Source of the DNA: Candidatus Daviesbacteria bacterium
Lineage (GTDB): Bacteria; Patescibacteriota; Microgenomatia; Daviesbacterales; UBA10151
Direction of reading: 5' to 3'
Length of the DNA: 64,000 bases
Assembly (NCBI GenBank): GCA_016187025.1
Contig: JACPKM010000001.1
Location: forward strand, 43,188 to 107,187
Part shown: positions 1 to 64,000 of the stretch, piece by piece
How the letters are laid out: the number at the start of each line of letters is the position of its first letter
How positions within the stretch are numbered: the first letter of the stretch is position 1
Program-made: the position numbers and the translations under genes
The notes under the pieces: model-generated
Seen by the model: only the letters and a program-made list of their open reading frames with translations
Told to the model about the DNA's origin: nothing
Database searches by the model: none

Positions 1-451
1 CTCTTCCATCAAACTCAAACAAAGCTACTTGCTGATATTTGCCAAGCTCTAACTTTCCATTCCTCACAGGAACAGTCACACTAGGGTGTGAATAAGTTAA
101 AGCCCTGATATGTGAACCAGCATTATAATCCTCATCAACTTCATTACATAACGGATTATCCTGGCACCTATGTAAATAATCAGCAGTTGGGTGTTCCCAT
201 CCGTTAGAAGCTCTATGGGAGCGTTTATCCTCTGGCACACATAATAAAGTATGTCTTAGGATATCCTGCAATAAATTAGGTTCAGCAATCTCATTCCAAA
301 GTACTCCTAAAGTAGTGTGTTTTGTATTAACTACCACAAATCCATCCTCTACTTTAGCTTTTTTTATAGCCTCGTTTATTTGATCTGTAATGTCTTGGAT
401 ATAGGTATGTTTTATGGAGGGGAATTTTATTTCTTTTAGATAAGCTTTCAC
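1..451 (-). CDS. YjbQ/UPF0047 family protein (partial; runs off window start)
   Basis: Minus-strand translation from a GTG at 451 that overlaps the upstream gene's stop gives ...GFVVVNTKHTTLGVLWNEIAEP...AGSHIRALTYSHPSVTVPVRNGKLELGKYQQVALFEFDG, which matches the YjbQ pattern. It has no stop in the window, which is why it is absent from the ORF track. Confidence 0.55.
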   Translation of the reverse strand, partial: MKAYLKEIKFPSIKHTYIQDITDQINEAIKKAKVEDGFVVVNTKHTTLGVLWNEIAEPNLLQDILRHTLLCVPEDKRSHRASNGWEHPTADYLHRCQDNPLCNEVDEDYNAGSHIRALTYSHPSVTVPVRNGKLELGKYQQVALFEFDGR

Positions 452-1596
452 TAGTTTTTCCTTTCAATTAAAAATTGAGACATATCTATTAGAAACCCCA
501 TTTTATCTTTCTCATTTATTATCTCAGGTATTATCTTTTTGGCAACTCCGCAATATTTTATACACTTTTTAGTGGAAAAATCCAAGCTTCCAGTGTTTAT
601 AAAAATTTGTCTAATTTCTTGTATCTGTTTATCAGTTAAACCTTTTTTCCCATAAAATTTATCTAAATATCTTTTTTGCTCTTTGTTTGCAAAATTTAGG
701 GCATAATAAATAAGCAGGGTTGCCTTACCTTCTTCTATATCTGAGCTGGCTGATTTTCCTATTTTTTCTTCATCTCCAAAGACTCCTAAAATATCATCTT
801 GGATCTGAAAAGCAGTTCCTAAATTTTTCCCAAATTCTTCAATAGCAGCAAGCTTGTCTTCATCTATCCCAGCAAGTATTGCCCCCATCGACAAAGGCCC
901 GATTATGGTGTACCAGGCAGTCTTAAATTGGGAAATTATCATCACATCATCTATCTTTATAACTTTTTTTTTATGAGGAATCTCCACATCTAAAATTTCT
1001 CCTAAACAGGTTTTGAGCATCATTGAATTAAAAACTTTCAGCGCCGAATTTTTCTTTCCTTCATCAAATTCACTCTCGGCGATTAATTTATTGGCCAGGA
1101 AAAAAGCAGCATCTGCAAGGGCTATTGTCTGTGAAATGCCGTAGTGATCCCCTCCTAATCTTTTGTATATAGTAGGCTTGCCTCGTCTTGTTAAACTTTG
1201 ATCAATGATGTCATCATGGGCCAATATTGCTGTTTGGAAAATTTCTGTGGCAACTGAAACCTTAAGAATCTCTGCTTTGTTATCACCGCCAAAAAGCTCA
1301 TATCCTAGTTTAACAAGTGATCCTCTTAATCTTTTTCCTCCTTCAGAGGCCTCTTTAAAGATTTGAATAAATTCCCCCAGATTAGGAGAGATTTTTTCTA
1401 TTTCTTGTAAAGACTGGGTTAAAAAAAGATCGATCTGGTGATCGATTTGCGGAGCAGTTTCTTTTAGATAACTTAGAAACTGGTTCATAGGATAAGTTTT
1501 TGGAGTGTAGCTTAATTTAGAGTCAAAAGCAACTTGTTGCATAAAACTTTTAGTTGATATACTGTTAGTCTTATGTATGATAAAAACCCCACACAA
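451..1596 (-). CDS. polyprenyl diphosphate synthase (trans-isoprenyl diphosphate synthase family)
   Basis: Carries the two Asp-rich motifs LAHDDIIDQS and FQIQDDILG; 381 aa. Confidence 0.8.
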   Translation of the reverse strand: MCGVFIIHKTNSISTKSFMQQVAFDSKLSYTPKTYPMNQFLSYLKETAPQIDHQIDLFLTQSLQEIEKISPNLGEFIQIFKEASEGGKRLRGSLVKLGYELFGGDNKAEILKVSVATEIFQTAILAHDDIIDQSLTRRGKPTIYKRLGGDHYGISQTIALADAAFFLANKLIAESEFDEGKKNSALKVFNSMMLKTCLGEILDVEIPHKKKVIKIDDVMIISQFKTAWYTIIGPLSMGAILAGIDEDKLAAIEEFGKNLGTAFQIQDDILGVFGDEEKIGKSASSDIEEGKATLLIYYALNFANKEQKRYLDKFYGKKGLTDKQIQEIRQIFINTGSLDFSTKKCIKYCGVAKKIIPEIINEKDKMGFLIDMSQFLIERKN

Positions 1597-2140
1597 GTCT
1601 TTTAAATACCGTAGTTTTGAGCTTGCCTATAAAGCATTTGCTAAACCTTTAATGAGATTTATTATCAGAAAAATGAATGGTGATGTTGAAGCTGCAGAGG
1701 AAGTTTTTTCTCAAACATTACTTGCAGCACTAAACGGCTATTCAGCATTTGAGCACAAAAGCAGCTATTTTACCTGGATATGTAAAATAGCCTTAAATAA
1801 AACAGCTGATTATTATAGAGAGCTGATCAATCAAAAATCCAAATTTATCGCCCCCTCACTTGAGTTAATAGCTAAAATCCCCGCTTCTCAGCTTAGTCCG
1901 GAAGAAAAACTGGCTTTGGACCAACTTAGAATATCTATCCATGAATGTTTAACTCTCCTGCCTGAGGAAAAAAGGAAACTTCTGTATTTGAGATATTGGG
2001 AAGATCTAACTTTGCAAAAGATTGCTGAAATTATGGGTACAACCGAAAGAGCAATAGAAGGAAAAATCTATAGAGCCAAAAAAGAGCTAAAAGAAATCAT
2101 TTTAGAAAAACATCCAAATCTGGCTTATTCATTTGTTTAA
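1577..2140 (+). CDS. RNA polymerase sigma-70 family (ECF-type) sigma factor
   Basis: Region-2-like LLAALNGYSAF...YFTWICKIALNK and a region-4 HTH LTLQKIAEIMGTTERAIEGKIYRAKKEL. Confidence 0.6.
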   Translation: MIKTPHKSFKYRSFELAYKAFAKPLMRFIIRKMNGDVEAAEEVFSQTLLAALNGYSAFEHKSSYFTWICKIALNKTADYYRELINQKSKFIAPSLELIAKIPASQLSPEEKLALDQLRISIHECLTLLPEEKRKLLYLRYWEDLTLQKIAEIMGTTERAIEGKIYRAKKELKEIILEKHPNLAYSFV

Positions 2141-2145
2141 CAACC

Positions 2146-2700
2146 TTAATCTGGACACAATTTCCTTGAAACAAAAGCTCTACCATAATCAAAAAATCTC
2201 CACTCTTCCATAAACCAGCTTGTAAATTTCTGATTCTTAATCATTTCATTTATTCTTTCTACGCTAAGAAATTTACTTTCTTCTACTTCCACGGGATCTA
2301 TTTCAACATCGCCACTATAATAGGCTACATAGGTGATAACCAATTCGTTATCTAATATTTTATCTTCACCACTTGCAAATCCACTGTCCTGTCTATGTAA
2401 ATTCCTCACCTTAAAAAACTCGACAGAAATCCCAAGCTCCTCTTTTATTCCCCGTAGAGCTGCTTCATTATACCCTTCACCAGGTTTAACATGCTCTCCT
2501 ACACTGAGATCCCAAAATCCCGGGTATTTCATTTTTTTAGTACTTCTTTTTTGTAAAAGAATCTCGCCTTGTGAATTAACAACAAATATATTTACAGCTT
2601 TATGAAGCGCACCTGTTTTATATAACACTCCCCTAGCTGCTTGACCAGTAATCTTACCATCAAGGCTTAAAATATCTAAAAGTTCTTCTGATTCATTCAT
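2146..2700 (-). CDS. NUDIX hydrolase
   Basis: Nudix box GEHVKPGEGYNEAALRGIKEELGI. Confidence 0.7.
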   Translation of the reverse strand: MNESEELLDILSLDGKITGQAARGVLYKTGALHKAVNIFVVNSQGEILLQKRSTKKMKYPGFWDLSVGEHVKPGEGYNEAALRGIKEELGISVEFFKVRNLHRQDSGFASGEDKILDNELVITYVAYYSGDVEIDPVEVEESKFLSVERINEMIKNQKFTSWFMEEWRFFDYGRAFVSRKLCPD

Positions 2701-3266
2701 TAAGGATTAAAAAAACCGTGTCTTTTCAGCAGGGGTGTCGCTGCAACAGCCCAGGGAGCATATTTTTTAGGATTTGCTTCTATGTCTTTTAAAAACTCAT
2801 ACTTATCCATCCACTTAATCCCATATCCTACTTCAGGATTAAGTTCAAAATCTCCCACTAGTTCGGCAGTTAGAATCTTATCGTGCTCATTTTCACAAAA
2901 CTCTCCGTATTGGGCAAAATAATTGATACCACCGAAATTTCTTAAATCCTTTATATCATCTGGGTCTATATTATACTCGCGTTTCAGCGACCTCAAAGCA
3001 GCTTCCTCATCAGTTTCATTTGAGCCATCTTCTTTATGTAACTGATGGGTAGAGGCAGTCATATCCCATATATAATCAAAAACTAAATGCTTCCTCTTTT
3101 GTAGTAGTAGCTGTCCTTTGTTGTTATATATAAATATTGAGATTGCAAAATGGTGCCTACCCTTACCAGTATGACCTTCTTCTTTAGAGAAAAACTCTCC
3201 TGTCGGAGTACCGTCTTCATTTGCTCCTTGAATTATTTGATGCGGTTGTCCCATTGATACTTTCAT
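2700..3266 (-). CDS. IDI-type-1-like NUDIX protein (isopentenyl-diphosphate isomerase-like; catalytic Cys not evident)
   Basis: HHFAISIFIYNNKGQLLLQKRK...EAALRSLKREYNI with a C-terminal ...KYAPW resembles type 1 IDI. It sits between ispH and a polyprenyl synthase. The NTCC(S)HP Cys motif is replaced by TASTHQ. Confidence 0.45.
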   Translation of the reverse strand: MKVSMGQPHQIIQGANEDGTPTGEFFSKEEGHTGKGRHHFAISIFIYNNKGQLLLQKRKHLVFDYIWDMTASTHQLHKEDGSNETDEEAALRSLKREYNIDPDDIKDLRNFGGINYFAQYGEFCENEHDKILTAELVGDFELNPEVGYGIKWMDKYEFLKDIEANPKKYAPWAVAATPLLKRHGFFNP

Positions 3267-4234
3267 GTATTCCTATAATCCTCCACTCTAGGCGGAATGT
3301 TAAAATTGACTGGCTCTGGTTTACCAAACCTTAAATCTTCTATCTTATAACCCCCTACTGAGAGTTGTCTCATGAATTTATCAGCATGCATAGGATCTGC
3401 AGAGGCACCTGCAGTAACGGCAACCCTACTTGCTCCTTCAAACATTCCTCTTTGCACCTCTTCTGCTGTCTCAACTAAATAGACCTCTGCACCAGCTGCT
3501 TTACCCATCTTAACTAACTCACTAGTATTTGAACTTATTCTAGATCCAAAAGCAATCATTACCTGAGGTTCTCTAGCCAATACTAACCCTAATGCTCCTT
3601 GTCTGTTTTGAGTAGCAAAGCAGACATCACCCAAGTCCGGTATTCTTATATCTGGTATTTTCTCTCTTAGTCTATCTATCCATGCCAATGCTTTTCCTGT
3701 ATTTAGAGTAGTTTGAGTATCTATAAAATACATTTTTCCTGGGACTGGTACAAAATCCTTAACATCCTCCTCTGTACGAATAGGAGTTATATTATCTGGA
3801 GCTTCCCCTATTACCCCTTTAGGTTCCCTATGTTCCAAATCCTTACATATATATAGAACGTCCCAATCTCTACCTTCTGCTACAGCTATCTCTTTAGCTC
3901 TTTTTACTCGTTCATGAACTTTAGCAACAAGCGGGCAAGTACTATCTATTATCTGTGTTTTTTTGTCACGAAGTAGCCGCCTTTCACTTTCTGATAAACC
4001 ATGAGCACTTATCATAACTCTTGCACCTTCTGGAATATATACCGGATCTTCTACAAAAGTCATACCTCTTGCTTCTAAACTATGCACTACTGGAAAGTTA
4101 TTTACTAAATTACCTAAACCTGTAACAGGACCATCGTTAAGTGCCCTTTTTGCATTATCTATAGACCAAGCAACACCTGCGCAGAATCCTAAAGGGTAAG
4201 CTTTATATGCTATTTTTTGCGTCTCTTCGGACAT
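3263..4234 (-). CDS. ispH: 4-hydroxy-3-methylbut-2-enyl diphosphate reductase IspH/LytB
   Basis: GFCAGV, SAHG, DSTCPLV and ATQNRQ motifs; the three conserved Cys are present. Confidence 0.85.
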   Translation of the reverse strand: MSEETQKIAYKAYPLGFCAGVAWSIDNAKRALNDGPVTGLGNLVNNFPVVHSLEARGMTFVEDPVYIPEGARVMISAHGLSESERRLLRDKKTQIIDSTCPLVAKVHERVKRAKEIAVAEGRDWDVLYICKDLEHREPKGVIGEAPDNITPIRTEEDVKDFVPVPGKMYFIDTQTTLNTGKALAWIDRLREKIPDIRIPDLGDVCFATQNRQGALGLVLAREPQVMIAFGSRISSNTSELVKMGKAAGAEVYLVETAEEVQRGMFEGASRVAVTAGASADPMHADKFMRQLSVGGYKIEDLRFGKPEPVNFNIPPRVEDYRNT

Positions 4235-4298
4235 AAGTTGTTAATATACTAAATTATTAGTCTCAAAAACAAGCATAAACCCACAATTTAAAAAGAGG

Positions 4299-5030
4299 TT
4301 ATTTAAGTAAAGAGTCAATTTGGGTTTTCATCTGTTCAAAAGGAACAGCACCGGCAACATCTACAGTTTTACCAGTTTTTGTATCAAGTAAAATATTTCC
4401 TGGCGTGCCATTTACCCCAGCTTTTGATCCAGAGGCAATATCTTTGTCTATATAGGCTTTATATTTTCCGGAATCAAGACAAGACTTAAATTTAGCTTGG
4501 TCAAGGCCAAGTTTTGTTGATGCAATAGTTGCTAAATCTGCAATTTCTGGAGTTACTTCTGGCTCATAAATTGCATCAGCCATCTTCCAGAAAGCCTCTA
4601 TACCACCTAACTCTGTTGCGCATTCTGAAGCTTCGGCATATTTTCTGGCTTTAGGGTGAATCTGTTCCAGAGGAAAATGCCTATAAACCCAGGCCACTTG
4701 GCCTTTATACTCATCAACTATTTGTTTGGCAGTTGGATGAAATCTTTTACAAAAAGGACATTCTAAATCTGAGTATTCAACAAGTAAAATTCTAGCATTT
4801 TTATTGCCTTGAATATGGTCATTATCTCTTAAAGATTCTAGCTCTGTTTTTTCGGGCTGGGCTGGAGCATTATCAGCAGCTTGGTCAGCTACTTGCTTGG
4901 TTCCACCTGCCCCAACAGGTTGTCCAACTTTAATTATCCCACCATGCAGTAAAATTGCAATTGAAATTACAAAAGAACCTAAAAGGATGGCAACAGGAAG
5001 AGTTAGGATGGAGTTTTTATCAGAATCCAT
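4299..5030 (-). CDS. DsbA-family thiol:disulfide oxidoreductase, membrane-anchored
   Basis: N-terminal TM segment; thioredoxin fold with a CPFC active site (SDLECPFCKRFHP). Confidence 0.65.
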   Translation of the reverse strand: MDSDKNSILTLPVAILLGSFVISIAILLHGGIIKVGQPVGAGGTKQVADQAADNAPAQPEKTELESLRDNDHIQGNKNARILLVEYSDLECPFCKRFHPTAKQIVDEYKGQVAWVYRHFPLEQIHPKARKYAEASECATELGGIEAFWKMADAIYEPEVTPEIADLATIASTKLGLDQAKFKSCLDSGKYKAYIDKDIASGSKAGVNGTPGNILLDTKTGKTVDVAGAVPFEQMKTQIDSLLK

Positions 5031-5070
5031 AAAATTAAGTCTAGCTTTTTGACTGTTTAGTTGTCAACCC

Positions 5071-5649
5071 CTAGTTATACTGACACTGAGCTTTTTCTGG
5101 CCCCTTTTCTAATACCAAATCAAGAGCTTCAATTCCTTTTTTAAACATTGCTTTAACTGTCTGGTGTTCTTTCTGTAAAAAGTTTTCCAGAACAAATTTT
5201 TCAGCTTCAAAAGAGATCCTTTTGTGTTCTCCGGCAAAGGCTTTTTCATTTCCTATCCCAAACCTTAAACGTATAAACTTATCAGTCCCCAGCTTTCCGA
5301 TCACTGATTCAACTCCATGATGCCCCCCTGCACCGCCACCAAAGCGCACTTTAATTTTTCCCAGTAGCAAATCCAGATCATCATGGACAACAATAACGTT
5401 TTCAGCCGGGACTTTAAAAAAGTTAGCAAGTGATGAAACAGCTATACCAGAGTTATTCATAAAAGTAAGCGGACGAGCCAAAATCAAGTCCTGATTTAAC
5501 TTGATAATTTCCGATTTAAATTTATTGTCAGTACTCCACTCCCCCAGGTCCTTTTTTTTCTTATATGCATCTAAAAAATCAAATCCTAAATTATGCCTGG
5601 TATAAATATATTTATCCTCAGGATTACCTAAACCAACAACTAGTTTCAT
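5071..5649 (-). CDS. pth: peptidyl-tRNA hydrolase
   Basis: MKLVVGLGNPEDKYIYTRHNLGF...; length and motifs are typical of Pth. Confidence 0.85.
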   Translation of the reverse strand: MKLVVGLGNPEDKYIYTRHNLGFDFLDAYKKKKDLGEWSTDNKFKSEIIKLNQDLILARPLTFMNNSGIAVSSLANFFKVPAENVIVVHDDLDLLLGKIKVRFGGGAGGHHGVESVIGKLGTDKFIRLRFGIGNEKAFAGEHKRISFEAEKFVLENFLQKEHQTVKAMFKKGIEALDLVLEKGPEKAQCQYN

Positions 5650-5653
5650 ATTT

Positions 5654-6937
5654 TTAAAATAATCCTATTTGCGTTGTTTCCTTAGCTTGCTCTTCTTTTT
5701 CTTCTGACCATATCTTTACTACCCCGTACACTCCATCATACCCTGGATCTATCACCAGATCACCTTTTCTTACCTTGTCTATCCCCTCAGCTATCTTTGA
5801 CCCGGAGATTTTTGCCACCTCTGATATATCAACCTTGGTCAAAACCTTTATCTCCCCACCTAAAGCCATTACCAATTTTTTGTATTCATTTAATACCTTT
5901 TGGCTTGTCGGCATAGATCCAAACGCTTCAGCTATAATCTGCAATAGGGGCACTAACATCTTATAACCAGGCCTTTGTAAAGCCTCACTTTTGATCATAC
6001 CCTCTTCGTTTCTTACTTTTAACTCCGAGCTCGATCGTGAAGCGAGCGTCTCCACCCTCTCCATCACCCCGACCGTTAAACCTCGCCCGCATTTTGGACA
6101 GATGGTGCTATTTTGCCTGGTCTGCTCTGGCGAGTACTTAACATTACAGTTTCTATGGCCGGTATAGTGATATTTACCCTCCTCAGGATAAAACTCAATG
6201 GTCCCTACCAGATCTTGCGATTTAACCGCTTCCAGTAATCCTTGGAAACCCTCTTGTAAAGATCTGTTTACCACTGTTGATTCCCTGCCTATGTTAGGCA
6301 AGGAGTGTGCATCTGAACAAGATATTATTGATCTAGTGTCTAACTCCCCTACTCTCCAATTCATCGCCGGGTCAGAAGATAAACCCGTCTCAATGGCATA
6401 TACCTTGTCAGTTAAATCCTCAAAGCAATCTTTCAAACTATCATAACCTGACTCAGAGCCAAACACCCCAAACCAGGGGGTCCAGATATGGGCTGGGACA
6501 AAAAGGGCTTTCGATGACACCTCAAGCGCCATATATAGCAGATCTTTAGAGGGGATCCCCACAATTGGCCTACCATCAGATGCCAAAGTTGCCCTTTTGG
6601 TAAATAGCGCTTGCTGAAAACGGGTTGCGCAGTCTAAATCCGGCATGAACACTAAATTATGCACCCTTCTACCCTTACCCTTATGAGAATAGATTGAGGC
6701 TATCTCAACAGTTAGGACAAATTTAACAGGGGAGTTTTTAAAAGTTAAAAAACCAGAACCATCCTCTGTTAGCTGGCTTTTTAGCTCTGTTAACCAAAGA
6801 GGGTGTAAAAAATCTCCTGTACCCAAAAGGTTTATCCCTTTAAGATTTGCCCATTCTACCAAGTTAGGGATATTTAATTGTTGTGAACAAGCCCGGGAAA
6901 ATCGGGAGTGGATATGCAAATCTGCAACATATGCCAT
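5654..6937 (-). CDS. PHP-domain nuclease, endonuclease Q (EndoQ)-like
   Basis: N-terminal PHP motif ADLHIHSRFSRA and ...PAHIWTPW...; a central Zn-ribbon CPKCGRG; about 427 aa with domain order as in archaeal EndoQ. Confidence 0.5.
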   Translation of the reverse strand: MAYVADLHIHSRFSRACSQQLNIPNLVEWANLKGINLLGTGDFLHPLWLTELKSQLTEDGSGFLTFKNSPVKFVLTVEIASIYSHKGKGRRVHNLVFMPDLDCATRFQQALFTKRATLASDGRPIVGIPSKDLLYMALEVSSKALFVPAHIWTPWFGVFGSESGYDSLKDCFEDLTDKVYAIETGLSSDPAMNWRVGELDTRSIISCSDAHSLPNIGRESTVVNRSLQEGFQGLLEAVKSQDLVGTIEFYPEEGKYHYTGHRNCNVKYSPEQTRQNSTICPKCGRGLTVGVMERVETLASRSSSELKVRNEEGMIKSEALQRPGYKMLVPLLQIIAEAFGSMPTSQKVLNEYKKLVMALGGEIKVLTKVDISEVAKISGSKIAEGIDKVRKGDLVIDPGYDGVYGVVKIWSEEKEEQAKETTQIGLF

Positions 6938-6983
6938 ATTGGGATTTTACCATACATTATCCTTGTTAACTGCATCAACATTT

Positions 6984-7003
6984 TATTAAACGATCGTTTA
7001 ATA
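6984..7003. promoter_or_regulatory. 20-bp perfect palindrome TATTAAACGATCGTTTAATA (putative operator)
   Basis: Perfect inverted repeat in the EndoQ-like upstream region, immediately 3' of the PaaX-like gene. A half-site copy, TTAAACGATCGTT, lies at 7513-7525 upstream of the PaaX-like gene start. Confidence 0.4.
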
Positions 7004-7009
7004 ATCTGA

Positions 7010-7528
7010 TTATTTACCAGTACTGGTTGACTCTATTACCAAAACCCAATCCTCTATTACCAACTCTTTAACCAGTTTTCTTAAAACTATGGTCAAAGGT
7101 TTTTTACTGGCCCAGACACTCTTTTGCCAAGGCTTAAAACCCCAATCTTTTAATCTCCTTCTTAAGGTATTCCTGGCCCTTTTATGAGTTTCTGGAACAT
7201 CAAATATTACCAGCCTCCAGACTCCATCCCACTCTATCTGATCATCCGGCTTATTTTTAAGCAACCAATCCCTCCCCGCCTCTGTTAACTTCAAAATAAT
7301 CTTTTCCTCATCTTTTTGTCTCTCTATAAAACCATGTTCCCGGAGTCTTTTAAGAGCTTGAGCTAAAGCAGATTTGTTAAGTTCAGGAGCACCGTAGTGA
7401 TATCTATAGTAGTGGGCCCTAAAATCATCTATTCTGACTACTCCGTCAACGCTCTTTTCTAAAACCAGTAAAATTGCATCCCTTAACTTTTTCTTAACCA
7501 TTATCAAAACATTAAACGATCGTTGCAA
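7010..7528 (-). CDS. PaaX-family-like transcriptional regulator (wHTH N-terminus plus Cas2-like C-terminal domain)
   Basis: C-terminus WRLVIFDVPE...RRRLKDWGFKPWQKSVW matches the PaaX C-domain pattern. The N-terminal part is wHTH-like. The likely true start is the internal ATG at 7501 (MVKKKL...). Confidence 0.5.
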   Translation of the reverse strand: MQRSFNVLIMVKKKLRDAILLVLEKSVDGVVRIDDFRAHYYRYHYGAPELNKSALAQALKRLREHGFIERQKDEEKIILKLTEAGRDWLLKNKPDDQIEWDGVWRLVIFDVPETHKRARNTLRRRLKDWGFKPWQKSVWASKKPLTIVLRKLVKELVIEDWVLVIESTSTGK

Positions 7529-7541
7529 GTTTTGTCAATAC

Positions 7542-8153
7542 TTAGGGATAGTAAAATCCGATATGTCCATCCTCCCCAATATGAAATCCTAGTCTAACCT
7601 TTGGTTCATACTTGGGATGTTTCTCCAAACCACATAAAGGAGAGAGTAAACCGTCATTTCCCCATAGACTTAAAACAGCCAGCCCTTCTTTAATTTCTTT
7701 GTAAACACCGGACGATGGCTTAGGAATACTACATTCATTACAAAAGCCCAGCATACGATCTACTCTCACTGCTTCTGACCTGCATGGCGTTAATCCCCCG
7801 CTGCATTCGGAATCATAAGAAATATCCCCCTGTGGGGATACTAAAGCAATCCAACCCGGCGGCGTAATATTTTGTATATTTTCAACCTGTCCTGCTCGCC
7901 AGCAATATATTCCACCACTTGTTCTATGAAAGTGTTGGGCTTGGATAAGTGCATGAACTTGGTAAACCAAAGGATTAAAACCTACCTCACAATCTCTACA
8001 CCAACCATCTGTCCTTCTTATAGGCGATATAAAAGTGGGGCTTTCTAATCTTGCTCTTATCGGGGCCCTTGAAAGACTTGAAGATTCTTTAGGATCAAGG
8101 AGGGCTAGCTGTTTAAAAAAAATTGGAGGCTTCTCTTGATCTAACAAATTCAT
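7542..8153 (-). CDS. hypothetical Cys-rich protein, co-transcribed downstream of the DNA ligase
   Basis: 203 aa with several Cys pairs (CRDCE, CNECS, CRSE, CGLE). No family recognised. Overlaps the ligase stop by 4 nt. Confidence 0.3.
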   Translation of the reverse strand: MNLLDQEKPPIFFKQLALLDPKESSSLSRAPIRARLESPTFISPIRRTDGWCRDCEVGFNPLVYQVHALIQAQHFHRTSGGIYCWRAGQVENIQNITPPGWIALVSPQGDISYDSECSGGLTPCRSEAVRVDRMLGFCNECSIPKPSSGVYKEIKEGLAVLSLWGNDGLLSPLCGLEKHPKYEPKVRLGFHIGEDGHIGFYYP

Positions 8154-9925
8154 TTTTTGTATTGCAGATGATACATCTCGACTAACTCTTTAACAGTAGT
8201 TACATCCTCAGGTTGTTTGTCAGCTTCACGGAATTTAACTAACCTGGGAAATCTTAAGGCGTATCCAGGCCCTGAGCCTATTTTGCCAGCTGTATGGACC
8301 GGAGATTTGGTAATTTCATCTGCTAACACCTCTATCACTATTTTCGGTTCCACCCAGACGCTAGGAGTAATTAATGAATTTACCCGTGCTGGTTTCCTTT
8401 GAACTTTGAACTTTGAACTTTGAACTTTGATTTCTCTCCATTCCTCATCGGTTAATCCTGTGCCAATTCTGGAAACTGTCACAAATTCATCTTTGTCTTT
8501 ATCATAAACTCCAACCAGTAATGCCCCTGCCCCAAACTCTGCCCTTTTCCCCCTGCCAAAAATATAACCTAAAATTACGCAATCAATAGTATCCTTAAGC
8601 TCACCTGCCGAGTGCCTCTTTAATTTCACCCAGTTAAAATTCCTGGCTCCTGCCTCATATTTTGAATCAGGTCTTTTGACAACCACTCCTTCCAAACCTT
8701 TGGTTAAGGCATCATTAAAAAGCTCATTTAACCTTTCTTCGTTGTCTACCACCTCTCCGGGCTGCGGAATTAATATTTCATCCCCCTGCAAAACCTTTTT
8801 TAGCTGTTCCATTCTTTCAATTAGCTCCAAGTCCATTAAGGGTTTTCCATCTAGATACATCACATCAAACACAAAAGCCTTTAAAGGCAGGCTCTTTGCC
8901 ATTTCTTCTATGCCATACTTTCTTCTTCTTTTTGTGGTTTCCTGAAAAGGTAAAAATTCTTCTGATTGGGGGTTAAAAGCTAAGGCTTCTGAGTCTAAAA
9001 TGGCTGTTTTGGCTTTAATCTGTTTAATTGTTCCTTCCACAATCTCCGGAAACATGGGAGTAGTTTCCTCTAAGTTTCTGGAAAAAAGCCTGACATTATT
9101 ACCGTCTTTGTGAATTTGCACTCGGAATCCATCATATTTATACTGAACATGAGCATTACCTTCAAACTTTTGCAGGACAGTCTTGGCATCCGGTAATCTT
9201 TCTGCCAACTGGGAGCGGATCGGCCGGCCCACTGTCACATCAAGCTTTTGCACCGCCTCCAACCCCCCACTCCATAAGGTTTCGCCGATCAATCCTAGAT
9301 CAGAAACTTTATTATATGCTCCTTCTAAAAGTTTCCTTTTGGACCTGTCTCCCAGTTTTAGTTTGGCAAAAGCATCCAGAACCGTGGGGTCCCCTATTCC
9401 AAGCCTCGAAACACCAAGTGGAATTCTTACTAAATGCTTTGCAGATATTGGATCAACTTTTTTTAATATATCTGCTAAGGTAGCGACCTTTTTTTCTACT
9501 GTTCCTTCACCGGAAGTTTTAGCAATCCCTGCCAAAGTTTCAAAAATTTCTTTTGTTTCCAATTTAAAAGTTTTAATTTTAAATTTTAAATTCAGCTGTT
9601 GGGCCACTAAACCCATATCTCCTAATTTGCCTAAAAGATTTAATACTTCCTCCTTATCAGCTTTATAAGCTCGACCAACAGCTGCTGCTACCAATTTTTC
9701 ACTCATCCCCATCTCAACAGGCTCGTAAAACGGGGCTACTCTTCCCTGAAGCAGATAACTCACCTTTGCTACCTCATGTTTTTCTACCTTAGAAAAAAGT
9801 TCTGAGAGGATGTCTATCAGGGAGAGTCTCGAGGAAGTAGTTTCTAACCTTTCAAAATAGTCCGCTAACTGCTTAAAAATCATCTCTTTTGGATTGTAGA
9901 TTAAACAAATTAATTTGACAAGCAA
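8150..9925 (-). CDS. lig: ATP-dependent DNA ligase (three-domain Lig1/archaeal type)
   Basis: Adenylation motif I KYDGFRVQIHK; 591 aa with DBD, NTase and OB domain order. Confidence 0.85.
   Translation of the reverse strand: MLVKLICLIYNPKEMIFKQLADYFERLETTSSRLSLIDILSELFSKVEKHEVAKVSYLLQGRVAPFYEPVEMGMSEKLVAAAVGRAYKADKEEVLNLLGKLGDMGLVAQQLNLKFKIKTFKLETKEIFETLAGIAKTSGEGTVEKKVATLADILKKVDPISAKHLVRIPLGVSRLGIGDPTVLDAFAKLKLGDRSKRKLLEGAYNKVSDLGLIGETLWSGGLEAVQKLDVTVGRPIRSQLAERLPDAKTVLQKFEGNAHVQYKYDGFRVQIHKDGNNVRLFSRNLEETTPMFPEIVEGTIKQIKAKTAILDSEALAFNPQSEEFLPFQETTKRRRKYGIEEMAKSLPLKAFVFDVMYLDGKPLMDLELIERMEQLKKVLQGDEILIPQPGEVVDNEERLNELFNDALTKGLEGVVVKRPDSKYEAGARNFNWVKLKRHSAGELKDTIDCVILGYIFGRGKRAEFGAGALLVGVYDKDKDEFVTVSRIGTGLTDEEWREIKVQSSKFKVQRKPARVNSLITPSVWVEPKIVIEVLADEITKSPVHTAGKIGSGPGYALRFPRLVKFREADKQPEDVTTVKELVEMYHLQYKK
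8398..8430. repeat. heptanucleotide tandem repeat (TTTGAAC) x 4.7 inside the ligase CDS
   Basis: tttgaactttgaactttgaactttgaactttga; three heptamers make 21 nt, so the protein carries SSKFKVQ repeats. Confidence 0.8.
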
Positions 9926-9951
9926 ATTACAACTTGTAAAATAGTCCCGTT

Positions 9952-10761
9952 TTGAGTAATAGTATACAAGGAATGTCAGACCAAAAAGCAGAGTTTAACC
10001 AGACAGCATTTAACCCAGCTGACTATGTCCAGCCTGAATTACCCTTGAAGGGTGTAGTTTCTAAAGATAAGCGGTGGTATGAATTGGCAAGAATAGCACA
10101 AGAGGAGCACGACGATATTCTAGCTAATCGACTGCCTAGAGAGATCTATGTAAACAACAGAGCCACTCATGATCGCCAGCAAGAAATACTGGCGGAACAG
10201 ATAGGTATCGATCCCTTGACCTTACTTCCAAACAGGGCATCTTTTGATGAAAGGTTAACTGTCCTTGTTAGTGACGCCAGAAGGACCAAAAGGGCAGTGA
10301 ATGTACTCTTTATGGATATGGATAGATTCAAAGAGATAAATGATTTAGCTGACCATGATACAGGTGATTTGATACTGCAAAAGATGGCCCAAGCCATGAA
10401 TGATGTTTTCCACCGGGGTTCAGATTTAAAATCAAGAAGAGGCGGAGATGAGTTTACTGCCGGATTAGTGGATACAGATTTAAAAAATACGGTTATGCTC
10501 TGCAGAAAACTTCAGGCTGTTTTTGATAATCTACAAGATCAGGTTTCTGCTCAAAGAGTCAAAGACAGACAATCCCCTCTTCCTAACAAAGTCACCTTAA
10601 GTATTGGGATTGCCCCTTTTAACGGTCAAGATCCGGCGGCTTTAATAACACAAGCTGATGGAGCTATGTATTCAGCCAAAAAAAGTAATACCCCGGGTAG
10701 TATTCATATTGCCCATCAAGGACAATTTATAGATGCTGAGGAACTTCTTAAAGCAGCATAA
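9952..10761 (+). CDS. GGDEF-domain diguanylate cyclase (no obvious sensor domain)
   Basis: RRGGDEFTAGL GGDEF motif; 269 aa. Confidence 0.8.
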   Translation: MSNSIQGMSDQKAEFNQTAFNPADYVQPELPLKGVVSKDKRWYELARIAQEEHDDILANRLPREIYVNNRATHDRQQEILAEQIGIDPLTLLPNRASFDERLTVLVSDARRTKRAVNVLFMDMDRFKEINDLADHDTGDLILQKMAQAMNDVFHRGSDLKSRRGGDEFTAGLVDTDLKNTVMLCRKLQAVFDNLQDQVSAQRVKDRQSPLPNKVTLSIGIAPFNGQDPAALITQADGAMYSAKKSNTPGSIHIAHQGQFIDAEELLKAA

Positions 10762-11103
10762 ATCCCCTTATAAAATGAATTAGAAGCATAAATAAGGTAT
10801 AATTCGCTCTATGAGAAATATACGTACCCCAAAACAGATTACTACTACCGATCTCCGTAACCCTAAACTGTTAAGCCGTTTCGTAAGAGCTTTGGTGAGG
10901 AAGCCTTTTCCAAACTATGGGGATATAAAAACAGGAGCGATATCACCAGACTCAGCAGCTGTTCAGTTAAGAAATACACGAAAGCAGATTCGATCTTTTG
11001 TTGAATCTTTATTTAGCCACGGGCTTACAATAGAGGAGATCAGAACCGAGGTTGAAGGCGTTGTACATCCTCACGGCGGAAACCTAGAAAAAGAGGGGTA
11101 AGC

Positions 11104-12180
11104 CTACTTTAAAACATATGTAGCTTTTTTGGTTCCACCTACTTTTTTAACCAACCCCTTTTGCTTTAAAAACTTCAGCTCCCGCAGGACTGTGTCATCT
11201 GAGTAGTCCGGAAAGATTTTCCTGAAATCTTTATTTTGCATACTCTTGTGCTTGTGTAAAAACTCAATAATGGACATCTGGCGCTCATTTAACTCAACTT
11301 GGCCTCCCAGCTGATCTTTTAGTGACACGTCAACAGATATTCGTTGCACTTTCTCCTTTACCCTATTTAGCTCAATTGCTACACCCTCAATAAAGTATTC
11401 AAGCCAAGGGGTGAGATCCCGTTCATGGGTATCTAAAACCAGCTGATTAGAAACAGCTTGTAAAGTCAGGTAATAGTTCATTGGATTTTCATCAAAATAC
11501 TCTTCAAAAGAGAAAAACTTTCTTATATCGTAGTTATCTAAAAACATCACTAAAGTAGCCACAGCCCTTGCTACCCTGCCATTACCATCGACAAACGGAT
11601 GAATCCTGGCAAGCTCGTAATGAATAATTCCTGCTTTAATAACGGGGTGAATCTCTTTTGTCTCATCTGTATTGATCCAATTAACCAAATCCTCTATCAA
11701 GTAAGGTACTTCCACTGCTGGAGGAGGTGTATAAGAAATTTGTCCGGTCTTGGTATTCCGGATTACTACTTGACGGAATCTGAATTTGCCCACCGCATCC
11801 TCGGGCAAAATCTTTTCTGTGGTAAGTTTGTGAATTTCCAGGATGGTTTCGATATTTAATATATACCTGCCACTTCTACCCAACTGCTCAGCAATTGTAT
11901 CAATAAACCTTAAAACATTCCGGTAATTGAGAATTTCCTGAATATCCCTATCTCTTGCCAGGATCTCTTGTCCATCCAACACTTCCCTCACCTCCTCTTG
12001 AGATAAGGGATTACCCTCCAAATGAGTTCCATGATGAATAAACCTTTCTGCTGCTTCTTTTCTGAATTTGGCTTCCCAAACAGGAATCAGAGGTGCGTTG
12101 ATAATTACCTCCCGAGAAGCATCAATCCTGCCGACATTTCTTAGAATATTGTTAGAAATTGTATATTTAGGTACAAACAT
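11104..12180 (-). CDS. Fic-family protein with a C-terminal wHTH
   Basis: Fic motif HPFVDGNGRVARA; C-terminal winged helix. Confidence 0.8.
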   Translation of the reverse strand: MFVPKYTISNNILRNVGRIDASREVIINAPLIPVWEAKFRKEAAERFIHHGTHLEGNPLSQEEVREVLDGQEILARDRDIQEILNYRNVLRFIDTIAEQLGRSGRYILNIETILEIHKLTTEKILPEDAVGKFRFRQVVIRNTKTGQISYTPPPAVEVPYLIEDLVNWINTDETKEIHPVIKAGIIHYELARIHPFVDGNGRVARAVATLVMFLDNYDIRKFFSFEEYFDENPMNYYLTLQAVSNQLVLDTHERDLTPWLEYFIEGVAIELNRVKEKVQRISVDVSLKDQLGGQVELNERQMSIIEFLHKHKSMQNKDFRKIFPDYSDDTVLRELKFLKQKGLVKKVGGTKKATYVLK

Positions 12181-12276
12181 AAGTCAGGTTTAGGTTGTAG
12201 CGGGTAGGTGGTAGTTTCTGTAATTGCTACAACCTAAAACCTACAACATCATTTTGTCATATTTCCCGCAAAAAAT

Positions 12277-15200
12277 CTAACATGCAACATACTCATCCCA
12301 GCATTTGATATTAAGCTCATCTGCCTTTTTGCAAGATATAGCTAAAATAAACTCTGTTGCAGATTGTAAATTAGTCAAAAGCGGCACTCCTGTATCAATA
12401 CACACCCTTCTTATCACATATCCATCCCGCTGATCAGAGGCAGACTCTCCAGGAATACTAATGTTGATAGCCAAATCTACCCGGTTGTTACTAACTAAAT
12501 CTATTGCCGAAGGCGATCTGCCCTCAGATATTTTAAACACTCTAGTATTTTTAATCCCATGATCTTTGAGAAGTTGCGAGGTATTTTTGGTAGCATAGAT
12601 TTTTAAATTTAGCTTTGAGATTTCTTGTGCTGCTTCCAAAAACTCCATCTTATTTTTATCTCCTCCTATCGAAACAAATACCCCCTTTTGAGGAATCTTT
12701 CCACCAGTTGACAATATTGCTTTAAGAAAAGCTTCATGTAGATCTTCTCCAAAACAGCCCACTTCCCCAGTAGACAACATCTCCACCCGAAGCTTTGGAT
12801 CGGCTCCTTTTATCCTATTAAAGGAAAACTGAGACGCTTTTACTCCTACATAGTCTAAATTTAAAGTATTAAAGACACAATCTAGCCTATTACCTAAAAT
12901 TGCCTCAACTGCAATCTCCACAAAGTTATTTTTGGTTACTTTTGACACAAATGGGAAAGACCTGGAAGCCCTTAAATTAAGCTCAATTACCATCACTTTA
13001 TTGTCTTTTGCCAAAAATTGAATATTAAATGGCCCGGTAATATCCAGAGCCTTTATTATGGCTCTGGCATCATTTTTAACCTGCCTTATTGTTTCTATAA
13101 AAAGCCTTTGAGGTGGTAAAACCAAGGTTGCATCTCCTGAATGAACTCCGGCATTTTCTATATGCTCAGAAATAGCATAAATCACCAGCTCCCCGTTACT
13201 GGCAACTCCATCAATTTCAATTTCTTTTGCATTTTCTATAAATTTTGATATAACAACAGGGTATTTAGGAGAAACTTGTGTAGCTTGTGTTAAATACCTT
13301 TTAAGCTCCGGTACAGAGTAAGCTACATTCATCGCGCTTCCTGATAAAACATATGAAGGCCTCACCATTACCGGAAAGCCAATTTTTTTGGAAAAAGCAT
13401 GTGCCACCTCTGAGTTTTTTAACTCCTGCCAAGCAGGTTGTGAAATATTTAAGCTATCCAGTAATTTACTAAACTTGTGTCTATTTTCTGCAATATCAAT
13501 ACTAACTGGATCTGTTCCCAGAATTGGAACTTTTTTCTCATATAAAGGAATTGCTAGATTATTAGGAATTTGTCCACCAAAGCTCAAAACTATTTTTCCT
13601 CCTTCCAAATCATAAATATCCAATACTCTTTCCAAGGTAAGCTCTTCAAAATAAAGCTTGTCTGCATTATCATAATCTGTTGAAACCGTTTCAGGATTAC
13701 AGTTTATGATTATTGTTTCCCAGCCCTTTTTCTTAAAAGAAAGTGCTGCTGTTACACAACACCAGTCAAACTCTACTGATGATCCAATCCTATACGGCCC
13801 AGAACCTAATACGATTACCTTCCTTCTTTCCCCCTTTCCACTTTCCCCTTGTTCTGACTCCTCTCCATGGTAAGTTAAATACAAATAATTAGTTTTAGCA
13901 GGATATTCAGCTGCCAGTGTATCGATGTGCTTAACCTTTGGTAAAATAGCCCACCCTTTTCTTAACTGCCTTATATCTTGTTCATCTTTCTTAAATACCT
14001 GAGCAATCAAATTATCTGAAAAACCTAATTTTTTTGCCTGAAGAAGATTATGCTTACTGAGCTTAAGTTTTTTTTCTTTTAATCTCTTTTCAAAATTAAC
14101 AATTTCCAAAAGCTGATAAAGATACCACCTATCAACACCTGTTTCATTATAAATTTCATCAACTGAGGTGCCTTTGGCCAGTTCTCCTGCTACCGAAAAA
14201 ATTCTTTGTGTATTTGGAGAAAGTAACTTCTTAGAAGAAACATTTATTTTTGATTTTCCACCAAGCAGGCCATCCTGACCATTTCCCAAAGATCTTATGG
14301 CTTTTTGTAAGCTTTCAGGAAAGCTTCTACCTATGGCCATTACCTCCCCCACGCTTTTCATCTCAGATCCAATGGTCTCTGATGCTCCAACAAATTTTTG
14401 TAAATCCCACTTTGGCACTTTTACCACAATATAGTCCAAGCTTGGCTCAAAAAAGGCTGAGGTTGATTTAGTGACACTGTTTTTCAACTCAGAGAGTGTA
14501 TACCCCAGGCCAATTTTGGCAGCAACATATGCCAAAGGATAACCAGTAGCTTTTGATGCAAGAGCTGAGGAGCGCGAAAGCCTGGCATTCACCTCAATCA
14601 CTCTGTATTCATTGCTTTGGGGATTTAGAGCAAACTGGATATTACACTCTCCCACAATCTTTAGCTGTTCAATTACTTTCAAAGATATCTGCCGTAACAG
14701 ATGATATTGGTAGTTGTTTAAAGTTTGCGAAGGTGCAACTACAATACTCTCCCCTGTATGTATTCCCAATGGATCCAAGTTTTCCATATTACAAACAGTA
14801 ATCTTGTTACCCTCGCCATCCCTGACTATTTCGTATTCAATTTCCTTCCAATGTTTTAAATATTCCTCAATTGCGACCTGAGGTGCATGTTTTAAGGCTT
14901 TAGAGACCACCTGAGTTAACTCTTTTTGGTTGTAAACAACAGCTGAGCCCAATCCTCCCAAAGAGTACCCGGATCTAACTAAAAGAGGAAATTGTAAATT
15001 CTTAATAACTTCTAAGACCTCGTTTAGACTACTGGCAAAACCGCCTTTGGGGATCAAAACACCAATTTTTTCCAACTCCATGGCAAAAAGTTTTCTATCT
15101 TCAGTAATTTCGATGGTTTTTGCTGCTGTTCCTAAAACTTTGACATGGTTTTTTTCCAAAATACCTGATTTTGCCAAACTTAAACCACAATTAAGGGCAG

Positions 15201-15471
15201 TCTGGCCACCAAATGACAAGAAGATCCCATCGGGTTTTTCTTTTTTGATTACTTTTTCCACAAAGAAAGGATTGACCGGCAAAAAATAAACCTTATCTGC
15301 CAAAGATTGAGAGGTTTGGATTGTGGCAATATTAGGATTTATCAAAACTGTTTCAACGCTTTCTTCTTTTAAGGCCTTTAGTGCCTGAGAACCAGAGTAA
15401 TCAAACTCTCCTGCCTCCCCTATTTTCAGGGCCCCCGAGCCCAATACCAGTACTTTCCTCAATTTATTCAT
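12277..15471 (-). CDS. carB: carbamoyl-phosphate synthase large subunit
   Basis: 1064 aa with duplicated ATP-grasp halves and an MGS-like C-terminus. It contains the GESGKGE motif described in the findings. Confidence 0.95.
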   Translation of the reverse strand: MNKLRKVLVLGSGALKIGEAGEFDYSGSQALKALKEESVETVLINPNIATIQTSQSLADKVYFLPVNPFFVEKVIKKEKPDGIFLSFGGQTALNCGLSLAKSGILEKNHVKVLGTAAKTIEITEDRKLFAMELEKIGVLIPKGGFASSLNEVLEVIKNLQFPLLVRSGYSLGGLGSAVVYNQKELTQVVSKALKHAPQVAIEEYLKHWKEIEYEIVRDGEGNKITVCNMENLDPLGIHTGESIVVAPSQTLNNYQYHLLRQISLKVIEQLKIVGECNIQFALNPQSNEYRVIEVNARLSRSSALASKATGYPLAYVAAKIGLGYTLSELKNSVTKSTSAFFEPSLDYIVVKVPKWDLQKFVGASETIGSEMKSVGEVMAIGRSFPESLQKAIRSLGNGQDGLLGGKSKINVSSKKLLSPNTQRIFSVAGELAKGTSVDEIYNETGVDRWYLYQLLEIVNFEKRLKEKKLKLSKHNLLQAKKLGFSDNLIAQVFKKDEQDIRQLRKGWAILPKVKHIDTLAAEYPAKTNYLYLTYHGEESEQGESGKGERRKVIVLGSGPYRIGSSVEFDWCCVTAALSFKKKGWETIIINCNPETVSTDYDNADKLYFEELTLERVLDIYDLEGGKIVLSFGGQIPNNLAIPLYEKKVPILGTDPVSIDIAENRHKFSKLLDSLNISQPAWQELKNSEVAHAFSKKIGFPVMVRPSYVLSGSAMNVAYSVPELKRYLTQATQVSPKYPVVISKFIENAKEIEIDGVASNGELVIYAISEHIENAGVHSGDATLVLPPQRLFIETIRQVKNDARAIIKALDITGPFNIQFLAKDNKVMVIELNLRASRSFPFVSKVTKNNFVEIAVEAILGNRLDCVFNTLNLDYVGVKASQFSFNRIKGADPKLRVEMLSTGEVGCFGEDLHEAFLKAILSTGGKIPQKGVFVSIGGDKNKMEFLEAAQEISKLNLKIYATKNTSQLLKDHGIKNTRVFKISEGRSPSAIDLVSNNRVDLAINISIPGESASDQRDGYVIRRVCIDTGVPLLTNLQSATEFILAISCKKADELNIKCWDEYVAC

Positions 15472-15498
15472 AATTTAATATAAAATTACTCTTAGCTG

Positions 15499-16542
15499 CT
15501 AAAGATAAGTTAAAAATTCATCAAACAAATATCCCCCATCAGTTGGACCTGGGCTTGCTTCAGGATGAAACTGAACTGATAAGAATGGTTTTTTGACATG
15601 TCTTACCCCTTCATTTGTGCCATCATTTAAGTTTATAAACCATTCTTGCCAATTATTCGAAAGAGTTTTGCTACTGATGGCAAAACCATGATTTTGAGAG
15701 GTGATAATAGCCTTTTTTGAAATCAAATCTTTAACTGGCTGATTTTGGCCTCTATGACCAAATTTCAATTTATAGGTATCAGCCCCAGCTGCTAGTCCCA
15801 AAAGCTGACTTCCTAAACATATACCAAAAGTAGGAACATTCTCATCAATTAATTGCCTGATTGTATCAATTGTCTCTTTGGCTTGCTTTGGGTCTCCCGG
15901 ACCATTAGAAATCATGACCCCATCAAAGTTTAAGTTGTTTTTTATAGGGTTAAAGTTCCAGGGAACTACTGTTATTTTAACTTTTCTTTTTAAAAAGCTT
16001 TTTATGATATTTGATTTGGCTCCACAATCTATCAAAATAATATGTTTTTTTCCTTCCCCAAATGTTTGCGGTTTATCTACACTGACAAAAGGCAATACAT
16101 TTTCTTTATTCGGATCATAACTTTCCCCCTTTCCGCTTTCCCCTGACTCAATTCTTCCCAGCATCACTCCCCTTTCCCTTAATTTTCTTACCAAAAATCT
16201 GGTGTCAATATTAAAAAGCCCAGGAATATTATCTTTTTTTAGCCAATCACTTAAAGTTTTTTGACTTTCAAAATGAGATGGGGTGTCAATATAATTTTGT
16301 ACAATTACTCCCTTAACCTGAATTTTTTTAGATTCCCAATACTTTGTATCTGGAATTCCATAATTTCCCACTAAAGGATAAGTTAAAACAAGAATCTGAC
16401 CATAATAAGAAGGGTCGGTCAGGCTTTCCACATAACCCACCATTCCTGTGTTAAAAACCACCTCTCCGGAAATGTTTGTGATAGCCCCAAAAAAATCACC
16501 TTCAAATGTGTTTTGATCTGCTAGTATTAATTTACCTTTCAT
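15499..16542 (-). CDS. carA: carbamoyl-phosphate synthase small subunit (glutamine amidotransferase)
   Basis: CarA N-domain followed by a class I GATase (GICLGSQ...HRG...NHG). Confidence 0.9.
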   Translation of the reverse strand: MKGKLILADQNTFEGDFFGAITNISGEVVFNTGMVGYVESLTDPSYYGQILVLTYPLVGNYGIPDTKYWESKKIQVKGVIVQNYIDTPSHFESQKTLSDWLKKDNIPGLFNIDTRFLVRKLRERGVMLGRIESGESGKGESYDPNKENVLPFVSVDKPQTFGEGKKHIILIDCGAKSNIIKSFLKRKVKITVVPWNFNPIKNNLNFDGVMISNGPGDPKQAKETIDTIRQLIDENVPTFGICLGSQLLGLAAGADTYKLKFGHRGQNQPVKDLISKKAIITSQNHGFAISSKTLSNNWQEWFINLNDGTNEGVRHVKKPFLSVQFHPEASPGPTDGGYLFDEFLTYL

Positions 16543-16550
16543 AATTTTCC

Positions 16551-16576
16551 AAAAAAATACCGCCCCTAAGGCGGTC
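16551..16576 (-). terminator. intrinsic-terminator-like hairpin plus U7 tract, 9 nt upstream of the carA start codon
   Basis: Minus strand GACCGCC-UUAGG-GGCGGU followed by AUUUUUUUGG, then the carA ATG. This is attenuator-like architecture. Confidence 0.45.
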
Positions 16577-16633
16577 TTGCAATTACTTTATAACAAAACC
16601 AGTAATATATTTAAACATGAAATCAAGGGTGAT

Positions 16634-16736
16634 AATGAACTACCCTGCAGCAGAGCTGCGAGGTATCGCAAGCGAAAGTTCTTGTTACCAAGTTGTAACC
16701 GCGCAGTAAACTGCTCGGTATTATGTAACAATAAAG
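16634..16736. ncRNA. conserved structured RNA-like element, copy 1 (unassigned family)
   Basis: AATGAACTACCCTGCAGC...GTAACAATAAAG. It shares its ends, order and helices with 37196-37361. Compensatory changes are seen (UCGC/GCGA versus UCGU/ACGA; GUUAC/GUAAC versus GUUAC/GUGAC). Confidence 0.35.
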
Positions 16737-16794
16737 AAGAAGTACCATTCCGTCAACCCCTTAAATTGAAGGTTGTGTTAAAATATCAGATAGA

Positions 16795-17073
16795 ATGGCT
16801 AAAAATAAAGCAAAGGGGGGAAGCCAAAGTAAACGGTTCCATGAAGAGCTGATAGATAGAATGCTAGCCCTTGCAACCTCCGGTTTCGGACTTGTTGCAG
16901 CCCTTGCCTGGAATGAAACAATCCAGGCTTTTGTCCAGGATTATATCCAAAAATATTTCCCTCAATCATATGGTTTAATCTCAAAACTTTTATATGCCGT
17001 CTTAATAACTATTTTTGCTGTTTTTATTACCTACCAACTATCAAAACTTTCCGCCAAATTCAATAAACCGTAG
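16795..17073 (+). CDS. small membrane protein (hypothetical)
   Basis: 92 aa with two predicted TM segments and an RBS-like GGGGGAAG nearby. Confidence 0.3.
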   Translation: MAKNKAKGGSQSKRFHEELIDRMLALATSGFGLVAALAWNETIQAFVQDYIQKYFPQSYGLISKLLYAVLITIFAVFITYQLSKLSAKFNKP

Positions 17074-17086
17074 GTTATAAACTTAC

Positions 17087-18181
17087 TTAAATAATCTGTC
17101 CATTATCTACTTTTAAAATCCTGGCTGAATCTAAAAACTCTTGTGGGATATTTTCTAACTCCACTGTTGAGATAATTGTCTGCTGTCTTGAAACTATGCT
17201 TACAACATATGCCCGATGAGCAGCATCCAACTCTGAAAACACATCATCTAAAAGCAGGACCGGCCTTTTACCTAGTTTACCCGCCATAAACTCCAGCTGG
17301 GCTAGTTTGAAAGCTAGGGTGGCAGTTCTTTGCTCTCCCCGAGACCCGAAGTGGGATAAATGCCTGCCATTTAACTCCATACTATAATCATCACGGTGCG
17401 GTCCGATCAAAGTTGCTGCTGCAGCAATTTCTCTGCTTTGGCTACCAGCTAGTTTTTCTGAAGATATTTCTGACTTTTGATATTTAAAACCAAAATCCCC
17501 TAAAGGATCTTCTAAAGACCTGACAAACTCAAAAAAATCTTGTCTTTTGCTTTGTATAAGATATGCATTAGTTAATAAACCTTGTGTCCAATAGGCCAAC
17601 TCATCTGCCTTTCCTTCACCTTCTCTTATTTTTTTCAACACTCTATTTCTGGCTGTTAAAAACTGCTCATATAAACTCAGAGCTCTCTTATACTCACTAT
17701 CAACTTGGGCCAAAGACACATCTAAATGCCATCTTCGCAGTGAGGGGCTACCTGTGACCATTTCAATATCTGATGGATAAAAAATCACGGCTGGTAGATT
17801 ACCCACAAAATCAACAACTCTTCTGGGTATACCATTTACCAAAACTTTCTTTTTAAACTCTTCCTGACCCTTTTGTTGGCGATTTAATACAATTACTAAC
17901 TCTGTCTTGTCATTTTCTCTATCTTCTAAGCTTGCTTCTACTCTTGAAAAGGGCTCAGCTTCCCTAATCAACTCATATTCTATTTCTACTCTTGTTGATT
18001 TGGTTGTTGATAAAAAATAGATAGCTTCTAAAACATTAGACTTTCCGGCAGCATTGTTTCCCAGCAGAACAGTTGTACGGTTATCAAAGTCTAAATTAAG
18101 CTGAGAGTAGTTTCTAAAATTGGTTAAGTGGAGGCTTTTTAAAAACATGAGAAATAATGCTATTTTTGGCACGTCGGACAA
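17087..18181 (-). CDS. recF: DNA replication and repair protein RecF
   Basis: Walker A GNNAAGKSNVLEA and the SMC-like signature LLLDDVFSELD. The real start is probably the internal MFLKSLHL. Confidence 0.8.
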   Translation of the reverse strand: MSDVPKIALFLMFLKSLHLTNFRNYSQLNLDFDNRTTVLLGNNAAGKSNVLEAIYFLSTTKSTRVEIEYELIREAEPFSRVEASLEDRENDKTELVIVLNRQQKGQEEFKKKVLVNGIPRRVVDFVGNLPAVIFYPSDIEMVTGSPSLRRWHLDVSLAQVDSEYKRALSLYEQFLTARNRVLKKIREGEGKADELAYWTQGLLTNAYLIQSKRQDFFEFVRSLEDPLGDFGFKYQKSEISSEKLAGSQSREIAAAATLIGPHRDDYSMELNGRHLSHFGSRGEQRTATLAFKLAQLEFMAGKLGKRPVLLLDDVFSELDAAHRAYVVSIVSRQQTIISTVELENIPQEFLDSARILKVDNGQII

Positions 18182-19029
18182 AAATATGTCCCCCTACCAC
18201 CTAACTGAATCTTTTCAATATTAGTTTTGCATTTTTCACAAGGATGACCATCTAGTCCGTAAACATAGGCATAATCTAAAAAATAGCCTTTCTGGCCCTC
18301 AGCATCCACAAAATGGGCTCTGGTTGACCCACCATATCTTATTCCCTCCTCCAAAGACTTTATTATCCCTTTATACAGAGCTTTGAACTGTTCATCAGAT
18401 AATTTAGAAACCTTTGTTCTGGGGTCAACTTTGGCATCAAAGCAAGCTTCATTGGCATAGATATTACCTACTCCAGCCACCACTTGAGGATCCATGATGG
18501 CTACTTTAACAGGCATGCTCTTGTGTTTTAACAGATTCTGTTTTAAAAGTTGCCAGTTAAACCCTTTTTCCAATGGTTCCGGCCCCAAGTTTTTCATAAA
18601 CTTTACACTTTGCACTTTGAACTTTTCACTTACTCTAACCCACCCAAATCTTCTTTGGTCGTTAAAATATAAGTGGGAACCATCACTAAAACTAAAGATT
18701 ACTCTGGTATGACTATTTGGCATTTGATCCCTCATATCAGGAGTTGGATGCCCGCCTATAAAACTTTCCCCTTGACCCTTTCCGCTTTCCCCTTTCCAAA
18801 TCAATTGTCCTGTCATCTTAAGATGAAATAATAAAGTGATATCACTACTTAAATCTATACCTAGAAATTTAGCTCTTCTCCAAATATTGAGCACTTTTTG
18901 ACCCTCTGCCTGATTTGGATTTCCAGTGAAAGATTTTGGGGAAAGTATTTGAATTTTTTTGATTGTTAAACCAATAATTTTCTTTTGCAACCCTAATTTT
19001 ATTGTCTCTACTTCGGGTAACTCCGGCAT
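18160..19029 (-). CDS. mutM: formamidopyrimidine-DNA glycosylase (Fpg/MutM)
   Basis: N-terminal MPELPEVE and a C-terminal zinc finger CEKC...CPTCQ. It carries about 19 extra residues including GESGKGQGES. Confidence 0.9.
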   Translation of the reverse strand: MPELPEVETIKLGLQKKIIGLTIKKIQILSPKSFTGNPNQAEGQKVLNIWRRAKFLGIDLSSDITLLFHLKMTGQLIWKGESGKGQGESFIGGHPTPDMRDQMPNSHTRVIFSFSDGSHLYFNDQRRFGWVRVSEKFKVQSVKFMKNLGPEPLEKGFNWQLLKQNLLKHKSMPVKVAIMDPQVVAGVGNIYANEACFDAKVDPRTKVSKLSDEQFKALYKGIIKSLEEGIRYGGSTRAHFVDAEGQKGYFLDYAYVYGLDGHPCEKCKTNIEKIQLGGRGTYFCPTCQK

Positions 19030-19042
19030 GAGAAGTATTTTA

Positions 19043-20026
19043 CTACAATGCTTCTGAAACTTTTTTCACTCTTTCTAAAAATACTTTTTGAGCATCTGTT
19101 ATATTTTCATCTTTTCCTGCCCAAGTTTTAATGGCATCCATCTCTATAGCTCTTTCAAAAGAAAAGGTAATGGGCCATGGTTTATTGGGAATTCGGGCAA
19201 TAGCTTTTAAATTTCCGATCGCACCTTGAGGAGTTTGTCCACCAGATAGAAAGACAATCCCCGCAACTTCATGAGGTACTACTCTTGTTAACATATCTAC
19301 AGTTTCTCTAGCTACCTCTTCACTGGTTATTTGTCCTGGAAAACCTTTTCCTGGTAAAACCATGTTCGTTTTTAGTATTAATCCTTCCAAACTAACATTA
19401 AATTCTTTTAGATATTCAAAAACTGAGGTTAACGTTTGAATTGTAACTTCTTCACACACTTTTATATCATGATCCCCTTCCATTAAAACTTCCGGCTCGA
19501 CTATTGGCACTATATCCTGCTCCTGACATACTAGAGCATACTTGGCCAGTGTCTGAGCATTAGCCTCAATACACTCTCTGGTAGGTATTCCATTTCCAAT
19601 GGTAATAACTGCTCTCCACTTAGCAAATCTTGCATCCATAGCTTTATATTCTGCTAGTCTCTCACTCAAACCATCTAACCCCTCCGTTATTTTCTCTTTA
19701 GAAAAAGGGGTAAATTCTTTTGTTCCCTGGTCTAGCTTGATACCGGGAATAATCCCTCTGTTGGTTAAAAATTCTGGAACAGATACTCCTTCTTTTGTCC
19801 GAGAGCGGATTGTTTCATCATATAAAATGATTCCACTTAAATATCTTTCAATTTCCGGAGTAGAAAATAAAACTAATCTGTAATCGAGGCTAATTCCTTC
19901 ATAATATAGAATTTGTAAATCAACTAGACGTTTTTTTAAAGAAGAAGTAGTCACATCCGCAGCATAAATTCCTTTTCCCCTAGTAAATAGAGCCCGGGTT
20001 GTAGATTGCAAAGTAGCAATATCCAT
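19043..20026 (-). CDS. fructose-bisphosphate aldolase, class I
   Basis: GKGIYAADVTTSSLKKRL and LEGLILKTNMV match class I FBA signatures. Confidence 0.75.
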   Translation of the reverse strand: MDIATLQSTTRALFTRGKGIYAADVTTSSLKKRLVDLQILYYEGISLDYRLVLFSTPEIERYLSGIILYDETIRSRTKEGVSVPEFLTNRGIIPGIKLDQGTKEFTPFSKEKITEGLDGLSERLAEYKAMDARFAKWRAVITIGNGIPTRECIEANAQTLAKYALVCQEQDIVPIVEPEVLMEGDHDIKVCEEVTIQTLTSVFEYLKEFNVSLEGLILKTNMVLPGKGFPGQITSEEVARETVDMLTRVVPHEVAGIVFLSGGQTPQGAIGNLKAIARIPNKPWPITFSFERAIEMDAIKTWAGKDENITDAQKVFLERVKKVSEAL

Positions 20027-20035
20027 TTACAAATA

Positions 20036-21169
20036 TTATCTTTTTAAGTTTTTATCTACAAGAGCTAAAATCTCTTTTACAAACCTTTGCTTGGAAAACT
20101 TCTCTGCTTGTTTTACTAAATCTTCTTTTTTAAACTTAAATTCATTAAAAAATGGCAAAACATTCATCAAGTTTTTAACAGACTTGTAAGGCGCAAAAAA
20201 CACTCCTGTTTTACCCTCAACCACAGTTTCTTTGTATCCTCCAGTGCCAATTGCAATTACAGGTGTACCAGCAGCCATAGCCTCAACAGCAGTGATACCA
20301 AAATCTTCATCTTCCGAGGCAACTATTAAAGCTTTTGCTCCTGCTAGAAGTTTTATTCTAGTGTCATCATCCACTTCTCCTAGAAACTGAACTTTTTCGC
20401 CAGCAATCTTTTTTAATCTTTTTTTCTCTGGTCCATTTCCAACCACTTTCAAAGACAAATTTAGTTTGGTACATACCTCCACTGTGACCTCTGTACCTTT
20501 TCCCCTTACCAATCTATTCAAAGATAAAAGATATTCTCTATTTTTAACTTTTAATTTTTCTGCTTTAGCTTTAATCTCCCCTACTTCAACTGGTGGGTAA
20601 ATTATTACTGCATTTCTTCTGTAAAACTTGTTGATTCTATCTGCTACATTTTTGGAATTAGCTACTAAAACATCAGGGCGCTGACTAGTTTCAAAATCAT
20701 AAATGCGCAAAAAATGGTTTGCCAGCTCCCCTAAAACTCTAGTTAAAAGGTGCTTCTTGTAATTAAAAGAGGTAGCGTAACCATAAAGGTAACGCGGAGG
20801 GGTATGAATATAGCTAATATGCAAGCTACCTGGCCTGGTTATCACTGCCTTGGCAAAATATGAGTTGCAAGAGGAGATGACAAGATCATAGCCAGATAAA
20901 TCAAAGCCTTCAAAAACCATTGGGGCAAATACCCTTAAAGGAGAAATTAGTTTTTTGGCAAATGGCAGTCTTTGCAACCAAGATGATCTTATATCCCACT
21001 TTTTGACTCTTTCTTGATGTACCCCAAAACCATTAATGTCAAAATAGGCAGTATAAATAGGCGCATCAGGAAAGATTTCATGTAAGCACTCCAAAACCCT
21101 TTCTCCTCCACCGTACTCAACCAAAAAATCATGTACCAGCGCGACCTTAAGCTGCCTAGGCTCCTGCAT
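20036..21169 (-). CDS. glycosyltransferase family 4
   Basis: GT4 C-terminal E-x7-E region (EDEDFGITAVEAMAAGTPVIA). Confidence 0.75.
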   Translation of the reverse strand: MQEPRQLKVALVHDFLVEYGGGERVLECLHEIFPDAPIYTAYFDINGFGVHQERVKKWDIRSSWLQRLPFAKKLISPLRVFAPMVFEGFDLSGYDLVISSCNSYFAKAVITRPGSLHISYIHTPPRYLYGYATSFNYKKHLLTRVLGELANHFLRIYDFETSQRPDVLVANSKNVADRINKFYRRNAVIIYPPVEVGEIKAKAEKLKVKNREYLLSLNRLVRGKGTEVTVEVCTKLNLSLKVVGNGPEKKRLKKIAGEKVQFLGEVDDDTRIKLLAGAKALIVASEDEDFGITAVEAMAAGTPVIAIGTGGYKETVVEGKTGVFFAPYKSVKNLMNVLPFFNEFKFKKEDLVKQAEKFSKQRFVKEILALVDKNLKR

Positions 21170-21209
21170 GAGTTTAATTGTATCAGATTTGTTGTGATAT
21201 TATTATCTT

Positions 21210-21602
21210 GTGAAGATTATCCGGTTTTCAGATATTGAATTTATCCCCTCAAATCATGAAGATCCAGAAAACCCAGGGGTTTGGATCAAAAGGTTATACC
21301 TTAGGGACAGTCAAAACCATTTTCTAAACGGCAAAATCCAGATGATTACTTGGGCAAAAACTCCAGCCGGAAAAAGCTTTCAAGCTCATTACCATGAAAA
21401 AATGACCGAAGTGTTTATAATTTTAAACGGTACAATTACAGTAGTTGTTGGGGGGAAACACCTTGAAGCAGAAGCAGGAGATTTAATTATTGCCGATGCA
21501 AAAGAGATACATCAATTTGTTAACAACTCTTCAGAAGATATAAATTACATAGCTATGGGAGTAGTAATTGGTGAAGGTGGAAAAACAATAATTGTCAGCT
21601 AG
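21210..21602 (+). CDS. cupin-domain protein
   Basis: Double-stranded beta-helix motifs (HYHEKMTEVFIIL...G...HQF). Confidence 0.5.
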   Translation: MKIIRFSDIEFIPSNHEDPENPGVWIKRLYLRDSQNHFLNGKIQMITWAKTPAGKSFQAHYHEKMTEVFIILNGTITVVVGGKHLEAEAGDLIIADAKEIHQFVNNSSEDINYIAMGVVIGEGGKTIIVS

Positions 21603-22413
21603 ATTTTGCAATATCTATTAACTGCTCAAAAATAAGTTTAGTCGGTTTTGAGGCCGGAGCCGAACCTGATCCACAAATGACCATTTTATGAGACTGGTGC
21701 AAAAACCAGGAGGCCTGAGGGTCCAACTCCTTTACTGTTTGATAAATTGGCTCCAAATCCACATCTTCTCTAGGAGTATAAAATTGGACGGATTTGAATT
21801 TGGGATCATACATTAAAAAGACCTCTCCATTTTTGGTGTCACAAAAGGCCCGGCTGACATTTTCTGATTCAACTGCCACCCCTTTGCCCCATTTGGTTTC
21901 AAACTCAATTTTATTTTCCCAGTCTTTTTCTGCCTTCTGCTTATTTATCAAGACTTGATAAACCCTATCCAGGATTTGAAATCCTAATGTGGTATTTTCT
22001 AAAGAATCAGCTTGCTGTTGCGGCCCATATACCCTGATAAACCCAGGAACATAAAACTGCGGATAAGGTAGGTTTTTAAGCCTGCCTAAATCATCAAGCC
22101 TCACCCATTCCACCAGCTCCTCTAATGCTTTAACGCTTGAATCCTCAGTAGGAACCAGGTTTTGCTCTTTTAAGTATTTCCACACTAATGAGGTAGCGCT
22201 ATCTTCTAAATCGCCTTTATGTTCATCAAACTTTCCTCCCCCAGTTCCCACAAAAATCCTTTCTGCACTTTCTTCTTTTAAAGCTGCCTCACGGGAAGCA
22301 GAAATAAACTCAATATCTGTATCTTGAAAATCTGGATGAAATTTTTTAAATAACCAAATAGCAGTAATATCATCCAGATGCGGATTAATATGTGTAACTA
22401 AAGTTTTTCTCAT
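21595..22413 (-). CDS. putative metal-dependent hydrolase (MYG1/UPF0160-like)
   Basis: N-terminal THINPHLDDITAIWL resembles the MYG1 family T-H-x-G-x-F-H-x-D-E motif. The assignment is weak. Confidence 0.3.
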   Translation of the reverse strand: MRKTLVTHINPHLDDITAIWLFKKFHPDFQDTDIEFISASREAALKEESAERIFVGTGGGKFDEHKGDLEDSATSLVWKYLKEQNLVPTEDSSVKALEELVEWVRLDDLGRLKNLPYPQFYVPGFIRVYGPQQQADSLENTTLGFQILDRVYQVLINKQKAEKDWENKIEFETKWGKGVAVESENVSRAFCDTKNGEVFLMYDPKFKSVQFYTPREDVDLEPIYQTVKELDPQASWFLHQSHKMVICGSGSAPASKPTKLIFEQLIDIAKSS

Positions 22414-22439
22414 TTGATATGATGGAAGTATAACACCTT

Positions 22440-23273
22440 ATGCATATTGTTAAAAAGCTTTTAATTGCTCCGGTTTTTCTAATACTGCTTGCTATAACTT
22501 TTTATCTGTTTAATCCTTATTTAAGCTCATTTGATAAGTTATTTACCTTTGGGCTGGAGTCTTTTGTTGAACTGGCAATCCTAACGTTATTTCTGACTCT
22601 CGCCTGCTTAAGTTCTATCCTGTTTGCAGCTTTATCTTTTGACTGGAGGTATGTTTTTCCAATTAGCGTAGCTGGTGGTTTAGTTCCTTTTTTGATTATT
22701 CCATCTTCTGTGGGAGTTATTCTTGGTGCTGGAATTTTTGTAGCTTTGATTATTACAAATTTAGTACTAGAAAACAGACTAAAGGCTTATATAGATTTTC
22801 ACCCTTCTGCTCTGCTAACACCATCTGTTAAACAGCTGTCCAGTTTGATTATTCTGGCTCTAGCTTTTTCTTTCTATCTATCAACAACCAGTTCTATCTC
22901 CCAAAAAGGCTTTGAGATTCCTGACTCACTGATAAATAGCTCATTGAACTTAATGCCACAAAACAGCTTTTCCAATACTGAAGATAATCTGTCCAACTCT
23001 TCAGATCTTACTCAAACTCTTCTTAAAAAAACAATCAAGGAGCAATTCAAGACTATGCTTGATCCTTACTTGGGCATTATTCCCCTGGTTCTGGCAGCAC
23101 TATTTTTTGTCAGCTTACACTCAATAGCTTCACTTTTATTTATACTTTTTCCTTCACTTATTTTTATAATTTTTTATCTTCTGGAAAAAAGTAACTTTAT
23201 CAGATTCGAAAAAGAGATGCGGGAGGTCAAAAAATTAGTGATTTCATCTCTCCCCAATTCTTCCCCACCTTAA
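22440..23273 (+). CDS. polytopic membrane protein (hypothetical)
   Basis: 277 aa with multiple hydrophobic segments. Confidence 0.3.
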   Translation: MHIVKKLLIAPVFLILLAITFYLFNPYLSSFDKLFTFGLESFVELAILTLFLTLACLSSILFAALSFDWRYVFPISVAGGLVPFLIIPSSVGVILGAGIFVALIITNLVLENRLKAYIDFHPSALLTPSVKQLSSLIILALAFSFYLSTTSSISQKGFEIPDSLINSSLNLMPQNSFSNTEDNLSNSSDLTQTLLKKTIKEQFKTMLDPYLGIIPLVLAALFFVSLHSIASLLFILFPSLIFIIFYLLEKSNFIRFEKEMREVKKLVISSLPNSSPP

Positions 23274-25380
23274 GATCAACAATCACTGGCACGGAAAGGG
23301 TTAAGGCATTTTCCATTTTGTCCTTGACCATTTTGGCAGTCTCTTTAACAAATTTTGGATTACATTCAAACAAAAGTTCATCGTGTATTTGCAGAATCAT
23401 ACAGCAATTTTGAGTTTTGAGTTTTGAATTTTGAATTTCTTCGTCTATTTCCACCATCGCCTTTTTAATCATGTCAGCGCTAGTACCCTGAATAGGATGG
23501 TTTACTGCTGCCCTTTCCCCAAAAGCTTTTAACATTCGGTTGGATGCCTGAAGCTCCGGTATATACCTTTTTCTACCCCAAATAGTCTCAACAAACCCAT
23601 TTTTATAGCCTTGCTCTAAAACCTGGCCCATCCATTCTTTTACTTTAGGAAACTTTGCAAAGTACTCATCTATGTAGGTTTTGGCTGTCTGGTAATCTAT
23701 ACCCAATTGTTGAGACAGCGCATGGGCTCCTTGCCCATAAAGGGTGGCAAAGTTCATGGTTTTACCCACATTTCTTTGCTCTCTTGTTACCTGATCAACT
23801 GGAACTTTAAAGATTTTTGAGGCTGTTAGAGTATGAATATCTATGCCTTCTTGAAATGCTATTTTAAGGTTTGGGTCATCGGATAAATGGGCTAAAATCC
23901 TAAGCTCAACTTGAGAATAATCAGCTTTTAGTAAAACTTTTCCTTTGGGAGCAATAAAAACCTTTCTAATTTCCCCGCCTAATTGTCCTCTGATAGGAAT
24001 GTTTTGTAAATTCGGGTCTTGGGAAGAAAGCCTACCTGTGGCAGCCCCTTCTACATTGAAAGTGGAATGAATTCTACCATCCTCCTTAACATATTTTGGC
24101 AAAGCATCAATATAGGTTGATATTAGCTTAAACAACTGACGATACTGCAGTAGTAACGGAATCACAGGATGGGCTGCGGAAAGCTCCCTTAAAGTCCCCT
24201 CATCTGTAGACCTACCGGTTTTGGTTTTTCTTACAACAGGCAATTTCAGCTCATCAAATAAAACCTCAGATAACTGTTTTGGGCTATTTAAGTTAAATTG
24301 GTGGCCAATTTTGGCATAAATTTCCTCTTCTATTAAACTTAGTTGTTTTTTTAGCTCGTTACCCATTTTATTTAAAAGCTTTAGATCAATTAATACTCCA
24401 TTTTCAGACATCTTTTCCAAAACTGGCTGAACAGCCAGATCAAGGTCAGTGGTAGTAGAGGAAGTATAAGTTAAGATTTCAGGATTATTGGTTTTTAACT
24501 CCGCATCCTGAGGACCTGGTAGACGGGCAATCAAACTTTTAAATTGTAGTTCTTCAAATAGTTTAACAGCTTCTTCATGATTGTAGTCATAAACCCGGCA
24601 TTTGGCTAAATCTAACTTAATAGGCGCTCCTTGCTCGATAGTTGCCAGCTCTTTGCTCATCACAGCAGATTCAGCGCCTTCTGATAAAAGTAATTGTATT
24701 CTTTGAGGTAGTGTTTTTAAATTTTCCGGGCGGTAGATTTTTTCTATAGTTTCAAATTGTAAAATAAGTTTTGTAGCAGAAACCTCTCCTATCCCTCCTA
24801 CACCGGGAATATTATCTGATGCATCACCTGCCAGAGCTTTATAGTCAACTAAATTTTTCGGCATAAAGCCAAACCTTGCCACAAATTCTTCTTCCCCATA
24901 AAGCCCTACATCTTGTAAAGTCTTTTTTGGCATTAACACTTTTACTCTCTTACCAATAAGCTGCATAATATCCCGGTCTCCTGTAACTACAATTACTTCC
25001 AGGTTTTTTTCTTTTTCTCCTGCTTGTTTTACCAAAGTCCCAATTAAATCATCTGCTTCGTACCCAGCAAGGCTAAACTCAGGAATATTTAAGGTATGCA
25101 CTACCTCATGCACTCTTTTGTATTGGGAGGATAAACCATCATCTGCCGGTCCTCTGGTAGATTTATATTGGGTATAGGACTGATGGCGAAAAGTAGGCCC
25201 TTTTTCATCCCAGGCAACTGCAATAAAATCAGGTGTCAGCTCGTTTATGGAACGCAAAAGCATTGAGCAAAACCCATAAACTGCATTAACCAGCTCCCCG
25301 TTTGAGGTAGTAAGAGGCGGGGTGGCATGGTAGGCCCGGTGAAGTAGGGCATTTCCATCTACTAAACATAACCTTTTCAT
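23227..25380 (-). CDS. polA: DNA polymerase I (5'-3' exonuclease plus polymerase; short form)
   Basis: N-terminal LVDGNALLHRAYHA; polymerase motifs DYSQVELR and QIHDELLFE. At 717 aa it appears to lack most of the 3'-5' exonuclease domain. Confidence 0.9.
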   Translation of the reverse strand: MKRLCLVDGNALLHRAYHATPPLTTSNGELVNAVYGFCSMLLRSINELTPDFIAVAWDEKGPTFRHQSYTQYKSTRGPADDGLSSQYKRVHEVVHTLNIPEFSLAGYEADDLIGTLVKQAGEKEKNLEVIVVTGDRDIMQLIGKRVKVLMPKKTLQDVGLYGEEEFVARFGFMPKNLVDYKALAGDASDNIPGVGGIGEVSATKLILQFETIEKIYRPENLKTLPQRIQLLLSEGAESAVMSKELATIEQGAPIKLDLAKCRVYDYNHEEAVKLFEELQFKSLIARLPGPQDAELKTNNPEILTYTSSTTTDLDLAVQPVLEKMSENGVLIDLKLLNKMGNELKKQLSLIEEEIYAKIGHQFNLNSPKQLSEVLFDELKLPVVRKTKTGRSTDEGTLRELSAAHPVIPLLLQYRQLFKLISTYIDALPKYVKEDGRIHSTFNVEGAATGRLSSQDPNLQNIPIRGQLGGEIRKVFIAPKGKVLLKADYSQVELRILAHLSDDPNLKIAFQEGIDIHTLTASKIFKVPVDQVTREQRNVGKTMNFATLYGQGAHALSQQLGIDYQTAKTYIDEYFAKFPKVKEWMGQVLEQGYKNGFVETIWGRKRYIPELQASNRMLKAFGERAAVNHPIQGTSADMIKKAMVEIDEEIQNSKLKTQNCCMILQIHDELLFECNPKFVKETAKMVKDKMENALTLSVPVIVDLKVGKNWGEMKSLIF
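23405..23439. repeat. heptamer tandem repeat (TTTTGAG x 2, TTTTGAA x 2) inside polA
   Basis: caattttgagttttgagttttgaattttgaatttc; encodes IQNSKLKTQN. Confidence 0.7.
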
Positions 25381-25424
25381 GGATAGATTGTAGAAGAAAT
25401 ATGACTTAAAGGCAAACTAAATTT

Positions 25425-26186
25425 TTAAGTTTTGTGGCTCTTGTTTTGAGAAGAGTCGAACTTGCCAAATTCATACTCAACTGTAATGTTTCTATAGCCA
25501 AAAAGGAGGGTCTGAAGAGACGCCTTTATCATCTTTAAGGCAAATTTGGTTCTTCCTTCTTTTTCAAATCTTCTGGGGGAAGTATGAAGTCTGGGTTGAT
25601 CCAGAAAGAAAAATTTATAACCTCTTTTGCTACATCTTTGCACTAACTCAAAATCCTCCCCTACTCTGATATTTTCATCAAACCCGCCTATCTTTTCAAA
25701 CACCTCACGCTTTATATATATATTCATAGCTGTTGTCATCGGCCAAATTGGGCGGGATAGGAAAAATAAAATATTCATAGCAGTAAAAAAGACTTTATCT
25801 TTCCAGTAATGTCCTGCCGGTACATTAAAAGCAGATGCAATCTCCGGCTTAGTTTTTAAAACTTCCTCATAATAAGTCTTTAAAGTTTCTGAATCAGAAA
25901 AAAACATGTCTGCATCTAAAAATAAAATATGTTCCTGTTTGGTCTTTGAGACCCCGAAGTTTCTTTGCCTTGAAATTGTGCTTTTGGGAATTTGATAAAC
26001 TTTAAGTTGCGGAAGCTTTATCCTTCTTTTTTTAGCCTCTTCAACTGTTTTATCCTTGGAATAAGCATCAATTACTACTATCTCTTTTGGTTGAACCGTT
26101 TGTTTGGCAATAGAATCTAGCAAACTACCTATGTAGTGCTGCTCATTCAACGTAGGAATTACTATGGCTAAATCTATATTTTGCAT
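25425..26186 (-). CDS. glycosyltransferase family 2
   Basis: IVIPTLNE...DAD motifs. Confidence 0.7.
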   Translation of the reverse strand: MQNIDLAIVIPTLNEQHYIGSLLDSIAKQTVQPKEIVVIDAYSKDKTVEEAKKRRIKLPQLKVYQIPKSTISRQRNFGVSKTKQEHILFLDADMFFSDSETLKTYYEEVLKTKPEIASAFNVPAGHYWKDKVFFTAMNILFFLSRPIWPMTTAMNIYIKREVFEKIGGFDENIRVGEDFELVQRCSKRGYKFFFLDQPRLHTSPRRFEKEGRTKFALKMIKASLQTLLFGYRNITVEYEFGKFDSSQNKSHKT

Positions 26187-26194
26187 ATTGGCAA

Positions 26195-26887
26195 TTAATT
26201 ATATTGGGAAGAAGGCGAAGATTCCAGTAATTGATTATTTAAAAATTCTTTGCACTCTTCTGCTTTAATATTTACGAGTTTCTTCTCTGCTTGAGTTAAA
26301 ACAGAATTGGTTGATTCTTTTTGTAAAAACTCACAGGCTAGCTTTTGTGTAAGAGAGGTTTTCCCCCACACCTTTGCTCGTAAATCTTTGTCTAATCTTT
26401 TAATTTCTTGTCTGTTTCTTTTTTCCAAATTTTGAACAGCAGCTCTGATTGAAAGTTGCGCACGAGTATTTTTGATGTTTGGATAAAGACTAATCAGTAG
26501 GTTGATATGTGTAGCTATTCTTTCATCTGCTAAAACCTGCAGGTCCTGGTTACCTGATGAATATCTTTCCAGCTTTTTTATATGATCTTGATATTTAATC
26601 AAATTTGGTTCAATCAAATCTTCCCGTTTTTCTGAAATTAAAGATTTGACCTCGCGCAATCTTCTGACAGCAAATTCCATCTGTCTCATAAACTTTACAT
26701 TGTCTGTTTGGGCTAGCTTCAATTCAATATCTTCTTTAACCATTTTTAAAAAGTATCCAGCAGAGGCAGGAGAAATTTGTGATTGGCCAATTTCAGGAAC
26801 AGATGCAAAAACTCCAACTGGTAGAGCAAAAAAGATTAAAAATAGCACAAACCAGGTTTTGATGCCCATACATGAGATTATATACAA
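26195..26887 (-). CDS. secreted or membrane-anchored coiled-coil protein (hypothetical)
   Basis: N-terminal signal/TM segment followed by a charged helical sequence. Confidence 0.3.
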   Translation of the reverse strand: MYIISCMGIKTWFVLFLIFFALPVGVFASVPEIGQSQISPASAGYFLKMVKEDIELKLAQTDNVKFMRQMEFAVRRLREVKSLISEKREDLIEPNLIKYQDHIKKLERYSSGNQDLQVLADERIATHINLLISLYPNIKNTRAQLSIRAAVQNLEKRNRQEIKRLDKDLRAKVWGKTSLTQKLACEFLQKESTNSVLTQAEKKLVNIKAEECKEFLNNQLLESSPSSQYN

Positions 26888-26913
26888 ATTAAGGCTTTAA
26901 TTCACTCTGGAGT

Positions 26914-28755
26914 CTAAGTAGCACTTACTTTCTTTCCAACGATTTTTTCAAACTCGTCTGATTCAAGGGTTTCTTTGACCAAAAGCTCCTTGGCAACCTT
27001 ATCTAGTTTAATTTTGTGTTTTTTAAGAAGGTTTTGAGCTTGTTTAAATGCTTCACCCATTATTTTTCTAAGCTCTTTATCAACGCTATTGTGTAGCTCA
27101 GGTGACATCTCCTCACCCTCTTCTACCCCTTTCCAAGCCCCAAACATGCTTTTGGCTTGTAGATTAATTGGCCCTATATCAGACATTCCATATTGCATGA
27201 CCATTTGCCTGGCAATATTGGTTGCAATCTGAATATCAGAAGCAGCACCTGTTGATATATCTTTAAATATTAGCTCCTCAGCTGCTTGTCCACCTAAGGC
27301 AGCAGCTATCTGCTGCACAAGACGGGATTTAGACTCATTTGATCTATCTTCAGTTGGAGGAAAAAGAGTATGTCCTCCGGACATTCCTCTGGAAACAATA
27401 GAAATTCTATGAACTGGGTCGACAGCGGGTAAGAAATGTCCCACTATCGCATGTCCTGCTTCATGATAAGCAGCCAGTTTGCGGTCATACTCAGATTGCA
27501 TCCTTTTTCTTTGTGGACCTAGTTTTTCCTTGGTGGCTGCTTCCTCTAAATCCTTTGGGTCTATAGCTGTTTTACCCTCGCGCGCTGCTAAAATAGCTGC
27601 CTCATTTAGCATGTTGGCCAAATCTGCACCAGAAAATCCAACTGTTCTTCTGGCAAGCTTTTCAATACTAACATCTTTGGTAAAAGGCTTACCTGTCATA
27701 TGAAGCTGAATTATAGACTTTCTTTCTTCCAAATCTGGCATTCCCAAGACCACCCGTCTATCGAACCGGCCAGGTCTTACCAGGGCAGCATCCAGTAAAT
27801 CAGGTCTGTTAGTTGCACCAATGACTATCACATGATCATTGGGGGTAAACCCATCCATTTCCACTAGAATCTGATTTAGGGTTTGCTCCCTTTCGTCATG
27901 TCCACCTGAAAAACCCATTCCTCTTTGTCTGCCAATAGATTCAATTTCATCTATAAAAATGATCGCTGGAGCACTCTTTTTTGCCTGTGCAAACATATCC
28001 CGGACTCTAGCAGCGCCAACACCTACCAACATTTCCATAAACTCTGATCCTGCAATAGAATAAAAGGGGACTCCTGCTTCCCCAGCCACTGCACGGGAAA
28101 TTAAGGTTTTTCCCGTTCCAGCAGGCCCAACCAAAAGTACCCCCTTGGGAATCCTGGCACCCAAGGATCTAAACTTTTCTGGAGTTTTCAAAAACTCGAC
28201 TACTTCCTGTAATTCTCTTTTGGCCTCCTCTACTCCTGCCACATCTTTGAATTTTACCTGTGGTTGGTCTTTAGAAAAGAGTCTGGCTCTGCTTTGAGCA
28301 AAAGAAAAAATACCTTGTCCAGCTTCTCTTGCTTGTCTAAAAATTAAGAAGAAAAAGCCAATCATCAATACAATTGGTAAAACTGCTCCAAGTATTCCCA
28401 ACCAAGCCTGTTGTAGAGAGATATCTTTTACATCTATGGTGACAGTTTTTGGATCTATCCCACTTACCTCCAGAATTTTATAAAATGATTCACCTGATTC
28501 CTTTCTGGAAACAAACTTCTGATCTGAATCCTTAATGTGGGCAATAATTTTATCTCCCTCAACCGATATTTTTTCTACCTTATTGTCTTTGATATCGCCA
28601 ACTATTTTAGAAATTGGCACCTCATTAGAGGAACTGGAGGGGCCGGAGATCTGATAAAAAAAGATCAGTGATGCTATAGCAATTAACAGATAGATACCCA
28701 GAGCTTTAAATACCGAGAAAAAACGTTTATTTATCTTCTTTTTTCCATTCGCCAT
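26914..28755 (-). CDS. ftsH: ATP-dependent zinc metalloprotease FtsH
   Basis: AAA Walker A GPAGTGKT, the SRH region and the HEAGHA zinc motif. Confidence 0.95.
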
Positions 28756-28828
28756 CTAGAAAGTTTACTCCTTACTAAAGTTTTGCTAATTTTAACACAC
28801 TCTGGGATTGATTGCTAGACTTTGATAC

Positions 28829-29149
28829 TTACTTAATTTTTGCTCCAGGTTCTACTTTTTTGAAAGGTTTTAGCAGAACCGGCTTTTTGCCTGATGCACA
28901 CAAAATCATCCCTTGGGAATGCAACCCCATCATCACTCTTGGTTCTAAATTAGCAACAAATATAAACTGCTTACCTACTAAATCTTGCGGCTTATACCAT
29001 TGTTTGATCCCAGATAGAATCTGACGAGGAGTATTTTCCCCTAAATCCACTTTCAATTTAATCAGCTTTTCAGATCCTTCCACCTCTTCTGCTTCTAAAA
29101 CAGTGCCTACTTTTAATTCAACTTTCAAAAAATCATCAATGCTAATCAT
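28829..29149 (-). CDS. tRNA-binding domain protein (CsaA/Myf-like)
   Basis: An OB-fold tRNA-binding domain sequence (FLKVELKVGTVLEAE...), 106 aa. Confidence 0.6.
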   Translation of the reverse strand: MISIDDFLKVELKVGTVLEAEEVEGSEKLIKLKVDLGENTPRQILSGIKQWYKPQDLVGKQFIFVANLEPRVMMGLHSQGMILCASGKKPVLLKPFKKVEPGAKIK

Positions 29150-29502
29150 ATTTCTAAAACTGCTTTTATGGCATCAGCAACCTCAGCCATTTTAATCTTA
29201 GACACCCTCCCAATCCTTTTAATTAATCTATTTTTATCCATAGCCCTCATCTGGTTTATAACCAAAGCTGAATCCCTACTTAAACCTCTCTGTCTAACAA
29301 ATTTTACAGCATCAGGGCCCAGAAATTGCGGAATAATTGAGCTAAAAGGGATTGCAATTACTGTAGGTAAAATCTGATTGAGAGTATTATTTGATATAAC
29401 CAAGGCTGGTCGTTTCTTACGCATCTCCCGTCCATAGGGCGGTTCGAGGTCGGCAATATAAATCTCTCCCCTTTTAGGGTATCCTGCTGTCAACTTCTGC
29501 AT
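29146..29502 (-). CDS. type II toxin, MazF/PemK family
   Basis: KRGEIYIADLEPPYGREMRKKRPALVIS. Confidence 0.7.
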   Translation of the reverse strand: MQKLTAGYPKRGEIYIADLEPPYGREMRKKRPALVISNNTLNQILPTVIAIPFSSIIPQFLGPDAVKFVRQRGLSRDSALVINQMRAMDKNRLIKRIGRVSKIKMAEVADAIKAVLEI

Positions 29503-29731
29503 CTGAGTATCTGAAATCTTCCTGAATCTCTTTAATAATCTCTACTTGCGCCATAGCGCTTTTACGAAGCTGGTCCTTTAAATCTGTCTTGGCCAACTTA
29601 TCTTTAACAGCTTCAGCAATAAACTTACTTCTTTTTTTAGCCGGGACTGCTCTTTTAAAATCCCTGGCCAGCTCGTATGGTAAGGTAATATTTAATCTTT
29701 GTGCTTGCATAATTATTTCTCCAATACACAC
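29474..29731 (-). CDS. putative RHH/CopG-like antitoxin
   Basis: 85 aa, immediately upstream of the MazF-like gene and overlapping it. It begins RLNITLPYELARDF. Confidence 0.5.
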   Translation of the reverse strand: MCIGEIIMQAQRLNITLPYELARDFKRAVPAKKRSKFIAEAVKDKLAKTDLKDQLRKSAMAQVEIIKEIQEDFRYSDAEVDSRIP

Positions 29732-29964
29732 TAATTATACACACATTTGATTGGAATAATCAAGTAATCCTCATTCTTGTTTCCTCCCCATCCATAACCA
29801 GATTTGATTAGAGAAAAACTCGAACAGAACTCTGACTAATGAAAGCTCTAGAAGAAGGCGAAGAATGAAACTTGTTCATTTTTGCACTGCCTACTTATGA
29901 AGGATTGTAATAGAAATTTTCGGAAAAACCAAGAAGCAAAACACCAAAATTACCAAAAACCCAA

Positions 29965-30716
29965 TTACTTAGTTTCAAATGCCGCTACCAGGCGCGGAGA
30001 ACCAACATCGTCATTACCAGAGTCACGAGGCCAGCCATGGACTCCCAGACCGCGATCAGGGTCGGCACTGCCTACAACGGCAACGAAGGAGCCAGATTCA
30101 TTGGTTGGATTTTTCGTTCTTCCATATACCCAATTTCTACCTTGAACTTCTGCATATTTTGGTCCAAATAACCATTCACCCGGATGATTAGCTAAATGTT
30201 GAAAGGTTAATTCTGTAAAAACAACTGCTTGACCTGGAACAATTTGTGTTATTCCTGTCAAGCCGTACCTTTCAGCATCAGCCGCTGCCATTGTCTCTTG
30301 TGTATCCGTATCTCTACCGAGAGTACCAGGAACAAAAAAATCTTCAGGTTTTGCAAAATAAGCTACTTCAATTCGTGGTGAAGGCACAGTAAGCAGTCTT
30401 GTACTATTTCCTGCATCAACAATGTGCCAGAAGGCGGGCAATCCTTGTGCTTCTCTGACCTTTTTCTGATGCTCAATAGTTTCTCCAGTTAATGTACAAA
30501 AGGAAGCACCAAAATTTTTTAGGGCTGCTTCTCTCTGTCAGGAATTCTTGCTTTTAAAATAAGTCGTTCTGCGCCCCTTGCTTCTGTAGAAATTCCTGCT
30601 GCTAAAACTCGTCCACCATCAAGCCATTGATCAAGCATCCCCACCTGTGGATCATTGGGATGTAACCTTGCAAATTCATTTCTATGTGCTCGTAATATCT
30701 CAATACCTTCCATCAT
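29965..30716 (-). pseudogene. frameshifted gene remnant in a locally GC-elevated segment (function unknown)
   Basis: Two collinear minus-strand ORFs (30716..30519 and 30441..29965) in different frames. GC is clearly above flanking DNA. Confidence 0.35.
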
Positions 30717-30917
30717 AATCAGTGAATAGTATCAGATTATAGGACAGTTGTCAAACAAAATCAAAACACAAAAGACCTTACTCCTTAAAAAGGTTAACAG
30801 CCAGAGTAAAACCCAGTTTTTCATACCAGTTATCAGCAGAGAAGATAATTTTAGTACCACTTTTTTGGAAGTCAGGTACCAAAATAATCGCCTTTTTTAA
30901 TTAACTCCTTCATGCAA

Positions 30918-31913
30918 TTAAAAGTAGTCTAATTTCATAGCTTTTTTAACTTCTGCCAAAGTTTTTTGGGCCTTTATCCTGGCTTTTTCAGTTCCTTCTT
31001 TTAAGATTCTATCTACCAGCTCAGGCCGATTTTCGTATTCAGCCCGTTTCTTTCGGATAGGATCCAGGAAATTATTTAAAACTTGCACCAGGTACTTTTT
31101 AACCTCGATATCACCAACTTGGCCTTTTGAGTAAAGTAGTTTGTAGTTGGTAGTTTGTAGTTTGTCGCTTTCAGAAGCAAATGCATCCAAATAGATAAAT
31201 ACAGGATTTCCTTCCACATGTCCTGGGTCAGTTGCTCTAATTCTTGTAGGATCTGTATACATACTCATGACCTTTTTTCCCACCTCATCAGCAGAATCAG
31301 TTAAAAAGATAGCATTGCCTAAGGATTTGCCCATTTTGGCCTGTCCATCAGTCCCAGGAAGAGTAGGTACCTCCCCTATTAAGGGCTCTGGTATAGGAAA
31401 GACGTCTCCATAAAGATTATTAAACTTAATAGCAATATCCCGGGCATATTCCACATGAGCCTTTTGATCTTTACCAACTGGTACTAAATTAGCTTTAGGA
31501 AGTAATATATCAGCAGCCATAAGCACAGGGTAATAAAATAAACCCACAGTATCTTCTGAGCCCTGGTCAAGTTTTTCTTTTAAAGCAGGCTGCCTGGCTA
31601 TTAGAGGCCTAGGAGTCAAAACACTTAAGAAATAGGCTAGCTCCAAAACTTCCGGCACTTTAGATTGAACAAAAAAAGTCACTTTTTCAGGGTCCAGCCC
31701 CACAGAAAGGTACCCTAACATTAAACCGCGGATATTTTTTTTCAGCTGGTCAGTACGGTCAAAGTGAGTTGTGAGTGCATGTAAATCCACCAAAGGAATA
31801 AACATCTCATACTCCAGTTGCAGCTTTACCCTATTTTTAAGCGATCCTATATAGTTTCCCAAATGGAAACTATCATAGGTGGGTCTATCTCCTGTGAGAA
31901 TTCTCTTTTTCAT
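30918..31913 (-). CDS. trpS: tryptophan--tRNA ligase
   Basis: TGDRPTYDSFHLGNYIG (HIGH region) and KMGKSLGN (KMSKS). Confidence 0.9.
   Translation of the reverse strand: MKKRILTGDRPTYDSFHLGNYIGSLKNRVKLQLEYEMFIPLVDLHALTTHFDRTDQLKKNIRGLMLGYLSVGLDPEKVTFFVQSKVPEVLELAYFLSVLTPRPLIARQPALKEKLDQGSEDTVGLFYYPVLMAADILLPKANLVPVGKDQKAHVEYARDIAIKFNNLYGDVFPIPEPLIGEVPTLPGTDGQAKMGKSLGNAIFLTDSADEVGKKVMSMYTDPTRIRATDPGHVEGNPVFIYLDAFASESDKLQTTNYKLLYSKGQVGDIEVKKYLVQVLNNFLDPIRKKRAEYENRPELVDRILKEGTEKARIKAQKTLAEVKKAMKLDYF
31136..31168. repeat. heptamer tandem repeat (TAGTTTG-like x 4) inside trpS
   Basis: gtagtttgtagttggtagtttgtagtttgtcgc. Confidence 0.7.
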
Positions 31914-32002
31914 AGTCTTTTTCCTAGTTTACCATATTACACATATTGAGCCGGTCGGCACAAAGTGCGTTAAACTAAGTTAGTAGAACACATCTGTTAT
32001 CT

Positions 32003-32386
32003 TTAATCCTCTTGAGGAAGATAGATATCTAAAACCCCAGCCCTACCTGCCATAAGCGATTTTAAAGAAACAGATATTTCGTATCCCTCATGCAGATCTA
32101 CTAAAACCACCTCTCCTTTTTTTACCGGTATCGCGCTCGCATTATCTACCTGATCACCTTCAAATGTTCTAATCTGCTTTATTCGATAAAATAGAGGCTC
32201 TGGATCAAGAAGAACTCCACTATGTTCTCTAGTTATATTAGCTTGCACCACTTCACCTGGCCTTGGACAAAATCTTTCCCGTAACCTTAGTGCACTGGGA
32301 TTTCGTACCTCAGGCAAAGACCGGTTATTTCCCTTTCTTTGTTCTGGGGAAATCCTATGTATTAGTTGTTCATAATCTGCAGTCAT
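32003..32386 (-). CDS. hypothetical protein
   Basis: 127 aa with an SD-like GGAAGGA upstream; no family recognised. Confidence 0.3.
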   Translation of the reverse strand: MTADYEQLIHRISPEQRKGNNRSLPEVRNPSALRLRERFCPRPGEVVQANITREHSGVLLDPEPLFYRIKQIRTFEGDQVDNASAIPVKKGEVVLVDLHEGYEISVSLKSLMAGRAGVLDIYLPQED

Positions 32387-32400
32387 ATTTTTCCTTCCAT

Positions 32401-32426
32401 AAAAAAACCGCCTGCTAAAGGCGGTT
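32401..32426 (-). terminator. intrinsic terminator hairpin plus U7, just before the start of the 32003..32386 gene
   Basis: Minus strand GGAACCGCC-UUUAGCA-GGCGGUUUUUUUAUGG. Confidence 0.4.
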
Positions 32427-32605
32427 CCTGGGTGTTTGAAATTCCTTTTTATAAGGAAATCTGCACACTAGGACCGCTCTCGTAAATAATGAGAGAACGG
32501 CGCCAAGTAAATTTTTTAAAGTTTTTTAACATATCTTTTATAATTAAACAGATTCAGCGTACTTGTCAATAGTGATTTTACTATGGGGCTCAACTAAAGT
32601 CAAGT

Positions 32606-33349
32606 TTACTTTAATCGACGGGGTAAAACTCCGTCATATTCTATTTCTTCATTTGGAACTCTTCTGAATGGTTTTTCGCGGACCCACTCTTCAAAGATAT
32701 GGGCAATGAGTCCCACCACCCTGCCGATTATGAAAAAACCCTTTCCCAGTCTATAATCAAAACCCATATCAGATACAACTGCTGCAATTGCCCCGTCTAC
32801 ATTGATAGGGATTTTTTTGCCTTTAAGTCTTTCCAGCTCTGCTTCAACTGCAACTGCCAATTCACAATGTTCACCAAAAAACCCAAGTGTTTTGGCTTTT
32901 TCAAAAACTTGCTTGGCTCTTGGGTCTTCTGTATATACTTTGTGTCCAAAACCGGGAATCCTATCTCCTGAGGATATCACCTTTTCCACCAATTTTGAGG
33001 CTGCAAGACCCATTTGTAAAAGATGCGCACACTCCTCAACCGCCCCGCCGTGATATTCCCCTATTCCTAAAACCCCGGCAGCCACAGCAGCCTGCATGGG
33101 ATTACCTGCTGAAGCAGAGTTTCTGGCGTTTGTCACAGAAGGCGGACCCATGCCGTTATCGATAGTGGAGATTAAAATGCTATCAAGCATTGCTCTTTCT
33201 TTTTCTGTCGGCAGCTCCCCTTTTAATTCCAGCCAGATAGCATCGGTAAAATTTACATTATCTATTAAATCAGTGATTTTGTAGCCGTGGATGTGTACTT
33301 CCCCATCCACAATCCCAGATATTGATGTCTTCCACTTTTTGTCAGACAT
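32606..33349 (-). CDS. citryl-CoA lyase-like protein (citrate synthase C-terminal-domain homolog)
   Basis: From MSDKKW: citrate-synthase catalytic region with GFGHKVY and the D...Vxxx motifs, but only about 247 aa because the CS N-terminal half is missing. The ORF-track start at 33454 is probably spurious. Confidence 0.55.
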   Translation of the reverse strand: MSDKKWKTSISGIVDGEVHIHGYKITDLIDNVNFTDAIWLELKGELPTEKERAMLDSILISTIDNGMGPPSVTNARNSASAGNPMQAAVAAGVLGIGEYHGGAVEECAHLLQMGLAASKLVEKVISSGDRIPGFGHKVYTEDPRAKQVFEKAKTLGFFGEHCELAVAVEAELERLKGKKIPINVDGAIAAVVSDMGFDYRLGKGFFIIGRVVGLIAHIFEEWVREKPFRRVPNEEIEYDGVLPRRLK

Positions 33350-33393
33350 AGTGACAGGTACAGTAAAGGTGACAAGTGACAAGAAATAAAAAT

Positions 33394-33417
33394 AACTTGT
33401 TACTTGTGCCTTGTTAC
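33394..33417. repeat. direct repeat A flanking the four-helix-bundle gene
   Basis: AACTTGTTACTTGTGCCTTGTTAC. Its partner, AACTTGTTACTTGTCACTTGTGCCTTAT, is at 33791-33818. An imperfect long hairpin, GGTGACAAGTGACAAG...CTTGTTACTTGT, lies at 33368-33408. Confidence 0.6.
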
Positions 33418-33420
33418 TAG

Positions 33421-33807
33421 TCACCCTCCTTTCTGAGAAATGTATAGCTTCCAAATTATATGACCTGTTTCAGCTCTTAGCAAGGAGATCTCTTGGAAGT
33501 CTCTATCTGCTACCAATTTTCTTTTATAAGCAAAGTCCAGTAAGTATTCTGTTTCCGCAAGAGAGCCTAACGCTATAGACAGAAACCTATGAAATTCTTT
33601 CTTACTATTCCTTGCGTGACCTTCAACTATATTCGTGGGAACCGATAAACACGCTCTTTGCAGTTGGGAGACTAAGCCAAATATCTCGTTCTTAGGAAAA
33701 GTAAGAGTTAAATCGTATACTTTGTGCACTAGTTCATCAGCTTTTTGCCATGCGATTAGCTTCTTGTAGCCGAACAACGAACTGTTTTCTAACTTGTTAC
33801 TTGTCAC
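33421..33807 (-). CDS. four-helix-bundle protein (23S rRNA intervening-sequence protein family)
   Basis: YKKLIAWQKA...SQLQRACLSVPTNIVEG...FLSIALGSLAETEYLL is typical of PF05635/TIGR02436. Confidence 0.7.
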   Translation of the reverse strand: MTSNKLENSSLFGYKKLIAWQKADELVHKVYDLTLTFPKNEIFGLVSQLQRACLSVPTNIVEGHARNSKKEFHRFLSIALGSLAETEYLLDFAYKRKLVADRDFQEISLLRAETGHIIWKLYISQKGG

Positions 33808-33818
33808 TTGTGCCTTAT
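33791..33818. repeat. direct repeat B flanking the four-helix-bundle gene
   Basis: AACTTGTTACTTGTCACTTGTGCCTTAT; partner of 33394-33417 with one extra CACTTGT heptamer. Confidence 0.6.
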
Positions 33819-34702
33819 CACCTTATCAGTACTGGTATCTCATCCGGAGTCTTGGCAATTTCCACTCCGGCCTCTTTTAAGCTATTAATTTTAGATTTAT
33901 AGCTGCCCTTTTCTCCGTAAACTATTGCCCCTGCATGCCCAAGTTTTGTGCCTTGAGGTAAGTTTTCGGCAAATAGTCCAGAAATAAACGCCACCACTTT
34001 TTTAGTAAACCCTCCACTTTTTATTAATTCTGCTGCTTCTTCCTCATAAGTCCCACCAATTTCTCCAAAGATTACAACAGCTTTTGTTTGTTCATCTTTT
34101 TCAAATTCTTTTAACAAATCTACAAAGGTTGAACCTACTAATATATCCCCGCCAATTCCCACAACGGTCGACTGGCCAATACCGTTTTTTGTTAGAATCC
34201 ATGATACTTCTGAGGCCATCCCTCCTGATTTGGAGATTACTCCAACAGATCCCTTCGAATAAACTCCCCTCGGATCATCACCCCCTATTGAGCCTACTTT
34301 ACCAATACCCGGAGAAATAATACCGATAGATGACGGACCAACCATTTTAACCCCATTTTGCTTGGCTAAAGCAATTGCTTTTGCACTATCTTGAACAGGA
34401 ATATGTTCTGTTAAAACATTTATTAAAGGAATTTTGTTTTTTATGGCTTCTTCCATGGCCCCAAATGCAGCAAAATTTGGGACAGCTATGAAAGAGGTAG
34501 TAATCCCCGGGTGATTTTCTAATGCCTCTGTAATAGAGTTATAAACAGGTACCCCATGCACTTCCTGTCCCCCTTTACCAGGAGTCACACCAGCCAACAC
34601 TTTAGTACCGTAATTTCGCATCTGCAAAGCCACCTTGGACCCTTCTTTGCCTGTTATGCCCTGTATTAAAACTTTAGTTTTATCAGTAACTAGTATTGCC
34701 AT
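33818..34702 (-). CDS. succinyl-CoA synthetase alpha-like / citryl-CoA synthetase small subunit-like (CoA-binding)
   Basis: SucD-type CoA-binding and ligase-CoA domains (VLIQGITGKEGS...; GHAGAIV). Confidence 0.8.
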   Translation of the reverse strand: MAILVTDKTKVLIQGITGKEGSKVALQMRNYGTKVLAGVTPGKGGQEVHGVPVYNSITEALENHPGITTSFIAVPNFAAFGAMEEAIKNKIPLINVLTEHIPVQDSAKAIALAKQNGVKMVGPSSIGIISPGIGKVGSIGGDDPRGVYSKGSVGVISKSGGMASEVSWILTKNGIGQSTVVGIGGDILVGSTFVDLLKEFEKDEQTKAVVIFGEIGGTYEEEAAELIKSGGFTKKVVAFISGLFAENLPQGTKLGHAGAIVYGEKGSYKSKINSLKEAGVEIAKTPDEIPVLIR

Positions 34703-35858
34703 AAGCTAGATCCACCATTGTTTTTGCTGTAGCTGTCATTGGGGTTTCCCGCCCATATATATGAAAATCAAAACCTTCTTTTTCTCCAATCTCTTTTAAA
34801 GCCTCAAAGGCTTCCTTATCCCTTGGCCCTCCCCTCCTGATTACAATTGGATAATTTGGTTTAGGACTCAGTTCCCTTAAACCTTCTACAAATCCCATCA
34901 GGGTTTCAAAAATATCCGTAAAGTTGGCTGTCCCCCCTACAAACCAGCAGCCCTTTAAGTTAGGTTTAGAAAGTACTATTTTTGTTAATCTTTCTAGTTT
35001 CTCTCTGGGAGGATTTCCTGAGTGTTCAGTATAGTTTGCGCTCTTGCCGCCATATGCTACAAGCGCATCCATATTCACAATAGATCCTCCCCCTCCTGCT
35101 GCAATCACTGCAATATCTCCCTCCAAATCCCAATAAACAGAGCCTGCAGTACCACGGTGATCCCCTTCATCTATTTTCCGGGCTTCAATTTCTGCCTCAG
35201 TTGGAGCCCTGCCAAACAAATTCCTTTCAGGAAATTTAATCTCGCGTCTAAAATCAGCATCATCATCCAAAATTATTTTGGCGTCCAACGCCATAATATA
35301 ATTTTGCCCTGAGCGAGCGGAGCGAGTCGAAGGGTTCTTAGCGACTACCAACGGATTAATTTCTGCCAGTTCACAGTCATATTTGGTAAAAACTTCCCAA
35401 AGTTTTTTTGCTGTGCCTTTCAACTCCTCAGGAACATTTTCTCCTAAATATCCCTTTAAGATATCGACCTGGAAAGTTTTCACCTCTTTACCCTCTACTC
35501 CTGTACCTCCTTCACCAAAATTCAAAACCGGTCCTCTTGATTCTGTGGAATAAGAGAATGACAAGTAGTATTCCCTATCATAATCTACCATCTCCTCTAC
35601 TAAAACCTTATCTACTTTTTCTCCATTAACAATCCTGCCAAACAGTTTTTCTACTTCCCCCTTCACGCTTTCCCCTTCACCCTTAACTGTAACTATTCCA
35701 CCTACATCTGCACGCTTACCGGACAAAACCTGGACTTTTAAAACACAGGGTCCTTTAATAGTAACTTCTTCATCCGCCAAAGTTACTAGCTGTGACTGAG
35801 GAACATTTATTCCACAATTTTTAAAAAGTTGTTTTCCTTCAAATTCGTATAAGATCAC
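34683..35858 (-). CDS. succinyl-CoA synthetase beta-like / citryl-CoA synthetase large subunit-like (ATP-grasp)
   Basis: N-terminus MILYEFEGKQLFKNCGINVP resembles SucC/AclB ATP-grasp proteins. It carries the GEGESVKGE motif. Confidence 0.75.
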   Translation of the reverse strand: MILYEFEGKQLFKNCGINVPQSQLVTLADEEVTIKGPCVLKVQVLSGKRADVGGIVTVKGEGESVKGEVEKLFGRIVNGEKVDKVLVEEMVDYDREYYLSFSYSTESRGPVLNFGEGGTGVEGKEVKTFQVDILKGYLGENVPEELKGTAKKLWEVFTKYDCELAEINPLVVAKNPSTRSARSGQNYIMALDAKIILDDDADFRREIKFPERNLFGRAPTEAEIEARKIDEGDHRGTAGSVYWDLEGDIAVIAAGGGGSIVNMDALVAYGGKSANYTEHSGNPPREKLERLTKIVLSKPNLKGCWFVGGTANFTDIFETLMGFVEGLRELSPKPNYPIVIRRGGPRDKEAFEALKEIGEKEGFDFHIYGRETPMTATAKTMVDLAYGNTSY

Positions 35859-35950
35859 TTCGTTAACCTTCCCTTTTTGCTTCGCAAAAACGTAGAAGTA
35901 TGGTATTTAGTATAACGTATGCTGGGTATGATTCCTAATCTTAGCTAAAG

Positions 35951-36022
35951 TAGCAGGGATGGGGCTCGAACCCATAACCTCTTCGTTATGAATGAAGTGC
36001 TCCACCATTGAGCTACCCTGCC
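35951..36022 (-). tRNA. tRNA-Met (anticodon CAT), elongator-like
   Basis: Cloverleaf GGCAGGG-TA-GCTC...GAGC-A-CTTCA-TTCATAA-CGAAG-AGGTT-ATGGG-TTCGAGC-CCCAT-CCCTGCT-A; G1-U72, Y11:R24. Confidence 0.8.
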
Positions 36023-36052
36023 TTATCAGTGCGGGTAAATTTTAACATAATT

Positions 36053-36553
36053 TAGGCTGCATATCTAAGGCCATCAATCCACCCTCTAATCTTAGTTAAT
36101 AATTCGCTACTTCTTCGAACCCTTATCCTCAGGACCCCATAGTATTTTTCTGGATTTTCATATTTTTTCAACCAAATAGATTTGTGATAAAAAGGTTTTT
36201 CAAACTGTTCTTTTGGAATTTTTGTGGTTTTCGACCAAAAATCTTCAATTTGTTCTTTACGATACTCATGTGATTCATTAAATTCAGCTCTTAAAATTAA
36301 TTCTTCCCGTTTTATATCAAAAGACCTTGCGAGTCACTTAATAAAAAATTTCACCATCTGGGGATCAGAGTTGCAGAAACCTACTCTACCCTCCTTCAAA
36401 CTCTTAAACCCTTCTGCCCAATAAAGAGATAAACCTGTCAAAAATAGTTCTTTCTCAGTCAGACGAGCTATTTCCAACTTTGCCTTTTTAAAGACAGTAT
36501 TGGTTCTAGTAACTTTCTCCAGATGCTTCTGCTTCGCTAATTTCCGGAGGTGT
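36053..36553 (-). pseudogene. degraded ORF (frameshifted, no start codon) between two tRNA genes
   Basis: Minus-strand conceptual translation ...LEIARLTEKELFLTGLSLYWAEGFKSLKEGRVGFCNSDPQMVKFFIK* then, after a 1-nt shift, LARSFDIKREELILRAEFNESHEYRKEQIEDFW...GWIDGLRYAA*. Possibly a mobile-element (homing-endonuclease-like) ORF remnant. Confidence 0.3.
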
Positions 36554-36748
36554 TTTATATTTACTTTCCTATCTTTTTAAGACTTCTGCCTTTTTTTTCT
36601 TTGCCTTACTGCTTCTTCGTATTCTATTTGCTTTCTCTTCATTGATTAATAGATATATTTCTATTGTTCATCTATTTAATAGAAGATGTCAATCGTGTTT
36701 GACATCTCTTGGTTAGAAGAATAAAATACAAGAGTTCTTTTACATAAC

Positions 36749-37038
36749 GCGGGGAAGTGTAACGGCTGCACGCGAGGCTCGATTTTGGGCTCTCTCATAA
36801 GCAATTATGCTAGATAACCTGGCTCATAACGGTGGAAACTTCTTCAAAAGTAATACCGTGGGAAGTTTCGATAATATCGGAACCCCGTAACGACTAATAT
36901 TCCAGCTACCGGATAACTCGGAACTAAATTGGAATTATACGCCGGGCTCCTCTGATTAGGGGATGATGGTATAGTCTATTCTTTATTTAACTAAAGAGCA
37001 TAATCTCGCAGTAGTAGGTTCGACTCCTACCCCCGCAA
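36749..37038 (+). tRNA. tRNA(CAU) split by a putative group I intron of about 218 nt in the anticodon loop (exons 36749-36780 and 36999-37038)
   Basis: Exon 1 is CGCGGGG-AA-GTGT-AACGGCT-GCAC-G-CGAGG-CT. Exon 2 is CATAA-TCTCG-CAGTA-GTAGG-TTCGACT-CCTAC-CCCCGCA-A. Joined, they form a canonical cloverleaf with C1-A72 as in initiator tRNA. The 5' exon ends in U and the intron ends in G; the intron contains ACGACUAA, which is P7-like. Confidence 0.5.
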
Positions 37039-37195
37039 CACGGTTGTATTTTGTGCATATAAAGCATGCAGTTGGGCTACTATATAGCCCTTTTCGTTAG
37101 GTTCGAACGCCTTTCCTATTATTGGCGCACCAGCCTTCATGTTTTTAACAATTTTAATGTGAGGATGAGACTGTAAACCCAATTTTTTACCCTTT

Positions 37196-37361
37196 AATGA
37201 ACTACCCCGCAGCAAGTCTTCGACTCCGAGGCTCAGACTCGAGGAGCTGACGGGGTATCGTAAACGAAAGTTCTTGTTACACTATTTTGTGACCGCGCAG
37301 TAAGTCTGCGATCCTGAGTCCTCAGACCGAAGGACTGCTCGGTATTTATGTAACAATAAAG
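37196..37361. ncRNA. conserved structured RNA-like element, copy 2 (expanded helices)
   Basis: Same termini (AATGAACTACCC ... GTAACAATAAAG) and helix order as 16634-16736, with stem-loop insertions and compensatory substitutions. Confidence 0.35.
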
Positions 37362-37543
37362 GTAAGCGACCGGATATGACTAAACTATTACCCGACCTGC
37401 TTTATTCAGATATGCGGCTAGAAGGAGAGAAGATTACCAGAAAACAAGCCAGGGATTTATTTAAATAACTACGGACTTAGGAGGTACTTGCCAAATCCGT
37501 TATAATTCGTTATAATCTGTTATAGTTAGATTATTATAAAACT

Positions 37544-38605
37544 ATGGTTAAAAATCGCAAGTTTGAAAAGAGGATAACTCAACTTCCTCCTGAAATATTT
37601 CTTAAAATAGCTCAGATCGATGAGTTAAAAGGTCAATGGACTGCAGGAGCTAATCTAAACCCCCAACTGTTAGGCAGGCTTAAAAGGTCAGTTTTAATTA
37701 CCTCTACTGGTGCTTCTACAAGAATTGAGGGCTCAAGACTTACTGACGACGACGTTGACAAATTAATGCAAGGTATTGCTATCCAAAAGTTTGCTGATAG
37801 GGATAAACAGGAAGTTCAAGGCTATTTTGAACTCCTCAAAATAATTTTTGATTCCTGGGAACATATTATATTTAGTGAAAATTCCATTAAGCACCTACAT
37901 CAGGAGCTCTTAAAGTATGTGGAAAAGGACCAGGATCACAGAGGTAAATATAAATCACAAGATAATAAGGTTGAAATGGTAGATGAGCAAGGTAGAAGAA
38001 TTGGAGTTATCTTTGACACTACTCCGGCCTACTTAACCCCTAAACAGATGCAGGAGTTAGTTGAATGGACTAAATATGCTTTGGAGGCTAAATTGTCTCA
38101 TCCCCTCATTATCGTAGGCAACTTTTTAGTAGAATACTTAAATATTCACCCATTTAAAGACGGAAATGGTAGACTTTCCAGAATTCTAACTAACCTGCTT
38201 TTACTTCAGTCGGGTTATCTATACATGCCTTATATATCTCACGAGAAGTTAGTTGAGGATCAAAAACCACAATACTATCTTGCATTAAGAAAAAGCCAAA
38301 GAACTTTCAAAAAAGGTGCTGGAGATATAGCTCCCTGGCTTGAGTTCTTTCTAGATATAATTTTAGCCCAATCGAAAGAAGCAATAAGTTTAATGGCTGG
38401 AGAGAATGTAGAGGATATTTTATCTAATAAACAAATTGCAGTCTGGCAATACCTACAAAAGAAAGCTGAATCTACACCTAAGGAAATAGCAAAGGAAACT
38501 AAAGTCGCTTATGCAACTGTGCGCCAAACACTCTCAAAACTACTGGATCTAAAGAAAATTGAGAGAGTCGGAATGGGCAGAAGTTCCCGTTATAGGAAAA
38601 TCTAA
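37544..38605 (+). CDS. Fic-family protein with a C-terminal wHTH
   Basis: Fic motif HPFKDGNGRLSR. Confidence 0.8.
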   Translation: MVKNRKFEKRITQLPPEIFLKIAQIDELKGQWTAGANLNPQLLGRLKRSVLITSTGASTRIEGSRLTDDDVDKLMQGIAIQKFADRDKQEVQGYFELLKIIFDSWEHIIFSENSIKHLHQELLKYVEKDQDHRGKYKSQDNKVEMVDEQGRRIGVIFDTTPAYLTPKQMQELVEWTKYALEAKLSHPLIIVGNFLVEYLNIHPFKDGNGRLSRILTNLLLLQSGYLYMPYISHEKLVEDQKPQYYLALRKSQRTFKKGAGDIAPWLEFFLDIILAQSKEAISLMAGENVEDILSNKQIAVWQYLQKKAESTPKEIAKETKVAYATVRQTLSKLLDLKKIERVGMGRSSRYRKI

Positions 38606-38675
38606 GGTTTTAAAACCCTTTTTTAATGTGTGTTAAGTTGTTAACTTTTTGAAGCTAAATTAGATAGGTAAAAGA

Positions 38676-39269
38676 CTAAAGAATTCTCTTGGGTAGATGG
38701 TATATGTATACAGCACTAGAAAAACAGAGTATCGCCATACTAACAAATAAGGTATTGAAGCCAAATTTTGTAACAATAAATCCACCTATCACTGCTCCAA
38801 TGGCAATTGAAAAGTAGTTCATGGCCTCCCAAGCACCCCACTCTGTAGCAGTTTTTCTTCCATCTAAATGTTCAGAGTAGAGAGCATCAAAAGGAGGATT
38901 ATAAATTGCCTCGCCAAAACCTATCAGTACCTGTACAAGCAAAAGAAACCAGATCGAGCTGACTTGAGTATAAAGTAAGAAACCTATTCCCATGATTGCG
39001 TATCCTAGAACAACAATTAGTTTTTTCTGCTCTAACCTATCAGAGTATTTTCCAGATAGCAGTACTGTTATTCCTGCCACTAATGCGAATGTAGCACCAG
39101 CAAAGCTTGCATCAAGTAAATCTCCACCCACCTTCTCAATAAAAAGAGCATAAATTGGCCCCAGCATGGCTCCAGCTATAAGAATCATAGCGTTAGTAGC
39201 TAAAAGAATTCTAAGAGCCTTATTAAAAAACATCCTCTTGATGTGAAATAGGGAAGAGACCCGTTCCAT
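38676..39269 (-). CDS. MFS-transporter-like membrane protein (half-size, possibly truncated)
   Basis: 197 aa with six predicted TM segments resembling an MFS C-terminal half. Confidence 0.4.
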   Translation of the reverse strand: MERVSSLFHIKRMFFNKALRILLATNAMILIAGAMLGPIYALFIEKVGGDLLDASFAGATFALVAGITVLLSGKYSDRLEQKKLIVVLGYAIMGIGFLLYTQVSSIWFLLLVQVLIGFGEAIYNPPFDALYSEHLDGRKTATEWGAWEAMNYFSIAIGAVIGGFIVTKFGFNTLFVSMAILCFSSAVYIYHLPKRIL

Positions 39270-39492
39270 AAAAAATTACCTATATTAACGATATTGCATA
39301 TAATCCGCATTATCAAGCTATAGATATGCTCAAATACATCATTTATGCCGTATAAAGTTGTGTCTCACCAGCCTATCCTCTGTTTAGGATGGCTGTAGAG
39401 GCAATCTTACTGGTAAGCCGATTGATGAATAAGTATATGGTTAACTCAAGGCCTAAGCACCAAAGTGAAGTCAAAGACTTCCTACTCCGTAG

Positions 39493-39558
39493 TAAAAAAT
39501 TCTGCAATTAAATCAACGATTTAATTGGGTGTATTATGTCTTGCAGTCCCCGCAACAC
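39493..39558. repeat. 66-bp direct repeat, copy 1 (att-like)
   Basis: taaaaaattctgcaattaaatcaacgatttaattgggtgtattatgtcttgcagtccccgcaacaca; identical to 42058-42123. It contains a 10-bp hairpin CAATTAAATC/GATTTAATTG and the core CCCCGCAACAC shared with the tRNA(CAU) 3' end. Confidence 0.8.
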
Positions 39559-39612
39559 AGCTAGATTAGGTTGTTATAATAGCCTAATCTCTTAATTAGT
39601 AAATAGGCTAAA

Positions 39613-40383
39613 TTATCCAAAAACAAATTCTTGCCCAAAATCTTTTACTAATTCCGATTTAGATTCTTCATAAATTGATTTTAACCCTCTTTCCAAGTAA
39701 ATTTGTCTTTGTGTGCGAGAATAATCATTCCAATTACCTTCAATTCTGGCAACCTCTGCTTCATATTTCTTAAGTACAGGTATTCCTCCAAGACCTAACC
39801 AACTAGCAATACCATGTTCAGCATATTTTCCATTTCCACCTAACCAACCATAAGGGGTTTTAGCAACGTCAAATCTCGCAGTAATTCTCGGTCTCACCTC
39901 TATATCTGTACCGCTACCAATTCTAATGGTGCGATTCGGGAATTTAGCAATTGCCCCGTCTGTTAAAGATGGATTTAATTCCTGTTCTACTATGCCTGCA
40001 ATTTGCATCAGATTGTCATGGCTTCCAATATAAACTGTTGCTCCAGATTCCCTATTGCCGTAAAAGTATGTTCCTACCATTGATTCAACTTTAAAATACA
40101 ATCCGTTTACATATAAAAACTGTGCAACATCTCTTTCTTTACCTTTCTCAAAGGCAATATGAATCTTCCAACCACGGGATGAGAACTGAGAGAAAGGACT
40201 TTCATCCTCCGTTGTTTGAAAGTGACCTCTAGGCCCCCATCGTTCTTGCCAGGCTTTTTCAAAGGCTTGCCTGCGATTATCTTTATCCTTATTAAAAATT
40301 GTTGATTGTAATAAAGTATCAGGAGGATTTAGACCTGCTTCATTTCTTTCTAAAGAATCATCCACATGTTGATTATATCTCAA
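39613..40383 (-). CDS. hypothetical protein inside the repeat-bounded segment
   Basis: 256 aa; no family recognised. Confidence 0.3.
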   Translation of the reverse strand: MRYNQHVDDSLERNEAGLNPPDTLLQSTIFNKDKDNRRQAFEKAWQERWGPRGHFQTTEDESPFSQFSSRGWKIHIAFEKGKERDVAQFLYVNGLYFKVESMVGTYFYGNRESGATVYIGSHDNLMQIAGIVEQELNPSLTDGAIAKFPNRTIRIGSGTDIEVRPRITARFDVAKTPYGWLGGNGKYAEHGIASWLGLGGIPVLKKYEAEVARIEGNWNDYSRTQRQIYLERGLKSIYEESKSELVKDFGQEFVFG

Positions 40384-40448
40384 AAATTGGAATAAAAAGT
40401 TCTAACTTCATTCCAACCACTTCCTCTAAACAATGGTATAATGGCCAC

Positions 40449-40709
40449 ATGTTAAAATCTCAAAAAGTTTCGGAATATGAATTACCAATTAAAGTAGAAC
40501 CACAAAAAGAGGGCGGTTTTGTGGTTACTTCTCCAGTTTGGGCAGATTGCTACGCTCAAGGCGACAGTGTAGATGAAGCTATATTAGAAATTACTGCCGT
40601 AGCTCAATCTCTAATTGAATTATATAAAGAAGAAGGTAAACATATCCCCCTTAAGTTACAAAAAGAGGTTGACAACCTCACCTCGGTTCCAGTTATAGTA
40701 GCTACATGA
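40449..40709 (+). CDS. hicB: HicB-family antitoxin
   Basis: UPF0150/HicB-like fold sequence, overlapping hicA by 4 nt. The ORF-track start at 40299 is probably too long. Confidence 0.6.
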   Translation: MLKSQKVSEYELPIKVEPQKEGGFVVTSPVWADCYAQGDSVDEAILEITAVAQSLIELYKEEGKHIPLKLQKEVDNLTSVPVIVAT

Positions 40710-40918
40710 AACCTCTAAGCTATCGGATAGTTATCAAAAAAGCACGCAAAGCAGGTTTTGTTTTCCGTAGAAATACTGGCGGTACCCATGAAATCTGGTG
40801 GAATGAAGATAAAAAGAGAACCTGTGTGATACCTCATCATCATGAGATTAAACCAGGTACACTGAAGAGTATTATTAGGCAGATGGATGTAAGTGAGGAT
40901 AATTTTAGAAAATTATAA
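40706..40918 (+). CDS. hicA: HicA-family mRNA interferase toxin
   Basis: 70 aa; LSYRIVIKKARKAGFVFRRNTGGTHEIW is typical of HicA/YcfA. Confidence 0.75.
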   Translation: MKPLSYRIVIKKARKAGFVFRRNTGGTHEIWWNEDKKRTCVIPHHHEIKPGTLKSIIRQMDVSEDNFRKL

Positions 40919-41106
40919 AATAGGTTCTAATAGCCTCCCGCCCCCGCAAAACGAAAGTTTCCTTAAATTTCTCCATTGGTGATGATTAGATTATAATAAG
41001 AGCTATAATCACTTTTGCTAGTATTGAAACAGCCAGACAAATTATTAAAGACCTATATCCTGAAGCCAAAAACGTCAGGTTTATTGAACATGGTTATGAT
41101 AACTTA

Positions 41107-41925
41107 GTGGGACTTGTTGACAACAAATACGCATTAAAGTTTCCTAGAAATCAATATGCCTACCTTAGAGATCAGTATGAAGAGCAAGTTTTATTAGATC
41201 TAAAATCGCTTAATCAGTTATTAATTCCCAAAATATTAGGCAAAGGTAATAACCCACCTTATTTTATTGCTAGTTTTGTTCCTGGTAAGCATTTAAGTGC
41301 AGATGAAATTAGACAATTATCGACAGAACAACAAGAAGATTTAGCTGAAAAAATCGCCAGATTTGCATACGCAATGCATTCAATACTACCAGTAGATCAG
41401 GCTATAGAGCACCGTAGTAAATTAAAACTTGATTCTCTGAAAGGACAACCTTGGGTGATATATTTTGAAGAATCTTTAAAAAAAGTGGCTTTTCCTAATC
41501 CCCGGCAAGATAGGCTAGCTAAAGAATATTATAAAAGGTGGAAATCTTTACATTACGATACCCCTGAGGTAGTTGTACACGATGATATACATAATGAGAA
41601 CTTAATGTTTGAGGGGACTAATTTAATTGGTGTAGTTGATTTTGGAGACACGGATATTGGTCATCCTGAACAGGAATTTAGACAGATGTACCGAATAAAT
41701 GAGACAATTTTAAATTTAGTGATTAAAAATTATGAGCAACTTTCGAATCTCAAACTAAATAAAGAAGCCATTATACTTTTCGCTATACTCCAAGAGCTAG
41801 CAGTATACTCTGAGATGCTAACAAGTACTAAAAAAGATCGCCCCTCATTTTATAGGGCCACAAAAAACCTTCAAAAATGGTTACCCGAGGGTAATTGGGA
41901 AAATGATACTACCCCTTTTTTATAG
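41107..41925 (+). CDS. aminoglycoside/small-molecule phosphotransferase (APH) family kinase
   Basis: Brenner motif VVHDDIHNENLMF and the D-F-G region VDFGDTDIGHPEQEF. The in-frame upstream sequence looks like a genuine APH N-terminus but lacks a canonical start. Confidence 0.7.
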   Translation: MGLVDNKYALKFPRNQYAYLRDQYEEQVLLDLKSLNQLLIPKILGKGNNPPYFIASFVPGKHLSADEIRQLSTEQQEDLAEKIARFAYAMHSILPVDQAIEHRSKLKLDSLKGQPWVIYFEESLKKVAFPNPRQDRLAKEYYKRWKSLHYDTPEVVVHDDIHNENLMFEGTNLIGVVDFGDTDIGHPEQEFRQMYRINETILNLVIKNYEQLSNLKLNKEAIILFAILQELAVYSEMLTSTKKDRPSFYRATKNLQKWLPEGNWENDTTPFL

Positions 41926-42057
41926 TGTTGAATTTGTTGACTTTTGTGCCTAAAAGTTCTTTTTTATATGTGGTGTCCGATTGTCCGAATAGCAGATTTA
42001 AAAAACAGGTTTTAAATATAGGGTAAACTGCATGATTTGTAGCTATTAGGCACTAAA

Positions 42058-42123
42058 TAAAAAATTCTGCAATTAAATCAACGATTTAATTGGGTGTATT
42101 ATGTCTTGCAGTCCCCGCAACAC
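42058..42123. repeat. 66-bp direct repeat, copy 2 (att-like)
   Basis: Identical to 39493-39558. Confidence 0.8.
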
Positions 42124-42124
42124 A

Positions 42125-42478
42125 CTAACGGAAAAAAACTTTCCACCAGCCTAACCAATTAGGCAGTTTTTCTTCTAGATTTTTTCTACTTTCCCCTAAA
42201 ACCTGCTGAATCTTTTCTTCCGGAATAATTACAACAGTCTCCCCCTTTTTCCCCAAACCTAGTTTATTTCTGGCTTGTTCTTCTATAAACTCAGAAGATC
42301 GGACCTGTTGTAACCTTTTTTTAAGTTCTTTGTTTTTAACTTCAAGTTTGTATAACTCTTCTGCTGCCTGACTTAACCGATCAGATGACTTGGTAGCATC
42401 AAAAAGCTGCGCAATAAGGTTTGCAATGATAATTCCGACAATTACTATAACCAGTACTAAACCTATTTTTTTTGTCAT
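42125..42478 (-). CDS. FtsB/DivIC-like septum formation initiator
   Basis: N-terminal TM segment followed by a coiled coil (AEELYKLEVKNKELKKRLQQV). Confidence 0.5.
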   Translation of the reverse strand: MTKKIGLVLVIVIVGIIIANLIAQLFDATKSSDRLSQAAEELYKLEVKNKELKKRLQQVRSSEFIEEQARNKLGLGKKGETVVIIPEEKIQQVLGESRKNLEEKLPNWLGWWKVFFR

Positions 42479-42496
42479 ATTTCCCGCAGGCCATAC

Positions 42497-43402
42497 TTGA
42501 CAAAGATGGCCTATAAATTTACAATATACGCTATGATCAACTTAAAAGATGCTCATCAGCAATTTATAGGCCACTTAAAAGGCAGGTCCCGTGCCACTGC
42601 TACTATCATAGCTTATAGCAAGGATATTGATCAACTGATTTCTGACCTTGAATCCTCAGGTAAGCAAAACCCACAAGATGTGAGCTTAGAAGATTTACAA
42701 ACCTTTATGGAAAAATTGTCCAAAGAAAACTACACCCCCAAATCTATTTCAAGAAAAACAAATTCTACCAAAACCTTTTTTAAGTTTTTAAAATCCTCAG
42801 CTCTCATCACAGAAGATCCGGCATCAGACTTGGAGCATCCTAAGTTTGAAAATAAACCACCAAGGATACTATCAAAGCTAGAATACCGAGCCTTAAGGGA
42901 TGCAGCCAGAGCAGATACCAGAATGTTGGCTGTTATAGAACTACTACTGCAAACCGGTATTAGAATTGGCGAGCTGGCCAAACTTCGTTTGGAGGATCTA
43001 AGCCTGGAAGATTCTTCTGCCACTTTGCATGTTCCCCCATTTGAGGGAACCAATGAAAGAACTATTCCTTTAAATAAACCTGCTGTCGAGGCTTTACAAA
43101 AATACTTGGAAGTAAGGTCTAAAACCCAATCACATTCACTCTTTGTTACCAAAACCGGCAGACCTCTACTTATAAGAAATATCAGAACTGCAATTGACAG
43201 ATATTTTAAAATTGCAGGGATCAAAGGGGCAAAGGTAAATGATTTAAGACACACTTGGGTTGCTCATCAGCTTCAATCAGGTACCTCTTTACTGGTTGTT
43301 TCCAAGCTTGCTGGACATAAAAGACTATCAACCACTGAAAGATATCTTCAATTTCTCCAAAATCATTCCGGCGAGGGAAAAGTTAAACTCGAGGAACTAT
43401 AA
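42497..43402 (+). CDS. tyrosine site-specific recombinase (XerC/XerD-like integrase)
   Basis: C-terminal catalytic region LRHTWVAHQLQSG...HKRLSTTERYL (R-H-R-Y), 301 aa. Confidence 0.8.
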   Translation: MTKMAYKFTIYAMINLKDAHQQFIGHLKGRSRATATIIAYSKDIDQLISDLESSGKQNPQDVSLEDLQTFMEKLSKENYTPKSISRKTNSTKTFFKFLKSSALITEDPASDLEHPKFENKPPRILSKLEYRALRDAARADTRMLAVIELLLQTGIRIGELAKLRLEDLSLEDSSATLHVPPFEGTNERTIPLNKPAVEALQKYLEVRSKTQSHSLFVTKTGRPLLIRNIRTAIDRYFKIAGIKGAKVNDLRHTWVAHQLQSGTSLLVVSKLAGHKRLSTTERYLQFLQNHSGEGKVKLEEL

Positions 43403-43555
43403 AAAATTAAACATCCGGTGAACCAGATGATATCTTGCACAGACTGGATGAGTTTTTCAAATTATTCCTATCTGACGGTCTAAACTCCGAATACGCCTAT
43501 TTATTTGGGCTAAAAGATGCATAATGAACAAGTTCTTGCTGTGCAATAAAGTACA

Positions 43556-44101
43556 TCAACTTCTTTTAACTTTAGCAAACTTTAGAATTTGGTCTTTCTT
43601 CAAAATCAGATAAGAGGAGCAGTTTTTCTGAAGGGCACGACTGATGAAATTTTCAAAGCCAACATAAATCACTTTCTTATTCTCATCTTTTGCTGTTTGA
43701 ATAGCTGGTAATAAATCTGTATCTGATGAGATAACAAAACATTTATCGTATTCATTTTTGATGGCTCCACGTACTTGATCTACTGCAATCTGAACGTCCA
43801 CACCTTTTTCATGAAATTTACCATCGGACATAAGAAGATAGCCAAGTTTTATTTTTATACCTTGTTTTCTTAAGTTTAAGAATAATGATTGCTGATTTGC
43901 ATAAAGAGTCTCCGACTTTTTATTTCCCGGATATTTCCTAATCTCTCCAACATAATAGATGATGTCGTTGGATGCAACTTTTGTTAGTGATTGAGCCAAC
44001 CCCACATAATCAAAGTTTGTTAAATGTACTTGAGATAAAATTTTCTTAACCTTTTTATAGAAGTTGCTACCATCAAATTGAACTAATATTTTCTTTTTCA
44101 C
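43556..44101 (-). CDS. NYN-domain (LabA-like) protein
   Basis: ILVQFDGSNFY...GVDVQIAVD...VISSDTDLLPA, the NYN/PIN-like Asp pattern. Confidence 0.7.
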   Translation of the reverse strand: MKKKILVQFDGSNFYKKVKKILSQVHLTNFDYVGLAQSLTKVASNDIIYYVGEIRKYPGNKKSETLYANQQSLFLNLRKQGIKIKLGYLLMSDGKFHEKGVDVQIAVDQVRGAIKNEYDKCFVISSDTDLLPAIQTAKDENKKVIYVGFENFISRALQKNCSSYLILKKDQILKFAKVKRS

Positions 44102-44136
44102 CTCTTTATCTTAGGTTATCTGAGAATTTTAAGCAA

Positions 44137-44172
44137 GAAAAACCCCCGGGTCGTAAAGAACCGGGGGGAGTT
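44137..44172 (-). terminator. intrinsic terminator (minus strand)
   Basis: CUCCCCCCGG-UUCUUUACGA-CCCGGGGG followed by UUUUUCUUGC. Confidence 0.5.
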
Positions 44173-44436
44173 AGCAAATCAAGGTATTTCCTTTTGGAAA
44201 TACAACATCATATTATCAAAAATAATGGCAAAATGCAATAACTAAATCGATCCTTGTGGCTCGCCTCGCTTTGCGGTCGAAGCGGGCCTAGATGAATCAT
44301 CAAATCTGATGTCAACGCGAGCTCCCTAACTGTAAGGCTTGTCCCGCCGAAGCCATCAGGCGAAGGAGGATACTTTTACCCCGTCTCGCCAAAGGCGGAC
44401 GAGGCTCGCCTCTGGCGGCACAAGGATCATTCGGTA
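44173..44436 (-). ncRNA. GC-rich structured RNA (unassigned; 6S-like or riboswitch-like leader are candidates)
   Basis: An extended -10 promoter (TGATATAAT, minus strand at 44451-44443) and a downstream terminator bound a transcript of about 290 nt. A 10-bp closing helix GAUCCUUGUG/CACAAGGAUC encloses about 175 nt of GC-rich hairpins, in an otherwise AT-rich genome. Confidence 0.45.
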
Positions 44437-44477
44437 CACTCATTATATCAAGAATTTGATATACTTTTCTTACATAA

Positions 44478-45167
44478 ATGAATAATCACCAACTGCAACA
44501 ACAAAAGGTAATAAATAAAATTGAAGAGCAAATAAAGGCTAATTCTTTGAATTTTAGTACTGTTTCGGCTGTCGAAGACTATGAAAGTGATCCTCGTATT
44601 TGTTTAACAAGCGTTCATTTACCCAATGAAGAACTTAAAGGACAAATTCGGGAATTATTAACTGAGCCACTACGTAAAATTGCACCGGATTTTTACTACT
44701 ACACCTCTGACTCCCTGCATATGACTATAAAGAATGTACGCGTCATCAATAATCCCCCTCATTTCGAGGAAGAGGATGTTAATCAAGCGAGGAAAGTATT
44801 TTCGCAGATCATTCCTCAACACAAACAATTTAATGTCTATTTTTACAGATTATTACTCTTTCCAAATAACCTTGCTTTACTTGGAACCTCTGACATGGAA
44901 CTTGATAGTATTATTCTTGATTTAGATGTAGCCCTTAATAAGGCAGGAATTCCTGATGACAAAATTTATGCAAACTCAAAATACTTTTTTAGCAACATAA
45001 CATTAGCAAGATTCAATACGCCACCTTCAAAGGAATTCAAGCAAAAAGTTAAGGAGTTATCAGACTCTATTAAGTTTAAACCTTATACGATTAATTCTGT
45101 TACTCTCTTGAGCTGTAATGCAGTTTTTAAGAATCGTAAAACAATAGAGACTTGGTACTTGAAATAG
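44478..45167 (+). CDS. 2H phosphoesterase superfamily protein (LigT-like)
   Basis: A first H-x-T-x motif (SLHMTIKN) and a degenerate second motif (NITLARF); size and spacing fit LigT-like proteins. Confidence 0.4.
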   Translation: MNNHQLQQQKVINKIEEQIKANSLNFSTVSAVEDYESDPRICLTSVHLPNEELKGQIRELLTEPLRKIAPDFYYYTSDSLHMTIKNVRVINNPPHFEEEDVNQARKVFSQIIPQHKQFNVYFYRLLLFPNNLALLGTSDMELDSIILDLDVALNKAGIPDDKIYANSKYFFSNITLARFNTPPSKEFKQKVKELSDSIKFKPYTINSVTLLSCNAVFKNRKTIETWYLK

Positions 45168-45273
45168 TACTCCTAACATATCACTTTCCCAAATCGTCGA
45201 AAACTTAAAGGATAATTGCAGCACCTGATTAGTTAAAACTTACTTATTTCTGATAGTTAGGTGGTGATTACAA

Positions 45274-45438
45274 ATGTTGCCTTTAGATGTAATTAAAAAA
45301 TATTATCCTGATTTGTCAGATGAAGATTTGAAGAAAATACAAGTGTTTGTTTATCGATTGGGTTGTGGGATAATGCAACATTTTTATGGACAGGATTGGG
45401 ATAAGGATATTGAGGACTTGGATTTGGAAAACGAATAA
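45274..45438 (+). CDS. small protein (54 aa) with a strong SD
   Basis: AGGTGGTGA lies 7 nt upstream of the ATG; MLPLDVIKKYYPDLSDEDLKKIQVFVYRLGCGIMQHFYGQDWDKDIEDLDLENE. It is below the ORF-track length cutoff. Confidence 0.3.
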   Translation: MLPLDVIKKYYPDLSDEDLKKIQVFVYRLGCGIMQHFYGQDWDKDIEDLDLENE

Positions 45439-45558
45439 TGTTGTTCTGACAATCCAAACATGAGTTCGAATCTCGCTCGGTTTCTTGGCTATAGGGTTGA
45501 TTTCGAGGAGTTTTCCACAATTCCTTGAGGCTAAAAATTGTAGTTCGATAAAAATTAT

Positions 45559-45637
45559 TTGGTGAGCGGACCAGGACTCGAACCTGGAACCGGATGGATA
45601 TAAGCCATCTGCTCTGCCATTGAGCTATCCGCCCTTG
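45559..45637 (-). tRNA. tRNA-Ile (anticodon TAT/UAU) with an encoded CCA
   Basis: GGGCGGA-TA-GCTC-AATGGCA-GAGC-A-GATGG-CTTATAT-CCATC-CGGTT-CCAGG-TTCGAGT-CCTGG-TCCGCTC-A-CCA. Confidence 0.8.
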
Positions 45638-45654
45638 GTGCGCTGCTAATTGTA

Positions 45655-48030
45655 TCAAAGGCGAGCTCTTTGAACAATCTCTGCCTCAACCTTTACAGAG
45701 TCTCTTCCAAATTTTAGCCTTGATAGCTCTTTTATAGCCTGGGCAATTTGGAGATTTTTCATTTTATTTATCTTGTCAAAATCAGGCCTGGTATTAATAG
45801 AAAAGGGTACCACTGGCTCTCCGTTGACAATAGTTTTAACATAAGTATTAAATATTTCGACATTTACCAAATCTCTTTCAGAAAAAATAGGTGAAAACTC
45901 ATGTTGCAGGTAATTGGCATCTGTTACACCCACCCTAAAAGCAATTAAAGTACCAACATTTCCAAAAACAGCATTTTTTAGCTCTTCTCCAATCTGGCCA
46001 ATAAACTGGTTTGCAACAATTAGATTAAGTCTATACTTTCTTGCCTCAGACAATATTTCTGCAAATGTTTCTGTGGCAAAGTTTTGAAACTCATCTACAT
46101 ACAGGTAAAAATCCCGTCTTTGATCCATGGGCATATTTGCCCGGGACATTGCAGCTTGTAAAATCTTTGGCACCAAAATAAGTCCTAAGAAGTTGGAGTT
46201 TTCCTCCCCCATTTTTCCTTTTGATAAATTCATAATCAAAATTTTTCCATTATCCATGACATCTCTTAAATCAAATGAGGAATAACTTTGACCAATGATA
46301 TTTCTCATCATTTTGTTGGTAACAAAGCGGCCAAATTTAGAAACTGTGTAATCCAGCACCTCTGATTTGTGAAAGTCTGAGGTTTGGGCAATTTGATCAG
46401 TCCAGTAACGCCTAACAACAGCATCCTGTACTAAAGGCAAAAGCTCGCGGACAAACTCCGGATCTGTCATGATTCTCATTACCTCAACAAATGTACTGCC
46501 AGGCTTGGACATTACTGTTAGCATGGCATTTCTTACCCCATGCTCAAACCGGGGACCAATAATTCCGGTTTTGTTAGGATCAAAAAGCTTATACATTAAC
46601 CCGATGATTGAGGCTGTGACAAAATGTTTCTCCTGTTCAGATTTTGCCTCTAACATGTTTAAGCCAAAGGGTCTTTGCAAATCTGAAGGGTCAAAATAAA
46701 TTACATCTTCTGCTCTTTCAGGCGGTATTAGCTGAAGCAGGTCCTCTGCAGCGTCACCGTGTGGGTCAATAAAACAAACTCCTTTACCGGCATATATATC
46801 TTGCAAAAGCATAGCAAGCAACAGCTGAGTTTTTCCCATACCGGTCCGTCCTACGATATACATATGCCTTCTTCTGTCTTCTTCTCCGATAAAAATTGAC
46901 CTGGTTACCCCTCTAAAGATAGATTTGCCGATAAACATACCTGAAGATGGTATTTTTTCTGGAGCCGGAGCTTTTTTTGCATCTAGCCAGCTGATGTGAG
47001 GAGTTTCTATTGACTTATTAGGCAGATGAAAAATTGTTGATAGCTCATCGGGAGTTAAAACTGAAGGTGTAGCGTATTTTGGCTGATAACGATAAATTAA
47101 ATCAGTCATAAAGCCTTTCTCAGATGAAACTTTGGCTCCGGTAAACCCGTTATATGGACCATTAAACTGCTCAAAAGCGCTTTTCATATTGTTTAAATGA
47201 GCTTTAGCACTTTCTTTGGAGGTTGATGATGTAGCCAGTCTGATGGTTGCATAAAAACCACCTCTGGAAACCTTGGTTTCCACAGCCTCAAGCTGCTTGG
47301 CATCCGGAGGAGGTTTGGGATTATCAGGCTTTCCTGGATCTTTTTCTTTCTTTAACCAGCTTTTTCCTTTATCTTTCCATTTACTATCTGCCGGAGAAAT
47401 GATTAGTTGAACTGTTGCCCCTTCACTGGGCTGCATTTTTCCCAAGGCGGAAGTTAAAGCAGAGAGCGGATCGGTTGGTAAATCACGGTAAGTTTTTATA
47501 GGAAAATAGTCAGCGTTTTTAAGCTTAAATGATGAGTAGGCTGTAAAACCGTTTTCTGTAAAAATATTATACTCTGGTACTTCTTTGATCTCTGCATCCG
47601 GATAAGCTCCATTTATTTGTTTTTCCACCAAGTCTTGTAAGGATTTATGGCAGGAAATAAAAAACCTGATAGATTCATGTAAAGCAACTATTTCAAAAGA
47701 AAGATGAGGTTGAGGTTTAAAAGCCTCAAACAAACCACCTGATTTTCTCAAAGATGCAAGTGTTGCAAACATTTGTTCAGCTGCATCGATTTTAATCTCA
47801 TTACCTCTTGGAGCTTTAATTTGTAATAAAACAAACTGAAGAGAAGCTTTTTCCCTATCTTTGTATTTTATCCAGCCAACGAAATATTTCCTCAGGTAAA
47901 GAGTAAGTCCAATCAAAGCCATTACCAAAGCAACGATCCCCAAAACCGCCATTATCAAACTTAAGAAATCAGGACCTATTGCAGCTGTAGATCCACCTAC
48001 AGGTGCAACAACTTGTGGTGCAACCTCCAT
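45655..48030 (-). CDS. VirD4/TraD/TraG-like P-loop ATPase (type IV coupling-protein-like)
   Basis: N-terminal TM segment, Walker A IVGRTGMGKTQ, then DPHGD. 791 aa. Confidence 0.5.
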   Translation of the reverse strand: MEVAPQVVAPVGGSTAAIGPDFLSLIMAVLGIVALVMALIGLTLYLRKYFVGWIKYKDREKASLQFVLLQIKAPRGNEIKIDAAEQMFATLASLRKSGGLFEAFKPQPHLSFEIVALHESIRFFISCHKSLQDLVEKQINGAYPDAEIKEVPEYNIFTENGFTAYSSFKLKNADYFPIKTYRDLPTDPLSALTSALGKMQPSEGATVQLIISPADSKWKDKGKSWLKKEKDPGKPDNPKPPPDAKQLEAVETKVSRGGFYATIRLATSSTSKESAKAHLNNMKSAFEQFNGPYNGFTGAKVSSEKGFMTDLIYRYQPKYATPSVLTPDELSTIFHLPNKSIETPHISWLDAKKAPAPEKIPSSGMFIGKSIFRGVTRSIFIGEEDRRRHMYIVGRTGMGKTQLLLAMLLQDIYAGKGVCFIDPHGDAAEDLLQLIPPERAEDVIYFDPSDLQRPFGLNMLEAKSEQEKHFVTASIIGLMYKLFDPNKTGIIGPRFEHGVRNAMLTVMSKPGSTFVEVMRIMTDPEFVRELLPLVQDAVVRRYWTDQIAQTSDFHKSEVLDYTVSKFGRFVTNKMMRNIIGQSYSSFDLRDVMDNGKILIMNLSKGKMGEENSNFLGLILVPKILQAAMSRANMPMDQRRDFYLYVDEFQNFATETFAEILSEARKYRLNLIVANQFIGQIGEELKNAVFGNVGTLIAFRVGVTDANYLQHEFSPIFSERDLVNVEIFNTYVKTIVNGEPVVPFSINTRPDFDKINKMKNLQIAQAIKELSRLKFGRDSVKVEAEIVQRARL

Positions 48031-48044
48031 CTTCTACCTTTTTT

Positions 48045-48446
48045 CTACATATCTAATTTCTTTGCTTCTTTACTGTCTATTTCTATTTGCCCTGCTTTTT
48101 GCTGCTGTCTCTTTCTTAAAGGATTAATACCGATGACAGCGTCAGCTATTCTATACCAAATACTTTTTCCTGTCACAGGCTTTAACACAGATTCTGCCTG
48201 ATGCAAAACATCACCTGCAGTAGGAAAAGCGTTTGCACCGACTTCATATTTTTGCATACCCTTTAGCTCCTCAGCAGTAAAAACTCTGCTTTCGGGTGTG
48301 ATAGGACTGGCTTGATGATTCTCAAAGGTAGGAACCATTTTTTTGGCATTAGCTACCACTGAGTTTACAAAATCCTCATCTCTTTTTTCAGGAGTTGTAA
48401 GTTTACTGGCTATAGCAACTGATTCATCAGGCGGATACTGTTCCAT
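48045..48446 (-). CDS. hypothetical protein
   Basis: 133 aa, downstream of the TraD-like gene. Confidence 0.25.
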   Translation of the reverse strand: MEQYPPDESVAIASKLTTPEKRDEDFVNSVVANAKKMVPTFENHQASPITPESRVFTAEELKGMQKYEVGANAFPTAGDVLHQAESVLKPVTGKSIWYRIADAVIGINPLRKRQQQKAGQIEIDSKEAKKLDM

Positions 48447-48473
48447 AATTGATATTATCTCACATTTTTAAAT

Positions 48474-49184
48474 TTGCAACTTGGAATATTTTGTATGATA
48501 GGATTATTCCATATGCAGTTAAAGGTGGTCTCAAAAAAGCAGATAGCAGGTACTGCTAGTTTAATATTAGAAAAACCGCTAAACTTTTCCTTTTACCCAG
48601 GACAATTTCTGGATATTTCTTTGCCAATCGAGGATAGAGACAAAAGAGGAAACACCAGAGCTTTTACCATTACCTCATCCCCTACAGAGAATTTTTTGCA
48701 AGTTACCTTCAGATCCGGAATTAGCAATTTTAAAAAACATCTGCAAAATCTAAAACCCGGAGATCAAATTTATGCCACCCATCCATCCGGAACATTTATC
48801 CTTGATGACACAGAACCAGCTGTTTTTATAGCTGGCGGGATTGGCATTACACCTTTTAGAAGCATGGTCAAATATGCTGTTGATAATAACTTAGAAACTC
48901 CCATAACTTTAATTTATTCCAATTCAAACCCGGACTTTCTGTTTAAAGAAGCGTTCAAGGAATGGCAAAAACAGCTACCCAATTTAAAAATTCACTATCA
49001 CGATTCTTCCCGGATAGGTCATCTAAATAAAGAGTCTCTTTCCCCATACTGCATAATTCATAATTCATCTCCCATCTTTTATCTCGCTGGCTCCTGGTCT
49101 TTTGTAGACGGTATGGAAAAGATTCTTTTAGATTTAGAGATTGATCCAACCAATATCCGCTACGACCGCTTTGACGGCTACTGA
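48474..49184 (+). CDS. FAD/NAD(P)-binding oxidoreductase (ferredoxin-NADP reductase-like)
   Basis: RAFTITSSP (an RxYS-like FAD-binding motif) and GGIGITPF (NAD-binding). Confidence 0.6.
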   Translation: MQLGIFCMIGLFHMQLKVVSKKQIAGTASLILEKPLNFSFYPGQFLDISLPIEDRDKRGNTRAFTITSSPTENFLQVTFRSGISNFKKHLQNLKPGDQIYATHPSGTFILDDTEPAVFIAGGIGITPFRSMVKYAVDNNLETPITLIYSNSNPDFLFKEAFKEWQKQLPNLKIHYHDSSRIGHLNKESLSPYCIIHNSSPIFYLAGSWSFVDGMEKILLDLEIDPTNIRYDRFDGY

Positions 49185-49468
49185 TACCATATGACTTTTC
49201 CTAATATATCCTCTTCCTTTATCCAACCAAACGTTCTGCTATCAGTGCTCATCTTTTCATTATCTCCCAATATAAAAAGCTGGCGGTTATCCAGCATTTT
49301 TATACGCTTGACAATCTTTTTCCCATTTTTTGTAACTACCACTAAATCCCCTATTTTTAACCCCAATAGTTTCCACCAATTAAAACTTAAGATATCCTGA
49401 CCTGGTTTTAAAGTAGGGAGCATAGAGTTGCCGTATATAGTAAAACGGGAGAAAGGAGATAACTTCAC
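49178..49468 (-). CDS. sodX: Ni-SOD maturation peptidase SodX (S26 signal-peptidase-like)
   Basis: GNSMLPTL...GD motif; 96 aa; immediately downstream of sodN. Confidence 0.6.
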   Translation of the reverse strand: MKLSPFSRFTIYGNSMLPTLKPGQDILSFNWWKLLGLKIGDLVVVTKNGKKIVKRIKMLDNRQLFILGDNEKMSTDSRTFGWIKEEDILGKVIWYQ

Positions 49469-49893
49469 TTTTTAGAATCTTCAAAGGCTTGAGCAATTTT
49501 ATCTACTGCGTCTACCAGCTCTTGAGCTTTTAGTGCATCTACTCCTCTTTTGTTCTCAGAACAGAGTTTAGTTGTTTTCCAAACTAAATCATGCAAATCA
49601 GGGAATTTTTCCAAGTGTTCTGCTTTAAAATAGTCTGTCCACAAAATCAGTACCTCCCTCTTGCAAGTTTCTGCATGTTCTTCTTTGACCTTAACCATTC
49701 TGACAAAGTTGTTTCTGTCTGAAACTTCTGGATTCTCTCTTGGTAGCTGATTAATCTTTTGCACCATAGTTAAAACAGTCTTGGCCGCTAACTGTGCAGC
49801 GTGAGGATCATAGATTCCACAAGGAATATCACAATGAGCAAAGACTGGAGTAACTGGTAAAAGTTTATAAAGAGTATTCAGGATTTTACTCAC
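49465..49893 (-). CDS. sodN: nickel superoxide dismutase precursor
   Basis: Pro-peptide followed by the Ni-hook HCDIPCGIYDP; LWTDYFKAEHLEKFPDLHDLV matches NiSOD. Confidence 0.85.
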   Translation of the reverse strand: MSKILNTLYKLLPVTPVFAHCDIPCGIYDPHAAQLAAKTVLTMVQKINQLPRENPEVSDRNNFVRMVKVKEEHAETCKREVLILWTDYFKAEHLEKFPDLHDLVWKTTKLCSENKRGVDALKAQELVDAVDKIAQAFEDSKK

Positions 49894-49957
49894 ACATTTA
49901 TATTGTCTCCTTTCTAGGAAAATATTCAGTAATTAAAATTATAATAACGCCTGGCTT

Positions 49958-50614
49958 TTACCTCTGTTCTAACTTTCTTGAAAGTAACTCTCTCATAATA
50001 AGAATGTGTTCAGATGGAAAGGGATCTTCCTCCATGGTGCTCAAGCCTATTTGCCTTGCTACTTTTCTGCTGGCTATTCTCTCAACTACCTGCCTTGGGT
50101 CTGGTTCCTTATTGCTATGGAATCTAAGGTAATCTGCCTCTTGCCTTAACATATCTTCTACCTGACTGCGCGATCCATCCTCAAATGGATCTTTTATTAC
50201 AAATAGTTCTCTTGCTTCAGGTGGACAGGTTCTGTAAGCCCTGAGGAGTTTAATCCCCCTTCTAAGCAAATCAAAAACTTGTTCTATATGTTCTTTCTTA
50301 AGCGTGCCTCTGATACCTTGAACAGTGTAATACCCCCTTTCATTATCTTGAGGAAATACTGATATCAATATAAAGTGACCCTTACGAGAATACGGGGATG
50401 TGCTATTACTTATATCCACCCCAACTTTCCCTGTTGGGGAATAATTCTCCCGCGTTAGCTGAACTCCCAATGTCCACCTAAGTTGACTGGTAGCAGGATC
50501 AACCTCCGAAACGCTTATATTCCCTAGCTCCCCTCCTACTACTAATAATAAATTTTGGGATTGGGCTAATAACTCTCTAATTTCGCTTACTCTACTCCCT
50601 TCTTCTATACCCAT
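49958..50614 (-). CDS. hypothetical protein
   Basis: 218 aa; no family recognised. Confidence 0.3.
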   Translation of the reverse strand: MGIEEGSRVSEIRELLAQSQNLLLVVGGELGNISVSEVDPATSQLRWTLGVQLTRENYSPTGKVGVDISNSTSPYSRKGHFILISVFPQDNERGYYTVQGIRGTLKKEHIEQVFDLLRRGIKLLRAYRTCPPEARELFVIKDPFEDGSRSQVEDMLRQEADYLRFHSNKEPDPRQVVERIASRKVARQIGLSTMEEDPFPSEHILIMRELLSRKLEQR

Positions 50615-50686
50615 TAATTTATTATACTCCGTCCATTTGCCAATCCTTCTGTAGGCAATTTCACTTTTTCCAAATATTCTCCTACA

Positions 50687-50965
50687 TCAAAGGCTGCTTA
50701 ATTTTTCTTTAATCCACATTCTAGCCAGGGTAGTTGGGCCTACTCCTTTATGAAATGCTTTCTCGCGTAGTTTTTGAATGTCCTTTGGAGTAAATCTGAT
50801 AGTCAGTGTATCTGTTTTATTTGCTTGATGGAACCCAACTAAAGTTCCCTCATTGATCTCATCCAGAGCAGAATGTGTATCCCAAAAGTTTGCCTCTTCT
50901 TCCAATGTCTTAAAAGGCTTCATAGGTTCCATTGTCCCAGTTTTAACTATCTTAATTTTTACCAT
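50687..50965 (-). CDS. brnA: BrnA-family antitoxin
   Basis: ...EEANFWDTHSALDE... and a C-terminal RHH-like segment; downstream of and overlapping brnT. Confidence 0.55.
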   Translation of the reverse strand: MVKIKIVKTGTMEPMKPFKTLEEEANFWDTHSALDEINEGTLVGFHQANKTDTLTIRFTPKDIQKLREKAFHKGVGPTTLARMWIKEKLSSL

Positions 50966-51287
50966 TTTGTTCTCCTACCGTTTGCAAAACAAATTCCCGA
51001 TAAAAGCTTCGTTCTTCTCTGCTAGCAGGTCTAGCTGTAACTAACCCGTAAACACCCTTTTTTCTTCTTGATCCGATTACTACAGTCAGAAATCTGCCCG
51101 CTTTAGTCTTACCAATTAAAAGTAATTTATTTTCTCTACCTTTAATATAAACATAATTTTCATCGATAACTTCTCTTGCTTCCGATACCTTTACATGATG
51201 TTTCGCGATATGCTTATATCTGCTCTTTTCAACAATTAGTTGCTCAATTACAATATTCATTGTAACACATTGTCTTACACAAATCAA
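50952..51287 (-). CDS. brnT: BrnT-family (DUF497) ribonuclease toxin
   Basis: ...KHHVKVSEAREVIDE...LIGKTKAGRFLTVV...ARPASREER...; the likely start is the internal MNIVIEQ. Confidence 0.6.
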   Translation of the reverse strand: MICVRQCVTMNIVIEQLIVEKSRYKHIAKHHVKVSEAREVIDENYVYIKGRENKLLLIGKTKAGRFLTVVIGSRRKKGVYGLVTARPASREERSFYREFVLQTVGEQNGKN

Positions 51288-52216
51288 CCTTTTAGATTTT
51301 CCAAATATTCCTCCACATCTAAGGCAGCCTTAGTACCCATTCCTGCTGCTGTGACTGCTTGTTTATATCTTTTGTCTGCCACATCTCCTGCAAAAAATAC
51401 CCCTTGTACTGAAGTTTGCGTTTCATCACGGACTATAATATAACCTTTTTCATCCAGCTCCAGCTGGCCTTTTAAAAAACCTGTATTGGGTTTGTGCCCA
51501 ATTGCAACAAATACCCCCTCGATATCCAACGTGGTCATCTCAGAAGTCTTAACATTTTTAAGTTTTACCCCTGTAACTTTTTCCTCACCTAATACCTCTT
51601 CTACTATTGAGTCCCAAATAAACTTAACATTAGGCTTTGACTTGACTAGGTCTTGCAAAGCAGGCTGAGCCCTAAGAGAGTCTCTTCTATGAACTAGAGT
51701 AACTGACTTGCAATGTTTAGATAGATGCTGGGCTTCTCTCATCGCAGCATCCCCCCCTCCAACCACAATTACATTTTTGCCTTTAAAAAATAACGCATCA
51801 CAAACTGCGCAAGCAGAAACCCCTTTCCCTCTTAATCTTTGTTCAGAAGAAAGTCCAAGCCACATAGCTGAGGCACCTGTTGCAATTATTACCGAATCTG
51901 CTTTAATCTCCTGAGTTTCAGTTTTAATAGTGAAAGGTTTTTGCCTAAAATCAACGGATAAAACGTCTTCCGCCACAAAACGGGTATCAAATCTTTCGGC
52001 TTGCTGCCTCATTCTCATCATCAACTCAGGTCCCCCAATACCCTCCGGAAAACCAGGGAAATCATCGACATCAGTTGTTAGCATCAACTGCCCTCCGGCT
52101 TCTCTACCGGCAACAACTAAAGGATTTAGGTTACCCCGGGCTGTGTAAATTGCTGCAGTAAGACCCGCAGGCCCAGATCCAATGATAACAAGCTTTTCAA
52201 CTTGGGTATCTTTCAT
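51284..52216 (-). CDS. trxB: thioredoxin-disulfide reductase
   Basis: GSGPAG, redox-active CAVCD and GGGDAAMREA. Confidence 0.9.
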   Translation of the reverse strand: MKDTQVEKLVIIGSGPAGLTAAIYTARGNLNPLVVAGREAGGQLMLTTDVDDFPGFPEGIGGPELMMRMRQQAERFDTRFVAEDVLSVDFRQKPFTIKTETQEIKADSVIIATGASAMWLGLSSEQRLRGKGVSACAVCDALFFKGKNVIVVGGGDAAMREAQHLSKHCKSVTLVHRRDSLRAQPALQDLVKSKPNVKFIWDSIVEEVLGEEKVTGVKLKNVKTSEMTTLDIEGVFVAIGHKPNTGFLKGQLELDEKGYIIVRDETQTSVQGVFFAGDVADKRYKQAVTAAGMGTKAALDVEEYLENLKG

Positions 52217-52489
52217 TACTTCTCTCTACCTTCTCCTAGAGCTTGGCGTTGATTCTCTAGCTGAGGAGGTTGCTGTAGCAGAAGGCGAAGCTTCTATCAC
52301 GCCCATAGCAGTAGGGGTTGGTGTAACCTCTACTTCCTGGTTAACCTGGGGTGAAACTGGAGGCTGAAATCGACCTCTGAGCCACACCAGATATCCGGCT
52401 ATTACAACTAAAACAAGGATAATAACGACTATTGTTACGTTTCGGGTCACCTACTTAACACCTCCTTCGGACAGAAAGCTAAGGTTATC

Positions 52490-53164
52490 TTACACAAAGG
52501 TGGCCTTTGTTTCAACACTTTTATTTTTGGGTAAGATCAAAGCTGCAGCCAAAACCCCAAAGGCCACGCCTAAAATAGCTCCCCCTACCACATCAGAAAA
52601 CCAGTGCTCTCCTAAATAAATCCGTGTTAATGCCATAAAAAAGGCTAGGCCAACAAGAGCAGATAAGATAATGAACTTAACAAAAAGATTCATTGATGAA
52701 AACATCACCAAAAGAATGAATACTGTGATTAGAAAGTAAGTTCTGGCAACATGTCCTGAAGGGTAGGAAAAATTAGTATGAATGTAAAAACTTGGCAAGT
52801 GTGTTTCTATCACAGACCTATGCATAAAAACAGGAGTTCCGGGATGGTATAAAACAAGCTTACCAAAAATTTCAGCTGTTGTTGCAGGCACTATTAACAA
52901 CCATCCTACAAATGCCCAAAATTTAAGCCTTAAGATAGCCAAAAAAGCCATTACTAAAGCTATCCCCACTGTTATCTCTGCGCTTCCCAGTAATGAAAAG
53001 GAGGAGAATTCATCATCAAACGATCTCGGTATTCTGTCTTGTAACTTTACCGTAGTATCAAAATCCAGCTGAGTCCACATCTCTTTGGCAACTGTATAGG
53101 AGGCAATGGTAAATAGGATCAGGCAACCAACAAAAATTAACCACAAAAAAAGTTTTGATTTCAT
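52490..53164 (-). CDS. PAP2-family phosphatase (membrane)
   Basis: PSGH (SYPSGHVAR) and SDVVGGAILG motifs. Confidence 0.7.
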   Translation of the reverse strand: MKSKLFLWLIFVGCLILFTIASYTVAKEMWTQLDFDTTVKLQDRIPRSFDDEFSSFSLLGSAEITVGIALVMAFLAILRLKFWAFVGWLLIVPATTAEIFGKLVLYHPGTPVFMHRSVIETHLPSFYIHTNFSYPSGHVARTYFLITVFILLVMFSSMNLFVKFIILSALVGLAFFMALTRIYLGEHWFSDVVGGAILGVAFGVLAAALILPKNKSVETKATFV

Positions 53165-53174
53165 CGAAGATAAA

Positions 53175-53627
53175 CTACTCTGCCACTACACTACCACGCA
53201 AGGAAGCATTTAAATGATCATGATACCGGAAACTTCCCTTATCAGGAAAAGCTAAAGAACGTTTTTCTCCTGGCTTTAACAAATCTATTGTATTTAAGGG
53301 AGGATAATCTGTGTGTTGTGGGTGGGGAGAAGAATCTACCTGATGAGGCGCAGAGTCGTTATTTACCCAGGTGACAGTTTGCCCTGCTTTAATGCTAACG
53401 GTTTGGGGAGAAAAACCAGCTTTTGTAATCATTACAATAGCTTCTTGTTGTTGTGCAGAAGAAGAGGATTCCCCAGTTGCAGCCGGAGATGGAGTTACAG
53501 AAACATTGGTCTTAGAAGGTGTTTGCTGGGAAAGAGTCTGACTTTTACCAGAGTTAACAACAAGAAAGTATCCTACAATCAAAACAACTAAAACTATCCC
53601 CAAACCAACCACTAAGTTTCTGTTCAT
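53175..53627 (-). CDS. cupredoxin-like domain protein lacking the Cu-ligand Cys
   Basis: TVTWVNNDSAPH...FRYHDHLNASLRG parallels the cupredoxins at 60816 and 61425, but Cys is replaced. Confidence 0.4.
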   Translation of the reverse strand: MNRNLVVGLGIVLVVLIVGYFLVVNSGKSQTLSQQTPSKTNVSVTPSPAATGESSSSAQQQEAIVMITKAGFSPQTVSIKAGQTVTWVNNDSAPHQVDSSPHPQHTDYPPLNTIDLLKPGEKRSLAFPDKGSFRYHDHLNASLRGSVVAE

Positions 53628-53911
53628 ATCTTATCTTAATAATTAACATATCTTCAACTGAAAGTCCATTGTCTATTATTTTGAGGACTTGTTCATTTTT
53701 TCTTTAGTACCGGTAAACCAGTTTTTTGCACCTCCATTGCCTCAAATCCCTGAGGTAGCTCAATTGCATTTGAACCCATTTCCCGGGAAAAATAATATAT
53801 AGTTTGTTTTTTACCACTACCCCGCAGGATAACTTCTTTGCTATGCAAATAGTACTTTTGACCTCTTGAATTAGTGAAGTCGTAGGCCATATATACTAAT
53901 TTTCACCTCCT

Positions 53912-54172
53912 TTAAGTTTTATTTAAAACTCTTCCCATAAACAAAAGCAGTAAAGACCCAGCTATTGCAACCAGAAAAGTTTGGAGGTTAAAGACAGTTA
54001 CACTAACTCCAAATAATAAATTTCCCAAAAAGCCTCCCAGCAATGCCCCGGCAATTCCTAAAATAATTACGCCAAGAATCCCTCCTTTAGCAGGAGAAGG
54101 ATCAATTAAGTTTGCCACTACACCAGCTATAAATCCCAATACAATCCAAGATAGGACATTCATATAAAGCAT
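53912..54172 (-). CDS. GlsB/YeaQ/YmgE-family small membrane protein
   Basis: WIVLGFIAGVVANLI...GGILG...; a paralog is at 58208-58486. Confidence 0.7.
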   Translation of the reverse strand: MLYMNVLSWIVLGFIAGVVANLIDPSPAKGGILGVIILGIAGALLGGFLGNLLFGVSVTVFNLQTFLVAIAGSLLLLFMGRVLNKT

Positions 54173-54318
54173 ATTAATTTATCCCAATAAGAGAACAAAT
54201 AATTTTTTGTAAGAGTTAGGCAATAAATATACTGTTTTTTTTCTAAAAAATGTAAGAAAATTGCAATAATAACCTAGAGGGCCTTGCAGATTCTTTATAG
54301 TGGACGTTATAATCTCTC

Positions 54319-54993
54319 TTGATGGCTAAATCTATATTAATAGTCGAGGATGACACCGGCTTACAAAAGTATCTCAAAGAACTACTGCTTGATAACGGCT
54401 TTGTTGCCCAAATTGCTCCTGATGGAGTGACTGCTTTAAATAGCATATCTAAACTCCCACCTGATTTAGTAATTCTTGATTTGGGACTACCTAATATGAG
54501 CGGAGAAGCAGTGTGCTTGGAATTAAAGAAAAAGTATCCTCAAATCCCTGTAATAATTTTGACTGCAAAAGATAGTGTTTCTGATATTGTGCAAGGGCTA
54601 AATATGGGTGCAGATGACTATATGACCAAACCATTTGTAGCTGATGAGCTGCTTGCCAGAATAAAAGCAAGGCTGCGGATTAGTGGTGCAAGTGATGTAA
54701 CACTAAAAATTGCAGATTTAGAGCTGGACAACAATACTCTGGAGGTAAAACGGGATGGAAAAAATATCCAGCTTACCCCCCAAGAGTTTAAATTACTTCA
54801 GTATCTGATGAACAATAAAGGGAGGATTTTAACGCGGGAGATGATTTTAAACAGAGTCTGGCTTTACTCACAAGATATTGAAACCAGAGTGGTTGATGTA
54901 TACATGGGATATTTAAGGAAAAAGGTTGATAATGGTTGGGATAAAAAGCTTCTTCACTCTGTCAGGGGCTTTGGGTATATGATTAAAGAATAA
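54319..54993 (+). CDS. OmpR-family response regulator
   Basis: Receiver domain (DLVILDLGLP) plus a winged-helix trans_reg_C. Confidence 0.85.
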   Translation: MMAKSILIVEDDTGLQKYLKELLLDNGFVAQIAPDGVTALNSISKLPPDLVILDLGLPNMSGEAVCLELKKKYPQIPVIILTAKDSVSDIVQGLNMGADDYMTKPFVADELLARIKARLRISGASDVTLKIADLELDNNTLEVKRDGKNIQLTPQEFKLLQYLMNNKGRILTREMILNRVWLYSQDIETRVVDVYMGYLRKKVDNGWDKKLLHSVRGFGYMIKE

Positions 54994-54994
54994 C

Positions 54995-56164
54995 TTAACC
55001 AGTCTTCCGGGCCAGCAATCCAATGGGTTGATAAATATTTGTATTATTAAGATACGGGATCAGAACTACTCTCCCCTGCTCTGAGTCAGGTGGGATTCCT
55101 AACGCTTCCTCCTGATACTCCTGAGAGTAAGCTAATTTCATGGCGTACAAATGCCGGTAATATACATTCACCATGGGAAATGAGCGGGGTAAAGAGGCTC
55201 TTATGGCTTTTTTTTCATTCCCTGGTAACCCTGACCAGTTCATAACCTCTGTCTCGAATTGTAATCTGACTTTTTCAAACCTTCCCGGACGCGCCCCTTC
55301 ACGGATTGCAACTAAGGAAGAAAGAGAACCTAAATCTGTAATAAGATTAAACCGTGCTAAGAAAAACTCTACCTCCTCCTCTTCTTCTGCGGTAAGTTTT
55401 ATATTGTGTACATTCTCATATGTTATTTTTGGTGGTTTTCCCCGAGCTGATAAAAATTTTAATATTAAATCTGTAGACCCATTTCTAAGATTCAGGGCGG
55501 TATCTTGAATATCCGAATTACCTGGCACTACTAAAGATAAAATATTTTCAGGAAACTGCCGGAAGACATCACCAAGGTGGGCTGCTAGTCTACCCTCTTT
55601 TCCAATCCCTGCTATATCACCTACAACTTCTCTAGCAACATTTAGTCTTAATCTCTGGGCGAAGGGATGAGGGTCTGCCGGTCTTGATGCCCTCTGAATT
55701 GCCTCTTGTAGGTGTGATGCTATGTGTTGAGCTGCCCAATTCCAGATAGGAGGAGTCCATTTACCTCTATCACACTCTTCATCTGGGCCAATAGGTGTTA
55801 TTGAGTTACCTGCAAAATCTCTTCCTTGCCTCATCTCAGCAGTCAGCGTTGCTTCTGATAGTGAGACACTAGTTCCAGAAGTAATTGCTGTTAACCAAAT
55901 ACGCCCAACACTTCTATGCAGCAATTCCTGTGCAAGCTGGCTAGTTAAAGTGGTCTTACCTGCACCTGACTCCCCTGATATTACTACACCAACAACTCTA
56001 GGATCCTGCAATCTGCTAAATAACCAGGGAGCCAGTGGTTCGCCCCGCGAAGTTATTGCACTGTATAAAACCTCAGCTTGTCCGGCTCGAGGGCCTTTTT
56101 CAAGTTTCAGTGGAATTCTACCCTCACCGGTTTGCTTAAGTACTTCAGGTCCAACTATACTCAT
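54995..56164 (-). CDS. P-loop NTPase/kinase-like protein (uncharacterised), co-transcribed with the histidine kinase
   Basis: Walker A GESGAGKTTL; it overlaps the HK stop by 4 nt; local GC is above surroundings. Confidence 0.45.
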   Translation of the reverse strand: MSIVGPEVLKQTGEGRIPLKLEKGPRAGQAEVLYSAITSRGEPLAPWLFSRLQDPRVVGVVISGESGAGKTTLTSQLAQELLHRSVGRIWLTAITSGTSVSLSEATLTAEMRQGRDFAGNSITPIGPDEECDRGKWTPPIWNWAAQHIASHLQEAIQRASRPADPHPFAQRLRLNVAREVVGDIAGIGKEGRLAAHLGDVFRQFPENILSLVVPGNSDIQDTALNLRNGSTDLILKFLSARGKPPKITYENVHNIKLTAEEEEEVEFFLARFNLITDLGSLSSLVAIREGARPGRFEKVRLQFETEVMNWSGLPGNEKKAIRASLPRSFPMVNVYYRHLYAMKLAYSQEYQEEALGIPPDSEQGRVVLIPYLNNTNIYQPIGLLARKTG

Positions 56165-57330
56165 GGTTTTAATTTGGGCAAAGAGACTTCTACTCTTGTG
56201 CCTTGGTTAGGTTTAGAATGAATTTTTAACTTTCCATGAAGTCTGGTCACAATATCTTTTACCAAAAAAAGACCCAACCCCAACCCTTCTCTATCATGTC
56301 CTTTACCATGATGGAATCCTTCAAGAATTTTGGATATATCTTGTTTATGAATACCTATTCCCTGATCTTGAACCTGAACAACAAGGTAAGAGTTTTTATG
56401 GTTTAAGGTAATAAGAACTTGTGTATTTGACTGTGAAAATTTCACTGCATTATCAACCAGATTAGTAAACACCTGAAGAATCTTATCATAGTCTCCAATT
56501 ACCTGGTCTGAACTGTTACCCAGCTCATCTTCAATTTCTAATTTCCTTTCAGGATGGGAGAATTTAAAATCTGAACAAACTCTGACTAAAATGTCTCTTA
56601 GTTTACATTCTTTCAGATAGTATTGAAACTTACCATTCTTAATATTATTAATCTCAAGTAATTCGTTTACCAAAAGAGTTAATCTGTTTGTTTCCCAATA
56701 TAGCTGCTCTACCCACCTTGATTCTGGTGTATTTGCACCACCTAACTTGCTTTTTAGAAGCTGTGCGTATCCATTTACTGAAGTTAAAGGAGTTCTTAAC
56801 TCGTGAGCAGCCATCGAGATAAACAAATCCCTTGTTTCCAGAGCCTTTCTGGTTTCATCATATAGCTGTGTTTTGCGAATAGAAAGTGTTGCCAAAGGGG
56901 TAAACAACCGTAATATCTTATATGTTTTTTCACTAAAGTATTGCTTCTTAGTTGACTGCAAAGCCAATACCCCAATTGAAATATTACGATATGAAAGTGG
57001 TGCTGCAATGATAGAATGAATATTGACTTGTTTTAAAAAAGGATGGATCCGGGACAAGTGAGAAACATTTAGAATCTTCATTTTCTGTTGTTTAAATACC
57101 TGATACATTGATCCTCTAGGGCGGTTTTTAATCTTATAAAAACCTGGGGAACTAGCATATACCCGCTCAAGTCCATTTTTTCCATCCAAAAAAAGAGAGC
57201 CATATTCAGCGTCTAATAATTTAATTGATTCATCTACAATAAGCTTATGTGTTACTTCCGGGGTAAGAGGAACTAAAAATTTTAACCCTGATTTGTAAAT
57301 TTTTTCCAGTACATCATCATTCATTGCCAT
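56161..57330 (-). CDS. sensor histidine kinase (cytoplasmic, GAF-like N-terminus)
   Basis: H-box AAHELRTPL; N/G boxes (NLVDNAVKF, GIGIH, GLGLGL). Confidence 0.8.
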   Translation of the reverse strand: MAMNDDVLEKIYKSGLKFLVPLTPEVTHKLIVDESIKLLDAEYGSLFLDGKNGLERVYASSPGFYKIKNRPRGSMYQVFKQQKMKILNVSHLSRIHPFLKQVNIHSIIAAPLSYRNISIGVLALQSTKKQYFSEKTYKILRLFTPLATLSIRKTQLYDETRKALETRDLFISMAAHELRTPLTSVNGYAQLLKSKLGGANTPESRWVEQLYWETNRLTLLVNELLEINNIKNGKFQYYLKECKLRDILVRVCSDFKFSHPERKLEIEDELGNSSDQVIGDYDKILQVFTNLVDNAVKFSQSNTQVLITLNHKNSYLVVQVQDQGIGIHKQDISKILEGFHHGKGHDREGLGLGLFLVKDIVTRLHGKLKIHSKPNQGTRVEVSLPKLKP

Positions 57331-57492
57331 ATATTCTAATCCTATAATGTTTTATTGGCAAGGTTAATATCTGTATGACTTGTGTAAGATATTGGTAAAT
57401 AAATTGTAAATCCAGTATCTTTTTCTTAATTCTTACCTGATTATTATTTACTTTTTATCCCTTATTTTTACAATGTGTGAGATAAATTACTT

Positions 57493-58158
57493 ATGCTATC
57501 AGAAAACATTTCAAAAAAAGTTTTTAATTACTTTCAATCCTCAACTATCACTAGGTTTAAGAAAAAGGATATTGTCCTGCACCCAGAACAAAACACTTCC
57601 TTGGTTTTTTCTATCAAAAGTGGCTTTGCCAGAGCGTATAGGATCTCAGAAGACGGAGACGAACTGACCTTAATGATTTTAAAGTCTGGAGATATCTTTC
57701 CTTTGGCTATTGGAATCCTCTCAGACCACAATAATTACTACATTGAAGCTATAACCTCTTTAGAGGTTTACTCTGCCAAAGAAGACCTTTTTCTAAGCTT
57801 TGTCAAAAGCAGACCAGAAATTTTTTATGAACTGATGACAGATACGCTAGCCCAATTTAATAATTTACTTGCCAGGATGGAAAACCTGGTAATCGGTAAG
57901 GCTTATTCAAAGGTTGTTTCTACCCTTTTGTCTTGTGTGCAAAGTTTTGGCCAGAAAAAAGGAGATAATGTAATTTTAAACTTACCCTTAACTCATAAAG
58001 ATATTGCAAATTTGGCAGGCATTACCAGAGAAACTACCTGTTTAGAAATGAAAAAATTGGTCAACAAGGGGTTAATTTCAAAAAGCGGAAAACTATTTAT
58101 AGTCACTAATTTGAAACAACTAGAAGAAGAGGTGTATGAGCCACCGCTTCACTACTGA
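57493..58158 (+). CDS. Crp/Fnr-family transcriptional regulator
   Basis: cNMP-binding beta-barrel region plus a C-terminal HTH (DIANLAGITRETTCLEMKKL). Confidence 0.75.
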   Translation: MLSENISKKVFNYFQSSTITRFKKKDIVLHPEQNTSLVFSIKSGFARAYRISEDGDELTLMILKSGDIFPLAIGILSDHNNYYIEAITSLEVYSAKEDLFLSFVKSRPEIFYELMTDTLAQFNNLLARMENLVIGKAYSKVVSTLLSCVQSFGQKKGDNVILNLPLTHKDIANLAGITRETTCLEMKKLVNKGLISKSGKLFIVTNLKQLEEEVYEPPLHY

Positions 58159-58207
58159 TTCCTTTTTGTGTGAATCTATATTAAATGAACGTATCGGTGG
58201 AATGTTA

Positions 58208-58486
58208 TCAAACACCCCTTAATGCCCTTCCAATGAATAAAAGCAGTAACGCTCCAAGAGAGGCAACTATAATAGAGCTTAAGTTGAATCCAGAAATACC
58301 TACTCCAAAAATCAGACTGCCTAAATACCCACCAATCAAGGCACCTAATACTCCAAGCACCATTGACCCTAAAATTCCACCTCTAGATGGTCGTGGATCA
58401 ATTAGATTTGCAACGGAGCCAGCAATAATTCCCAGTAAAATCCAAGCCAAAACACTCATAACTTTATACTTCTCACCTCCCTCCAA
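58208..58486 (-). CDS. GlsB/YeaQ/YmgE-family small membrane protein
   Basis: Paralog of 53912..54172 (GIIAGSVANLIDP...GGILG). Confidence 0.7.
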   Translation of the reverse strand: MEGGEKYKVMSVLAWILLGIIAGSVANLIDPRPSRGGILGSMVLGVLGALIGGYLGSLIFGVGISGFNLSSIIVASLGALLLLFIGRALRGV

Positions 58487-58571
58487 ACTGTAAAGATTGG
58501 GTTACATCATAAAAAAAGCTGTTAAGAAGATCTAAAAGAACGTGTAAGAAGATCGGAAGAATTAAATAATA

Positions 58572-59060
58572 TCAAGATCGTTTTTTATCTTTTAAAAACT
58601 TAATCGAACAAGTAGTGGAAAAATTCTTTAAAATGGATACTTTAAGCAGCTTGGCATTTGTTAGCTGAGCTTGTCTTTGTTTATGATCAATATTTGGGTC
58701 CCCTTTGGAGGTTACAATTATATCCGGGCAAATCTTTTTTACTATTTGGTCATATTGCTGGTCAGTTGCCATAAAAGGCAAGTTAACTACATAATCTACT
58801 ATACTAAGTGATGATAAAACCTGAGATCTTGCTTTCTGGTTAAATACCGGCCGGTGGTTTCCTTTTCTTTTAACAATGTTTAAATCATTTTCCAAAAGTA
58901 TTACTAAAAAATCAGCTTGTTGTTTTGCTTTAGTTAAAAAGTGAATATGTCCTGGATGAATAAGGTCAAAACAACCTCCACATAAAGAAATCGTCTTTTT
59001 TTGGTTTTTCAAGCTCTTTAGGACATTTAAAAAGTTTTTGACAGACACCACTTTCCCCAT
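58572..59060 (-). CDS. cytidylyl/adenylyltransferase-family nucleotidyltransferase (HxGH)
   Basis: GGCFDLIHPGHIHFL, as in TagD or RfaE domain II. Confidence 0.6.
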   Translation of the reverse strand: MGKVVSVKNFLNVLKSLKNQKKTISLCGGCFDLIHPGHIHFLTKAKQQADFLVILLENDLNIVKRKGNHRPVFNQKARSQVLSSLSIVDYVVNLPFMATDQQYDQIVKKICPDIIVTSKGDPNIDHKQRQAQLTNAKLLKVSILKNFSTTCSIKFLKDKKRS

Positions 59061-59078
59061 AAGATAAGAATATTGGGC

Positions 59079-59726
59079 TCAATCAGTTAACTTGCTGTCA
59101 ATAATTTGTTTCATCTTTTCATATCCAGGCACTCCTACAACTTTTTCTCCATCTATAAAAAAGGTTGGGGTTGCATTTACTCCCAAGCTTATTCCGTCTT
59201 CCTTATCTTTGTTAATTTTATCCTCATATACATTACTTTCTACTGCTTGTTTAAACTTATCTGTATCTAAGCTTAGGGCTTGGGCATAACTGATAAAAAC
59301 TTCTAAGGGACTCTCAGCAGTTTCCCACTCCAGCTGGTTTTGATACAGCTTATCTGCCATTTCAAAAAACTTCCCTTGATCCCCTGCTGCCTCAGCAGCT
59401 TCTGCTGCTATTGGAGCATTTTTGTGAGCAGGCAGAGGAAAATGCCGGTAAACATAGTTCATTCTACCCCGGTATTCAGCTATGAATTGTGTAACTAACG
59501 GATGTGCTGCACGGCATGCTGGACACTGAAAGTCTGCAAACTCAACAAAAGTAACTTTAGCAGAATCTGTTGCAATTTTAAAACTATCTTCCCTGACAAG
59601 TAATTCAGGCCTGGTAACTTGCTTAGATGGTTGTTCTGAATTCCTGCCTAAAAGAAAAACTGCACCAAACAGAATAATAAGGGTTGCAGCTCCTATTCCT
59701 ATCAAAATTTTTACTTCCTGAGTCAT
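59079..59726 (-). CDS. DsbA-family thiol:disulfide oxidoreductase
   Basis: CPAC active site, thioredoxin fold and an N-terminal TM anchor. Confidence 0.7.
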   Translation of the reverse strand: MTQEVKILIGIGAATLIILFGAVFLLGRNSEQPSKQVTRPELLVREDSFKIATDSAKVTFVEFADFQCPACRAAHPLVTQFIAEYRGRMNYVYRHFPLPAHKNAPIAAEAAEAAGDQGKFFEMADKLYQNQLEWETAESPLEVFISYAQALSLDTDKFKQAVESNVYEDKINKDKEDGISLGVNATPTFFIDGEKVVGVPGYEKMKQIIDSKLTD

Positions 59727-60145
59727 TTCTTACGTTCCTTTAATGAAACATACATACAAGCAGTGATAATAGCAAAGGAAAGTAAAGATAAAAATGGGAT
59801 GGTGATAAAACCAAACCATTCTATGTATACACTGGTGCAAGACACCCCCAAACTACATGGTCCGAGCTGATCAGCAATCACTCCCATTTGCAGCAAATAC
59901 TGGTAAAATGCCACTACCATACCAAGAAGAGAAAAAGGCAGTACATAAAAGGCAAGTTTTTTATCTTTTAGTAAAATCCCCACTGCAATAATTATCACCA
60001 AAGGGTAGGTTAAAATTCTTTGGTACCAACATAAAATACATGGAACAAATCCTAATATTTCGCTAAAATATAGGCTTCCCAAGGTTGCAATCAGTGCTTG
60101 AACCCATGCTAAATATACAAGGTTATCTTTGATTTTTACAAACAT
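59723..60145 (-). CDS. DsbB/BdbC-family disulfide bond formation protein
   Basis: Four TM segments with PCILCWYQR and a second Cys pair (CSLGVSC); overlaps dsbA. Confidence 0.65.
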   Translation of the reverse strand: MFVKIKDNLVYLAWVQALIATLGSLYFSEILGFVPCILCWYQRILTYPLVIIIAVGILLKDKKLAFYVLPFSLLGMVVAFYQYLLQMGVIADQLGPCSLGVSCTSVYIEWFGFITIPFLSLLSFAIITACMYVSLKERKK

Positions 60146-60208
60146 AAAAAGCTTCTCGAGTATAACATATGCTTTCTATATCTAGACAAGGAGTATAATT
60201 TAGCAGAA

Positions 60209-60799
60209 ATGCCAAAACCATATATTGTAAAAGATAAATTCACTATTAAAGCTAAAAATGAAGGGTTTAGAGCAAGATCTGTTTATAAACTATTCGAGCT
60301 TGATCAAAGGTTTAATATATTTAAAAGGGGGATGAAAGTGCTGGATTTAGGAGCTGCTCCTGGCTCCTGGCTACAGCTAATCAGCAAAAGCATAGGTCCA
60401 ACAGGTTTTGTGCTGGGGCTGGATTTGCAGGAAATAAAACCTATTGAAAAAAACGTTATGACCAAAGTTTGTGACATTACTAACCTTTCTCAAGTAGAAA
60501 AATACTTAAATGAAGTAAACATTGCAAATCCAGATGTAATAGTTTCTGACTTGGCCCCTTTTACAACAGGAGTAAAATATACTGACCAGCAAAGAAGTTT
60601 GGAATTGAACCAAGTAGTTTTTGAAATAGCAAAGAAAAGCTTAAAAAGGGGTATTTTAGTAATGAAGATGTTTGAAGGACCAGACATGCCTTGGTTTATC
60701 AAGCAGTTGAAAAACTACTTCTCTCTTGTTCAAACCACTACGGTTAAAGCAACACGGGACAGAAGCAAGGAGATGTATATAATATGCAAAAAAGTATAA
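60209..60799 (+). CDS. rlmE: 23S rRNA 2'-O-methyltransferase RlmE/FtsJ
   Basis: RSVYKLFELDQRF...VLDLGAAPGSWLQ. Confidence 0.8.
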   Translation: MPKPYIVKDKFTIKAKNEGFRARSVYKLFELDQRFNIFKRGMKVLDLGAAPGSWLQLISKSIGPTGFVLGLDLQEIKPIEKNVMTKVCDITNLSQVEKYLNEVNIANPDVIVSDLAPFTTGVKYTDQQRSLELNQVVFEIAKKSLKRGILVMKMFEGPDMPWFIKQLKNYFSLVQTTTVKATRDRSKEMYIICKKV

Positions 60800-60815
60800 G
60801 CTTTACCTAAATATC

Positions 60816-61250
60816 TTACTCCACGATAAACTGACCTACCATGCCCATCTGGCGGTGATTACCAACACTGCAAAAATACTCAAAAGTACCCTTCTTGTCT
60901 GCAATAAACTCTATTGTGTCGGTCTCCCCTGCATTAATCTGCTTTGTTTTAGTATTAAACCCGCTCAGTGTCCAGTCATGAAAGCCTTCAGTATTTCTAA
61001 AAACTATTCTAACTCTATCGCCCTCATTGACTCTGATCTCTTTAGGAGCAAACTCAAAAGGCCTGCCCTCTACCTCAAATGTTTTAACAATGGCAGGAGC
61101 AGGAGAAGTATTTAGAATTCCCCCACCTTGTACTTGTTCCTCATTTACCTGGCTTCTTTGCGACTGAGTAGCCCAAAATAACCCACCAGCTAAAATTAGC
61201 ACTAGAATACCTAGTCCTACTGCCCAGGTTATATTGTTCATGTTTATCAC
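60816..61250 (-). CDS. cupredoxin (type 1 copper protein), secreted or anchored
   Basis: FHDW...YFCSVGNHRQMGM gives the H, C, H, M ligand pattern. Confidence 0.7.
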   Translation of the reverse strand: MINMNNITWAVGLGILVLILAGGLFWATQSQRSQVNEEQVQGGGILNTSPAPAIVKTFEVEGRPFEFAPKEIRVNEGDRVRIVFRNTEGFHDWTLSGFNTKTKQINAGETDTIEFIADKKGTFEYFCSVGNHRQMGMVGQFIVE

Positions 61251-61424
61251 CCCCCCTTAACCAAAAATTTTGTTAATACTATTATGACAATATAAAAAGC
61301 AGAAAATGGATAAGAAATAGTAAGTAGTTAGTAAGAGACAGTTTCTTACTGACCTGTTTCTAAAAAATGATGCATTTCATAATCACTCAATATAATATGA
61401 AAGTTTCATATTAAGGAGGCTTGT

Positions 61425-61979
61425 TTGATCAAAATAGTAGCTTTTTTAACTTTTTCAATTATTTTGACTATAACCATATTTGGAACATTAGCTAAAACTG
61501 CCCTAGCAGGCAATCCTACTGTTTCCCCCATCTCAGCAACTGTTGTAAATATTCAAAACTCCCAATTTTTACCTCAGCAGATAAATATAGCTGCAGGAGA
61601 AACAATTACCTGGGTAAACCAAGACTCTATCGAGCATACGACAACCTCCGATGATATAAACGCAGCAGAGTCTTGGGGTTCTGGGACTTTAGTACCAGGA
61701 CAGTCTTTTTCAAAAATGTTTACCAAGCCTGGAGTTTATAACTACCATTGCAGTGTCCATCCCTCAATGCGCGGCACTGTAGTAGTTATGGAAACAACCC
61801 GACCACCAACTACAAGTCCCCCAAGCCAGTTACCCAAAACCGGGACACCTTTGGAAACTTTATTTATTTTAGCGGGACTACTACCACTGGGATTAAAACT
61901 TATGAGATTTAGCTCAGTTAAAACTATTAGAAAACAAGGGCAATACTTATGGCAAGAGCGCCAATTCAAAATAACCTAA
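61425..61979 (+). CDS. cupredoxin with a C-terminal LPXTG-type sorting signal
   Basis: YHCSVHPSMRG Cu site, then LPKTG plus a hydrophobic stretch plus a basic tail. Confidence 0.7.
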   Translation: MIKIVAFLTFSIILTITIFGTLAKTALAGNPTVSPISATVVNIQNSQFLPQQINIAAGETITWVNQDSIEHTTTSDDINAAESWGSGTLVPGQSFSKMFTKPGVYNYHCSVHPSMRGTVVVMETTRPPTTSPPSQLPKTGTPLETLFILAGLLPLGLKLMRFSSVKTIRKQGQYLWQERQFKIT

Positions 61980-62070
61980 AAAAGCAAACTTGATTAGTTG
62001 CTATAACACTAAGGCTTATTTTTACCGCTTCTTCTCTTGACAAAATAATTAGAAATGATAGACTTTATAT

Positions 62071-62442
62071 ATGAGCAATCGTGCATATATTCAAGGACAT
62101 GAAGGTCACCCTCATTACATAACCAATTCGAAAGTTATATCCTTGCAGAAGACTATCAGTTTTTCCCCGGAGGAAGAAGAGTGGGTAAGGATTATCCGTA
62201 ATCTATCAGACCCGACAAAGCTTAAGATTTATTTAATACTTACAAAGGTAAAAGAAATTCCGGTTGCTGATTTGACCCAAGTTTTGAATGTTTCCCAATC
62301 AGCTATATCACATGCATTATCAGATTTAAAAAACCTGGGACTTGTTGAATGTCACCGCTGCGGGCAATTGATCTGTTATTCCCTAAGCAACAGTAATAAG
62401 AAAAGAAGTTTTTTCAACCTTTTTGAAAGATTCAAGCCGTGA
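62071..62442 (+). CDS. ArsR/SmtB-family HTH regulator
   Basis: wHTH (LTQVLNVSQSAISHALSDLKNLGLV). Confidence 0.55.
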   Translation: MSNRAYIQGHEGHPHYITNSKVISLQKTISFSPEEEEWVRIIRNLSDPTKLKIYLILTKVKEIPVADLTQVLNVSQSAISHALSDLKNLGLVECHRCGQLICYSLSNSNKKRSFFNLFERFKP

Positions 62443-62888
62443 AACCATTTAATATTTTTATCGTTTTGTCTCTACTGATAGTTACAGTCGGATTTGTCTT
62501 TTTTAAAGATGGGTTTAGTAAACTTCAAAAAAGTGTAAGTCCTGCCAACTCTTCCAACTCTGAAATTTTAATGGATCGTTTGAATTACCGTGATTATTCC
62601 CCAAACAATTTAGAATCCGCCCTAAAAAATGGAAGACCAGTTTTATTTTTTGCTGCCACAATCTGGTGTCAAACCTGCCAGGCTTTGGAAGAAGAGATAA
62701 AAGAGAGAGCTAATTCTCTCCCTCCTGATGTAACAATCCTAAAAGTGGATTATGACAACGATAAAATAATGAACAATAAATATAGAGTAACTTCTCAGCA
62801 TACATTGATTGTTCTAGATAGAAACGGCAATGAAGTTAAAAGGTGGATTGGTGGCAACCTTGATGCCTTAATTCAAAACCTGGAGTAA
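62439..62888 (+). CDS. thioredoxin-like protein with an N-terminal TM segment
   Basis: WCQTC CxxC motif. Confidence 0.6.
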   Translation: MKPFNIFIVLSLLIVTVGFVFFKDGFSKLQKSVSPANSSNSEILMDRLNYRDYSPNNLESALKNGRPVLFFAATIWCQTCQALEEEIKERANSLPPDVTILKVDYDNDKIMNNKYRVTSQHTLIVLDRNGNEVKRWIGGNLDALIQNLE

Positions 62889-62891
62889 ACT

Positions 62892-64000
62892 TATGTTTCT
62901 GCTCATACCAATAGCCTTTATATCAGGAATCTTGACAGTGTTTTCTCCCTGTGTGTTGCCAATTTTGCCAGTTGTTTTAGCAAGCGGTATTGACGGCAAC
63001 ATTAAAAGAATTAAGGGTGTGATTTCTGGACTTGTTATAAGTTTTACTATCGCCTCTTTACTTTTGGCAACAATAGTTAGAGTTTTAGGAATCCCTGCAG
63101 ATACTGTTAGAACCTTAGCAGTAATTCTTTTAATCATATTCGGAATAAGCCTAGTTTTTCCTATTATCTGGGAGAAAGTTCAAATCTGGATTGAAAGGTA
63201 CTGGCACATTCAACCAATACAAAACCAAAACAGCGGCTTCTGGGGAGGATTTTTAACAGGTTCAAGTTTAGGGATTGTGTGGACTCCATGTATTGGCCCT
63301 ATTGTAGCGGCCATGGCAACGCTAGCTGCTGTCAGCTCATTTTCTCTGACAATGGTTATAATTGTTTTAGCTTACGCAATTGGTGCGGGAGTTCCTCTTT
63401 ACTTTATAGCAAAAGGCGGCAGTGCAGCATCCCAGAAGCTAACATTTTTTAAAACTGAAAACCAAAAGATCAGACAAATATTTGGAATAATTATTCTAGC
63501 AACTGCCCTTTTTATTTGGACAGGTTTAGATAGAGTATTACAAGGATGGACATTGGCTAATTTACCACAGTCTTGGACTCAAATTGCAACTACCTTTGAG
63601 AGTAGATTTAATGTTGACAACCAAGTTAATCAACAAACGCAAAAGGCAAGCCCTGGAGAAACTGTTGTAAGAAAAGTATCTCTACAAAATGATTTTACCG
63701 GAGCAAAGGTAAAACCAGAAGATTTGCTACAAGGTTGTTTTGGGCAAGACTGCATTCCTTCTATTGATAACCCTAAATTTGAATCTGTTCAGGATGCTAG
63801 TTGGTTAAGGGATGAAGATATAGTATTTGCTATTAATTATAAGGGGACTCAAAGAGCTTATCCACAGCGAATTCTCAACTGGCATGAGATAGTAAATGAT
63901 ACAATTGCAGGTGATCCGATTGCTGTTACCTTTTGCCCTCTTTGTGGCAGTGCTTTAGCCTTTGAAAGAAAAGTAGATGGAGTAATTACAGAATTTGGGG
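62892..64000 (+). CDS. CcdA/DsbD-family thiol-disulfide transporter fused to a DUF3179-like domain (partial; runs off window end)
   Basis: The continuous plus-strand ORF has no stop in the window. It carries SPCVLP and TPCIGP Cys motifs in TM helices, then ...AYPQRILNWHEIVND...FCPLCGSA. Confidence 0.55.

Follow-up and report, generated by a model that had tools for sequence, protein, structure and literature searches.

PaaX of Escherichia coli and Pseudomonas is a phenylacetyl-CoA-responsive dimeric repressor of the paa catabolon that also represses itself by excluding RNA polymerase, and its operator is a long dyad, TGATTC-N27-GAATCA (PMC9493321). In the lac system, lacI carries the O3 operator at its 3' end, where it is a roadblock that autoregulates lacI transcription (PMC3711431). 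The main role of O3 is at the neighboring lac promoter, and it is also an auxiliary looping operator. The lambda cI gene lies between cognate operators that cooperate over long range, one of them over its own promoter; the setting is that of a phage, with several sub-sites, divergent lytic promoters, and 2.4 kb between the operators. Autorepressors of the PadR, MarR, and HxlR types combine a winged helix with palindromic operators that overlap their own promoters.

We analyzed a stretch of 64,000 nt (hereafter the window) from Candidatus Daviesbacteria contig JACPKM010000001.1 (GCA_016187025.1, positions 43,188–107,187, forward strand) in which a PaaX-like regulator gene (REG) is bracketed by two predicted operators, one upstream (UP) and one downstream (DN). 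In REG, as in PaaX, which provided the best structural matches (8a39, 3l09), a Cas2-like PaaX_M domain follows the N-terminal winged helix. Unlike PaaX, REG has 163 rather than ∼305 to 316 residues, lacks the C-terminal effector (phenylacetyl-CoA) domain, has no paa genes nearby, and belongs to a multi-copy family with private operators at both gene ends; the operator is ACAA-N8-ACGATCGT-N8-TTGT, with a CGATCG core in the window, instead of TGATTC-N27-GAATCA. DN shares with O3 the location at the 3' end of a repressor gene, but LacI and REG are of unrelated protein families, and DN, a putative roadblock, is conserved across a paralogous family whatever the neighboring gene. Like lambda cI, REG is flanked by predicted cognate operators, one of them over its own promoter, but it is a single ∼0.5-kb gene in chromosomal housekeeping contexts. 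The PadR, MarR, and HxlR proteins, whose winged helix that of REG resembles, differ in having a dimerization module that is not Cas2-like and, normally, one operator region with no conserved 3' copy.

The regulator and its neighbors

REG matched Pfam PF20803 (PaaX_M) over residues 90–162 (E = 3e-19; 69.3 bits, cut-off 24), gave weak Pfam matches to HxlR and MarR, and scored 32.4 bits with the PaaX equivalog TIGR02277, below its cut-off of 264.55. The PaaX_C C-terminal domain was absent by profile search, alignment, and model, the chain stopping at residue 163 after the Cas2-like domain. When an AF2 model (pLDDT of 82.7) was compared with the PDB by Foldseek, the best matches were E. coli PaaX (8a39), then 3l09 and 3kfw. 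In domain content and predicted fold, REG corresponds to the first two PaaX domains. Family and fold thus agree with the PaaX-like winged-helix assignment made in the preliminary description of this DNA, and the ATG at 7501 that it had proposed as the probable start agrees with the N-termini of homologues, which begin MVKKK or MIKKK.

The second domain probably mediates dimerization. Its ferredoxin-like β1-α1 region matches Cas2 weakly, it retains the Cas2-like motifs FD[IV]PE and QxSVW, and D101, P103, and E104, including the Asp of β1, are invariant among the homologues. Unlike Cas2, however, it is fused to a winged helix and falls below the thresholds of the Cas2 models (PF09827, 23.6 against 23.8 bits; TIGR01573, 23.2 against 24.5 bits). 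A phmmer search of the PDB with the Cas2-like half alone returned no match, the defense and phage family profiles gave only Cas2 and winged-helix matches, all sub-threshold, and the 64-kb window holds no CRISPR-like repeat family, CRISPR array, or cas context. Some database homologues of REG are named "CRISPR-associated endonuclease Cas2"; this is most likely a mislabel, and taking these proteins for CRISPR components is a likely misreading that can be corrected here. A literature search on PaaX with Cas2, or on leaderless promoters in Patescibacteria, found nothing relevant.

In the window, REG has genes for a ligase, an EndoQ-like nuclease, and Pth as neighbors (Table 1). The EndoQ-like protein aligned with Pyrococcus furiosus EndoQ 5zb8 over residues 5–413 (phmmer, E = 1.3e-49; 7k30 likewise, ∼1e-49) and matched TIGR00375 (E = 5e-51), where its 174 bits fell short of the 326.6 set for the equivalog; by these alignments it is a full-length homologue of characterized EndoQ. 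For the hypothetical ORF upstream of REG, no match was found in Pfam, NCBIfam, PADLOC, or PHROGs. Among the homologous loci, a homologue of this ORF adjoins REG in L035 only; the slot is variable, and other relatives have different ORFs there or none.

Table 1. Features at and around the regulator gene, in positions of the window.
Feature	Position	Strand	Remarks
ATP-dependent DNA ligase gene (lig)	8150..9925	−	Pfam DNA_ligase_A_N/M/C
Hypothetical ORF upstream of REG, 203 aa	7542..8153	−	Cys-rich; no family match
REG promoter −35, perfect TTGACA	7533..7538	−	read from sequence
UP, predicted upstream operator, imperfect 32-bp dyad	7504..7535	−	core CGATCG 7517–7522, center 7519/7520
REG likely −10 region	7509..7516	−	TTTAAT 7511–7516 or TAATGT 7509–7514
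REG, regulator gene, 163 aa	7010..7501	−	ATG at 7501, TAA stop 7010–7012
DN, predicted downstream operator, perfect 22-bp palindrome	6983..7004	.	core CGATCG 6991–6996
EndoQ extended −10 promoter, TGGTAAAAT	6944..6952	−	followed by 6 nt and ATG at 6937
EndoQ-like nuclease gene, 427 aa	5654..6937	−	neighbor, not demonstrated target

Paired sites at the ends of the regulator gene

No perfect palindrome in the window is longer than DN, TTATTAAACGATCGTTTAATAA; the runner-up has 14 bp. A 20-bp palindrome had been described at 6984–7003; it is present, as the inner part of the full 22 bp. The center of DN (6993/6994) lies 16 nt past the REG stop and 56 nt ahead of the EndoQ ATG. The second site, TTAAACGATCGTT, occupies 7512–7524, one position away from the 7513–7525 given for a half-site that was otherwise rightly placed near the REG ATG; the center of UP is 18 nt ahead of that ATG, and 9 of its 13 arm positions are symmetric. 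An exact 14-mer, ATTAAACGATCGTT, is common to DN (6985–6998) and UP (7511–7524) on the plus strand.

Within the window, the 12-mer AAACGATCGTTT with at most one mismatch had two matches where 0.08 were expected (a single shuffle in 100 did as well), and a 16-mer with at most three mismatches had three against 0.56 expected, the third match being poor; the window has no strongly symmetric site besides UP and DN. CGATCG occurs four times in 64 kb and is therefore not a common word. When the window was simulated 300 times with a first-order Markov model, 9 simulations produced a perfect palindrome of at least 22 bp, so the length of the palindrome alone yields only p ∼0.03. The decisive evidence that the sites are more than chance comes from the comparison of 80 homologous loci, where the core CG[AG][TC]CG was set against a background of 0.287 per kb.

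In 76 of the 80 loci, a palindrome centered on this core was found no more than 80 bp ahead of the ATG, with the core at exactly −17/−18 in 41, and a second core copy lies near the REG stop in 58 loci (69 with a wider window). Nearly all strongly symmetric sites (75 of 79) lie no farther than 90 bp from one end of a REG gene, in agreement with the earlier proposal that the palindromes belong to the regulator. Two outcomes that would have spoken against that proposal did not appear: rather than being common genome-wide, CGATCG is rare in the window and only 4 of the 79 symmetric sites in ∼720 kb lie away from REG, and relatives without REG between lig and EndoQ are also without the palindrome. 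The sites match each other in a paralogue-specific manner, with 11.6 of 18 flanking positions identical between a locus's own UP and DN compared to 7.3 (sd 2.4) for non-cognate pairs. The two 18-mers are identical in several loci (including L012, L039, L052, L041, and L046), and in L004 the core is changed symmetrically to TGATCA at both sites. In the family alignment the conserved stretch reaches 16 bp on each side of the core, and the extended 32-bp dyad has outer ACAA and TTGT elements. DN lies 35–38 nt past the codon of the conserved E157 in 47 of 58 loci, and its spread is smaller when measured from this codon (sd of 4.7) than from the stop codon (12.1).

The two sites differ in their relation to promoter elements. 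The −35 hexamer of REG sits 3 nt past the stop codon of the upstream ORF. A perfect TTGACA is found at the same offset from the core in 32 of 74 family UP sites (at least five of six matches in 44), and position T−18 is 82% conserved against 47% at its mirror position. At DN, by comparison, a perfect TTGACA is present in only 4 of 69 family sites and the corresponding position is symmetric (56% versus 57%); DN of the window has no −35 (TAATCA, three of six matches). Promoter features are thus found at UP only. The right arm of UP forms the −10 candidate, 7–9 nt ahead of the ATG, and the family consensus around UP has T+4, A+8, T+9, and an ATG at +18/+19. For the window the −10 assignment, to TTTAAT or TAATGT, is weak, and the mRNA would be leaderless or near-leaderless. 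The geometry TAnnnT-N6-ATG is common in the window genome, and TGnTAnnnT-N6-ATG occurs at the EndoQ promoter and at many genes of the window. The preliminary description had anticipated an operator for autoregulation at the REG promoter, and UP is placed like one; it lies between TTGACA and −10, at a conserved position. A dyad that overlaps the predicted −35 and −10 elements of its regulator's own promoter, is conserved in homologues, and covaries with the paralogue is consistent with an autoregulated repressor, for which such an arrangement is classic.

The family gave 530 matches in species-representative genomes, with at least 3–4 paralogues per ∼0.8-Mb genome. No partner gene of REG is conserved across the 80 loci, where the neighbors are diverse housekeeping genes (for GH1 glycosidase, EamA transporter, CarAB, ArgRS, MreB, DnaB, EF-P, and others). 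Mutual information between REG columns and operator positions gave scattered top columns without enrichment of the recognition helix, a comparison confounded by phylogeny.

The EndoQ-like gene and other readings of the sites

The preliminary description had placed the second site in the EndoQ promoter and made REG a switch for the nuclease. Such a two-target arrangement, with DN as the operator through which REG directly represses or activates the EndoQ-like gene, would fit the position of DN, which precedes the EndoQ ATG by 56 bp in the same orientation and with no terminator-like site between, from where it could in principle touch α-CTD or UP-element contacts. EndoQ is the next gene after DN in three of seven orthologous loci (the window, L083, and L004). 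DN is instead followed by an 87-aa ORF in L080, a glyoxalase gene in L082, and, in L001, an ORF in reverse orientation, placing other genes between DN and EndoQ, and UP-REG-DN is intact in L001, L004, L080, L082, and L083 despite differing genes inserted on either side. Among paralogues, DN tracks the REG 3' end beside unrelated, often convergent, genes, and its presence is independent of what lies downstream. EndoQ also has its own promoter, TGnTAAAAT-N6-ATG, which is kept in L001, L034, L043, L027, L004, L080, and L083, including genomes where lig directly abuts EndoQ, with neither the REG block nor the palindrome between them; this promoter looks constitutive. In the window it begins 41 bp downstream of the DN center; more than 30 bp separate the end of DN from the EndoQ −10, and DN does not overlap any core element. 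The sites would serve the control of REG itself, not of EndoQ, because the layout recurs in most of the 80 loci. We therefore consider the two-target switch unlikely. Direct control of the EndoQ promoter by REG is not supported, an indirect effect on EndoQ-pth through blocked read-through is possible, and to take the palindrome beside EndoQ as evidence for dedicated transcriptional control of a repair nuclease is a likely misreading, which we correct. A downstream ORF with its start at position +19 from DN, as for the ATG at UP, was also considered; its ATG is present in the window and is not conserved in L001, L080, and L082.

Three further readings concern the pair as a whole. DN might be only an auxiliary operator that loops with UP to tighten autorepression, with no roadblock, as in lambda OR-OL or lac O1-O2. 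The lambda cI gene is flanked by OR and OL, REG has two cognate operators ∼523–570 bp apart, and the extended 32-bp dyad with its outer ACAA/TTGT elements suggests higher-order binding. The center-to-center distances, however, take continuous values from 523 to 570 bp over the loci with no helical phasing, so looping gains no positive support from them; tetramerization of REG is likewise without support, and looping alone would not need DN to be held 35–38 nt from the domain end. DN as a looping site and nothing else is accordingly possible but doubtful. The unit could also be a present or former mobile or excisable cassette, its flanking repeats recombined or cleaved by the Cas2-like domain. 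This would account for direct repeats of 30–36 nt around single genes (e.g., L012, L052, and L039), a multi-copy family, the invariant D101, P103, and E104 with the retained Cas2-like motifs, and variable genes on both sides of the block. Yet each paralogue group keeps its housekeeping synteny across species, which indicates vertical inheritance; there is no solo scar at the L050 c2/c3 junction, which is without REG, or at lig-EndoQ junctions, and solo sites number only 4 of 79. With no relatives found in viral contigs, Cas2 models below threshold, and no recombinase present, we regard the cassette as very improbable.

The least credible of the readings, to our minds, is that the palindromes are not protein operators but restriction or methylation words, or else RNA hairpins that terminate or stabilize a transcript. 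DN is transcribed at the REG 3' end and could form a 9-bp hairpin, and the cores are restriction-type palindromes (CGATCG is the PvuI site and contains GATC). The hairpin is weak, however (−7 kcal/mol, z = −1.4), with no U-tract after it; a terminator scan found no intrinsic terminator at DN, and no Rfam family was found in 5000–8300. UP and DN covary by paralogue, although UP is untranscribed and an RNA element would have no need to match it. In the window, CGATCG is neither frequent nor dispersed, and the conserved part extends 16 bp to either side of the core.

Proposed autoregulation and its implications

We propose that REG, a two-domain PaaX relative (winged helix plus Cas2-like), binds a dyad operator at each end of its own gene, and that REG and its private operator pair are probably a self-contained autoregulatory unit in which the 3' operator is a roadblock, a looping partner, or both. 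At UP, which overlaps the spacer and −10 of a TTGACA promoter whose start is most likely at or 1–3 nt from the ATG, bound REG would exclude RNA polymerase because of this overlap, resulting in negative autoregulation at initiation. DN abuts or overlaps the last REG codons and would be a second operator for REG and not an EndoQ operator; most likely it would act as a transcriptional roadblock at the REG 3' end and so add a further negative feedback like that of LacI at O3, and it could also act by cooperative looping with UP over ∼526 bp. The roadblock would also shield the unit from neighboring transcription, and in the window the pair would stop read-through from lig and the hypothetical ORF into REG and from REG into EndoQ-pth. 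The fixed position of DN could alternatively reflect tight packing of an ancestral arrangement, without need of a roadblock.

Extended to the whole Microgenomates family of two-domain PaaX-like proteins, a tentative reading, which we would not yet favor, is that these are orthogonal self-contained units whose ancestral design couples feedback at initiation with feedback by a 3' roadblock. One private operator would lie in a leaderless promoter and the other at the last codons; at REG bound to the 3' copy, RNA polymerase would stall short of the stop codon, giving non-stop transcripts, and the operator pairs may double as protein-based terminators or insulators where intrinsic terminators are few. 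Orthogonality is suggested by the differences in operator sequence between paralogues.

CPR/Patescibacteria have very few regulators, and how they control their genes has hardly been explored. The analysis yields a model of cis-element and promoter (TTGACA, dyad, −10, leaderless ATG) that can be tested, for a family that is expanded in Microgenomates. The family also offers a natural library of predicted repressor-operator pairs that is potentially useful in synthetic biology, and a repressor's own 3' operator may be a general feedback or insulator device. The presence of several mainly self-regulating regulators in each small genome is puzzling and suggests further targets or effectors. One extra cognate operator copy was found upstream of a neighboring gene in L031.

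Matched palindromes at both ends of the regulator gene

Two related palindromes bracket REG, the gene for a PaaX-like regulator: UP lies upstream of the gene and DN past its 3' end. The preliminary description had correctly seen a palindrome beyond the REG stop codon, but DN is perfect over 22 bp (TTATTAAACGATCGTTTAATAA, 6983-7004) rather than 20 bp. DN was the longest perfect palindrome in the window (runner-up, 14 bp); this length by itself is only suggestive because ∼3% of Markov-simulated windows reached 22 bp or more. The 14-mer ATTAAACGATCGTT is common to UP (7511-7524) and DN (6985-6998), and a search with a 12-mer of the palindrome, allowing at most one mismatch, matched only these two sites in the window (0.08 expected); a 16-mer with up to three mismatches added one further, poor match. 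Symmetry at 9 or more of 13 arm positions was found at three CGRYCG/TGATCA sites in the window, namely the bracketing pair (10 and 9) and CGGTCG at 31952 (9). The possibility that the palindrome is simply a common word was not borne out, as CGATCG occurs four times in the 64 kb.

Features of the REG locus and neighboring genes
Feature	Position	Strand
ATP-dependent DNA ligase gene (lig)	8150-9925	-
Hypothetical ORF, 203 aa (hyp)	7542-8153	-
TTGACA (-35) of the REG promoter	7533-7538	
UP core CGATCG	7517-7522	
-10 candidates TTTAAT / TAATGT	7509-7516	
REG ATG	7501	
REG	7010-7501	-
EndoQ promoter (extended -10)	6944-6952	
EndoQ-like gene	5654-6937	-
Peptidyl-tRNA hydrolase gene (pth)	5071-5649	-

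We searched species-representative genomes with a profile built from 33 REG homologues and obtained 530 relatives; the 79 best loci belong to Daviesbacteria, Curtissbacteria, Blackburnbacteria, and other Microgenomates. Because several of these 79 share a genome, a genome carries 3-4 paralogues or more. The same profile, run against 1.84 billion cluster representatives, matched 3373 proteins at E ≤ 1e-10. When the flanks were aligned on the start codon (upstream) and stop codon (downstream), 76 of 80 loci had a palindrome with core CG[AG][TC]CG no more than 80 bp upstream of the ATG (at exactly -17/-18 in 41) and a core lay near the REG 3' end in 58 (69 with a wider window); given a background of 0.287 cores per kb, about two loci would be expected by chance in either class. 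Over ∼720 kb scanned, 75 of 79 strongly symmetric cores were at most 90 bp away from one end of a REG gene. The UP and DN of the same gene agreed at 11.6 of 18 flanking positions, compared to 7.3 (sd 2.4) for non-cognate pairs, and the two 18-mers were identical in several loci. The arms differ among paralogues of one genome (JACOYE: GTGTACGATCGTACA, TTGACACGATCGTCC, TTTGACGGCCGTCGT, and GATGCGATCGTACA), and the Curtissbacteria orthologue L004 shows a symmetric core change to TGATCA in UP and DN alike. Such matching within each paralogue looks like the signature of one specific protein that recognizes, and co-evolves with, both sites. We regard it as probable that UP and DN are both cognate REG sites and that UP mediates autorepression.

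In another homologous locus, L031, a third identical operator-promoter copy lies upstream of a neighboring gene, suggesting that family members can acquire additional targets. There, a ∼42-nt direct repeat bearing the operator-promoter (…TAATAGTCCGATCGGACCAAACAATGT) occurs at 4086 and 4941 (also in L042), with the gene preceding REG between the two copies, so that three cognate sites follow one another. Adjacent or near-adjacent paralogues also occur: at the start of L048, 15 bp separate the end of a REG-like fragment from the next REG, and L002 holds two paralogues (4971-5471 and 7947-8465) 2.5 kb apart.

Anatomy of the upstream site

The UP family consensus, numbered from the core centre, has the core A-CGATCG-T between variable yet symmetric inner arms, with TTGACA at -19 to -14 (perfect in 32 of 74 sites), a -10-like T+4...A+8 T+9 (TACAAT, TATAAT, TAGTAT, or TTTAAT; TGn-TATATT in one group), and the ATG at +18/+19. 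An outer ACAA element (-16 to -13) has its mirror image, TTGT, at +13 to +16, so the dyad spans ∼32 bp. A dimer on this dyad would cover the promoter spacer and the -10 element, a layout classically associated with negative autoregulation. Repression by PaaX of Px, its own promoter, works in the same manner (PMC9493321). Seven genomes show the TGnTAnnnT-N6-ATG geometry of the UP promoter at the EndoQ promoter as well. Of 66 ORFs in the window, at least 19 have a TAnnnT hexamer 5-8 nt before the start and only 10 have a Shine-Dalgarno-like motif, so leaderless transcription seems usual in this genome.

The downstream site and the EndoQ-like gene

Every gene around REG lies on the minus strand. 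The EndoQ-like product matched Pyrococcus furiosus EndoQ (5zb8) over nearly its full length (phmmer, E = 1.3e-49), and the assignment is sound. Ligase, EndoQ, and peptidyl-tRNA hydrolase genes form a conserved array with a DNA-repair flavor (window 5071-9925; L027, L034, L043, L045, and L080). Relatives differ in the small ORFs that they carry between lig and REG; the Cys-rich hyp had no match in Pfam, NCBIfam, PADLOC, or PHROGs, and L035 is the only locus where its homologue stands beside a REG paralogue.

The preliminary description had put DN in the EndoQ promoter, a claim that is unsupported because more than 30 bp lie between the end of the palindrome and that promoter downstream of it. 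The conserved extended -10, TGnTAAAAT, followed by 6 nt and the EndoQ ATG, was found in L001, L004, L027, L034, L043, L080, and L083. In relatives lacking REG, lig abuts EndoQ (24-37 bp), with the EndoQ promoter contained within the ligase gene's 3' end; these junctions retain TGGTAAAAT-N6-ATG and have no palindrome, so the palindrome was not found to persist without its regulator. UP-REG-DN is intact in orthologues of the window gene while the flanking genes vary: lig-REG-EndoQ in L083, lig-hyp-REG-EndoQ in the window, lig-128aa-REG-87aa-EndoQ in L080, lig-105aa-REG-glyoxalase-EndoQ in L082, REG-(reverse ORF)-EndoQ with a 470-bp gap in L001, and EndoQ 135 bp away in L004. Across the family, genes 3' of REG are unrelated among loci and often convergent, and in the largest synteny group a conserved 220-aa gene stands tail-to-tail with REG. 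The DN centre falls 35-38 nt past the codon of the conserved Glu closing the last β-strand in 47 of 58 loci, a distance that holds over C-terminal tails of 5-17 aa (sd 4.7 nt from the Glu codon versus 12.1 from the stop); in long-tail paralogues the ORF runs into the palindrome. DN family sites are without promoter features: TTGACA is perfect in 4 of 69, and T at position -18 (56%) is no more frequent than A at the mirrored position (57%), the values at UP being 82% and 47%. Given this position, the varied downstream genes, the missing promoter features, the orthologue arrangements, and EndoQ's own promoter, DN is very probably REG's own 3' operator in the main rather than an operator of the EndoQ promoter, and direct control of that promoter by REG at DN is improbable. 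An ATG at 6973-6975 (-), 18 nt past the DN centre and so at the exact UP-like +19 position, is the start of a short ORF that overlaps the beginning of EndoQ out of frame; this ATG has no conserved counterpart in L001, L080, or L082 and so is probably fortuitous.

A stalled transcription complex comes to rest some 10-20 nt short of a roadblock, and tmRNA deals with non-stop mRNAs. The left edge of DN abuts or overlaps the last REG codons, so REG bound there would hold up a polymerase that has not yet reached the stop codon. LacI stalls polymerase in this way at its O3 operator, which lies where lacI ends, and so autoregulates (PMC3711431). We tentatively favor such a roadblock as the main role of DN, and its fixed position is better explained in this way than by looping. 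Looping with UP as the main role is slightly less likely; UP-DN distances are continuous (523-570 bp), and the phasing data give it no support. DN was a poor candidate for an intrinsic terminator (hairpin of -7 kcal/mol, z = -1.4, no U-tract); a scan found no terminator there, and the REG region matched no Rfam family. In the window, the UP/DN pair would separate REG from lig-hyp read-through and would limit read-through into EndoQ-pth, the one way in which EndoQ might be affected.

The REG family

Counted from the ATG at 7501, REG comprises 163 aa, and its closest homologues begin at the same MVKKK/MIKKK; L001, a Candidatus Daviesbacteria MAG with a 90% identical REG, is the nearest genome. 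An N-terminal winged helix with weak HxlR/MarR/PadR matches is followed by a Cas2-like PaaX_M domain (PF20803, E = 3e-19). The AlphaFold2 model (mean pLDDT 82.7) best matched E. coli PaaX (8a39) and PaaX-like 3l09 and 3kfw over ∼160 columns. Although PaaX is structurally nearest, REG fails membership on threshold (its score is far under that of the PaaX equivalog), C-terminal domain (none in REG), operator, and gene context. REG appears to work like an autoregulated winged-helix repressor.

We considered whether the REG unit is a mobile cassette, since direct repeats of 30-36 nt flank REG units, the family is multi-copy, and the Cas2-like FD[IV]PE and QxSVW residues are invariant in it. Against this reading, synteny is conserved around the paralogues, no scars were seen where REG is absent, and no viral relatives were found; paralogue groups keep housekeeping neighborhoods (CarAB, ArgRS, MreB, DnaB, EF-P, and GH1 glycosidase), which indicates vertical inheritance. 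Cas2 scores were sub-threshold and the 64-kb window has no CRISPR array, and identification of REG as Cas2 was rejected. Public annotations of members as "CRISPR-associated endonuclease Cas2" or [quoted passage not shown] (P0024, P0030, and P0086) are probably misleading for this two-domain family.

In the searchable library we found no paper on the two-domain family or its operator arrangement. In principle, a regulator that represses itself is ordinary. What makes this one unusual is that its two operators are conserved, specific to each paralogue, and set at fixed positions on either side of the gene, in bacteria about whose regulation almost nothing is known.

Elsewhere in the window, a 67-nt perfect direct repeat (39493-39559 and 42058-42124) has a few ORFs between its two copies, which are 2565 bp apart, and may mark a recent duplication or inserted element. 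Two related ∼56-nt elements (families D12 and D16; 16633-16688 and 37195-37280) share 83-90% identity 20.6 kb apart. A tRNA-Met lies at 35950-36022, and a tRNA-Ile (anticodon TAT) lies at 45560-45634 (-), where the mechanical ORF list has an ORF at 45293-45658.

Follow-up and report, generated by a model that had tools for sequence, protein, structure and literature searches.

The window analysed here, 64,000 nt of a Candidatus Daviesbacteria bacterium (GCA_016187025.1, contig JACPKM010000001.1, 43,188-107,187, forward strand), contains carB, carA, fpg and a gene for a citryl-CoA-synthetase-like protein, each of which carries one copy of a short G-rich motif (Table 1). A pattern search of the window for CCCCCTTTCCRCTTTCCCC on the plus strand gives exact matches at 13830-13848 and 16125-16143, and matches with 2 mismatches at 18774-18792 and 35657-35675, which have a 17-18-nt core in common with the other copies. 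Only 0.02 matches are expected, and at least four were reached in 0 of 100 shuffles, in agreement with the preliminary description, which had regarded the recurrence as non-random. That description had placed the first copy at 13820-13838, off by 10, and had called all four 19-mers near-identical, a term that does not apply to the third and fourth. Its assignments of carB, carA and fpg hold, while the gene it termed "sucC-like" finds its best matches in the large subunit of citryl-CoA synthetase and in ATP-citrate lyase beta.

Table 1. Period-7 arrays in the window and the host genes of the G-rich motif.
Feature	Position	Strand	Unit or sense sequence	Encoded peptide	Remarks
carB, carbamoyl-phosphate synthase large subunit, host gene	12277..15471	-			
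carA, carbamoyl-phosphate synthase small subunit, host gene	15499..16542	-			
fpg/mutM, formamidopyrimidine-DNA glycosylase, host gene	18160..19029	-			
Citryl-CoA synthetase large-subunit-like / ATP-citrate-lyase-beta-like protein, host gene	34683..35858	-			
GGGGAAA-family heptamer array, carB	13826..13848	-	GGGGAAA GTGGAAA GGGGGAAA G	GESGKGER	aa 542-549 of 1064, linker ahead of second ATP-grasp half
GGGGAAA-family heptamer array, carA	16121..16143	-	GGGGAAA GCGGAAA GGGGGAAA G	GESGKGES	aa 134-141 of 347, where N-terminal and glutaminase domains join
GGGGAAA-family heptamer array, fpg	18764..18797	-	GGAAA GGGGAAA GCGGAAA GGGTCAA GGGGAAA G	WKGESGKGQGES	aa 78-89 of 289, beta-hairpin tip
Degenerate GGGGAAA-family array (period 7/14), citryl-CoA-synthetase-like (acetate-CoA ligase family) gene	35654..35684	-		KGEGESVKGEV	aa 59-69 of 391; length unchanged vs PDB 6hxq
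Second period-7 array in fpg	18600..18631	-	AAAGTKC	VSEKFKVQSVKF	interdomain linker
Perfect array	8397..8430	-	(TTCAAAG)x4.9	IKVQSSKFKVQR	within ORF 8150-9925; related array at the orthologous site, locus L113
Period-7 array	9561..9592	-	AAATTTA-like	NLKFKIKTFKL	within ORF 8150-9925
Period-7 array	23406..23438	-	AAAWTCA	EIQNSKLKTQNC	DNA polymerase I-like ORF 23227-25380; different arrays at this site in relatives
Period-7 array	31136..31165	-	CAAACTA	DKLQTTNYKLL	ORF 30918-31913
Two short neighbouring period-7 arrays	33369..33418	-	GTGACAA, AACAAGT family		near start of ORF 32606-33454
Period-7/14 array	33792..33821	-	AACAAGT family		where ORFs 33421-33807 and 33818-34702 meet
Short intergenic period-7 array	12227..12247	.	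CTACAAC x3		

As the preliminary description had reported, all four copies are in frame on the sense strand of minus-strand ORFs. They are read as GGG GAA AGY G(G/T)N AAG GGN and encode G-E-S-(G/V)-K-G-E; the peptides quoted earlier are correct. The same minority codons are used in every copy (GGG, 21% of Gly; AGY, 28% of Ser; AAG, 28% of Lys), and identity among the copies at the level of the DNA, not of the peptide, is supported. The motif is a heptanucleotide tandem array, GGGGAAA-GYGGAAA-GGG(G/T)NAAA-G, and TRF calls period 7 for all four copies. The copies in carA and carB lie 2.3 kb apart, with that in fpg another 2.6 kb on. The identical 23-mer of carA and carB, its irregular 8-nt unit included, looks more like the product of copying than of independent slippage.

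The G-rich motif belongs, as one unit family, to a class of period-7 arrays that is genome-wide and includes many unrelated units. In the window, 15 of 35 TRF rows have period 7, and the non-redundant period-7 arrays number 13, compared with 1.8 in local shuffles. In ~890 kb of loci from related Candidatus Daviesbacteria (Candidate Phyla Radiation, CPR), we found 174 unique arrays of period 7, as against 9, 36 and 66 of periods 6, 8 and 9. A lag scan, which does not rely on TRF, picks out 99 segments of lag 7 and 33 of lag 14, no other lag exceeding 8; the same scan finds zero period-7 segments in 50 kb of E. coli. The arrays of the relatives are mostly 30-34 nt long, with a ceiling of ~4.5 units. 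Single-unit steps would frameshift essential genes, which counts against slippage as the route from one to ~4.5 units.

Genes normally lack repeats whose unit length is indivisible by three, which makes in-frame seven-base arrays unusual. Of the 174 arrays, 155 of the 174 arrays of the relatives (89%) lie inside ORFs, and 19 fall in their ~59 kb of non-ORF sequence. The seemingly higher density of arrays in coding loops than in intergenic DNA is not predicted by a purely neutral mutational bias. The 174 arrays have 102 exact consensus units (~100 unit variants). Stop triplets are not kept out of the units (53 of 111 contain one, compared with 48 of 111 random 7-mers); where stop-containing arrays were inspected, a point substitution alters the unit that is in frame, e.g., TGA to GGA in IDNGQL and TAG to GAG in NSSEFIV. 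The frame specificity claimed earlier is absent across the relatives, where GGGGAAA-type arrays are also read in frames 1 and 2 to give RGKGEGERGK and KGKREGKKGKGE; "always GESGKG" is thus true of this window only.

Candidatus Daviesbacteria carry these seven-base repeats in frame in variable surface loops of many essential enzymes, and the in-frame tolerance and the linker or loop location noted in the preliminary description are both borne out. In the AF2 model of Fpg, residues 80-88 are predicted as a low-confidence loop at the hairpin tip, with pLDDT below 50 at residues 84-86. Compared with B. stearothermophilus MutM, the region indeed has ~19 extra residues, as described earlier relative to E. 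coli Fpg; however, only ~6 of these residues come from the motif, the remainder (GGHPTxDM...) being common to all relatives. At the motif, carA is 1 residue longer than human CPS1, and carB has 4 additional residues. In three of the four copies the motif takes the place of an existing loop instead of being added to it, contrary to the mini-insert proposed before.

The equivalent loops of orthologues contain period-7 arrays of other units, e.g., IDNGQLTIDN, KFKVQSAK and RQQAVGN. Such unit replacement is seen at the Fpg hairpin, the Fpg linker, the carA loop, the carB linker and the citryl-CoA-synthetase-like protein, and orthologous arrays with differing units keep an equal segment length. The earlier notion of a sequence-specific element or binding site is not supported. 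Self-similarity within the Fpg linker peaks at lag 7 in 47 of 64 orthologues, with units differing among them, and a lag-7 identity of at least 0.7 is reached in 26 of the 64, compared with 4 of 4176 control windows. At one orthologous site, single-base steps link the units into a graded series (AATTGAC, AATTGAA, AGTTGAC, ...).

The Fpg array is conserved at the codon level. Modal-codon use in its columns is 0.91-0.92, depending on the ortholog set, compared with 0.63 elsewhere, and the array ranks top of 192 sliding windows in this respect. Neighbour-dependent codon bias was considered as the cause and fails to account for the conservation. Between close strains, 0 differences are found at 694 array positions, compared with 0.92% outside arrays, and unit gain, loss or change was not seen in any of these pairs. 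Two imperfections of the Fpg array, AGC and the synonymous GGT, persist through 11-13 lineages; their retention counts against simple homogenisation, which would be expected to erase such sites.

On balance, and with a probability of about 0.6, we consider the motif to be a short array of GGGGAAA units with fixed imperfections, one of many heptamer families in tolerant loops and linkers, generated by 7-nt slippage or conversion and filtered by selection for an open frame. We infer both the mechanism and the reason for the 7-nt register. Replication or repair synthesis would realign one 7-nt unit out of register, whereupon a short stretch would either have one unit overwritten by its neighbour (intra-array conversion) or acquire extra units. 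Selection would then retain those outcomes in which the frame is kept, no in-frame stop arises, the peptide is hydrophilic and the position is a loop. Homogenisation would wipe out single changes, and now and then a variant might sweep the entire array, switching the unit. Such removal of single changes would explain the conserved synonymous sites. Since 7 = 1 mod 3, the reading frame changes from each unit to the next, and an all-purine unit would yield only G/E/K/R(+S) whatever the frame; we propose this as the reason for the particular tolerance of the GGGGAAA family and for its constant location on the sense strand. An earlier study, which PMC4679880 summarises and PMC4692102 mentions, found heptanucleotide SSRs over-represented in many bacteria and, as reported in PMC4679880, proposed as the cause that the stretch of DNA contacted by the polymerase is 7 nt. 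No intermediate or polymorphic array state was seen, and the constancy of the units among the close strains compared gives no support to ongoing slippage.

A different origin, which we regard as unlikely, is that ready-made, stop-free arrays of ~20-35 nt spread from locus to locus of one genome, through template switching or through ectopic gene conversion over short patches. The copies in carA, carB, fpg and the citryl-CoA-synthetase-like gene would then be paralogues at the DNA level, and the element would behave like a tiny mobile insertion. Such copying is suggested by the closeness of the first three copies and by the 23-mer that carA and carB share, in which the third unit is irregular and position 9 is Y in both. 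It is also consistent with the motif's occurrence in 0 of 13 carA loops of related loci, ~5 of 120 carA homologues having GGGGAAA-type loop peptides. Unit sharing between sites is 10.1% within the same locus and 4.2% between different loci (Fisher p = 0.007), and among different sites it is 2.8 times that of random 7-mers. Moreover, stop-containing pure-unit families show an identical fix at many sites, and the carriers of the Fpg array are scattered over the neighbour-joining tree, although this tree is star-like and weakly resolved. However, in the four copies the similarity stops at the array edges, with neither target duplication nor terminal inverted repeats. Most arrays are swapped in for a segment of equal length, and the graded series of units described above fits in-place change.

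It is improbable that the G-rich sense-strand tract is conserved for a role in DNA or mRNA. The candidates for such a role are a two-tetrad G-quadruplex, for which GGGGAAAGCGGAAAGGGGGAAAG as RNA or DNA would be the tract, a protein site with one heptamer per monomer (cold-shock-type OB fold) and an anti-Shine-Dalgarno-like pause at domain boundaries. The synonymous conservation in Fpg, far above the gene background, the invariance between close strains, the sense-strand location of every copy and the domain junctions at carA and carB would all agree with this, and GAAAGGGGG is predicted to pair with the canonical anti-SD with one G-U pair. Precedents are the four-unit preference of G4-forming GGGNATC repeats (PMC4692102) and the heptamer repeats bound by CspB (PMC4679880). 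The G-quadruplex propensity suggested in the preliminary description is reflected in G4Hunter scores of 1.64-1.80, above the threshold, for all four copies, but that threshold is passed by 13 regions of the strand, and ViennaRNA with G-quadruplex terms predicts no G4 in the minimum-energy fold, the second G-tract having two Gs only. Shine-Dalgarno sequences are used by few genes here, and outside the arrays GGGGAAAG shows no enrichment (4 observed, 2.3 expected). Given the unrelated, G-poor units at equivalent positions of orthologues, no sequence-specific role is conserved at the site.

Selection of G-E-S-G-K-G-E itself, as a flexible charged linker or DNA-contacting loop with the DNA identity secondary, is very improbable. 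The peptide is the same in four proteins, lies in exposed loops and is retained in ~30 of 120 Fpg and ~18 of 120 citryl-CoA-synthetase-like homologues. Against this, the shared minority codons have a probability of ~4.5e-4 per copy at the observed codon usage, related arrays in other frames encode different peptides, orthologues substitute unrelated peptides or a 4-residue turn, and the low pLDDT in Fpg falls within the motif loop. Least credible of all is a skewed genomic signal present in genes by accident, i.e., a DNA uptake sequence or an octamer with a polarity like that of Chi or KOPS (GGGGAAAG / GGAAAGGG). The minus strand of the window has 11 occurrences of GGGGAAAG and the plus strand has one, and the minus strand is the G-rich one throughout, but this strand holds 81% of the coding bases, 7 of the 11 octamers lie within the four arrays, the observed/expected ratio is matched or exceeded by many other octamers, and the 17-mer core (up to 2 mismatches) is matched only once outside fpg in the ~890 kb of relatives.

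Tandem heptanucleotide repeats are known from Calothrix as STRR sequences. The over-represented heptanucleotide SSRs of bacteria, including those of Calothrix, resemble the present arrays in being head-to-tail 7-nt units, few units long, with period 7 far above neighbouring periods and several unit families per genome. The arrays described here differ from these SSRs in lying inside ORFs, in frame and in loops of essential enzymes, in their low maximum length, in the variation of the unit between orthologues at one site and in showing no copy-number variation. According to the summaries in PMC4679880 and PMC4692102, the known repeats are mainly intergenic, units that are multiples of a triplet being expected in genes. 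Relative to these, pervasive in-frame heptamer arrays in CPR housekeeping genes appear to be new.

The GGGNATC / GGGGAYT G4 repeats of Xanthomonas and Nostoc (PMC4692102) are, like the GGGGAAA arrays, transcribed G-rich heptamers with a preference for about four units; the motif here, however, has one GG-only tract and no predicted G4, and G-poor arrays show an equal length preference. The TAACTGA repeats of marine Beggiatoaceae and cyanobacteria (PMC4679880) are likewise heptamer direct repeats, two to six copies long, at many loci per genome and with placement limited by coding potential. In Beggiatoaceae a single unit is favoured, mostly upstream of start codons and with stop codons in the forward orientation (PMC4679880). 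Here, in contrast, the many unit variants lie inside genes, and the stop-containing arrays inspected carry a point-substituted in-frame unit. Rickettsia palindromic elements are in-frame selfish DNA in protein-coding genes, ~100-150 bp long, palindromic and true insertions. Like the present arrays, they are dispersed repeats that a bacterium with a reduced genome tolerates in frame where its conserved proteins are exposed at the surface, whereas the arrays are 20-35 nt long, direct, without inverted arms and often replace a loop at constant length. The in-ORF repeats of Borgs reportedly have units divisible by three and evolve fast, in contrast to the 7-nt unit and the stability between close strains found here. 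Borg proteins (PMC9879509) and the present arrays have in common that nucleotide tandem repeats within ORFs give rise to new flexible protein segments.

Four matches to the pattern CCCCCTTTCCRCTTTCCCC lie on the + strand of the window, as compared to 0.02 expected in shuffled sequences, and a chance origin of the copies is rejected, in line with the preliminary description. All four copies listed there are present, the coordinate of the first being ten bases off; two are exact matches, and the other two have two mismatches each. Read on the sense (minus) strand, one identical 23-mer, GGGGAAAGYGGAAAGGGGGAAAG, makes up the copy in both carA and carB, while the fpg copy reads GGGGAAAGCGGAAAGGGTCAAGGGGAAAG and the fourth copy GGGGAAAGCGTGAAGGGGGAAG. 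The reading of all four is GGG GAA AGY G(G/T)N AAG GGN, which makes use of minority codons (GGG, 21% of Gly; AGY, 28% of Ser; AAG, 28% of Lys). The same minority codons recur in all copies, and what the copies have in common is thus the DNA sequence.

Three of the host genes are carB, carA, and fpg by homology. The fourth, previously labeled sucC-like, finds its best match in the large subunit of citryl-CoA synthetase and in ATP-citrate lyase beta. The copies fall in segments that are unaligned or variable in comparison with PDB homologs. Relative to the solved homologs, the carA copy adds one residue and the carB copy four, and the fourth copy leaves the length unchanged. The insertion of about 19 residues claimed for Fpg is found at roughly that size, only ~6 of the extra residues being motif. 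AlphaFold2 models Fpg with a mean pLDDT of 75 and puts the motif copy in a loop, residues 80–88, between strands 74–79 and 89–91; pLDDT falls below 50 at residues 84–86. As a separate observation, human mitochondrial CPS1 is a better match to carB and carA (1134 and 320 bits, respectively) than are CarB and CarA of E. coli (832 and 263 bits).

All four copies are built of head-to-tail 7-nt units. In register on the sense strand, the fpg array reads GGGGAAA/GCGGAAA/GGGTCAA/GGGGAAA/G and the carA/carB array GGGGAAA/GYGGAAA/GGGGGAAA/G. TRF reports period 7 with 3.0 copies and 75% matches in carA and carB, 4.9 copies and 77% in fpg, and 4.4 copies and 70% at the fourth copy, the latter also at period 14 with 88% matches. 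Period 7 accounts for 15 of the 35 TRF rows of the window, and the number of non-overlapping period-7 arrays is 13, as compared to 1.8 in local shuffles.

Positions of the motif copies, period-7 arrays, and other features in the window
Feature	Position	Strand	Remark
Motif copy, carB	13830-13848	+ (pattern match)	exact
Motif copy, carA	16125-16143	+ (pattern match)	exact
Motif copy, fpg	18774-18792	+ (pattern match)	two mismatches
Motif copy, citryl-CoA-synthetase-like gene	35657-35675	+ (pattern match)	two mismatches
Perfect (TTCAAAG)x4.9 array	8397-8430		TRF
Second array inside fpg	18600-18631		TRF
591-aa ORF	8150-9925		array peptide vocabulary
carB and carA	12277-16542	-	
Direct repeat AAAAAATTCTGCAATTAAATCAACGATTTAATTGGGTGTATTATGTCTTGCAGTCCCCGCAACACA	39493-39559; 42058-42124		67 nt, identical, intergenic; 2.6 kb apart
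Paralogous non-coding element, first	~16633-16740	-	just upstream of carA
Paralogous non-coding element, second	~37222-37365		two extra ~30-nt blocks
Group I intron-like match	36770-36997	+	sub-threshold
Repeat TGCGGGAAATATGACAAAA, first copy	12252-12270		19 nt; intergenic, downstream of carB
Repeat TGCGGGAAATATGACAAAA, second copy	42470-42488		19 nt; spans start codon of ORF 42125-42478

The same periodicity is found in the relatives. The comparison set of 86 related loci around Fpg orthologs (~890 kb, some duplicates included) contains 174 unique period-7 and 42 period-14 arrays, along with 9, 36, and 66 arrays of periods 6, 8, and 9, respectively. A self-identity scan yields 99 segments at lag 7 and 33 at lag 14, with no further lag exceeding 8, while 50 kb of E. 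coli yields no such segments. The array length has a sharp mode at 30–34 nt (~4.3–4.9 units) in all unit families, G-rich or not, and non-coding arrays are more often longer than coding ones. ORFs of at least 90 aa, which make up 93% of the bases, hold 155 of the 174 arrays, and the depletion in ORFs that would be expected of mainly non-coding heptanucleotide repeats is not seen. Units that would give a stop triplet when repeated without change are not avoided (53 of 111, vs 48 of 111 for random 7-mers). Such arrays, in the cases looked at, have one substitution in the unit that is in frame, e.g., TGA to GGA in IDN-G-QL.

The closest homologs of Fpg, CarA, and the CoA-ligase-like protein all belong to Candidatus Daviesbacteria (Microgenomates, CPR), with identities of at most about 80%, the source MAG itself excepted. 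The hairpin of the Fpg orthologs carries either a four-residue turn (DDGK) or a period-7 array, and the arrays found there include GESGKGKGE (unit GGGGAAA), GNRQQAVGN (GGCARYA), PNDKRLTINDK (AACGATW), and PSEKRIASSEK (AGCGAAA), besides others with further units. The interdomain linker of Fpg has the length of that of Bacillus stearothermophilus MutM. In 47 of 64 unique orthologs, this linker is most similar to itself at lag 7, with units that depend on the lineage (AATTGAC, AATTGAA, AGTTGAC, AGTGCAA, AAGTAAC, GGGGAAA, and others), and a lag-7 identity of at least 0.7 is reached in 26 of the 64, vs 4 of 4176 control windows in the same genes. The peptide vocabulary of the arrays recurs in the carA loop, the carB linker, a DNA polymerase I-like ORF, the 591-aa ORF, and a GT4 glycosyltransferase. 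It also recurs at the site of the fourth copy, where 120 homologs show such sequences as KGEGESVKGEVEKLF, DRQQAVGNSLKQLF, DNGQLTIDNLKTLF, and NSSELIVNSLK...

The GGGGAAA-type arrays lie with this unit on the sense strand in every case, in the window as well as in the relatives, and an all-purine unit on the sense strand encodes only Gly, Glu, Lys, and Arg in any frame. In the relatives these arrays are read in the other two frames too (RGKGEGERGK, KGKREGKKGKGE). The element itself thus has no fixed frame, constant though the frame is among the window copies, and the earlier statement that the motif always encodes GESGKG fails outside the window.

The same loops of the relatives also contain a second type of in-frame mini-insert, which is GC-rich and, by eye, palindromic-looking. 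It is seen at the loci L098 and L103 (Fpg linker), L043, L063, and L088, and L084 (carA loop), and in the proteins P0204, P0196, P0333, P0254, and P0326, and it encodes DSRLRGNDK...VIPNLIGN, VILSEAKDL, PSTSLRAR, LPAGRQ, and IPAKAGI. In P0204 it is nested inside a GGGGAAA array.

The GGGGAAA array is present in 14–15 unique Fpg orthologs with a mean amino-acid identity of 70%. The use of the modal codon is 0.91–0.92 in the array columns vs 0.63 elsewhere, and these columns rank highest of 192 sliding windows; neighbor-dependent codon bias is insufficient to cause this and was rejected. Close strain pairs show 0 differences in 694 array positions, vs 0.92% outside the arrays. In a small sample of strain pairs of 96–99.9% identity, no indel falls in an array, i.e., the variation in unit number that would mark slippage in action is absent from this sample. 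The carriers of the Fpg array are scattered on a neighbor-joining tree, which is star-like and weakly resolved. Arrays at different sites share their unit in 4.3% of cases, vs 1.5% for random 7-mers, and the sharing is 10.1% within one locus vs 4.2% otherwise (p = 0.007).

The period-7 data fit a process by which a short stretch is kept periodic in a 7-nt register. We infer that slippage or intra-array conversion, in the course of replication or repair, would be at work, after which selection would let through only open, hydrophilic, loop-placed outcomes. Such homogenization would give rise to conserved synonymous sites and to concerted change of the unit between lineages at once. A more far-reaching reading, which we consider unlikely (a probability of about 0.15), is that Daviesbacteria, and perhaps other CPR, have an active 7-nt-register process that writes and homogenizes ~32-nt heptanucleotide arrays, and does so specifically where the DNA is transcribed or translated and codes for loops. 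Essential proteins would thereby have a built-in source of loop diversity, and the array families would spread between the loci of a genome as mobile coding cassettes smaller than any known.

Four observations are left unexplained by slippage or conversion: no polymorphic intermediate is seen, single-unit steps would frameshift essential genes, the AGC and GGT imperfections are stably kept, and carA and carB have an irregular unit in common. Two alternatives therefore stay alive, namely that ready-made arrays are copied and pasted between loci, and that some function depends on the 7-nt periodicity itself. A G-quadruplex role of the G-rich array, predicted from sequence, is a weak candidate. 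G4Hunter scores of 1.64–1.80 at the motif copies agree with the earlier suggestion of a quadruplex-prone tract; however, the G-quadruplex-enabled ViennaRNA fold contains no quadruplex, one tract is GG only, and G-poor arrays behave alike. The G-tracts of the motif are GGGG, GG, and GGG(GG), with a further GGGG only in fpg; four or more tracts of at least three G that fold into a G4, as in the G4-forming heptamer repeats, are not seen.

The remaining readings were rejected: a function of the peptide, in view of the shared minority codons and the other-frame reading in the relatives; a polar octamer (KOPS, Chi, uptake sequence), the octamer statistics being unremarkable without the arrays; an SD-driven internal start, the only nearby ATG (in carA) being out of frame and opening a 13-codon ORF, and SD sequences being absent from most genes; and a -1 frameshift at the slippery site G GGA AAG, this heptamer lying outside the required codon phase. 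Outside the arrays the octamer GGGGAAAG occurs 4 times vs 2.3 expected, and the 17-mer core is nearly absent outside fpg in the 890 kb of relatives. A 19-mer scan of 185,579 species genomes (one per species) gave 30 single matches in unrelated taxa, most of which are GC-rich; some few matches lie inside longer (GNGGAAA)n arrays (loci L004, L022, and L029). The flanks of the 19-mer GGGGAAAGCGGAAAGGGGG are conserved within each genome group in L013/L030/L031, L011/L021, and L024/L028, which come from unrelated Deltaproteobacteria and Nitrospira; there it may be part of a conserved non-coding element.

Bearing on a possible role of the motif as an internal SD-like pause site, a GGAGG-type SD is found in a few genes, most genes being without one, and the Rfam search of the window returned only two tRNAs at gathering score and no 16S rRNA. 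Many start codons of the window are preceded within about 5–10 nt by TATAAT-like hexamers, and SD sequences are few, a pattern that suggests leaderless or very short-leader mRNAs. The two paralogous non-coding elements, which have no Rfam match above noise, may be structured RNAs; the extra blocks of the second are arranged like inserted hairpins. The group I intron-like match (26 bits vs a gathering score of 50; E = 3.8e-4) lies in a 1.7-kb stretch without an ORF of at least 100 aa, adjoining tRNA-Met. On the + strand, nearly the whole window (1-64000) has a negative GC skew, and the minus strand carries 81% of the coding bases, which is consistent with a single replichore with minus as the leading strand.

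Genes are expected to be cleared of tandem repeats whose unit length is not divisible by three, since the gain or loss of any unit puts the reading frame out of step. Among these reduced-genome bacteria, by contrast, heptamer arrays are the normal content of the variable loops of essential enzymes, the hosts being CarA, CarB, Fpg, and ORFs like DNA polymerase I, a GT4 glycosyltransferase, and the citryl-CoA-synthetase-like protein. An array origin explains recurrent odd CPR peptides such as GESGKGE, IDNGQLTIDN, KFKVQS, and RQQAVGN, and it calls for caution in annotation and alignment, since such likeness between unrelated proteins is not homology. The arrays offer a tractable natural system for the study of how mutational mechanisms, rather than protein-level selection, shape loop sequences. 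They also allow the old idea that the polymerase sets a slippage register of 7 nt to be put to a concrete test.

Like elements of the Rickettsia palindromic type, the arrays sit in frame in those parts of conserved proteins that are exposed and variable. The Rickettsia type, however, is an inverted-repeat hairpin of ~100–150 bp, whereas here only direct repeats of 23–34 nt are found, and no fold of theirs stands out. The bacterial heptanucleotide SSRs are described in PMC4679880 and PMC4692102 as over-represented in many bacteria, with a 7-nt polymerase contact as the proposed reason. Known cases are the Calothrix heptanucleotide repeats, GGGNATC of Xanthomonas/Nostoc, and TAACTGA of Beggiatoaceae, and such repeats are described as mainly intergenic (PMC4679880, PMC4692102). 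The literature searched gave no account of heptamer arrays in CPR, nor of such arrays being pervasive in frame. The 7-nt unit and the period-7 excess are common to these SSRs and to the present arrays, and the preference for four units of the GGGNATC repeats (PMC4692102), which belong to the G4-forming heptamer repeats, has its counterpart in the preference for about four units here. The present arrays differ from the known SSRs in that they lie in frame in loops of essential genes and combine unit turnover at orthologous sites with short-term stability.

Follow-up and report, generated by a model that had tools for sequence, protein, structure and literature searches.

In the window, by which we mean the whole 64,000-nt stretch of Candidatus Daviesbacteria DNA that was analysed, the genes for a glycosyltransferase, an aldolase, Fpg, an AAA ATPase and a DUF5654 protein face carA, carB and a Fic gene. 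The spacer between the DUF5654 gene and carA holds, in the orientation of carA, a putative promoter, a segment with a second copy elsewhere in the window, a small putative upstream ORF (uORF) and an intrinsic-terminator-like hairpin (Table 1). As described in the initial annotation, which had been made from the letters of the sequence, copy 1 of the segment lies upstream of carA, and a minus-strand hairpin with a U7 tract abuts the start codon: the hairpin (16575-16559) is followed by an A, by seven T (16557-16551) and then by 8 nt before the ATG at 16542. Pairwise alignment also bore out the claim that two segments, copy 1 (16633-16736) and copy 2 (37195-37361), share both ends, the same hairpins and near-identical internal blocks. 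Their common terminal sequences are TAATGAACTACCC at one end and GTAACAATAAAG at the other, and a 27-nt central pattern matches only these two copies within the window, with 0 matches expected by chance. The main difference is two ~30-nt insertions at the hairpin tips of copy 2, the helix-tip expansions that had been noted earlier. A possible third window copy at 53817 was rejected as an 11-nt chance match.

Table 1. Features of the carA upstream region and of the second copy of the element.
Feature	Position in window	Strand	Basis and remarks
carA (carbamoyl-phosphate synthase small subunit), downstream of copy 1	15499..16542	-	Pfam CPSase_sm_chain and GATase; 100% identical to an NCBI Candidatus Daviesbacteria protein
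Intrinsic-terminator-like hairpin, ACCGCC-TTAG-GGGCGGT plus U7	16551..16575	-	Native carA leader, not part of the repeat; kept in L015
Small upstream ORF, MFKYITGFVIK* (putative)	16583..16618	-	Stop 7 nt before the terminator stem; read from sequence
Right end of copy 1: guide GATA (16667-16664), palindrome CCTCGCAGC-TCT-GCTGCAGGG, TAGT, TCAT (16638-16635)	16635..16667	-	L026 homology
Copy 1, miniature element, 96 nt	16635..16730	-	Top strand 5'-TGTTACAT..AGTTCAT-3'; removal leaves sequence collinear with the L015 empty site
Left-end subterminal imperfect palindrome of copy 1, CCGAGCAG-TTTA-CTGCGCGG	16698..16722	-	Preceded by guide AATA (16722-16719); homologous to the L026 left end
Putative carA promoter: -35 TTGACG, 17 nt, hybrid -10 TATTGT	16728..16756	-	Promoter scan; putative function
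TTAT target (transposon-adjacent motif)	16731..16734	-	Immediately 5' of the left end; pairs with left guide AATA under the IS608 rule
Copy 2, 159 nt, with the ends and core of copy 1	37197..37355	-	Alignment; right end 100% identical to L026 over 23 nt

Read on the minus strand, with carets at the element boundaries and brackets around the subterminal hairpins, the full layout of copy 1 is ..CTTTAT ^ TGTTACAT AATA (CCGAGCAG-TTTA-CTGCGCGG) TTACAACTTGGTAACAAGAACTTTCGCTTGC GATA (CCTCGCAGC-TCT-GCTGCAGGG) TAGT TCAT ^ TATC.., in which TCAT is the predicted terminal cleavage motif of the right end. The boundary may slide by up to 3 nt within a repeated ATT, and our covariance model (R1) matches copy 1 at 16631-16738. 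The two main hairpins of each copy are alike and lie in direct orientation (ACCnnGCAG...CTGCnnGGTAT, twice); in copy 1, a second small hairpin and then the core lie between them. One internal mismatch or bulge in each subterminal stem makes these imperfect palindromes, and the distance from the end of the element to the hairpin is longer on the 5' side (12 nt) than on the 3' side (8 nt). Terminal inverted repeats are absent: the ends are GAACTACC... and ...ATGTAAC, so that GAACTACC stands against GTTACATA, the reverse complement of the other end. Both strands of both copies fold with better energy than shuffled sequences (z -2.95 to -3.97).

The closest relative with a long contig (L015; carA 78% identical) shows the same gene order as the window, and its spacer between DUF5654 and carA has no copy of the element (153 nt, compared with 252 nt in the window). 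Without positions 16635-16730, the window spacer is 156 nt long and collinear with that of L015, and the junction TTCTTTATTATC that results from the deletion is identical to L015 at 12 of 12 positions; the predicted empty-site sequence of the window's lineage would read ..CTTCTTTATTATCACCC.. The L015 spacer keeps the GGGGTTGAC box, the block TTCATGTT(T/C)AAA and the hairpin with U7 and GGAAAA(A)TTATG. Given this collinearity and the identical junction, the element at carA is a clean insertion in the window's lineage, and the comparison documents it as a recent insertion in a Daviesbacteria genome. Since ATT is present at both junctions of copy 1, a TTAT-targeted insertion that leaves no duplication and an insertion with a 3-bp ATT duplication both fit. 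For copy 2, no empty site was found in L019 or L020, in which the region downstream of the tRNA-fMet is not homologous.

The empty site bears directly on the initial proposal of a riboswitch or attenuator sensor for carAB. L015 retains the hairpin and U7 (ACCGCC-TCCG-GGGCGGT-ATTTTTTT) in the absence of the element, so the terminator is part of carA's own leader, and the element is likewise absent upstream of carA in L016, L022 and L023. More distant relatives have pyrC-pyrB or a different gene ahead of carA, with neither the element nor the hairpin. The orthologous empty site therefore largely refutes the riboswitch reading.

Additional copies were sought by two routes. First, a conserved-core scan of one genome per species, whose pattern can detect gene-less copies only, identified a third copy, which is partial and sits at one end of the 2.4-kb contig L001; there the left hairpin occurs in its short form on an otherwise copy-2-like sequence. 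Second, a covariance model trained on the three close copies identified a fourth, divergent and partly degenerate copy in L015 (16652-16765). It is flanked by a GGDEF gene on one side and a response-regulator gene on the other, at a different locus from carA, and agrees with copy 1 at about half of its aligned positions; across the alignment of all four copies, mean column identity is 58%. The initial annotation had raised the prospect of other copies ahead of pyrimidine or arginine genes; the neighbours are instead unrelated, namely tRNA-fMet and Fic for copy 2, the GGDEF and response-regulator genes in L015, and a 284-aa ORF in L001. Across the four copies compared, of which one is partial and one degenerate, TTAT stands 5' of 4/4, and TCAT forms the 3' end in 3/3 with a preserved right end. 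In the L015 copy the hairpin sequences and spacers have changed, with TTAT^, AATA, GATA and TCAT^ all kept. Neither the window (where the GGDEF-ligase spacer is 9926-9951) nor L016 has the response-regulator gene that lies beside this copy. A replication-strand bias was also considered: the window is uniformly GC-skew negative and both of its copies are co-oriented, but the L015 copy is in the opposite orientation relative to the syntenic backbone, so the copies give no grounds for claiming such a bias.

Short-read assemblies point to more copies than these four. Logan contigs with the window's exact carA, DUF5654 and Fic genes all end inside the element, the clearest breaks (L009-L012, L014) falling ~30 nt in from its edge, and L017 breaks inside copy 2. 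As copies 1 and 2 have no 31-mer in common, breaks within both indicate that the community holds more copies of each subtype; read from the contig ends, this would be repeat behaviour in a k=31 assembly graph, which implies additional copies. Other searches were negative: in metagenome contigs the core scan gave only 7 GC-rich chance matches, in viral contigs the core, the left hairpin and the left end all had no match, and blastn against phage and plasmid collections found nothing.

The decisive similarity came from scanning the right-end motif GCTGCNGGGTAGTTCATT against viral contigs, which identified L026. This contig encodes a 156-aa IS200-like Y1 transposase (ORF 2954-3424; Pfam Y1_Tnp PF01797, E=4e-35), and 14 bases past the stop of the Y1 gene it reads GATA-CCCCGCAGC-TT-GCTGCGGGG-TAGTTCAT. 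The right end of copy 1, GATA-CCTCGCAGC-TCT-GCTGCAGGG-TAGTTCAT, is 92% identical to this sequence over 36 nt, and that of copy 2 is 100% identical over 23 nt. Upstream of the Y1 gene, the same hairpin recurs as a direct repeat in the L026 left end, AATT-CCCCGCAGC-TT-GCTGCG-TAACAAAC, of which TAACAAAC resembles the left end of the window element (..CTGCGCGG-TTACAAC). The homology shows that the top strand of the window copies is the minus strand; before it fixed the strand, ~16 combinations of junction offset, hairpin foot and strand were available. It is also the match to a known IS-end family that the initial annotation had named as grounds for giving up its structured-RNA reading. The L026 element carries tnpA only, with no tnpB, and its viral-classified contig evidently comes from an unrelated host rather than Daviesbacteria (41% GC, restriction-modification methylase, phage-like genes). 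A scan of 20 window ORFs found no Y1 transposase, TnpB or IscB, and the L026 TnpA had no tblastn match in the window or related loci.

The IMG/VR contigs yielded three related sequences. The complete IS200-type element of L026 spans 2846-3471, and L028 carries a derivative at ~230-340 (minus strand), a 48-nt terminal-only version in which the left part of the left end is fused to the right part of the right end. In addition, L025 (1-21) breaks in the same right end as L026. Terminal-only forms like that of L028 have been reported for the palindrome-associated elements (PATEs) of Haloquadratum (PMC3119063).

IS608 provides a rule against which the ends can be read. It is cleaved at TTAC on the left, outside the element, and at TCAA on the right, inside it (PMC3201880, PMC5934647). 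Its guides, AAAG and GAAT, are the four bases 5' of the hairpins and pair with the cleavage sites as G1:C2, G2:C1 and G4:C4, where the third cleavage-site base is unpaired; the element inserts on the 3' side of its target and duplicates none of it (PMC3201880, PMC5934647). AATA with TTAT and GATA with TCAT make all three of these pairs in the window copies and the L015 copy, also at the position where the ends differ (A:T on one, G:C on the other). In L026 and L028, AATT with TTTA conforms as well, and in both contigs the similarity begins right after TTTA, as the guide AATT predicts under the IS608 rule. Because the rule holds for AATA:TTAT, GATA:TCAT and AATT:TTTA, the three pairs covary. 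The third guide position of the element is T; in IS608 it is an A, which flips into the protein.

Taken with the L026 homology, these pairs make it very probable that the element is a PATE read on the minus strand: a miniature that carries no gene and derives from the IS200 group (IS200/IS605 family). As in the IS200 group and IS608, it has left and right hairpins on one strand, 5' guide tetranucleotides that pair with the cleavage sites, a longer end-to-hairpin distance on the 5' side, and a right end near-identical to that of a tnpA-bearing element (L026); its cleavage sites TTAT and TCAT resemble TTAC and TCAA, with the A at position 3 unpaired in both. It differs from IS608 in having no tnpA, a T instead of an A as the third guide base, and shorter spacings (12 and 8 nt rather than 19 and 10 nt). 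PATEs were first defined in Haloquadratum walsbyi (PMC3119063) and are also known from Geobacillus stearothermophilus (PMC10055086). Like them, the element has no room for a protein-coding gene, lacks terminal inverted repeats, has mutually similar palindromes near its ends with a targeting oligonucleotide of 4-5 nt on their 5' side and a longer end-to-palindrome distance 5' than 3', may lack a target duplication, and has ends homologous to those of an autonomous IS. Compared with known PATEs, the present one has a CPR bacterium (Patescibacteria) as its host and a very small size (96 nt), matching ~32-nt extensions occur in both palindrome loops of one subtype, and no autonomous partner was found among the 20 window ORFs scanned. 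The class is thus already known, and what is new here is an IS200/IS605-type PATE in a CPR bacterium. The fallback reading of the initial annotation, a small mobile RNA, was on the right track, with mobility at the DNA level and not at the RNA level.

The mover is presumably a TnpA acting in trans, and a mobilising enzyme in this genome is assumed. By analogy with IS608, a dimer of the Y1 (HUH) TnpA would bind both subterminal hairpins on the single-stranded top strand, with the tetranucleotide 5' of each hairpin base-pairing with a cleavage site (AATA with TTAT, GATA with TCAT). The element would then leave as a single-stranded circle, whose junction would read ..AGTTCAT^TGTTACAT.., and, following the same model, would re-insert 3' of another TTAT without target duplication.

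At carA, such an insertion appears to have entered TTTAT^TATC, the putative -10 box of the promoter. Insertion after TAT would leave a hybrid -10 box, TATTGT, in which TAT comes from the host and TGT from the left end of the element. L015 has at the same place, with no element, GGGGTTGAC, then 17 nt and TATTAT (TTGACT-17 nt-TATTAT). The carA promoter probably survives the insertion; if so, transcription would start near 16721 and most of the element would be an added 5' stretch of the carA leader. The AT-rich target TTAT naturally overlaps promoter boxes, and the case would represent a single-strand transposon inside the -10 box of the carAB promoter in a small CPR genome.

Two further readings are considered unlikely. 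First, the element could have been co-opted as the 5' end of the carAB mRNA, where it would alter stability or attenuation by the uORF and terminator. Second, the ~32-nt loop inserts of copy 2 could be a separate tiny mobile module that targets the loops of IS200-type hairpins. Small repeats of Haloquadratum that attack PATE palindromes would be an analogue of this module. The extensions, of ~32-34 nt, occupy both subterminal hairpins of copy 2 (37214-37245 and 37301-37334), are palindromic and mutually similar, with 28 identities in 36 alignment columns; none occurs as a free-standing repeat in any sequence compared. Their candidate origins are a concerted change of both ends or a tiny module targeting hairpin loops.

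Exaptation as an RNA in a wider sense, in which the transposon-derived sequence acts as a 5' leader altering carA mRNA stability or translation, as a small RNA, or as an omega-RNA-like guide scaffold for a TnpB or IscB encoded elsewhere, appears quite unlikely. A transcript from the hybrid promoter (TTGACG-17-TATTGT) would begin within the element, so that the mRNA would have the left hairpin at its 5' end, the minus-strand structure is stable (z = -3.5 and -4.0), and PATEs often encode omega RNAs, as reported (PMC10055086). However, the related autonomous element in L026 has tnpA only, the window ORFs scanned include no TnpB or IscB, and no promoter-like site accompanies copy 2. Omega-RNA scaffolds are also longer than 96 nt.

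It is very unlikely that the element belongs to another class of short intergenic repeat whose mobility does not depend on an IS200 TnpA, such as a REP/BIME-like repeat with a RAYT, or a MITE with terminal inverted repeats and a 3-bp ATT duplication. ATT at both junctions would suit the latter, no transposase of any type was seen nearby among the ORFs scanned, and RAYTs also recognise hairpins with a 5' tetranucleotide. Nevertheless, the ends of the element form no terminal inverted repeats (GAACTACC against GTTACATA), and its hairpins are direct, whereas those of REP/BIME systems are alternating or inverted. In L026 the Y1 gene lies between direct repeats of these hairpins, and its left end differs from its right end as in an IS, whereas REP/BIME systems have inverted REPs on either side of a single RAYT gene.

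A cis-regulatory RNA on the minus strand, sensing a pyrimidine- or arginine-related signal to control the terminator ahead of carAB, is extremely improbable: copy 1 does lie between the putative carA promoter and the terminator-like hairpin at the start codon, folds better than shuffled sequences and includes a few pairs that change on both sides once the L015 copy is added, but against these stand the terminator and leader kept in L015 without the element, its absence ahead of carA in the other three loci, the unrelated genes flanking the other copies, the IS200 homology of its end, the absence of any Rfam match, and the loss from the L015 copy of helix P1 and the upper part of hairpin A.

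The pairing data themselves are explained equally well by single-stranded DNA hairpins that a transposase recognises. In the four-copy alignment, 85% of cells pair compared with 81.9% in shuffles, and the 4 pairs that change on both sides all come from the L015 copy; the covariation is weak. One of its compensatory changes, UCGC-AA-GCGA versus UCGU-AA-ACGA, is not a paired position: it would close a 2-nt loop, and ViennaRNA gives 3 bp with a 4-nt loop. In Rfam, neither copy matched a family at the gathering score, and at E<=10 there were only sub-threshold matches driven by the terminator, which carries the weak Trp-leader and GcvB matches; the whole window gave two tRNAs only at the gathering score. 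Coding was rejected because a 91-aa ORF across copy 1 has no Pfam match and copy 2 has stops in every frame, and a concatenated six-frame translation of the element had no match in a protein database. We also rejected attC, dif, retron and DGR readings, as their core motifs are absent and the ORFs scanned include no reverse transcriptase. Recognising the element removes a false riboswitch candidate, and it illustrates how paired end hairpins of the IS200/IS605 family can mimic a structured RNA family, with shared ends, conserved helices and apparent compensatory changes.

What is conserved ahead of carA is the uORF and the terminator, which constitute carA's older leader, independent of the element. 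L015 has a uORF at the same position (MFKIKFILFE*). In the window (16551-16618, minus strand) and L015 (9905-10003), the uORF stop lies 7-10 nt before the stem, and the hairpin with U7 lies 8-9 nt before the ATG. Judging by this arrangement, the leader could act as a translation-coupled attenuator; an attenuator may thus exist ahead of carA in which the repeated element is not involved. The E. coli pyrBI leader is a leader-peptide/terminator attenuator of pyrimidine genes. By analogy, the carA leader would resemble pyrBI-type leaders in its U-rich sequence and in a short uORF whose stop falls shortly before an intrinsic terminator, with the first biosynthetic gene immediately after it. It differs from pyrBI in having no sequence similarity, in a uORF with no obvious Shine-Dalgarno sequence, and in its occurrence in two related genomes only. 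The arrangement is relevant to possible pyrimidine or arginine control. The uORF and terminator were seen only in the two genomes in which carA comes first after the promoter. In the window (15499-17073) and L015, pyrC and pyrB are missing there and carA directly follows the divergent promoter region; in the more distant Daviesbacteria L022 (7460-11053) and L023 (5087-11074), DUF5654 faces a pyrC-pyrB(-pyrB)-carA-carB operon.

The neighbourhood of copy 2 has features of its own. The initiator tRNA-fMet (window 36748-37039, plus strand) is split by a ~219-nt insert in the anticodon loop and is not called by ARAGORN; the uninterrupted tRNA of L020 (8502-8577) has the same sequence as its two halves (36748-36780 and 37000-37039), and the insert has a sub-threshold Rfam match to group I introns (26 bits, E=2.7e-4). 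Suspected LAGLIDADG and Fic remnants near copy 2 found no support. The stretch from sucC to DivIC/XerC (window 35950-42500, L020 8450-10000) is a variable region beside tRNA-Met genes. In the window it comprises 6.3 kb with the split tRNA-fMet, copy 2, Fic, a short MFS-like ORF and an APH kinase, and in L020 it comprises 1.5 kb with a YafQ-type toxin pair. In 3/3 genomes scanned there (the window, L019 and L020), this region has a tRNA-Ile (anticodon UAU) close by.

Follow-up and report, generated by a model that had tools for sequence, protein, structure and literature searches.

What could an operon resembling a citrate-cleaving system be doing in a bacterium in which no TCA cycle is visible? 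This question is raised by three genes of Candidatus Daviesbacteria, a member of the CPR, listed in Table 1 with their surroundings. In Aquificae and Leptospirillum, citryl-CoA synthetase (CCS) together with citryl-CoA lyase (CCL) usually serves to mark the reductive TCA cycle. CPR genomes are described as containing "few if any TCA cycle genes" (PMC8407418). Judging from the protein sequences, we consider it probable, at roughly 70%, that the operon encodes a two-enzyme, ATP-dependent citrate cleavage system of the Hydrogenobacter type, with a presumed role in acetyl-CoA supply. Below, "the window" refers to the whole 64 kb stretch of DNA that was analysed.

Table 1. Features of the putative citrate cleavage operon and its surroundings (window positions).
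Feature	Position	Strand	Accession, database name or remark
Operon, Candidatus Daviesbacteria (CPR/Microgenomates)	32606-35858	minus	
ccsA-like, predicted citryl-CoA synthetase large (beta-type) subunit, 391 aa, GTG start	34683..35858	minus	NCBI MBI2600394.1, "acetate--CoA ligase family protein"
ccsB-like, predicted small (alpha-type) CoA-binding subunit with phosphohistidine loop, 294 aa	33818..34702	minus	MBI2600393.1, "CoA-binding protein"
33-nt direct repeat, copy upstream of the four-helix-bundle gene, across the ccsB stop codon	33790..33822		
Four-helix-bundle gene (23S rRNA intervening-sequence protein family)	33421..33807	minus	PF05635, TIGR02436
33-nt direct repeat, downstream copy, across the stop codon of the four-helix-bundle gene	33393..33425		
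ccl, predicted citryl-CoA lyase, 247 aa	32606..33349	minus	MBI2600391.1, "citryl-CoA lyase" at NCBI
Possible intrinsic terminator at the operon end	32401..32426	minus	read by eye, low confidence

The sequence-only reading of this locus had placed open reading frames of 391, 294 and about 247 aa on the minus strand, and all three are found where it put them. They are not consecutive as it had described them, however, since a fourth minus-strand gene sits between the SucD-like and the lyase genes. The domain identities that it proposed are borne out by Pfam. The 391-aa protein contains an ATP-grasp domain (PF08442 ATP-grasp_2, E=2e-22), the 294-aa protein is a SucD-like CoA-binding protein (CoA_binding, E=6e-23; Ligase_CoA, E=3e-17), and the third is a stand-alone C-terminal domain of citrate synthase (Citrate_synt, E=5e-38, the match being limited to profile positions 164-353 of 357) with the GFGHKVY motif at residues 133-139. 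The ccsA stop and the ccsB start overlap by 20 nt. The true ATG of ccl lies at 33349 and yields a 247-aa product identical to the NCBI protein. The terminator candidate consists of an AACCGCC/GGCGGTT stem with a 7-nt loop, followed by a T-run. It is missing from the output of the consensus scanner, and the counts in a promoter and terminator scan of the sequence were not above those of shuffles.

The ccl product passes the NCBIfam citryl-CoA lyase model NF004869 (306.5 bits, cut-off 212) and scores 251 bits with NF004866, for which the cut-off is 245. The citrate synthase models give 55-90 bits against cut-offs of 330-590. The protein shares 51% identity with the H. thermophilus CCL (6hxp_A, E=1e-76) and aligns with it end to end (residues 3-252 of 268); full-length citrate synthases reach only about 1e-22 in the PDB search. 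The catalytic residues His100 (HGGA), His136 (GFGHKVY) and Asp185 (NVDG) lie in motifs that are the same in 6hxp_A, and the Arg of the citrate synthase fold is also kept. Identity across more than 100 Daviesbacteria clusters is 82-94%, and pN is 0.05-0.10 with a pS of 0.64-0.78. These comparisons support the assignment of the third gene as a citryl-CoA lyase. That it could be a truncated citrate synthase pseudogene, a possibility raised at the outset, is contradicted by the CCL model score, the conservation and the pN/pS values.

For the large subunit, Pfam also detects the Citrate_bind domain (PF16114, E=1e-26, 93.8 bits for a cut-off of 26.8). Its best PDB match is the large subunit of the H. 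thermophilus citryl-CoA synthetase (6hxq_B, E=5e-55), followed by the beta subunit of ATP-citrate lyase (ACL; 6hxj_A, 9e-39) and then by SucC with merely 7e-22; the corresponding bit scores are 190 for CCS, 137 for ACL and 81 for SCS. Identity with the characterised CcsA is 41.5%. Two NCBI SucC models score below their cut-offs (139.4 bits for 375.55 and 137 for 370), and the malate--CoA ligase model gives 86 bits versus a cut-off of 604. In the alignment with 3mwd_A, residues G281, N312, T314 and R342 match G309, N346, T348 and R379 of human ACLY, which we take to be its citrate site, and SucC has G/G/T/V at these four positions. The arginine pair R341/R342 is present, and an alignment of 29 family sequences shows little or no variation at the citrate-site and catalytic positions. 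The sequence-only reading had left the choice between the candidate families to phylogeny. In our trees (NJ only), the ATP-grasp protein falls outside SucC and within a CCS+ACL superclade (bootstrap 88/100). Its placement inside this superclade has a bootstrap of 38%, the CPR/DPANN large subunits forming a group of their own near ACL-beta. The AF2 model (pLDDT 91.9) has 6hxq_B as its top Foldseek match; as TM-scores are 0.65-0.77 to CCS, SCS and ACL alike, this fold comparison confirms the superfamily only and does not discriminate within it. The sequence comparisons thus support a large subunit of the CCS/ACL type, not SucC.

Among the three proteins, only the small subunit looks generically SucD-like in its sequence. 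The GHAGA motif with His256 is present. The closest solved structure is an archaeal SucD-alpha (2yv2, 5e-88, 298 bits), ahead of the Hydrogenobacter CcsB (6hxq_A, 9e-63, 215 bits) and AclA (4e-52). The NCBI SucD models nevertheless remain below their cut-offs, with 295.2 bits versus 353.2 and 294.5 versus 336. The proposal of a CCS/CCL system rather than SucCD is therefore upheld by the large subunit and the lyase, whereas the small subunit taken by itself looks closer to SucD.

In all, 80 related loci from Daviesbacteria, Woesebacteria, Woykebacteria, Curtissbacteria, Giovannonibacteria and DPANN-labelled MAGs were compared. The order ccsA-ccsB-ccl is colinear in 78 of them. Each protein is found in more than 120 clusters in Daviesbacteria, and the three genes show pN of 0.05-0.14 versus pS of 0.59-0.78 against four orthologous loci; ccsA, ccsB and ccl are functional and under strong purifying selection. 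The option of a split ATP-citrate lyase, left standing by the earlier reading, can be dropped together with that of a fused one, since all 78 colinear loci encode the lyase as a gene of its own. When all ORFs of the 80 loci were clustered, the recurrent neighbours were GlmU/LbH, TrpRS, Nramp, FtsH, a XerC/D-like integrase, DivIC and small selfish genes. The metabolic neighbours looked for (malate dehydrogenase, PEP carboxykinase, acetate kinase, citrate transporter) did not recur among these clustered ORFs. In about 36 of the 80 loci, an Arch_glmU-like or LbH-only acetyltransferase gene precedes the operon on the same strand; it abuts ccsA in 13, and none occurs in our window. The low TCA content initially noted for the window is confirmed by a Pfam survey of 40 other ORFs, nearly all of those above 180 aa being included, which revealed no further TCA enzyme. 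In particular, 2-oxoglutarate:ferredoxin oxidoreductase, fumarate reductase, aconitase and isocitrate dehydrogenase are absent from the 64 kb window and likewise from the 6-10 kb flanks of the 80 related loci.

The gene located between ccsB and ccl is a passenger outside the enzymology. Its product, 128 aa as an ORF and 118 aa in the NCBI call MBI2600392.1, belongs to the 23S_rRNA_IVP family (PF05635, E=7e-34; TIGR02436, E=1e-31). The two 33-nt repeat copies on either side of it are 82% identical to each other (family D1 of the repeat search), and the AAGGCACAAGTRACAAGT motif is confined to these direct repeats within the window, with 0 occurrences expected by chance. This selfish gene has inserted on the same strand between the small-subunit and lyase genes, leaving both frames intact. 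Members of the family are present at the same junction in four related loci (L014, L018, L028 and L029) and at another operon junction in L003 and in L001, the 80%-identical relative used in the analysis. The majority of related loci have no such gene.

By homology to the solved CCS, ACL and SCS structures, the following mechanism can be proposed. The ATP-grasp half of the large subunit would bind ATP and phosphorylate the small subunit at His256. The phosphohistidine loop would then swing to the citrate site that the large subunit forms with its C-terminal domain (G281, N312, T314, R342), where citryl-phosphate would be formed, and attack by CoA on the small subunit would release citryl-CoA. 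Retro-Claisen cleavage of citryl-CoA into acetyl-CoA and oxaloacetate would be performed by the separate lyase, with its citrate-synthase fold and His100/His136/Asp185. The acetyl-CoA produced may serve for the N-acetylation of amino sugars. That an acetyl-CoA-using GlmU/LbH protein is encoded upstream in relatives suggests that the role of the operon is to supply acetyl-CoA from scavenged citrate rather than to fix carbon; as this neighbour is absent here, the argument rests on the relatives. A broader idea, which we put forward tentatively and with some doubt, is that CCS/CCL in Microgenomates-type CPR, possibly also in some DPANN, could be a stand-alone module making acetyl-CoA from citrate of the host or environment. 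Coupled to the LbH (GlmU-type) acetyltransferase, it would be the source of acetyl donor for cell-envelope amino sugars in cells without a TCA cycle and perhaps without other routes to acetyl-CoA. If this is true, citrate would be a key host-to-episymbiont currency.

Since the net reaction is near equilibrium, with about -6 kJ/mol given in a preprint for the synthesis of citryl-CoA, the sequence does not settle which way it runs in vivo. The same enzymes could run in reverse, joining acetyl-CoA and oxaloacetate into citrate and keeping the thioester energy as ATP, as a "citrate synthase" that yields ATP. The ATP-citrate lyase of Desulfobacter postgatei reportedly runs in the ATP-yielding direction, as Moller et al. 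are said to have described in 1987. Such substrate-level phosphorylation would be valuable to a fermentative organism, and the window shows no canonical citrate synthase. We nonetheless find this direction unlikely, as citrate-using enzymes are reported missing in CPR bacteria, with none in the window, and as the conserved upstream partner in relatives uses up acetyl-CoA and does not make it. Quite improbable, too, is that the pair acts on another acid, such as 2-methylcitrate, malate, citramalate or some other hydroxy-acid, with a different acyl-CoA as product. The distance of the CPR/DPANN clade from characterised CCS and its separate grouping would fit with this, and family names indicate that the citrate synthase fold handles 2-methylcitrate too. 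Yet all four ACLY citrate-contact positions are kept along with the catalytic His/His/Asp and Arg, the malate--CoA ligase model falls far below its cut-off, and the lyase clears the CCL cut-off.

A complete reductive TCA cycle for autotrophic CO2 fixation, with the operon as its citrate-cleaving step, would correspond to the sole experimentally established role of CCS/CCL, that in Aquificae (cited literature). It is very improbable here, given that neither the window nor the flanks of the 80 loci hold a further TCA gene, that the cycle is reported missing from the small genomes of CPR (PMC8407418), and that few taxa with CCS/CCL have the full cycle according to a preprint survey. An ordinary SucCD pair beside a decaying citrate synthase fragment is hardly credible either. 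SucD proteins are indeed the best solved relatives of the small subunit, and such sequences are found in databases under the names SCS or CS. But the large subunit fails the SucC models, has Citrate_bind, shows site residues of the ACL type and does not group with SucC. The lyase is of full length when set against solved CCL, strongly conserved and subject to purifying selection. The curated cut-offs, site residues, tree and pN/pS speak against such a combination with a pseudogene. ATP-dependent cleavage of citrate to supply acetyl-CoA is the reading that we retain.

The CCS/CCL system is not new as a kind, and the lyase is already named at NCBI. Homologues in CPR and DPANN have been mentioned in a 2022 preprint; our literature search found no paper analysing CCS/CCL in Daviesbacteria, only one sentence in that preprint and a mention for vent DPANN. 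The initial view that the operon is notable is tempered by the system being common in Microgenomates and partly annotated. Here the system is intact and under strong purifying selection, and hundreds of ultra-small genomes from CPR (and labelled as DPANN), thought to be without the cycle, keep it as an operon. As a result, surveys based on marker genes can miscount these genomes, scoring them either as carbon fixers or as carriers of "gltA" or "sucCD", and the pathway is hidden by the public names of the synthetase subunits. If the operon does supply acetyl-CoA, it would represent a concrete metabolic dependency of episymbionts on host citrate. In its sequence features the clade stands between Aquificae CCS and fused ACL, which bears on the origin of ACL and citrate synthase.

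How the Daviesbacteria proteins relate to known systems can be summarized as follows. With SucC/SucD they share the fold, the phosphohistidine mechanism and similar Foldseek TM-scores. The acid-binding site differs, with GGIT...R[LMV] in SucC versus GNFT...RR in the Daviesbacteria large subunit, and, unlike SucCD, both subunits are below the SucC/SucD cut-offs and a linked lyase gene always accompanies theirs. Citrate synthase shares a fold region and the catalytic His/His/Asp with the lyase, which is shorter by about 130 residues. The prokaryotic ACLs (Chlorobium limicola AclB/AclA, 6hxj; Methanothrix ACLY, 6hxi) have homologous modules and the same overall chemistry, and their citrate-binding loop is of the same type as that of the Daviesbacteria large subunit (ANFT ... 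RRGGP). In ACL, however, the CoA-binding subunit and the lyase are fused (AclA of about 600 aa) and citryl-CoA is not released, whereas they are encoded by separate genes here. CcsA/CcsB and Ccl of H. thermophilus (6hxq, 6hxp) differ in having A-N-N-T instead of the ACL-like A-N-F-T in the large-subunit loop, and a CcsB of 353 aa instead of a SucD-like subunit of 294 aa. Unlike Hydrogenobacter, the CPR host is not autotrophic and has a reduced genome in which no TCA cycle is visible, and its operon is interrupted by the four-helix-bundle gene. Both systems nevertheless consist of three separate polypeptides of equal domain content, with the same citrate-site and catalytic residues.

The sequence-only reading had described three consecutive minus-strand genes at 32606-35858. 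All three are present, but they are not consecutive, as the ORF scan gives four ORFs, one of which had been overlooked. A tRNA-Met gene adjoins ccsA, about 90 nt upstream of the operon. A hairpin followed by a T-run is found about 180 nt downstream of ccl, the last gene of the operon, and was not flagged by the consensus terminator scanner. The 127-aa ORF beyond ccl has no match in Pfam or NCBIfam and no counterpart among 80 related loci.

Features of the window and of related loci (L numbers, other genomes with a ccsA-type operon); NCBI entries are from exact-sequence look-up
Feature	Position or loci	Strand	NCBI entry	Remarks
ccsA-like ORF, 391 aa	35858..34683	-	MBI2600394.1, acetate--CoA ligase family protein (Candidatus Daviesbacteria MAG, 512-kb contig)	GTG start, AGGGAAGG before start
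ccsB-like ORF, 294 aa	34702..33818	-	MBI2600393.1, CoA-binding protein	ATG overlaps ccsA stop by 20 nt
Four-helix-bundle ORF, 128 aa	33807..33421	-	MBI2600392.1, four helix bundle protein	between ccsB and ccl
ccl ORF, 247 aa	33349..32606	-	MBI2600391.1, already citryl-CoA lyase	true ATG at 33349
127-aa ORF	32003-32386	-		directly downstream of operon
Two short ORF fragments	36052-36477	-		beside tRNA-Met
RF00028 (group I intron) match	36770-36997	+		weak but full-length, 26 bits vs gathering score 50, E=4e-4
Three-domain ATP-dependent DNA ligase	8150-9925	-		DNA_ligase_A_N, _M, _C
Fic-domain protein, 358 aa	11104-12180	-
Fic-domain protein, 353 aa	37544-38605	+		C-terminal winged-helix domain
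Carbamoyl-phosphate synthase, large + small subunits	12277-16542	-
tRNA-Ile	45560-45634	-		anticodon TAT (UAU)
Upstream archaeal-type GlmU (nucleotidyltransferase + LbH acetyltransferase) or LbH half	L012, L014, L018, L027, L033, L034, L036, L037, L045, L047, L051, L056, L079 + ~23 more loci	same as ccsA
Varied small cassettes between ccsA, ccsB, ccl	L004, L006, L013-L016, L021, L023-L025, L028			named by eye, not by search

The ccsA product combines ATP-grasp_2 with the ATP-citrate-lyase citrate-binding domain PF16114 (Pfam, E=1e-26) and scores 139 bits against the NCBI curated SucC models, below their cut-offs of 370-375. Its first PDB match is the large subunit of citryl-CoA synthetase (CCS) from H. 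thermophilus (6hxq_B, E=5e-55), followed at lower rank by the Chlorobium ATP-citrate lyase (ACL) beta subunit (9e-39), Methanothrix ACLY (2e-27) and Thermus SucC (7e-22). 6hxq_B is also the top Foldseek match of the AlphaFold model (pLDDT 91.9). Succinyl-CoA synthetase and ACL chains reach TM-scores similar to that of 6hxq_B, so the predicted fold confirms the superfamily only. Residues G309, N346, T348 and R379 of human ACLY, which we take to be citrate contacts, fall on its motifs YSG, ANFT and VRRGGP in an alignment to 3mwd_A. The corresponding segments are HSG281, AN312-F-T314 and IR341-R342-GGP in the window protein and G, G-I-T and R-V in Thermus SucC. Among 118 sequences, the pattern G/N/[FN]/T/R/R coincides exactly with the group that includes the query together with H. 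thermophilus CcsA and every ACL reference; other residues occupy these positions in the SucC and SucC-like groups.

A phylogeny had been proposed as a check. Only 141 of 1.84 billion cluster representatives matched at E<=1e-30 in a profile-free search, and a neighbour-joining tree was built from the full-length members and five PDB references. The query falls within a CCS+ACL superclade set against SucC at 88/100, and groups with other Daviesbacteria large subunits at 100/100. Branching within the superclade is weak (38/100 for everything but Aquificae), and a second tree, in which the CPR/DPANN clade adjoins ACL-beta with Hydrogenobacter CcsA outside, has a topology not to be leaned on.

As had been predicted, the ccl product matches only the C-terminal domain of citrate synthase (positions 164-353 of 357 in Pfam Citrate_synt). 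It passes the NCBI citryl-CoA lyase (CCL) model NF004869 (306.5 bits, cut-off 212) and is far below all curated citrate synthase models. The H. thermophilus CCL 6hxp_A is matched at E=1e-76 with 51% identity across 241 residues, against 3e-22 for the best full-length citrate synthase and 7e-16 for the ACL lyase module. In the alignment with the solved CCL, motifs HGGA (His100), GFGHKVY (His136), NVDG (Asp185) and IGR210 coincide with their counterparts.

The ccsB product, with CoA_binding and Ligase_CoA domains (Pfam) and the phosphohistidine motif GHAGA at His256, is, judged by its sequence, generically SucD-like. It scores 295 bits against the curated SucD models, below their cut-offs of 336-353, and in the PDB Aeropyrum SucD (5e-88) and several more SucD rank above CcsB (9e-63) and AclA (4e-52). 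The large subunit and the lyase thus favour CCS/CCL of the Hydrogenobacter type over plain SucCD; the small subunit is neutral on the choice.

Large subunits 62-80% identical to the query form more than 120 clusters at the 90% identity level, nearly all named Daviesbacteria or Microgenomates, and the lyase is more conserved (82-94% identity). When one genome per GTDB species was scanned, relatives were encoded at 539 loci, the best 80 of which were retained for synteny and neighbours. These belong to Daviesbacteria, Woesebacteria, Woykebacteria, Curtissbacteria, Giovannonibacteria, unnamed Patescibacteria and a few DPANN-labelled MAGs. In 78 of the 80, ccsA, ccsB and ccl are colinear on one strand; the other two sit at the edge of a contig or miss one of the hits. 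Compared with four orthologous loci, non-synonymous differences amount to 0.05-0.14 per site and synonymous ones to 0.59-0.78, near saturation, a pattern indicating that selection maintains all three genes. Locus L051 (DASVHF010000076.1; listed with L045) is labelled 'Candidatus Nanoarchaeia archaeon'. Like Woykebacteria loci, it has operon neighbours that cluster with proteins read by eye as bacterial MraZ, RsmH and FtsL-like; the archaeal label probably reflects misbinning or misclassification. The title 'uncultured Gammaproteobacteria' on many CPR-like contigs (binchicken MAGs) is clearly a placeholder.

The overlooked ORF encodes a 23S_rRNA_IVP/four-helix-bundle protein (Pfam, E=7e-34). 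It is bracketed (33393-33822) by a pair of 33-nt direct repeats with 82% identity, and each copy overlaps the stop codon of the gene before it; within the window, the repeat motif AAGGCACAAGTRACAAGT is confined to this place. Gene and repeats together resemble a small cassette, mobile or recombined. Members of this family lie between ccsA and ccsB in L001 and L003 and between ccsB and ccl in L014, L018, L028 and L029; most related loci have no such insert. In other relatives these junctions are occupied by different small cassettes, most of which run in the direction of the operon, and the spacers are evidently permissive landing sites for co-oriented inserts. By eye, these cassettes include a BrnT/BrnA-like toxin-antitoxin pair, a 77-aa and 115-aa pair with a DTG aspartic-protease-like motif, and GIY-YIG proteins. 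In L004 a reverse transcriptase lies beside an Avd-like four-helix protein, possibly a diversity-generating retroelement.

Upstream of the operon, the two ORF fragments seem by eye to match piecewise a 231-aa protein that is intact in seven related loci and has a LAGLIDADG-like 'LTGLALYWAEGF' motif; they look like a frameshifted homing-endonuclease-like pseudogene. The weak group I intron match sits in an ORF-poor 1.5-kb stretch, and the 320 nt around it (36721-37041) share 73% identity with an intergenic stretch of L001.

The window was said to show little TCA content, and a Pfam scan of other ORFs, among them nearly all >180 aa, indeed found no other TCA enzyme. The scanned ORFs encode carbamoyl-phosphate synthase, class I aldolase, IspH and polyprenyl synthase, together with DNA polymerase I, ATP-dependent DNA ligase, FtsH, TrpRS, glycosyltransferases, two-component regulators, two Fic proteins of similar size, MazF toxin and integrase. 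The three-domain ligase architecture is of archaeal/eukaryotic type, and the host here is bacterial. As for the tRNA-Ile, AUA is read in most bacteria by a lysidine-modified CAU tRNA.

What could the module do? According to PMC8407418, CPR genomes 'contain few if any TCA cycle genes', and autotrophy via the reductive cycle is therefore unlikely. When all ORFs of the best 80 loci were clustered, a single recurrent metabolic partner emerged, a protein of about 430 aa with an end-to-end archaeal-type GlmU match (TIGR03992, 247 bits) and Sulfolobus tokodaii ST0452 structures 5z09 and 2ggo as best PDB matches. About 36 of the 80 loci have this gene, or its LbH half, upstream of ccsA in the same orientation, and in 13 it directly adjoins ccsA or overlaps it. 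Woykebacteria-type loci have only the C-terminal left-handed-beta-helix acetyltransferase half (~220 aa), directly overlapping the ccsA start. Because the acetyltransferase half of GlmU/ST0452 uses acetyl-CoA, the partnership suggests that CCS/CCL would supply acetyl-CoA from citrate. CCS/CCL could instead run in reverse, in the ATP-yielding direction. Both carbamoyl-phosphate synthase subunits are encoded in this reduced genome; the pyrimidine step that follows would take oxaloacetate-derived aspartate as co-substrate, a possible sink for the lyase's second product. The GlmU-like gene is not in this window, where tRNA-Met adjoins ccsA in its place. The order in L020 is apparently tRNA-Met, GlmU-like gene, ccsA, so a loss of the GlmU-like gene at this site seems likely here.

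Our literature search found no paper examining CCS/CCL in Daviesbacteria or proposing a role for it in CPR; a vent DPANN study reported CCS/CCL in a few MAGs (PMC8091004). The novelty is modest, the system being known and partly annotated already, and the interest lies in the physiology of reduced, TCA-less symbionts that faithfully keep a citrate-cleaving module. As CCS/CCL in this lineage has been noted only in passing, the operon adds another well-supported example to an enzyme system already known.
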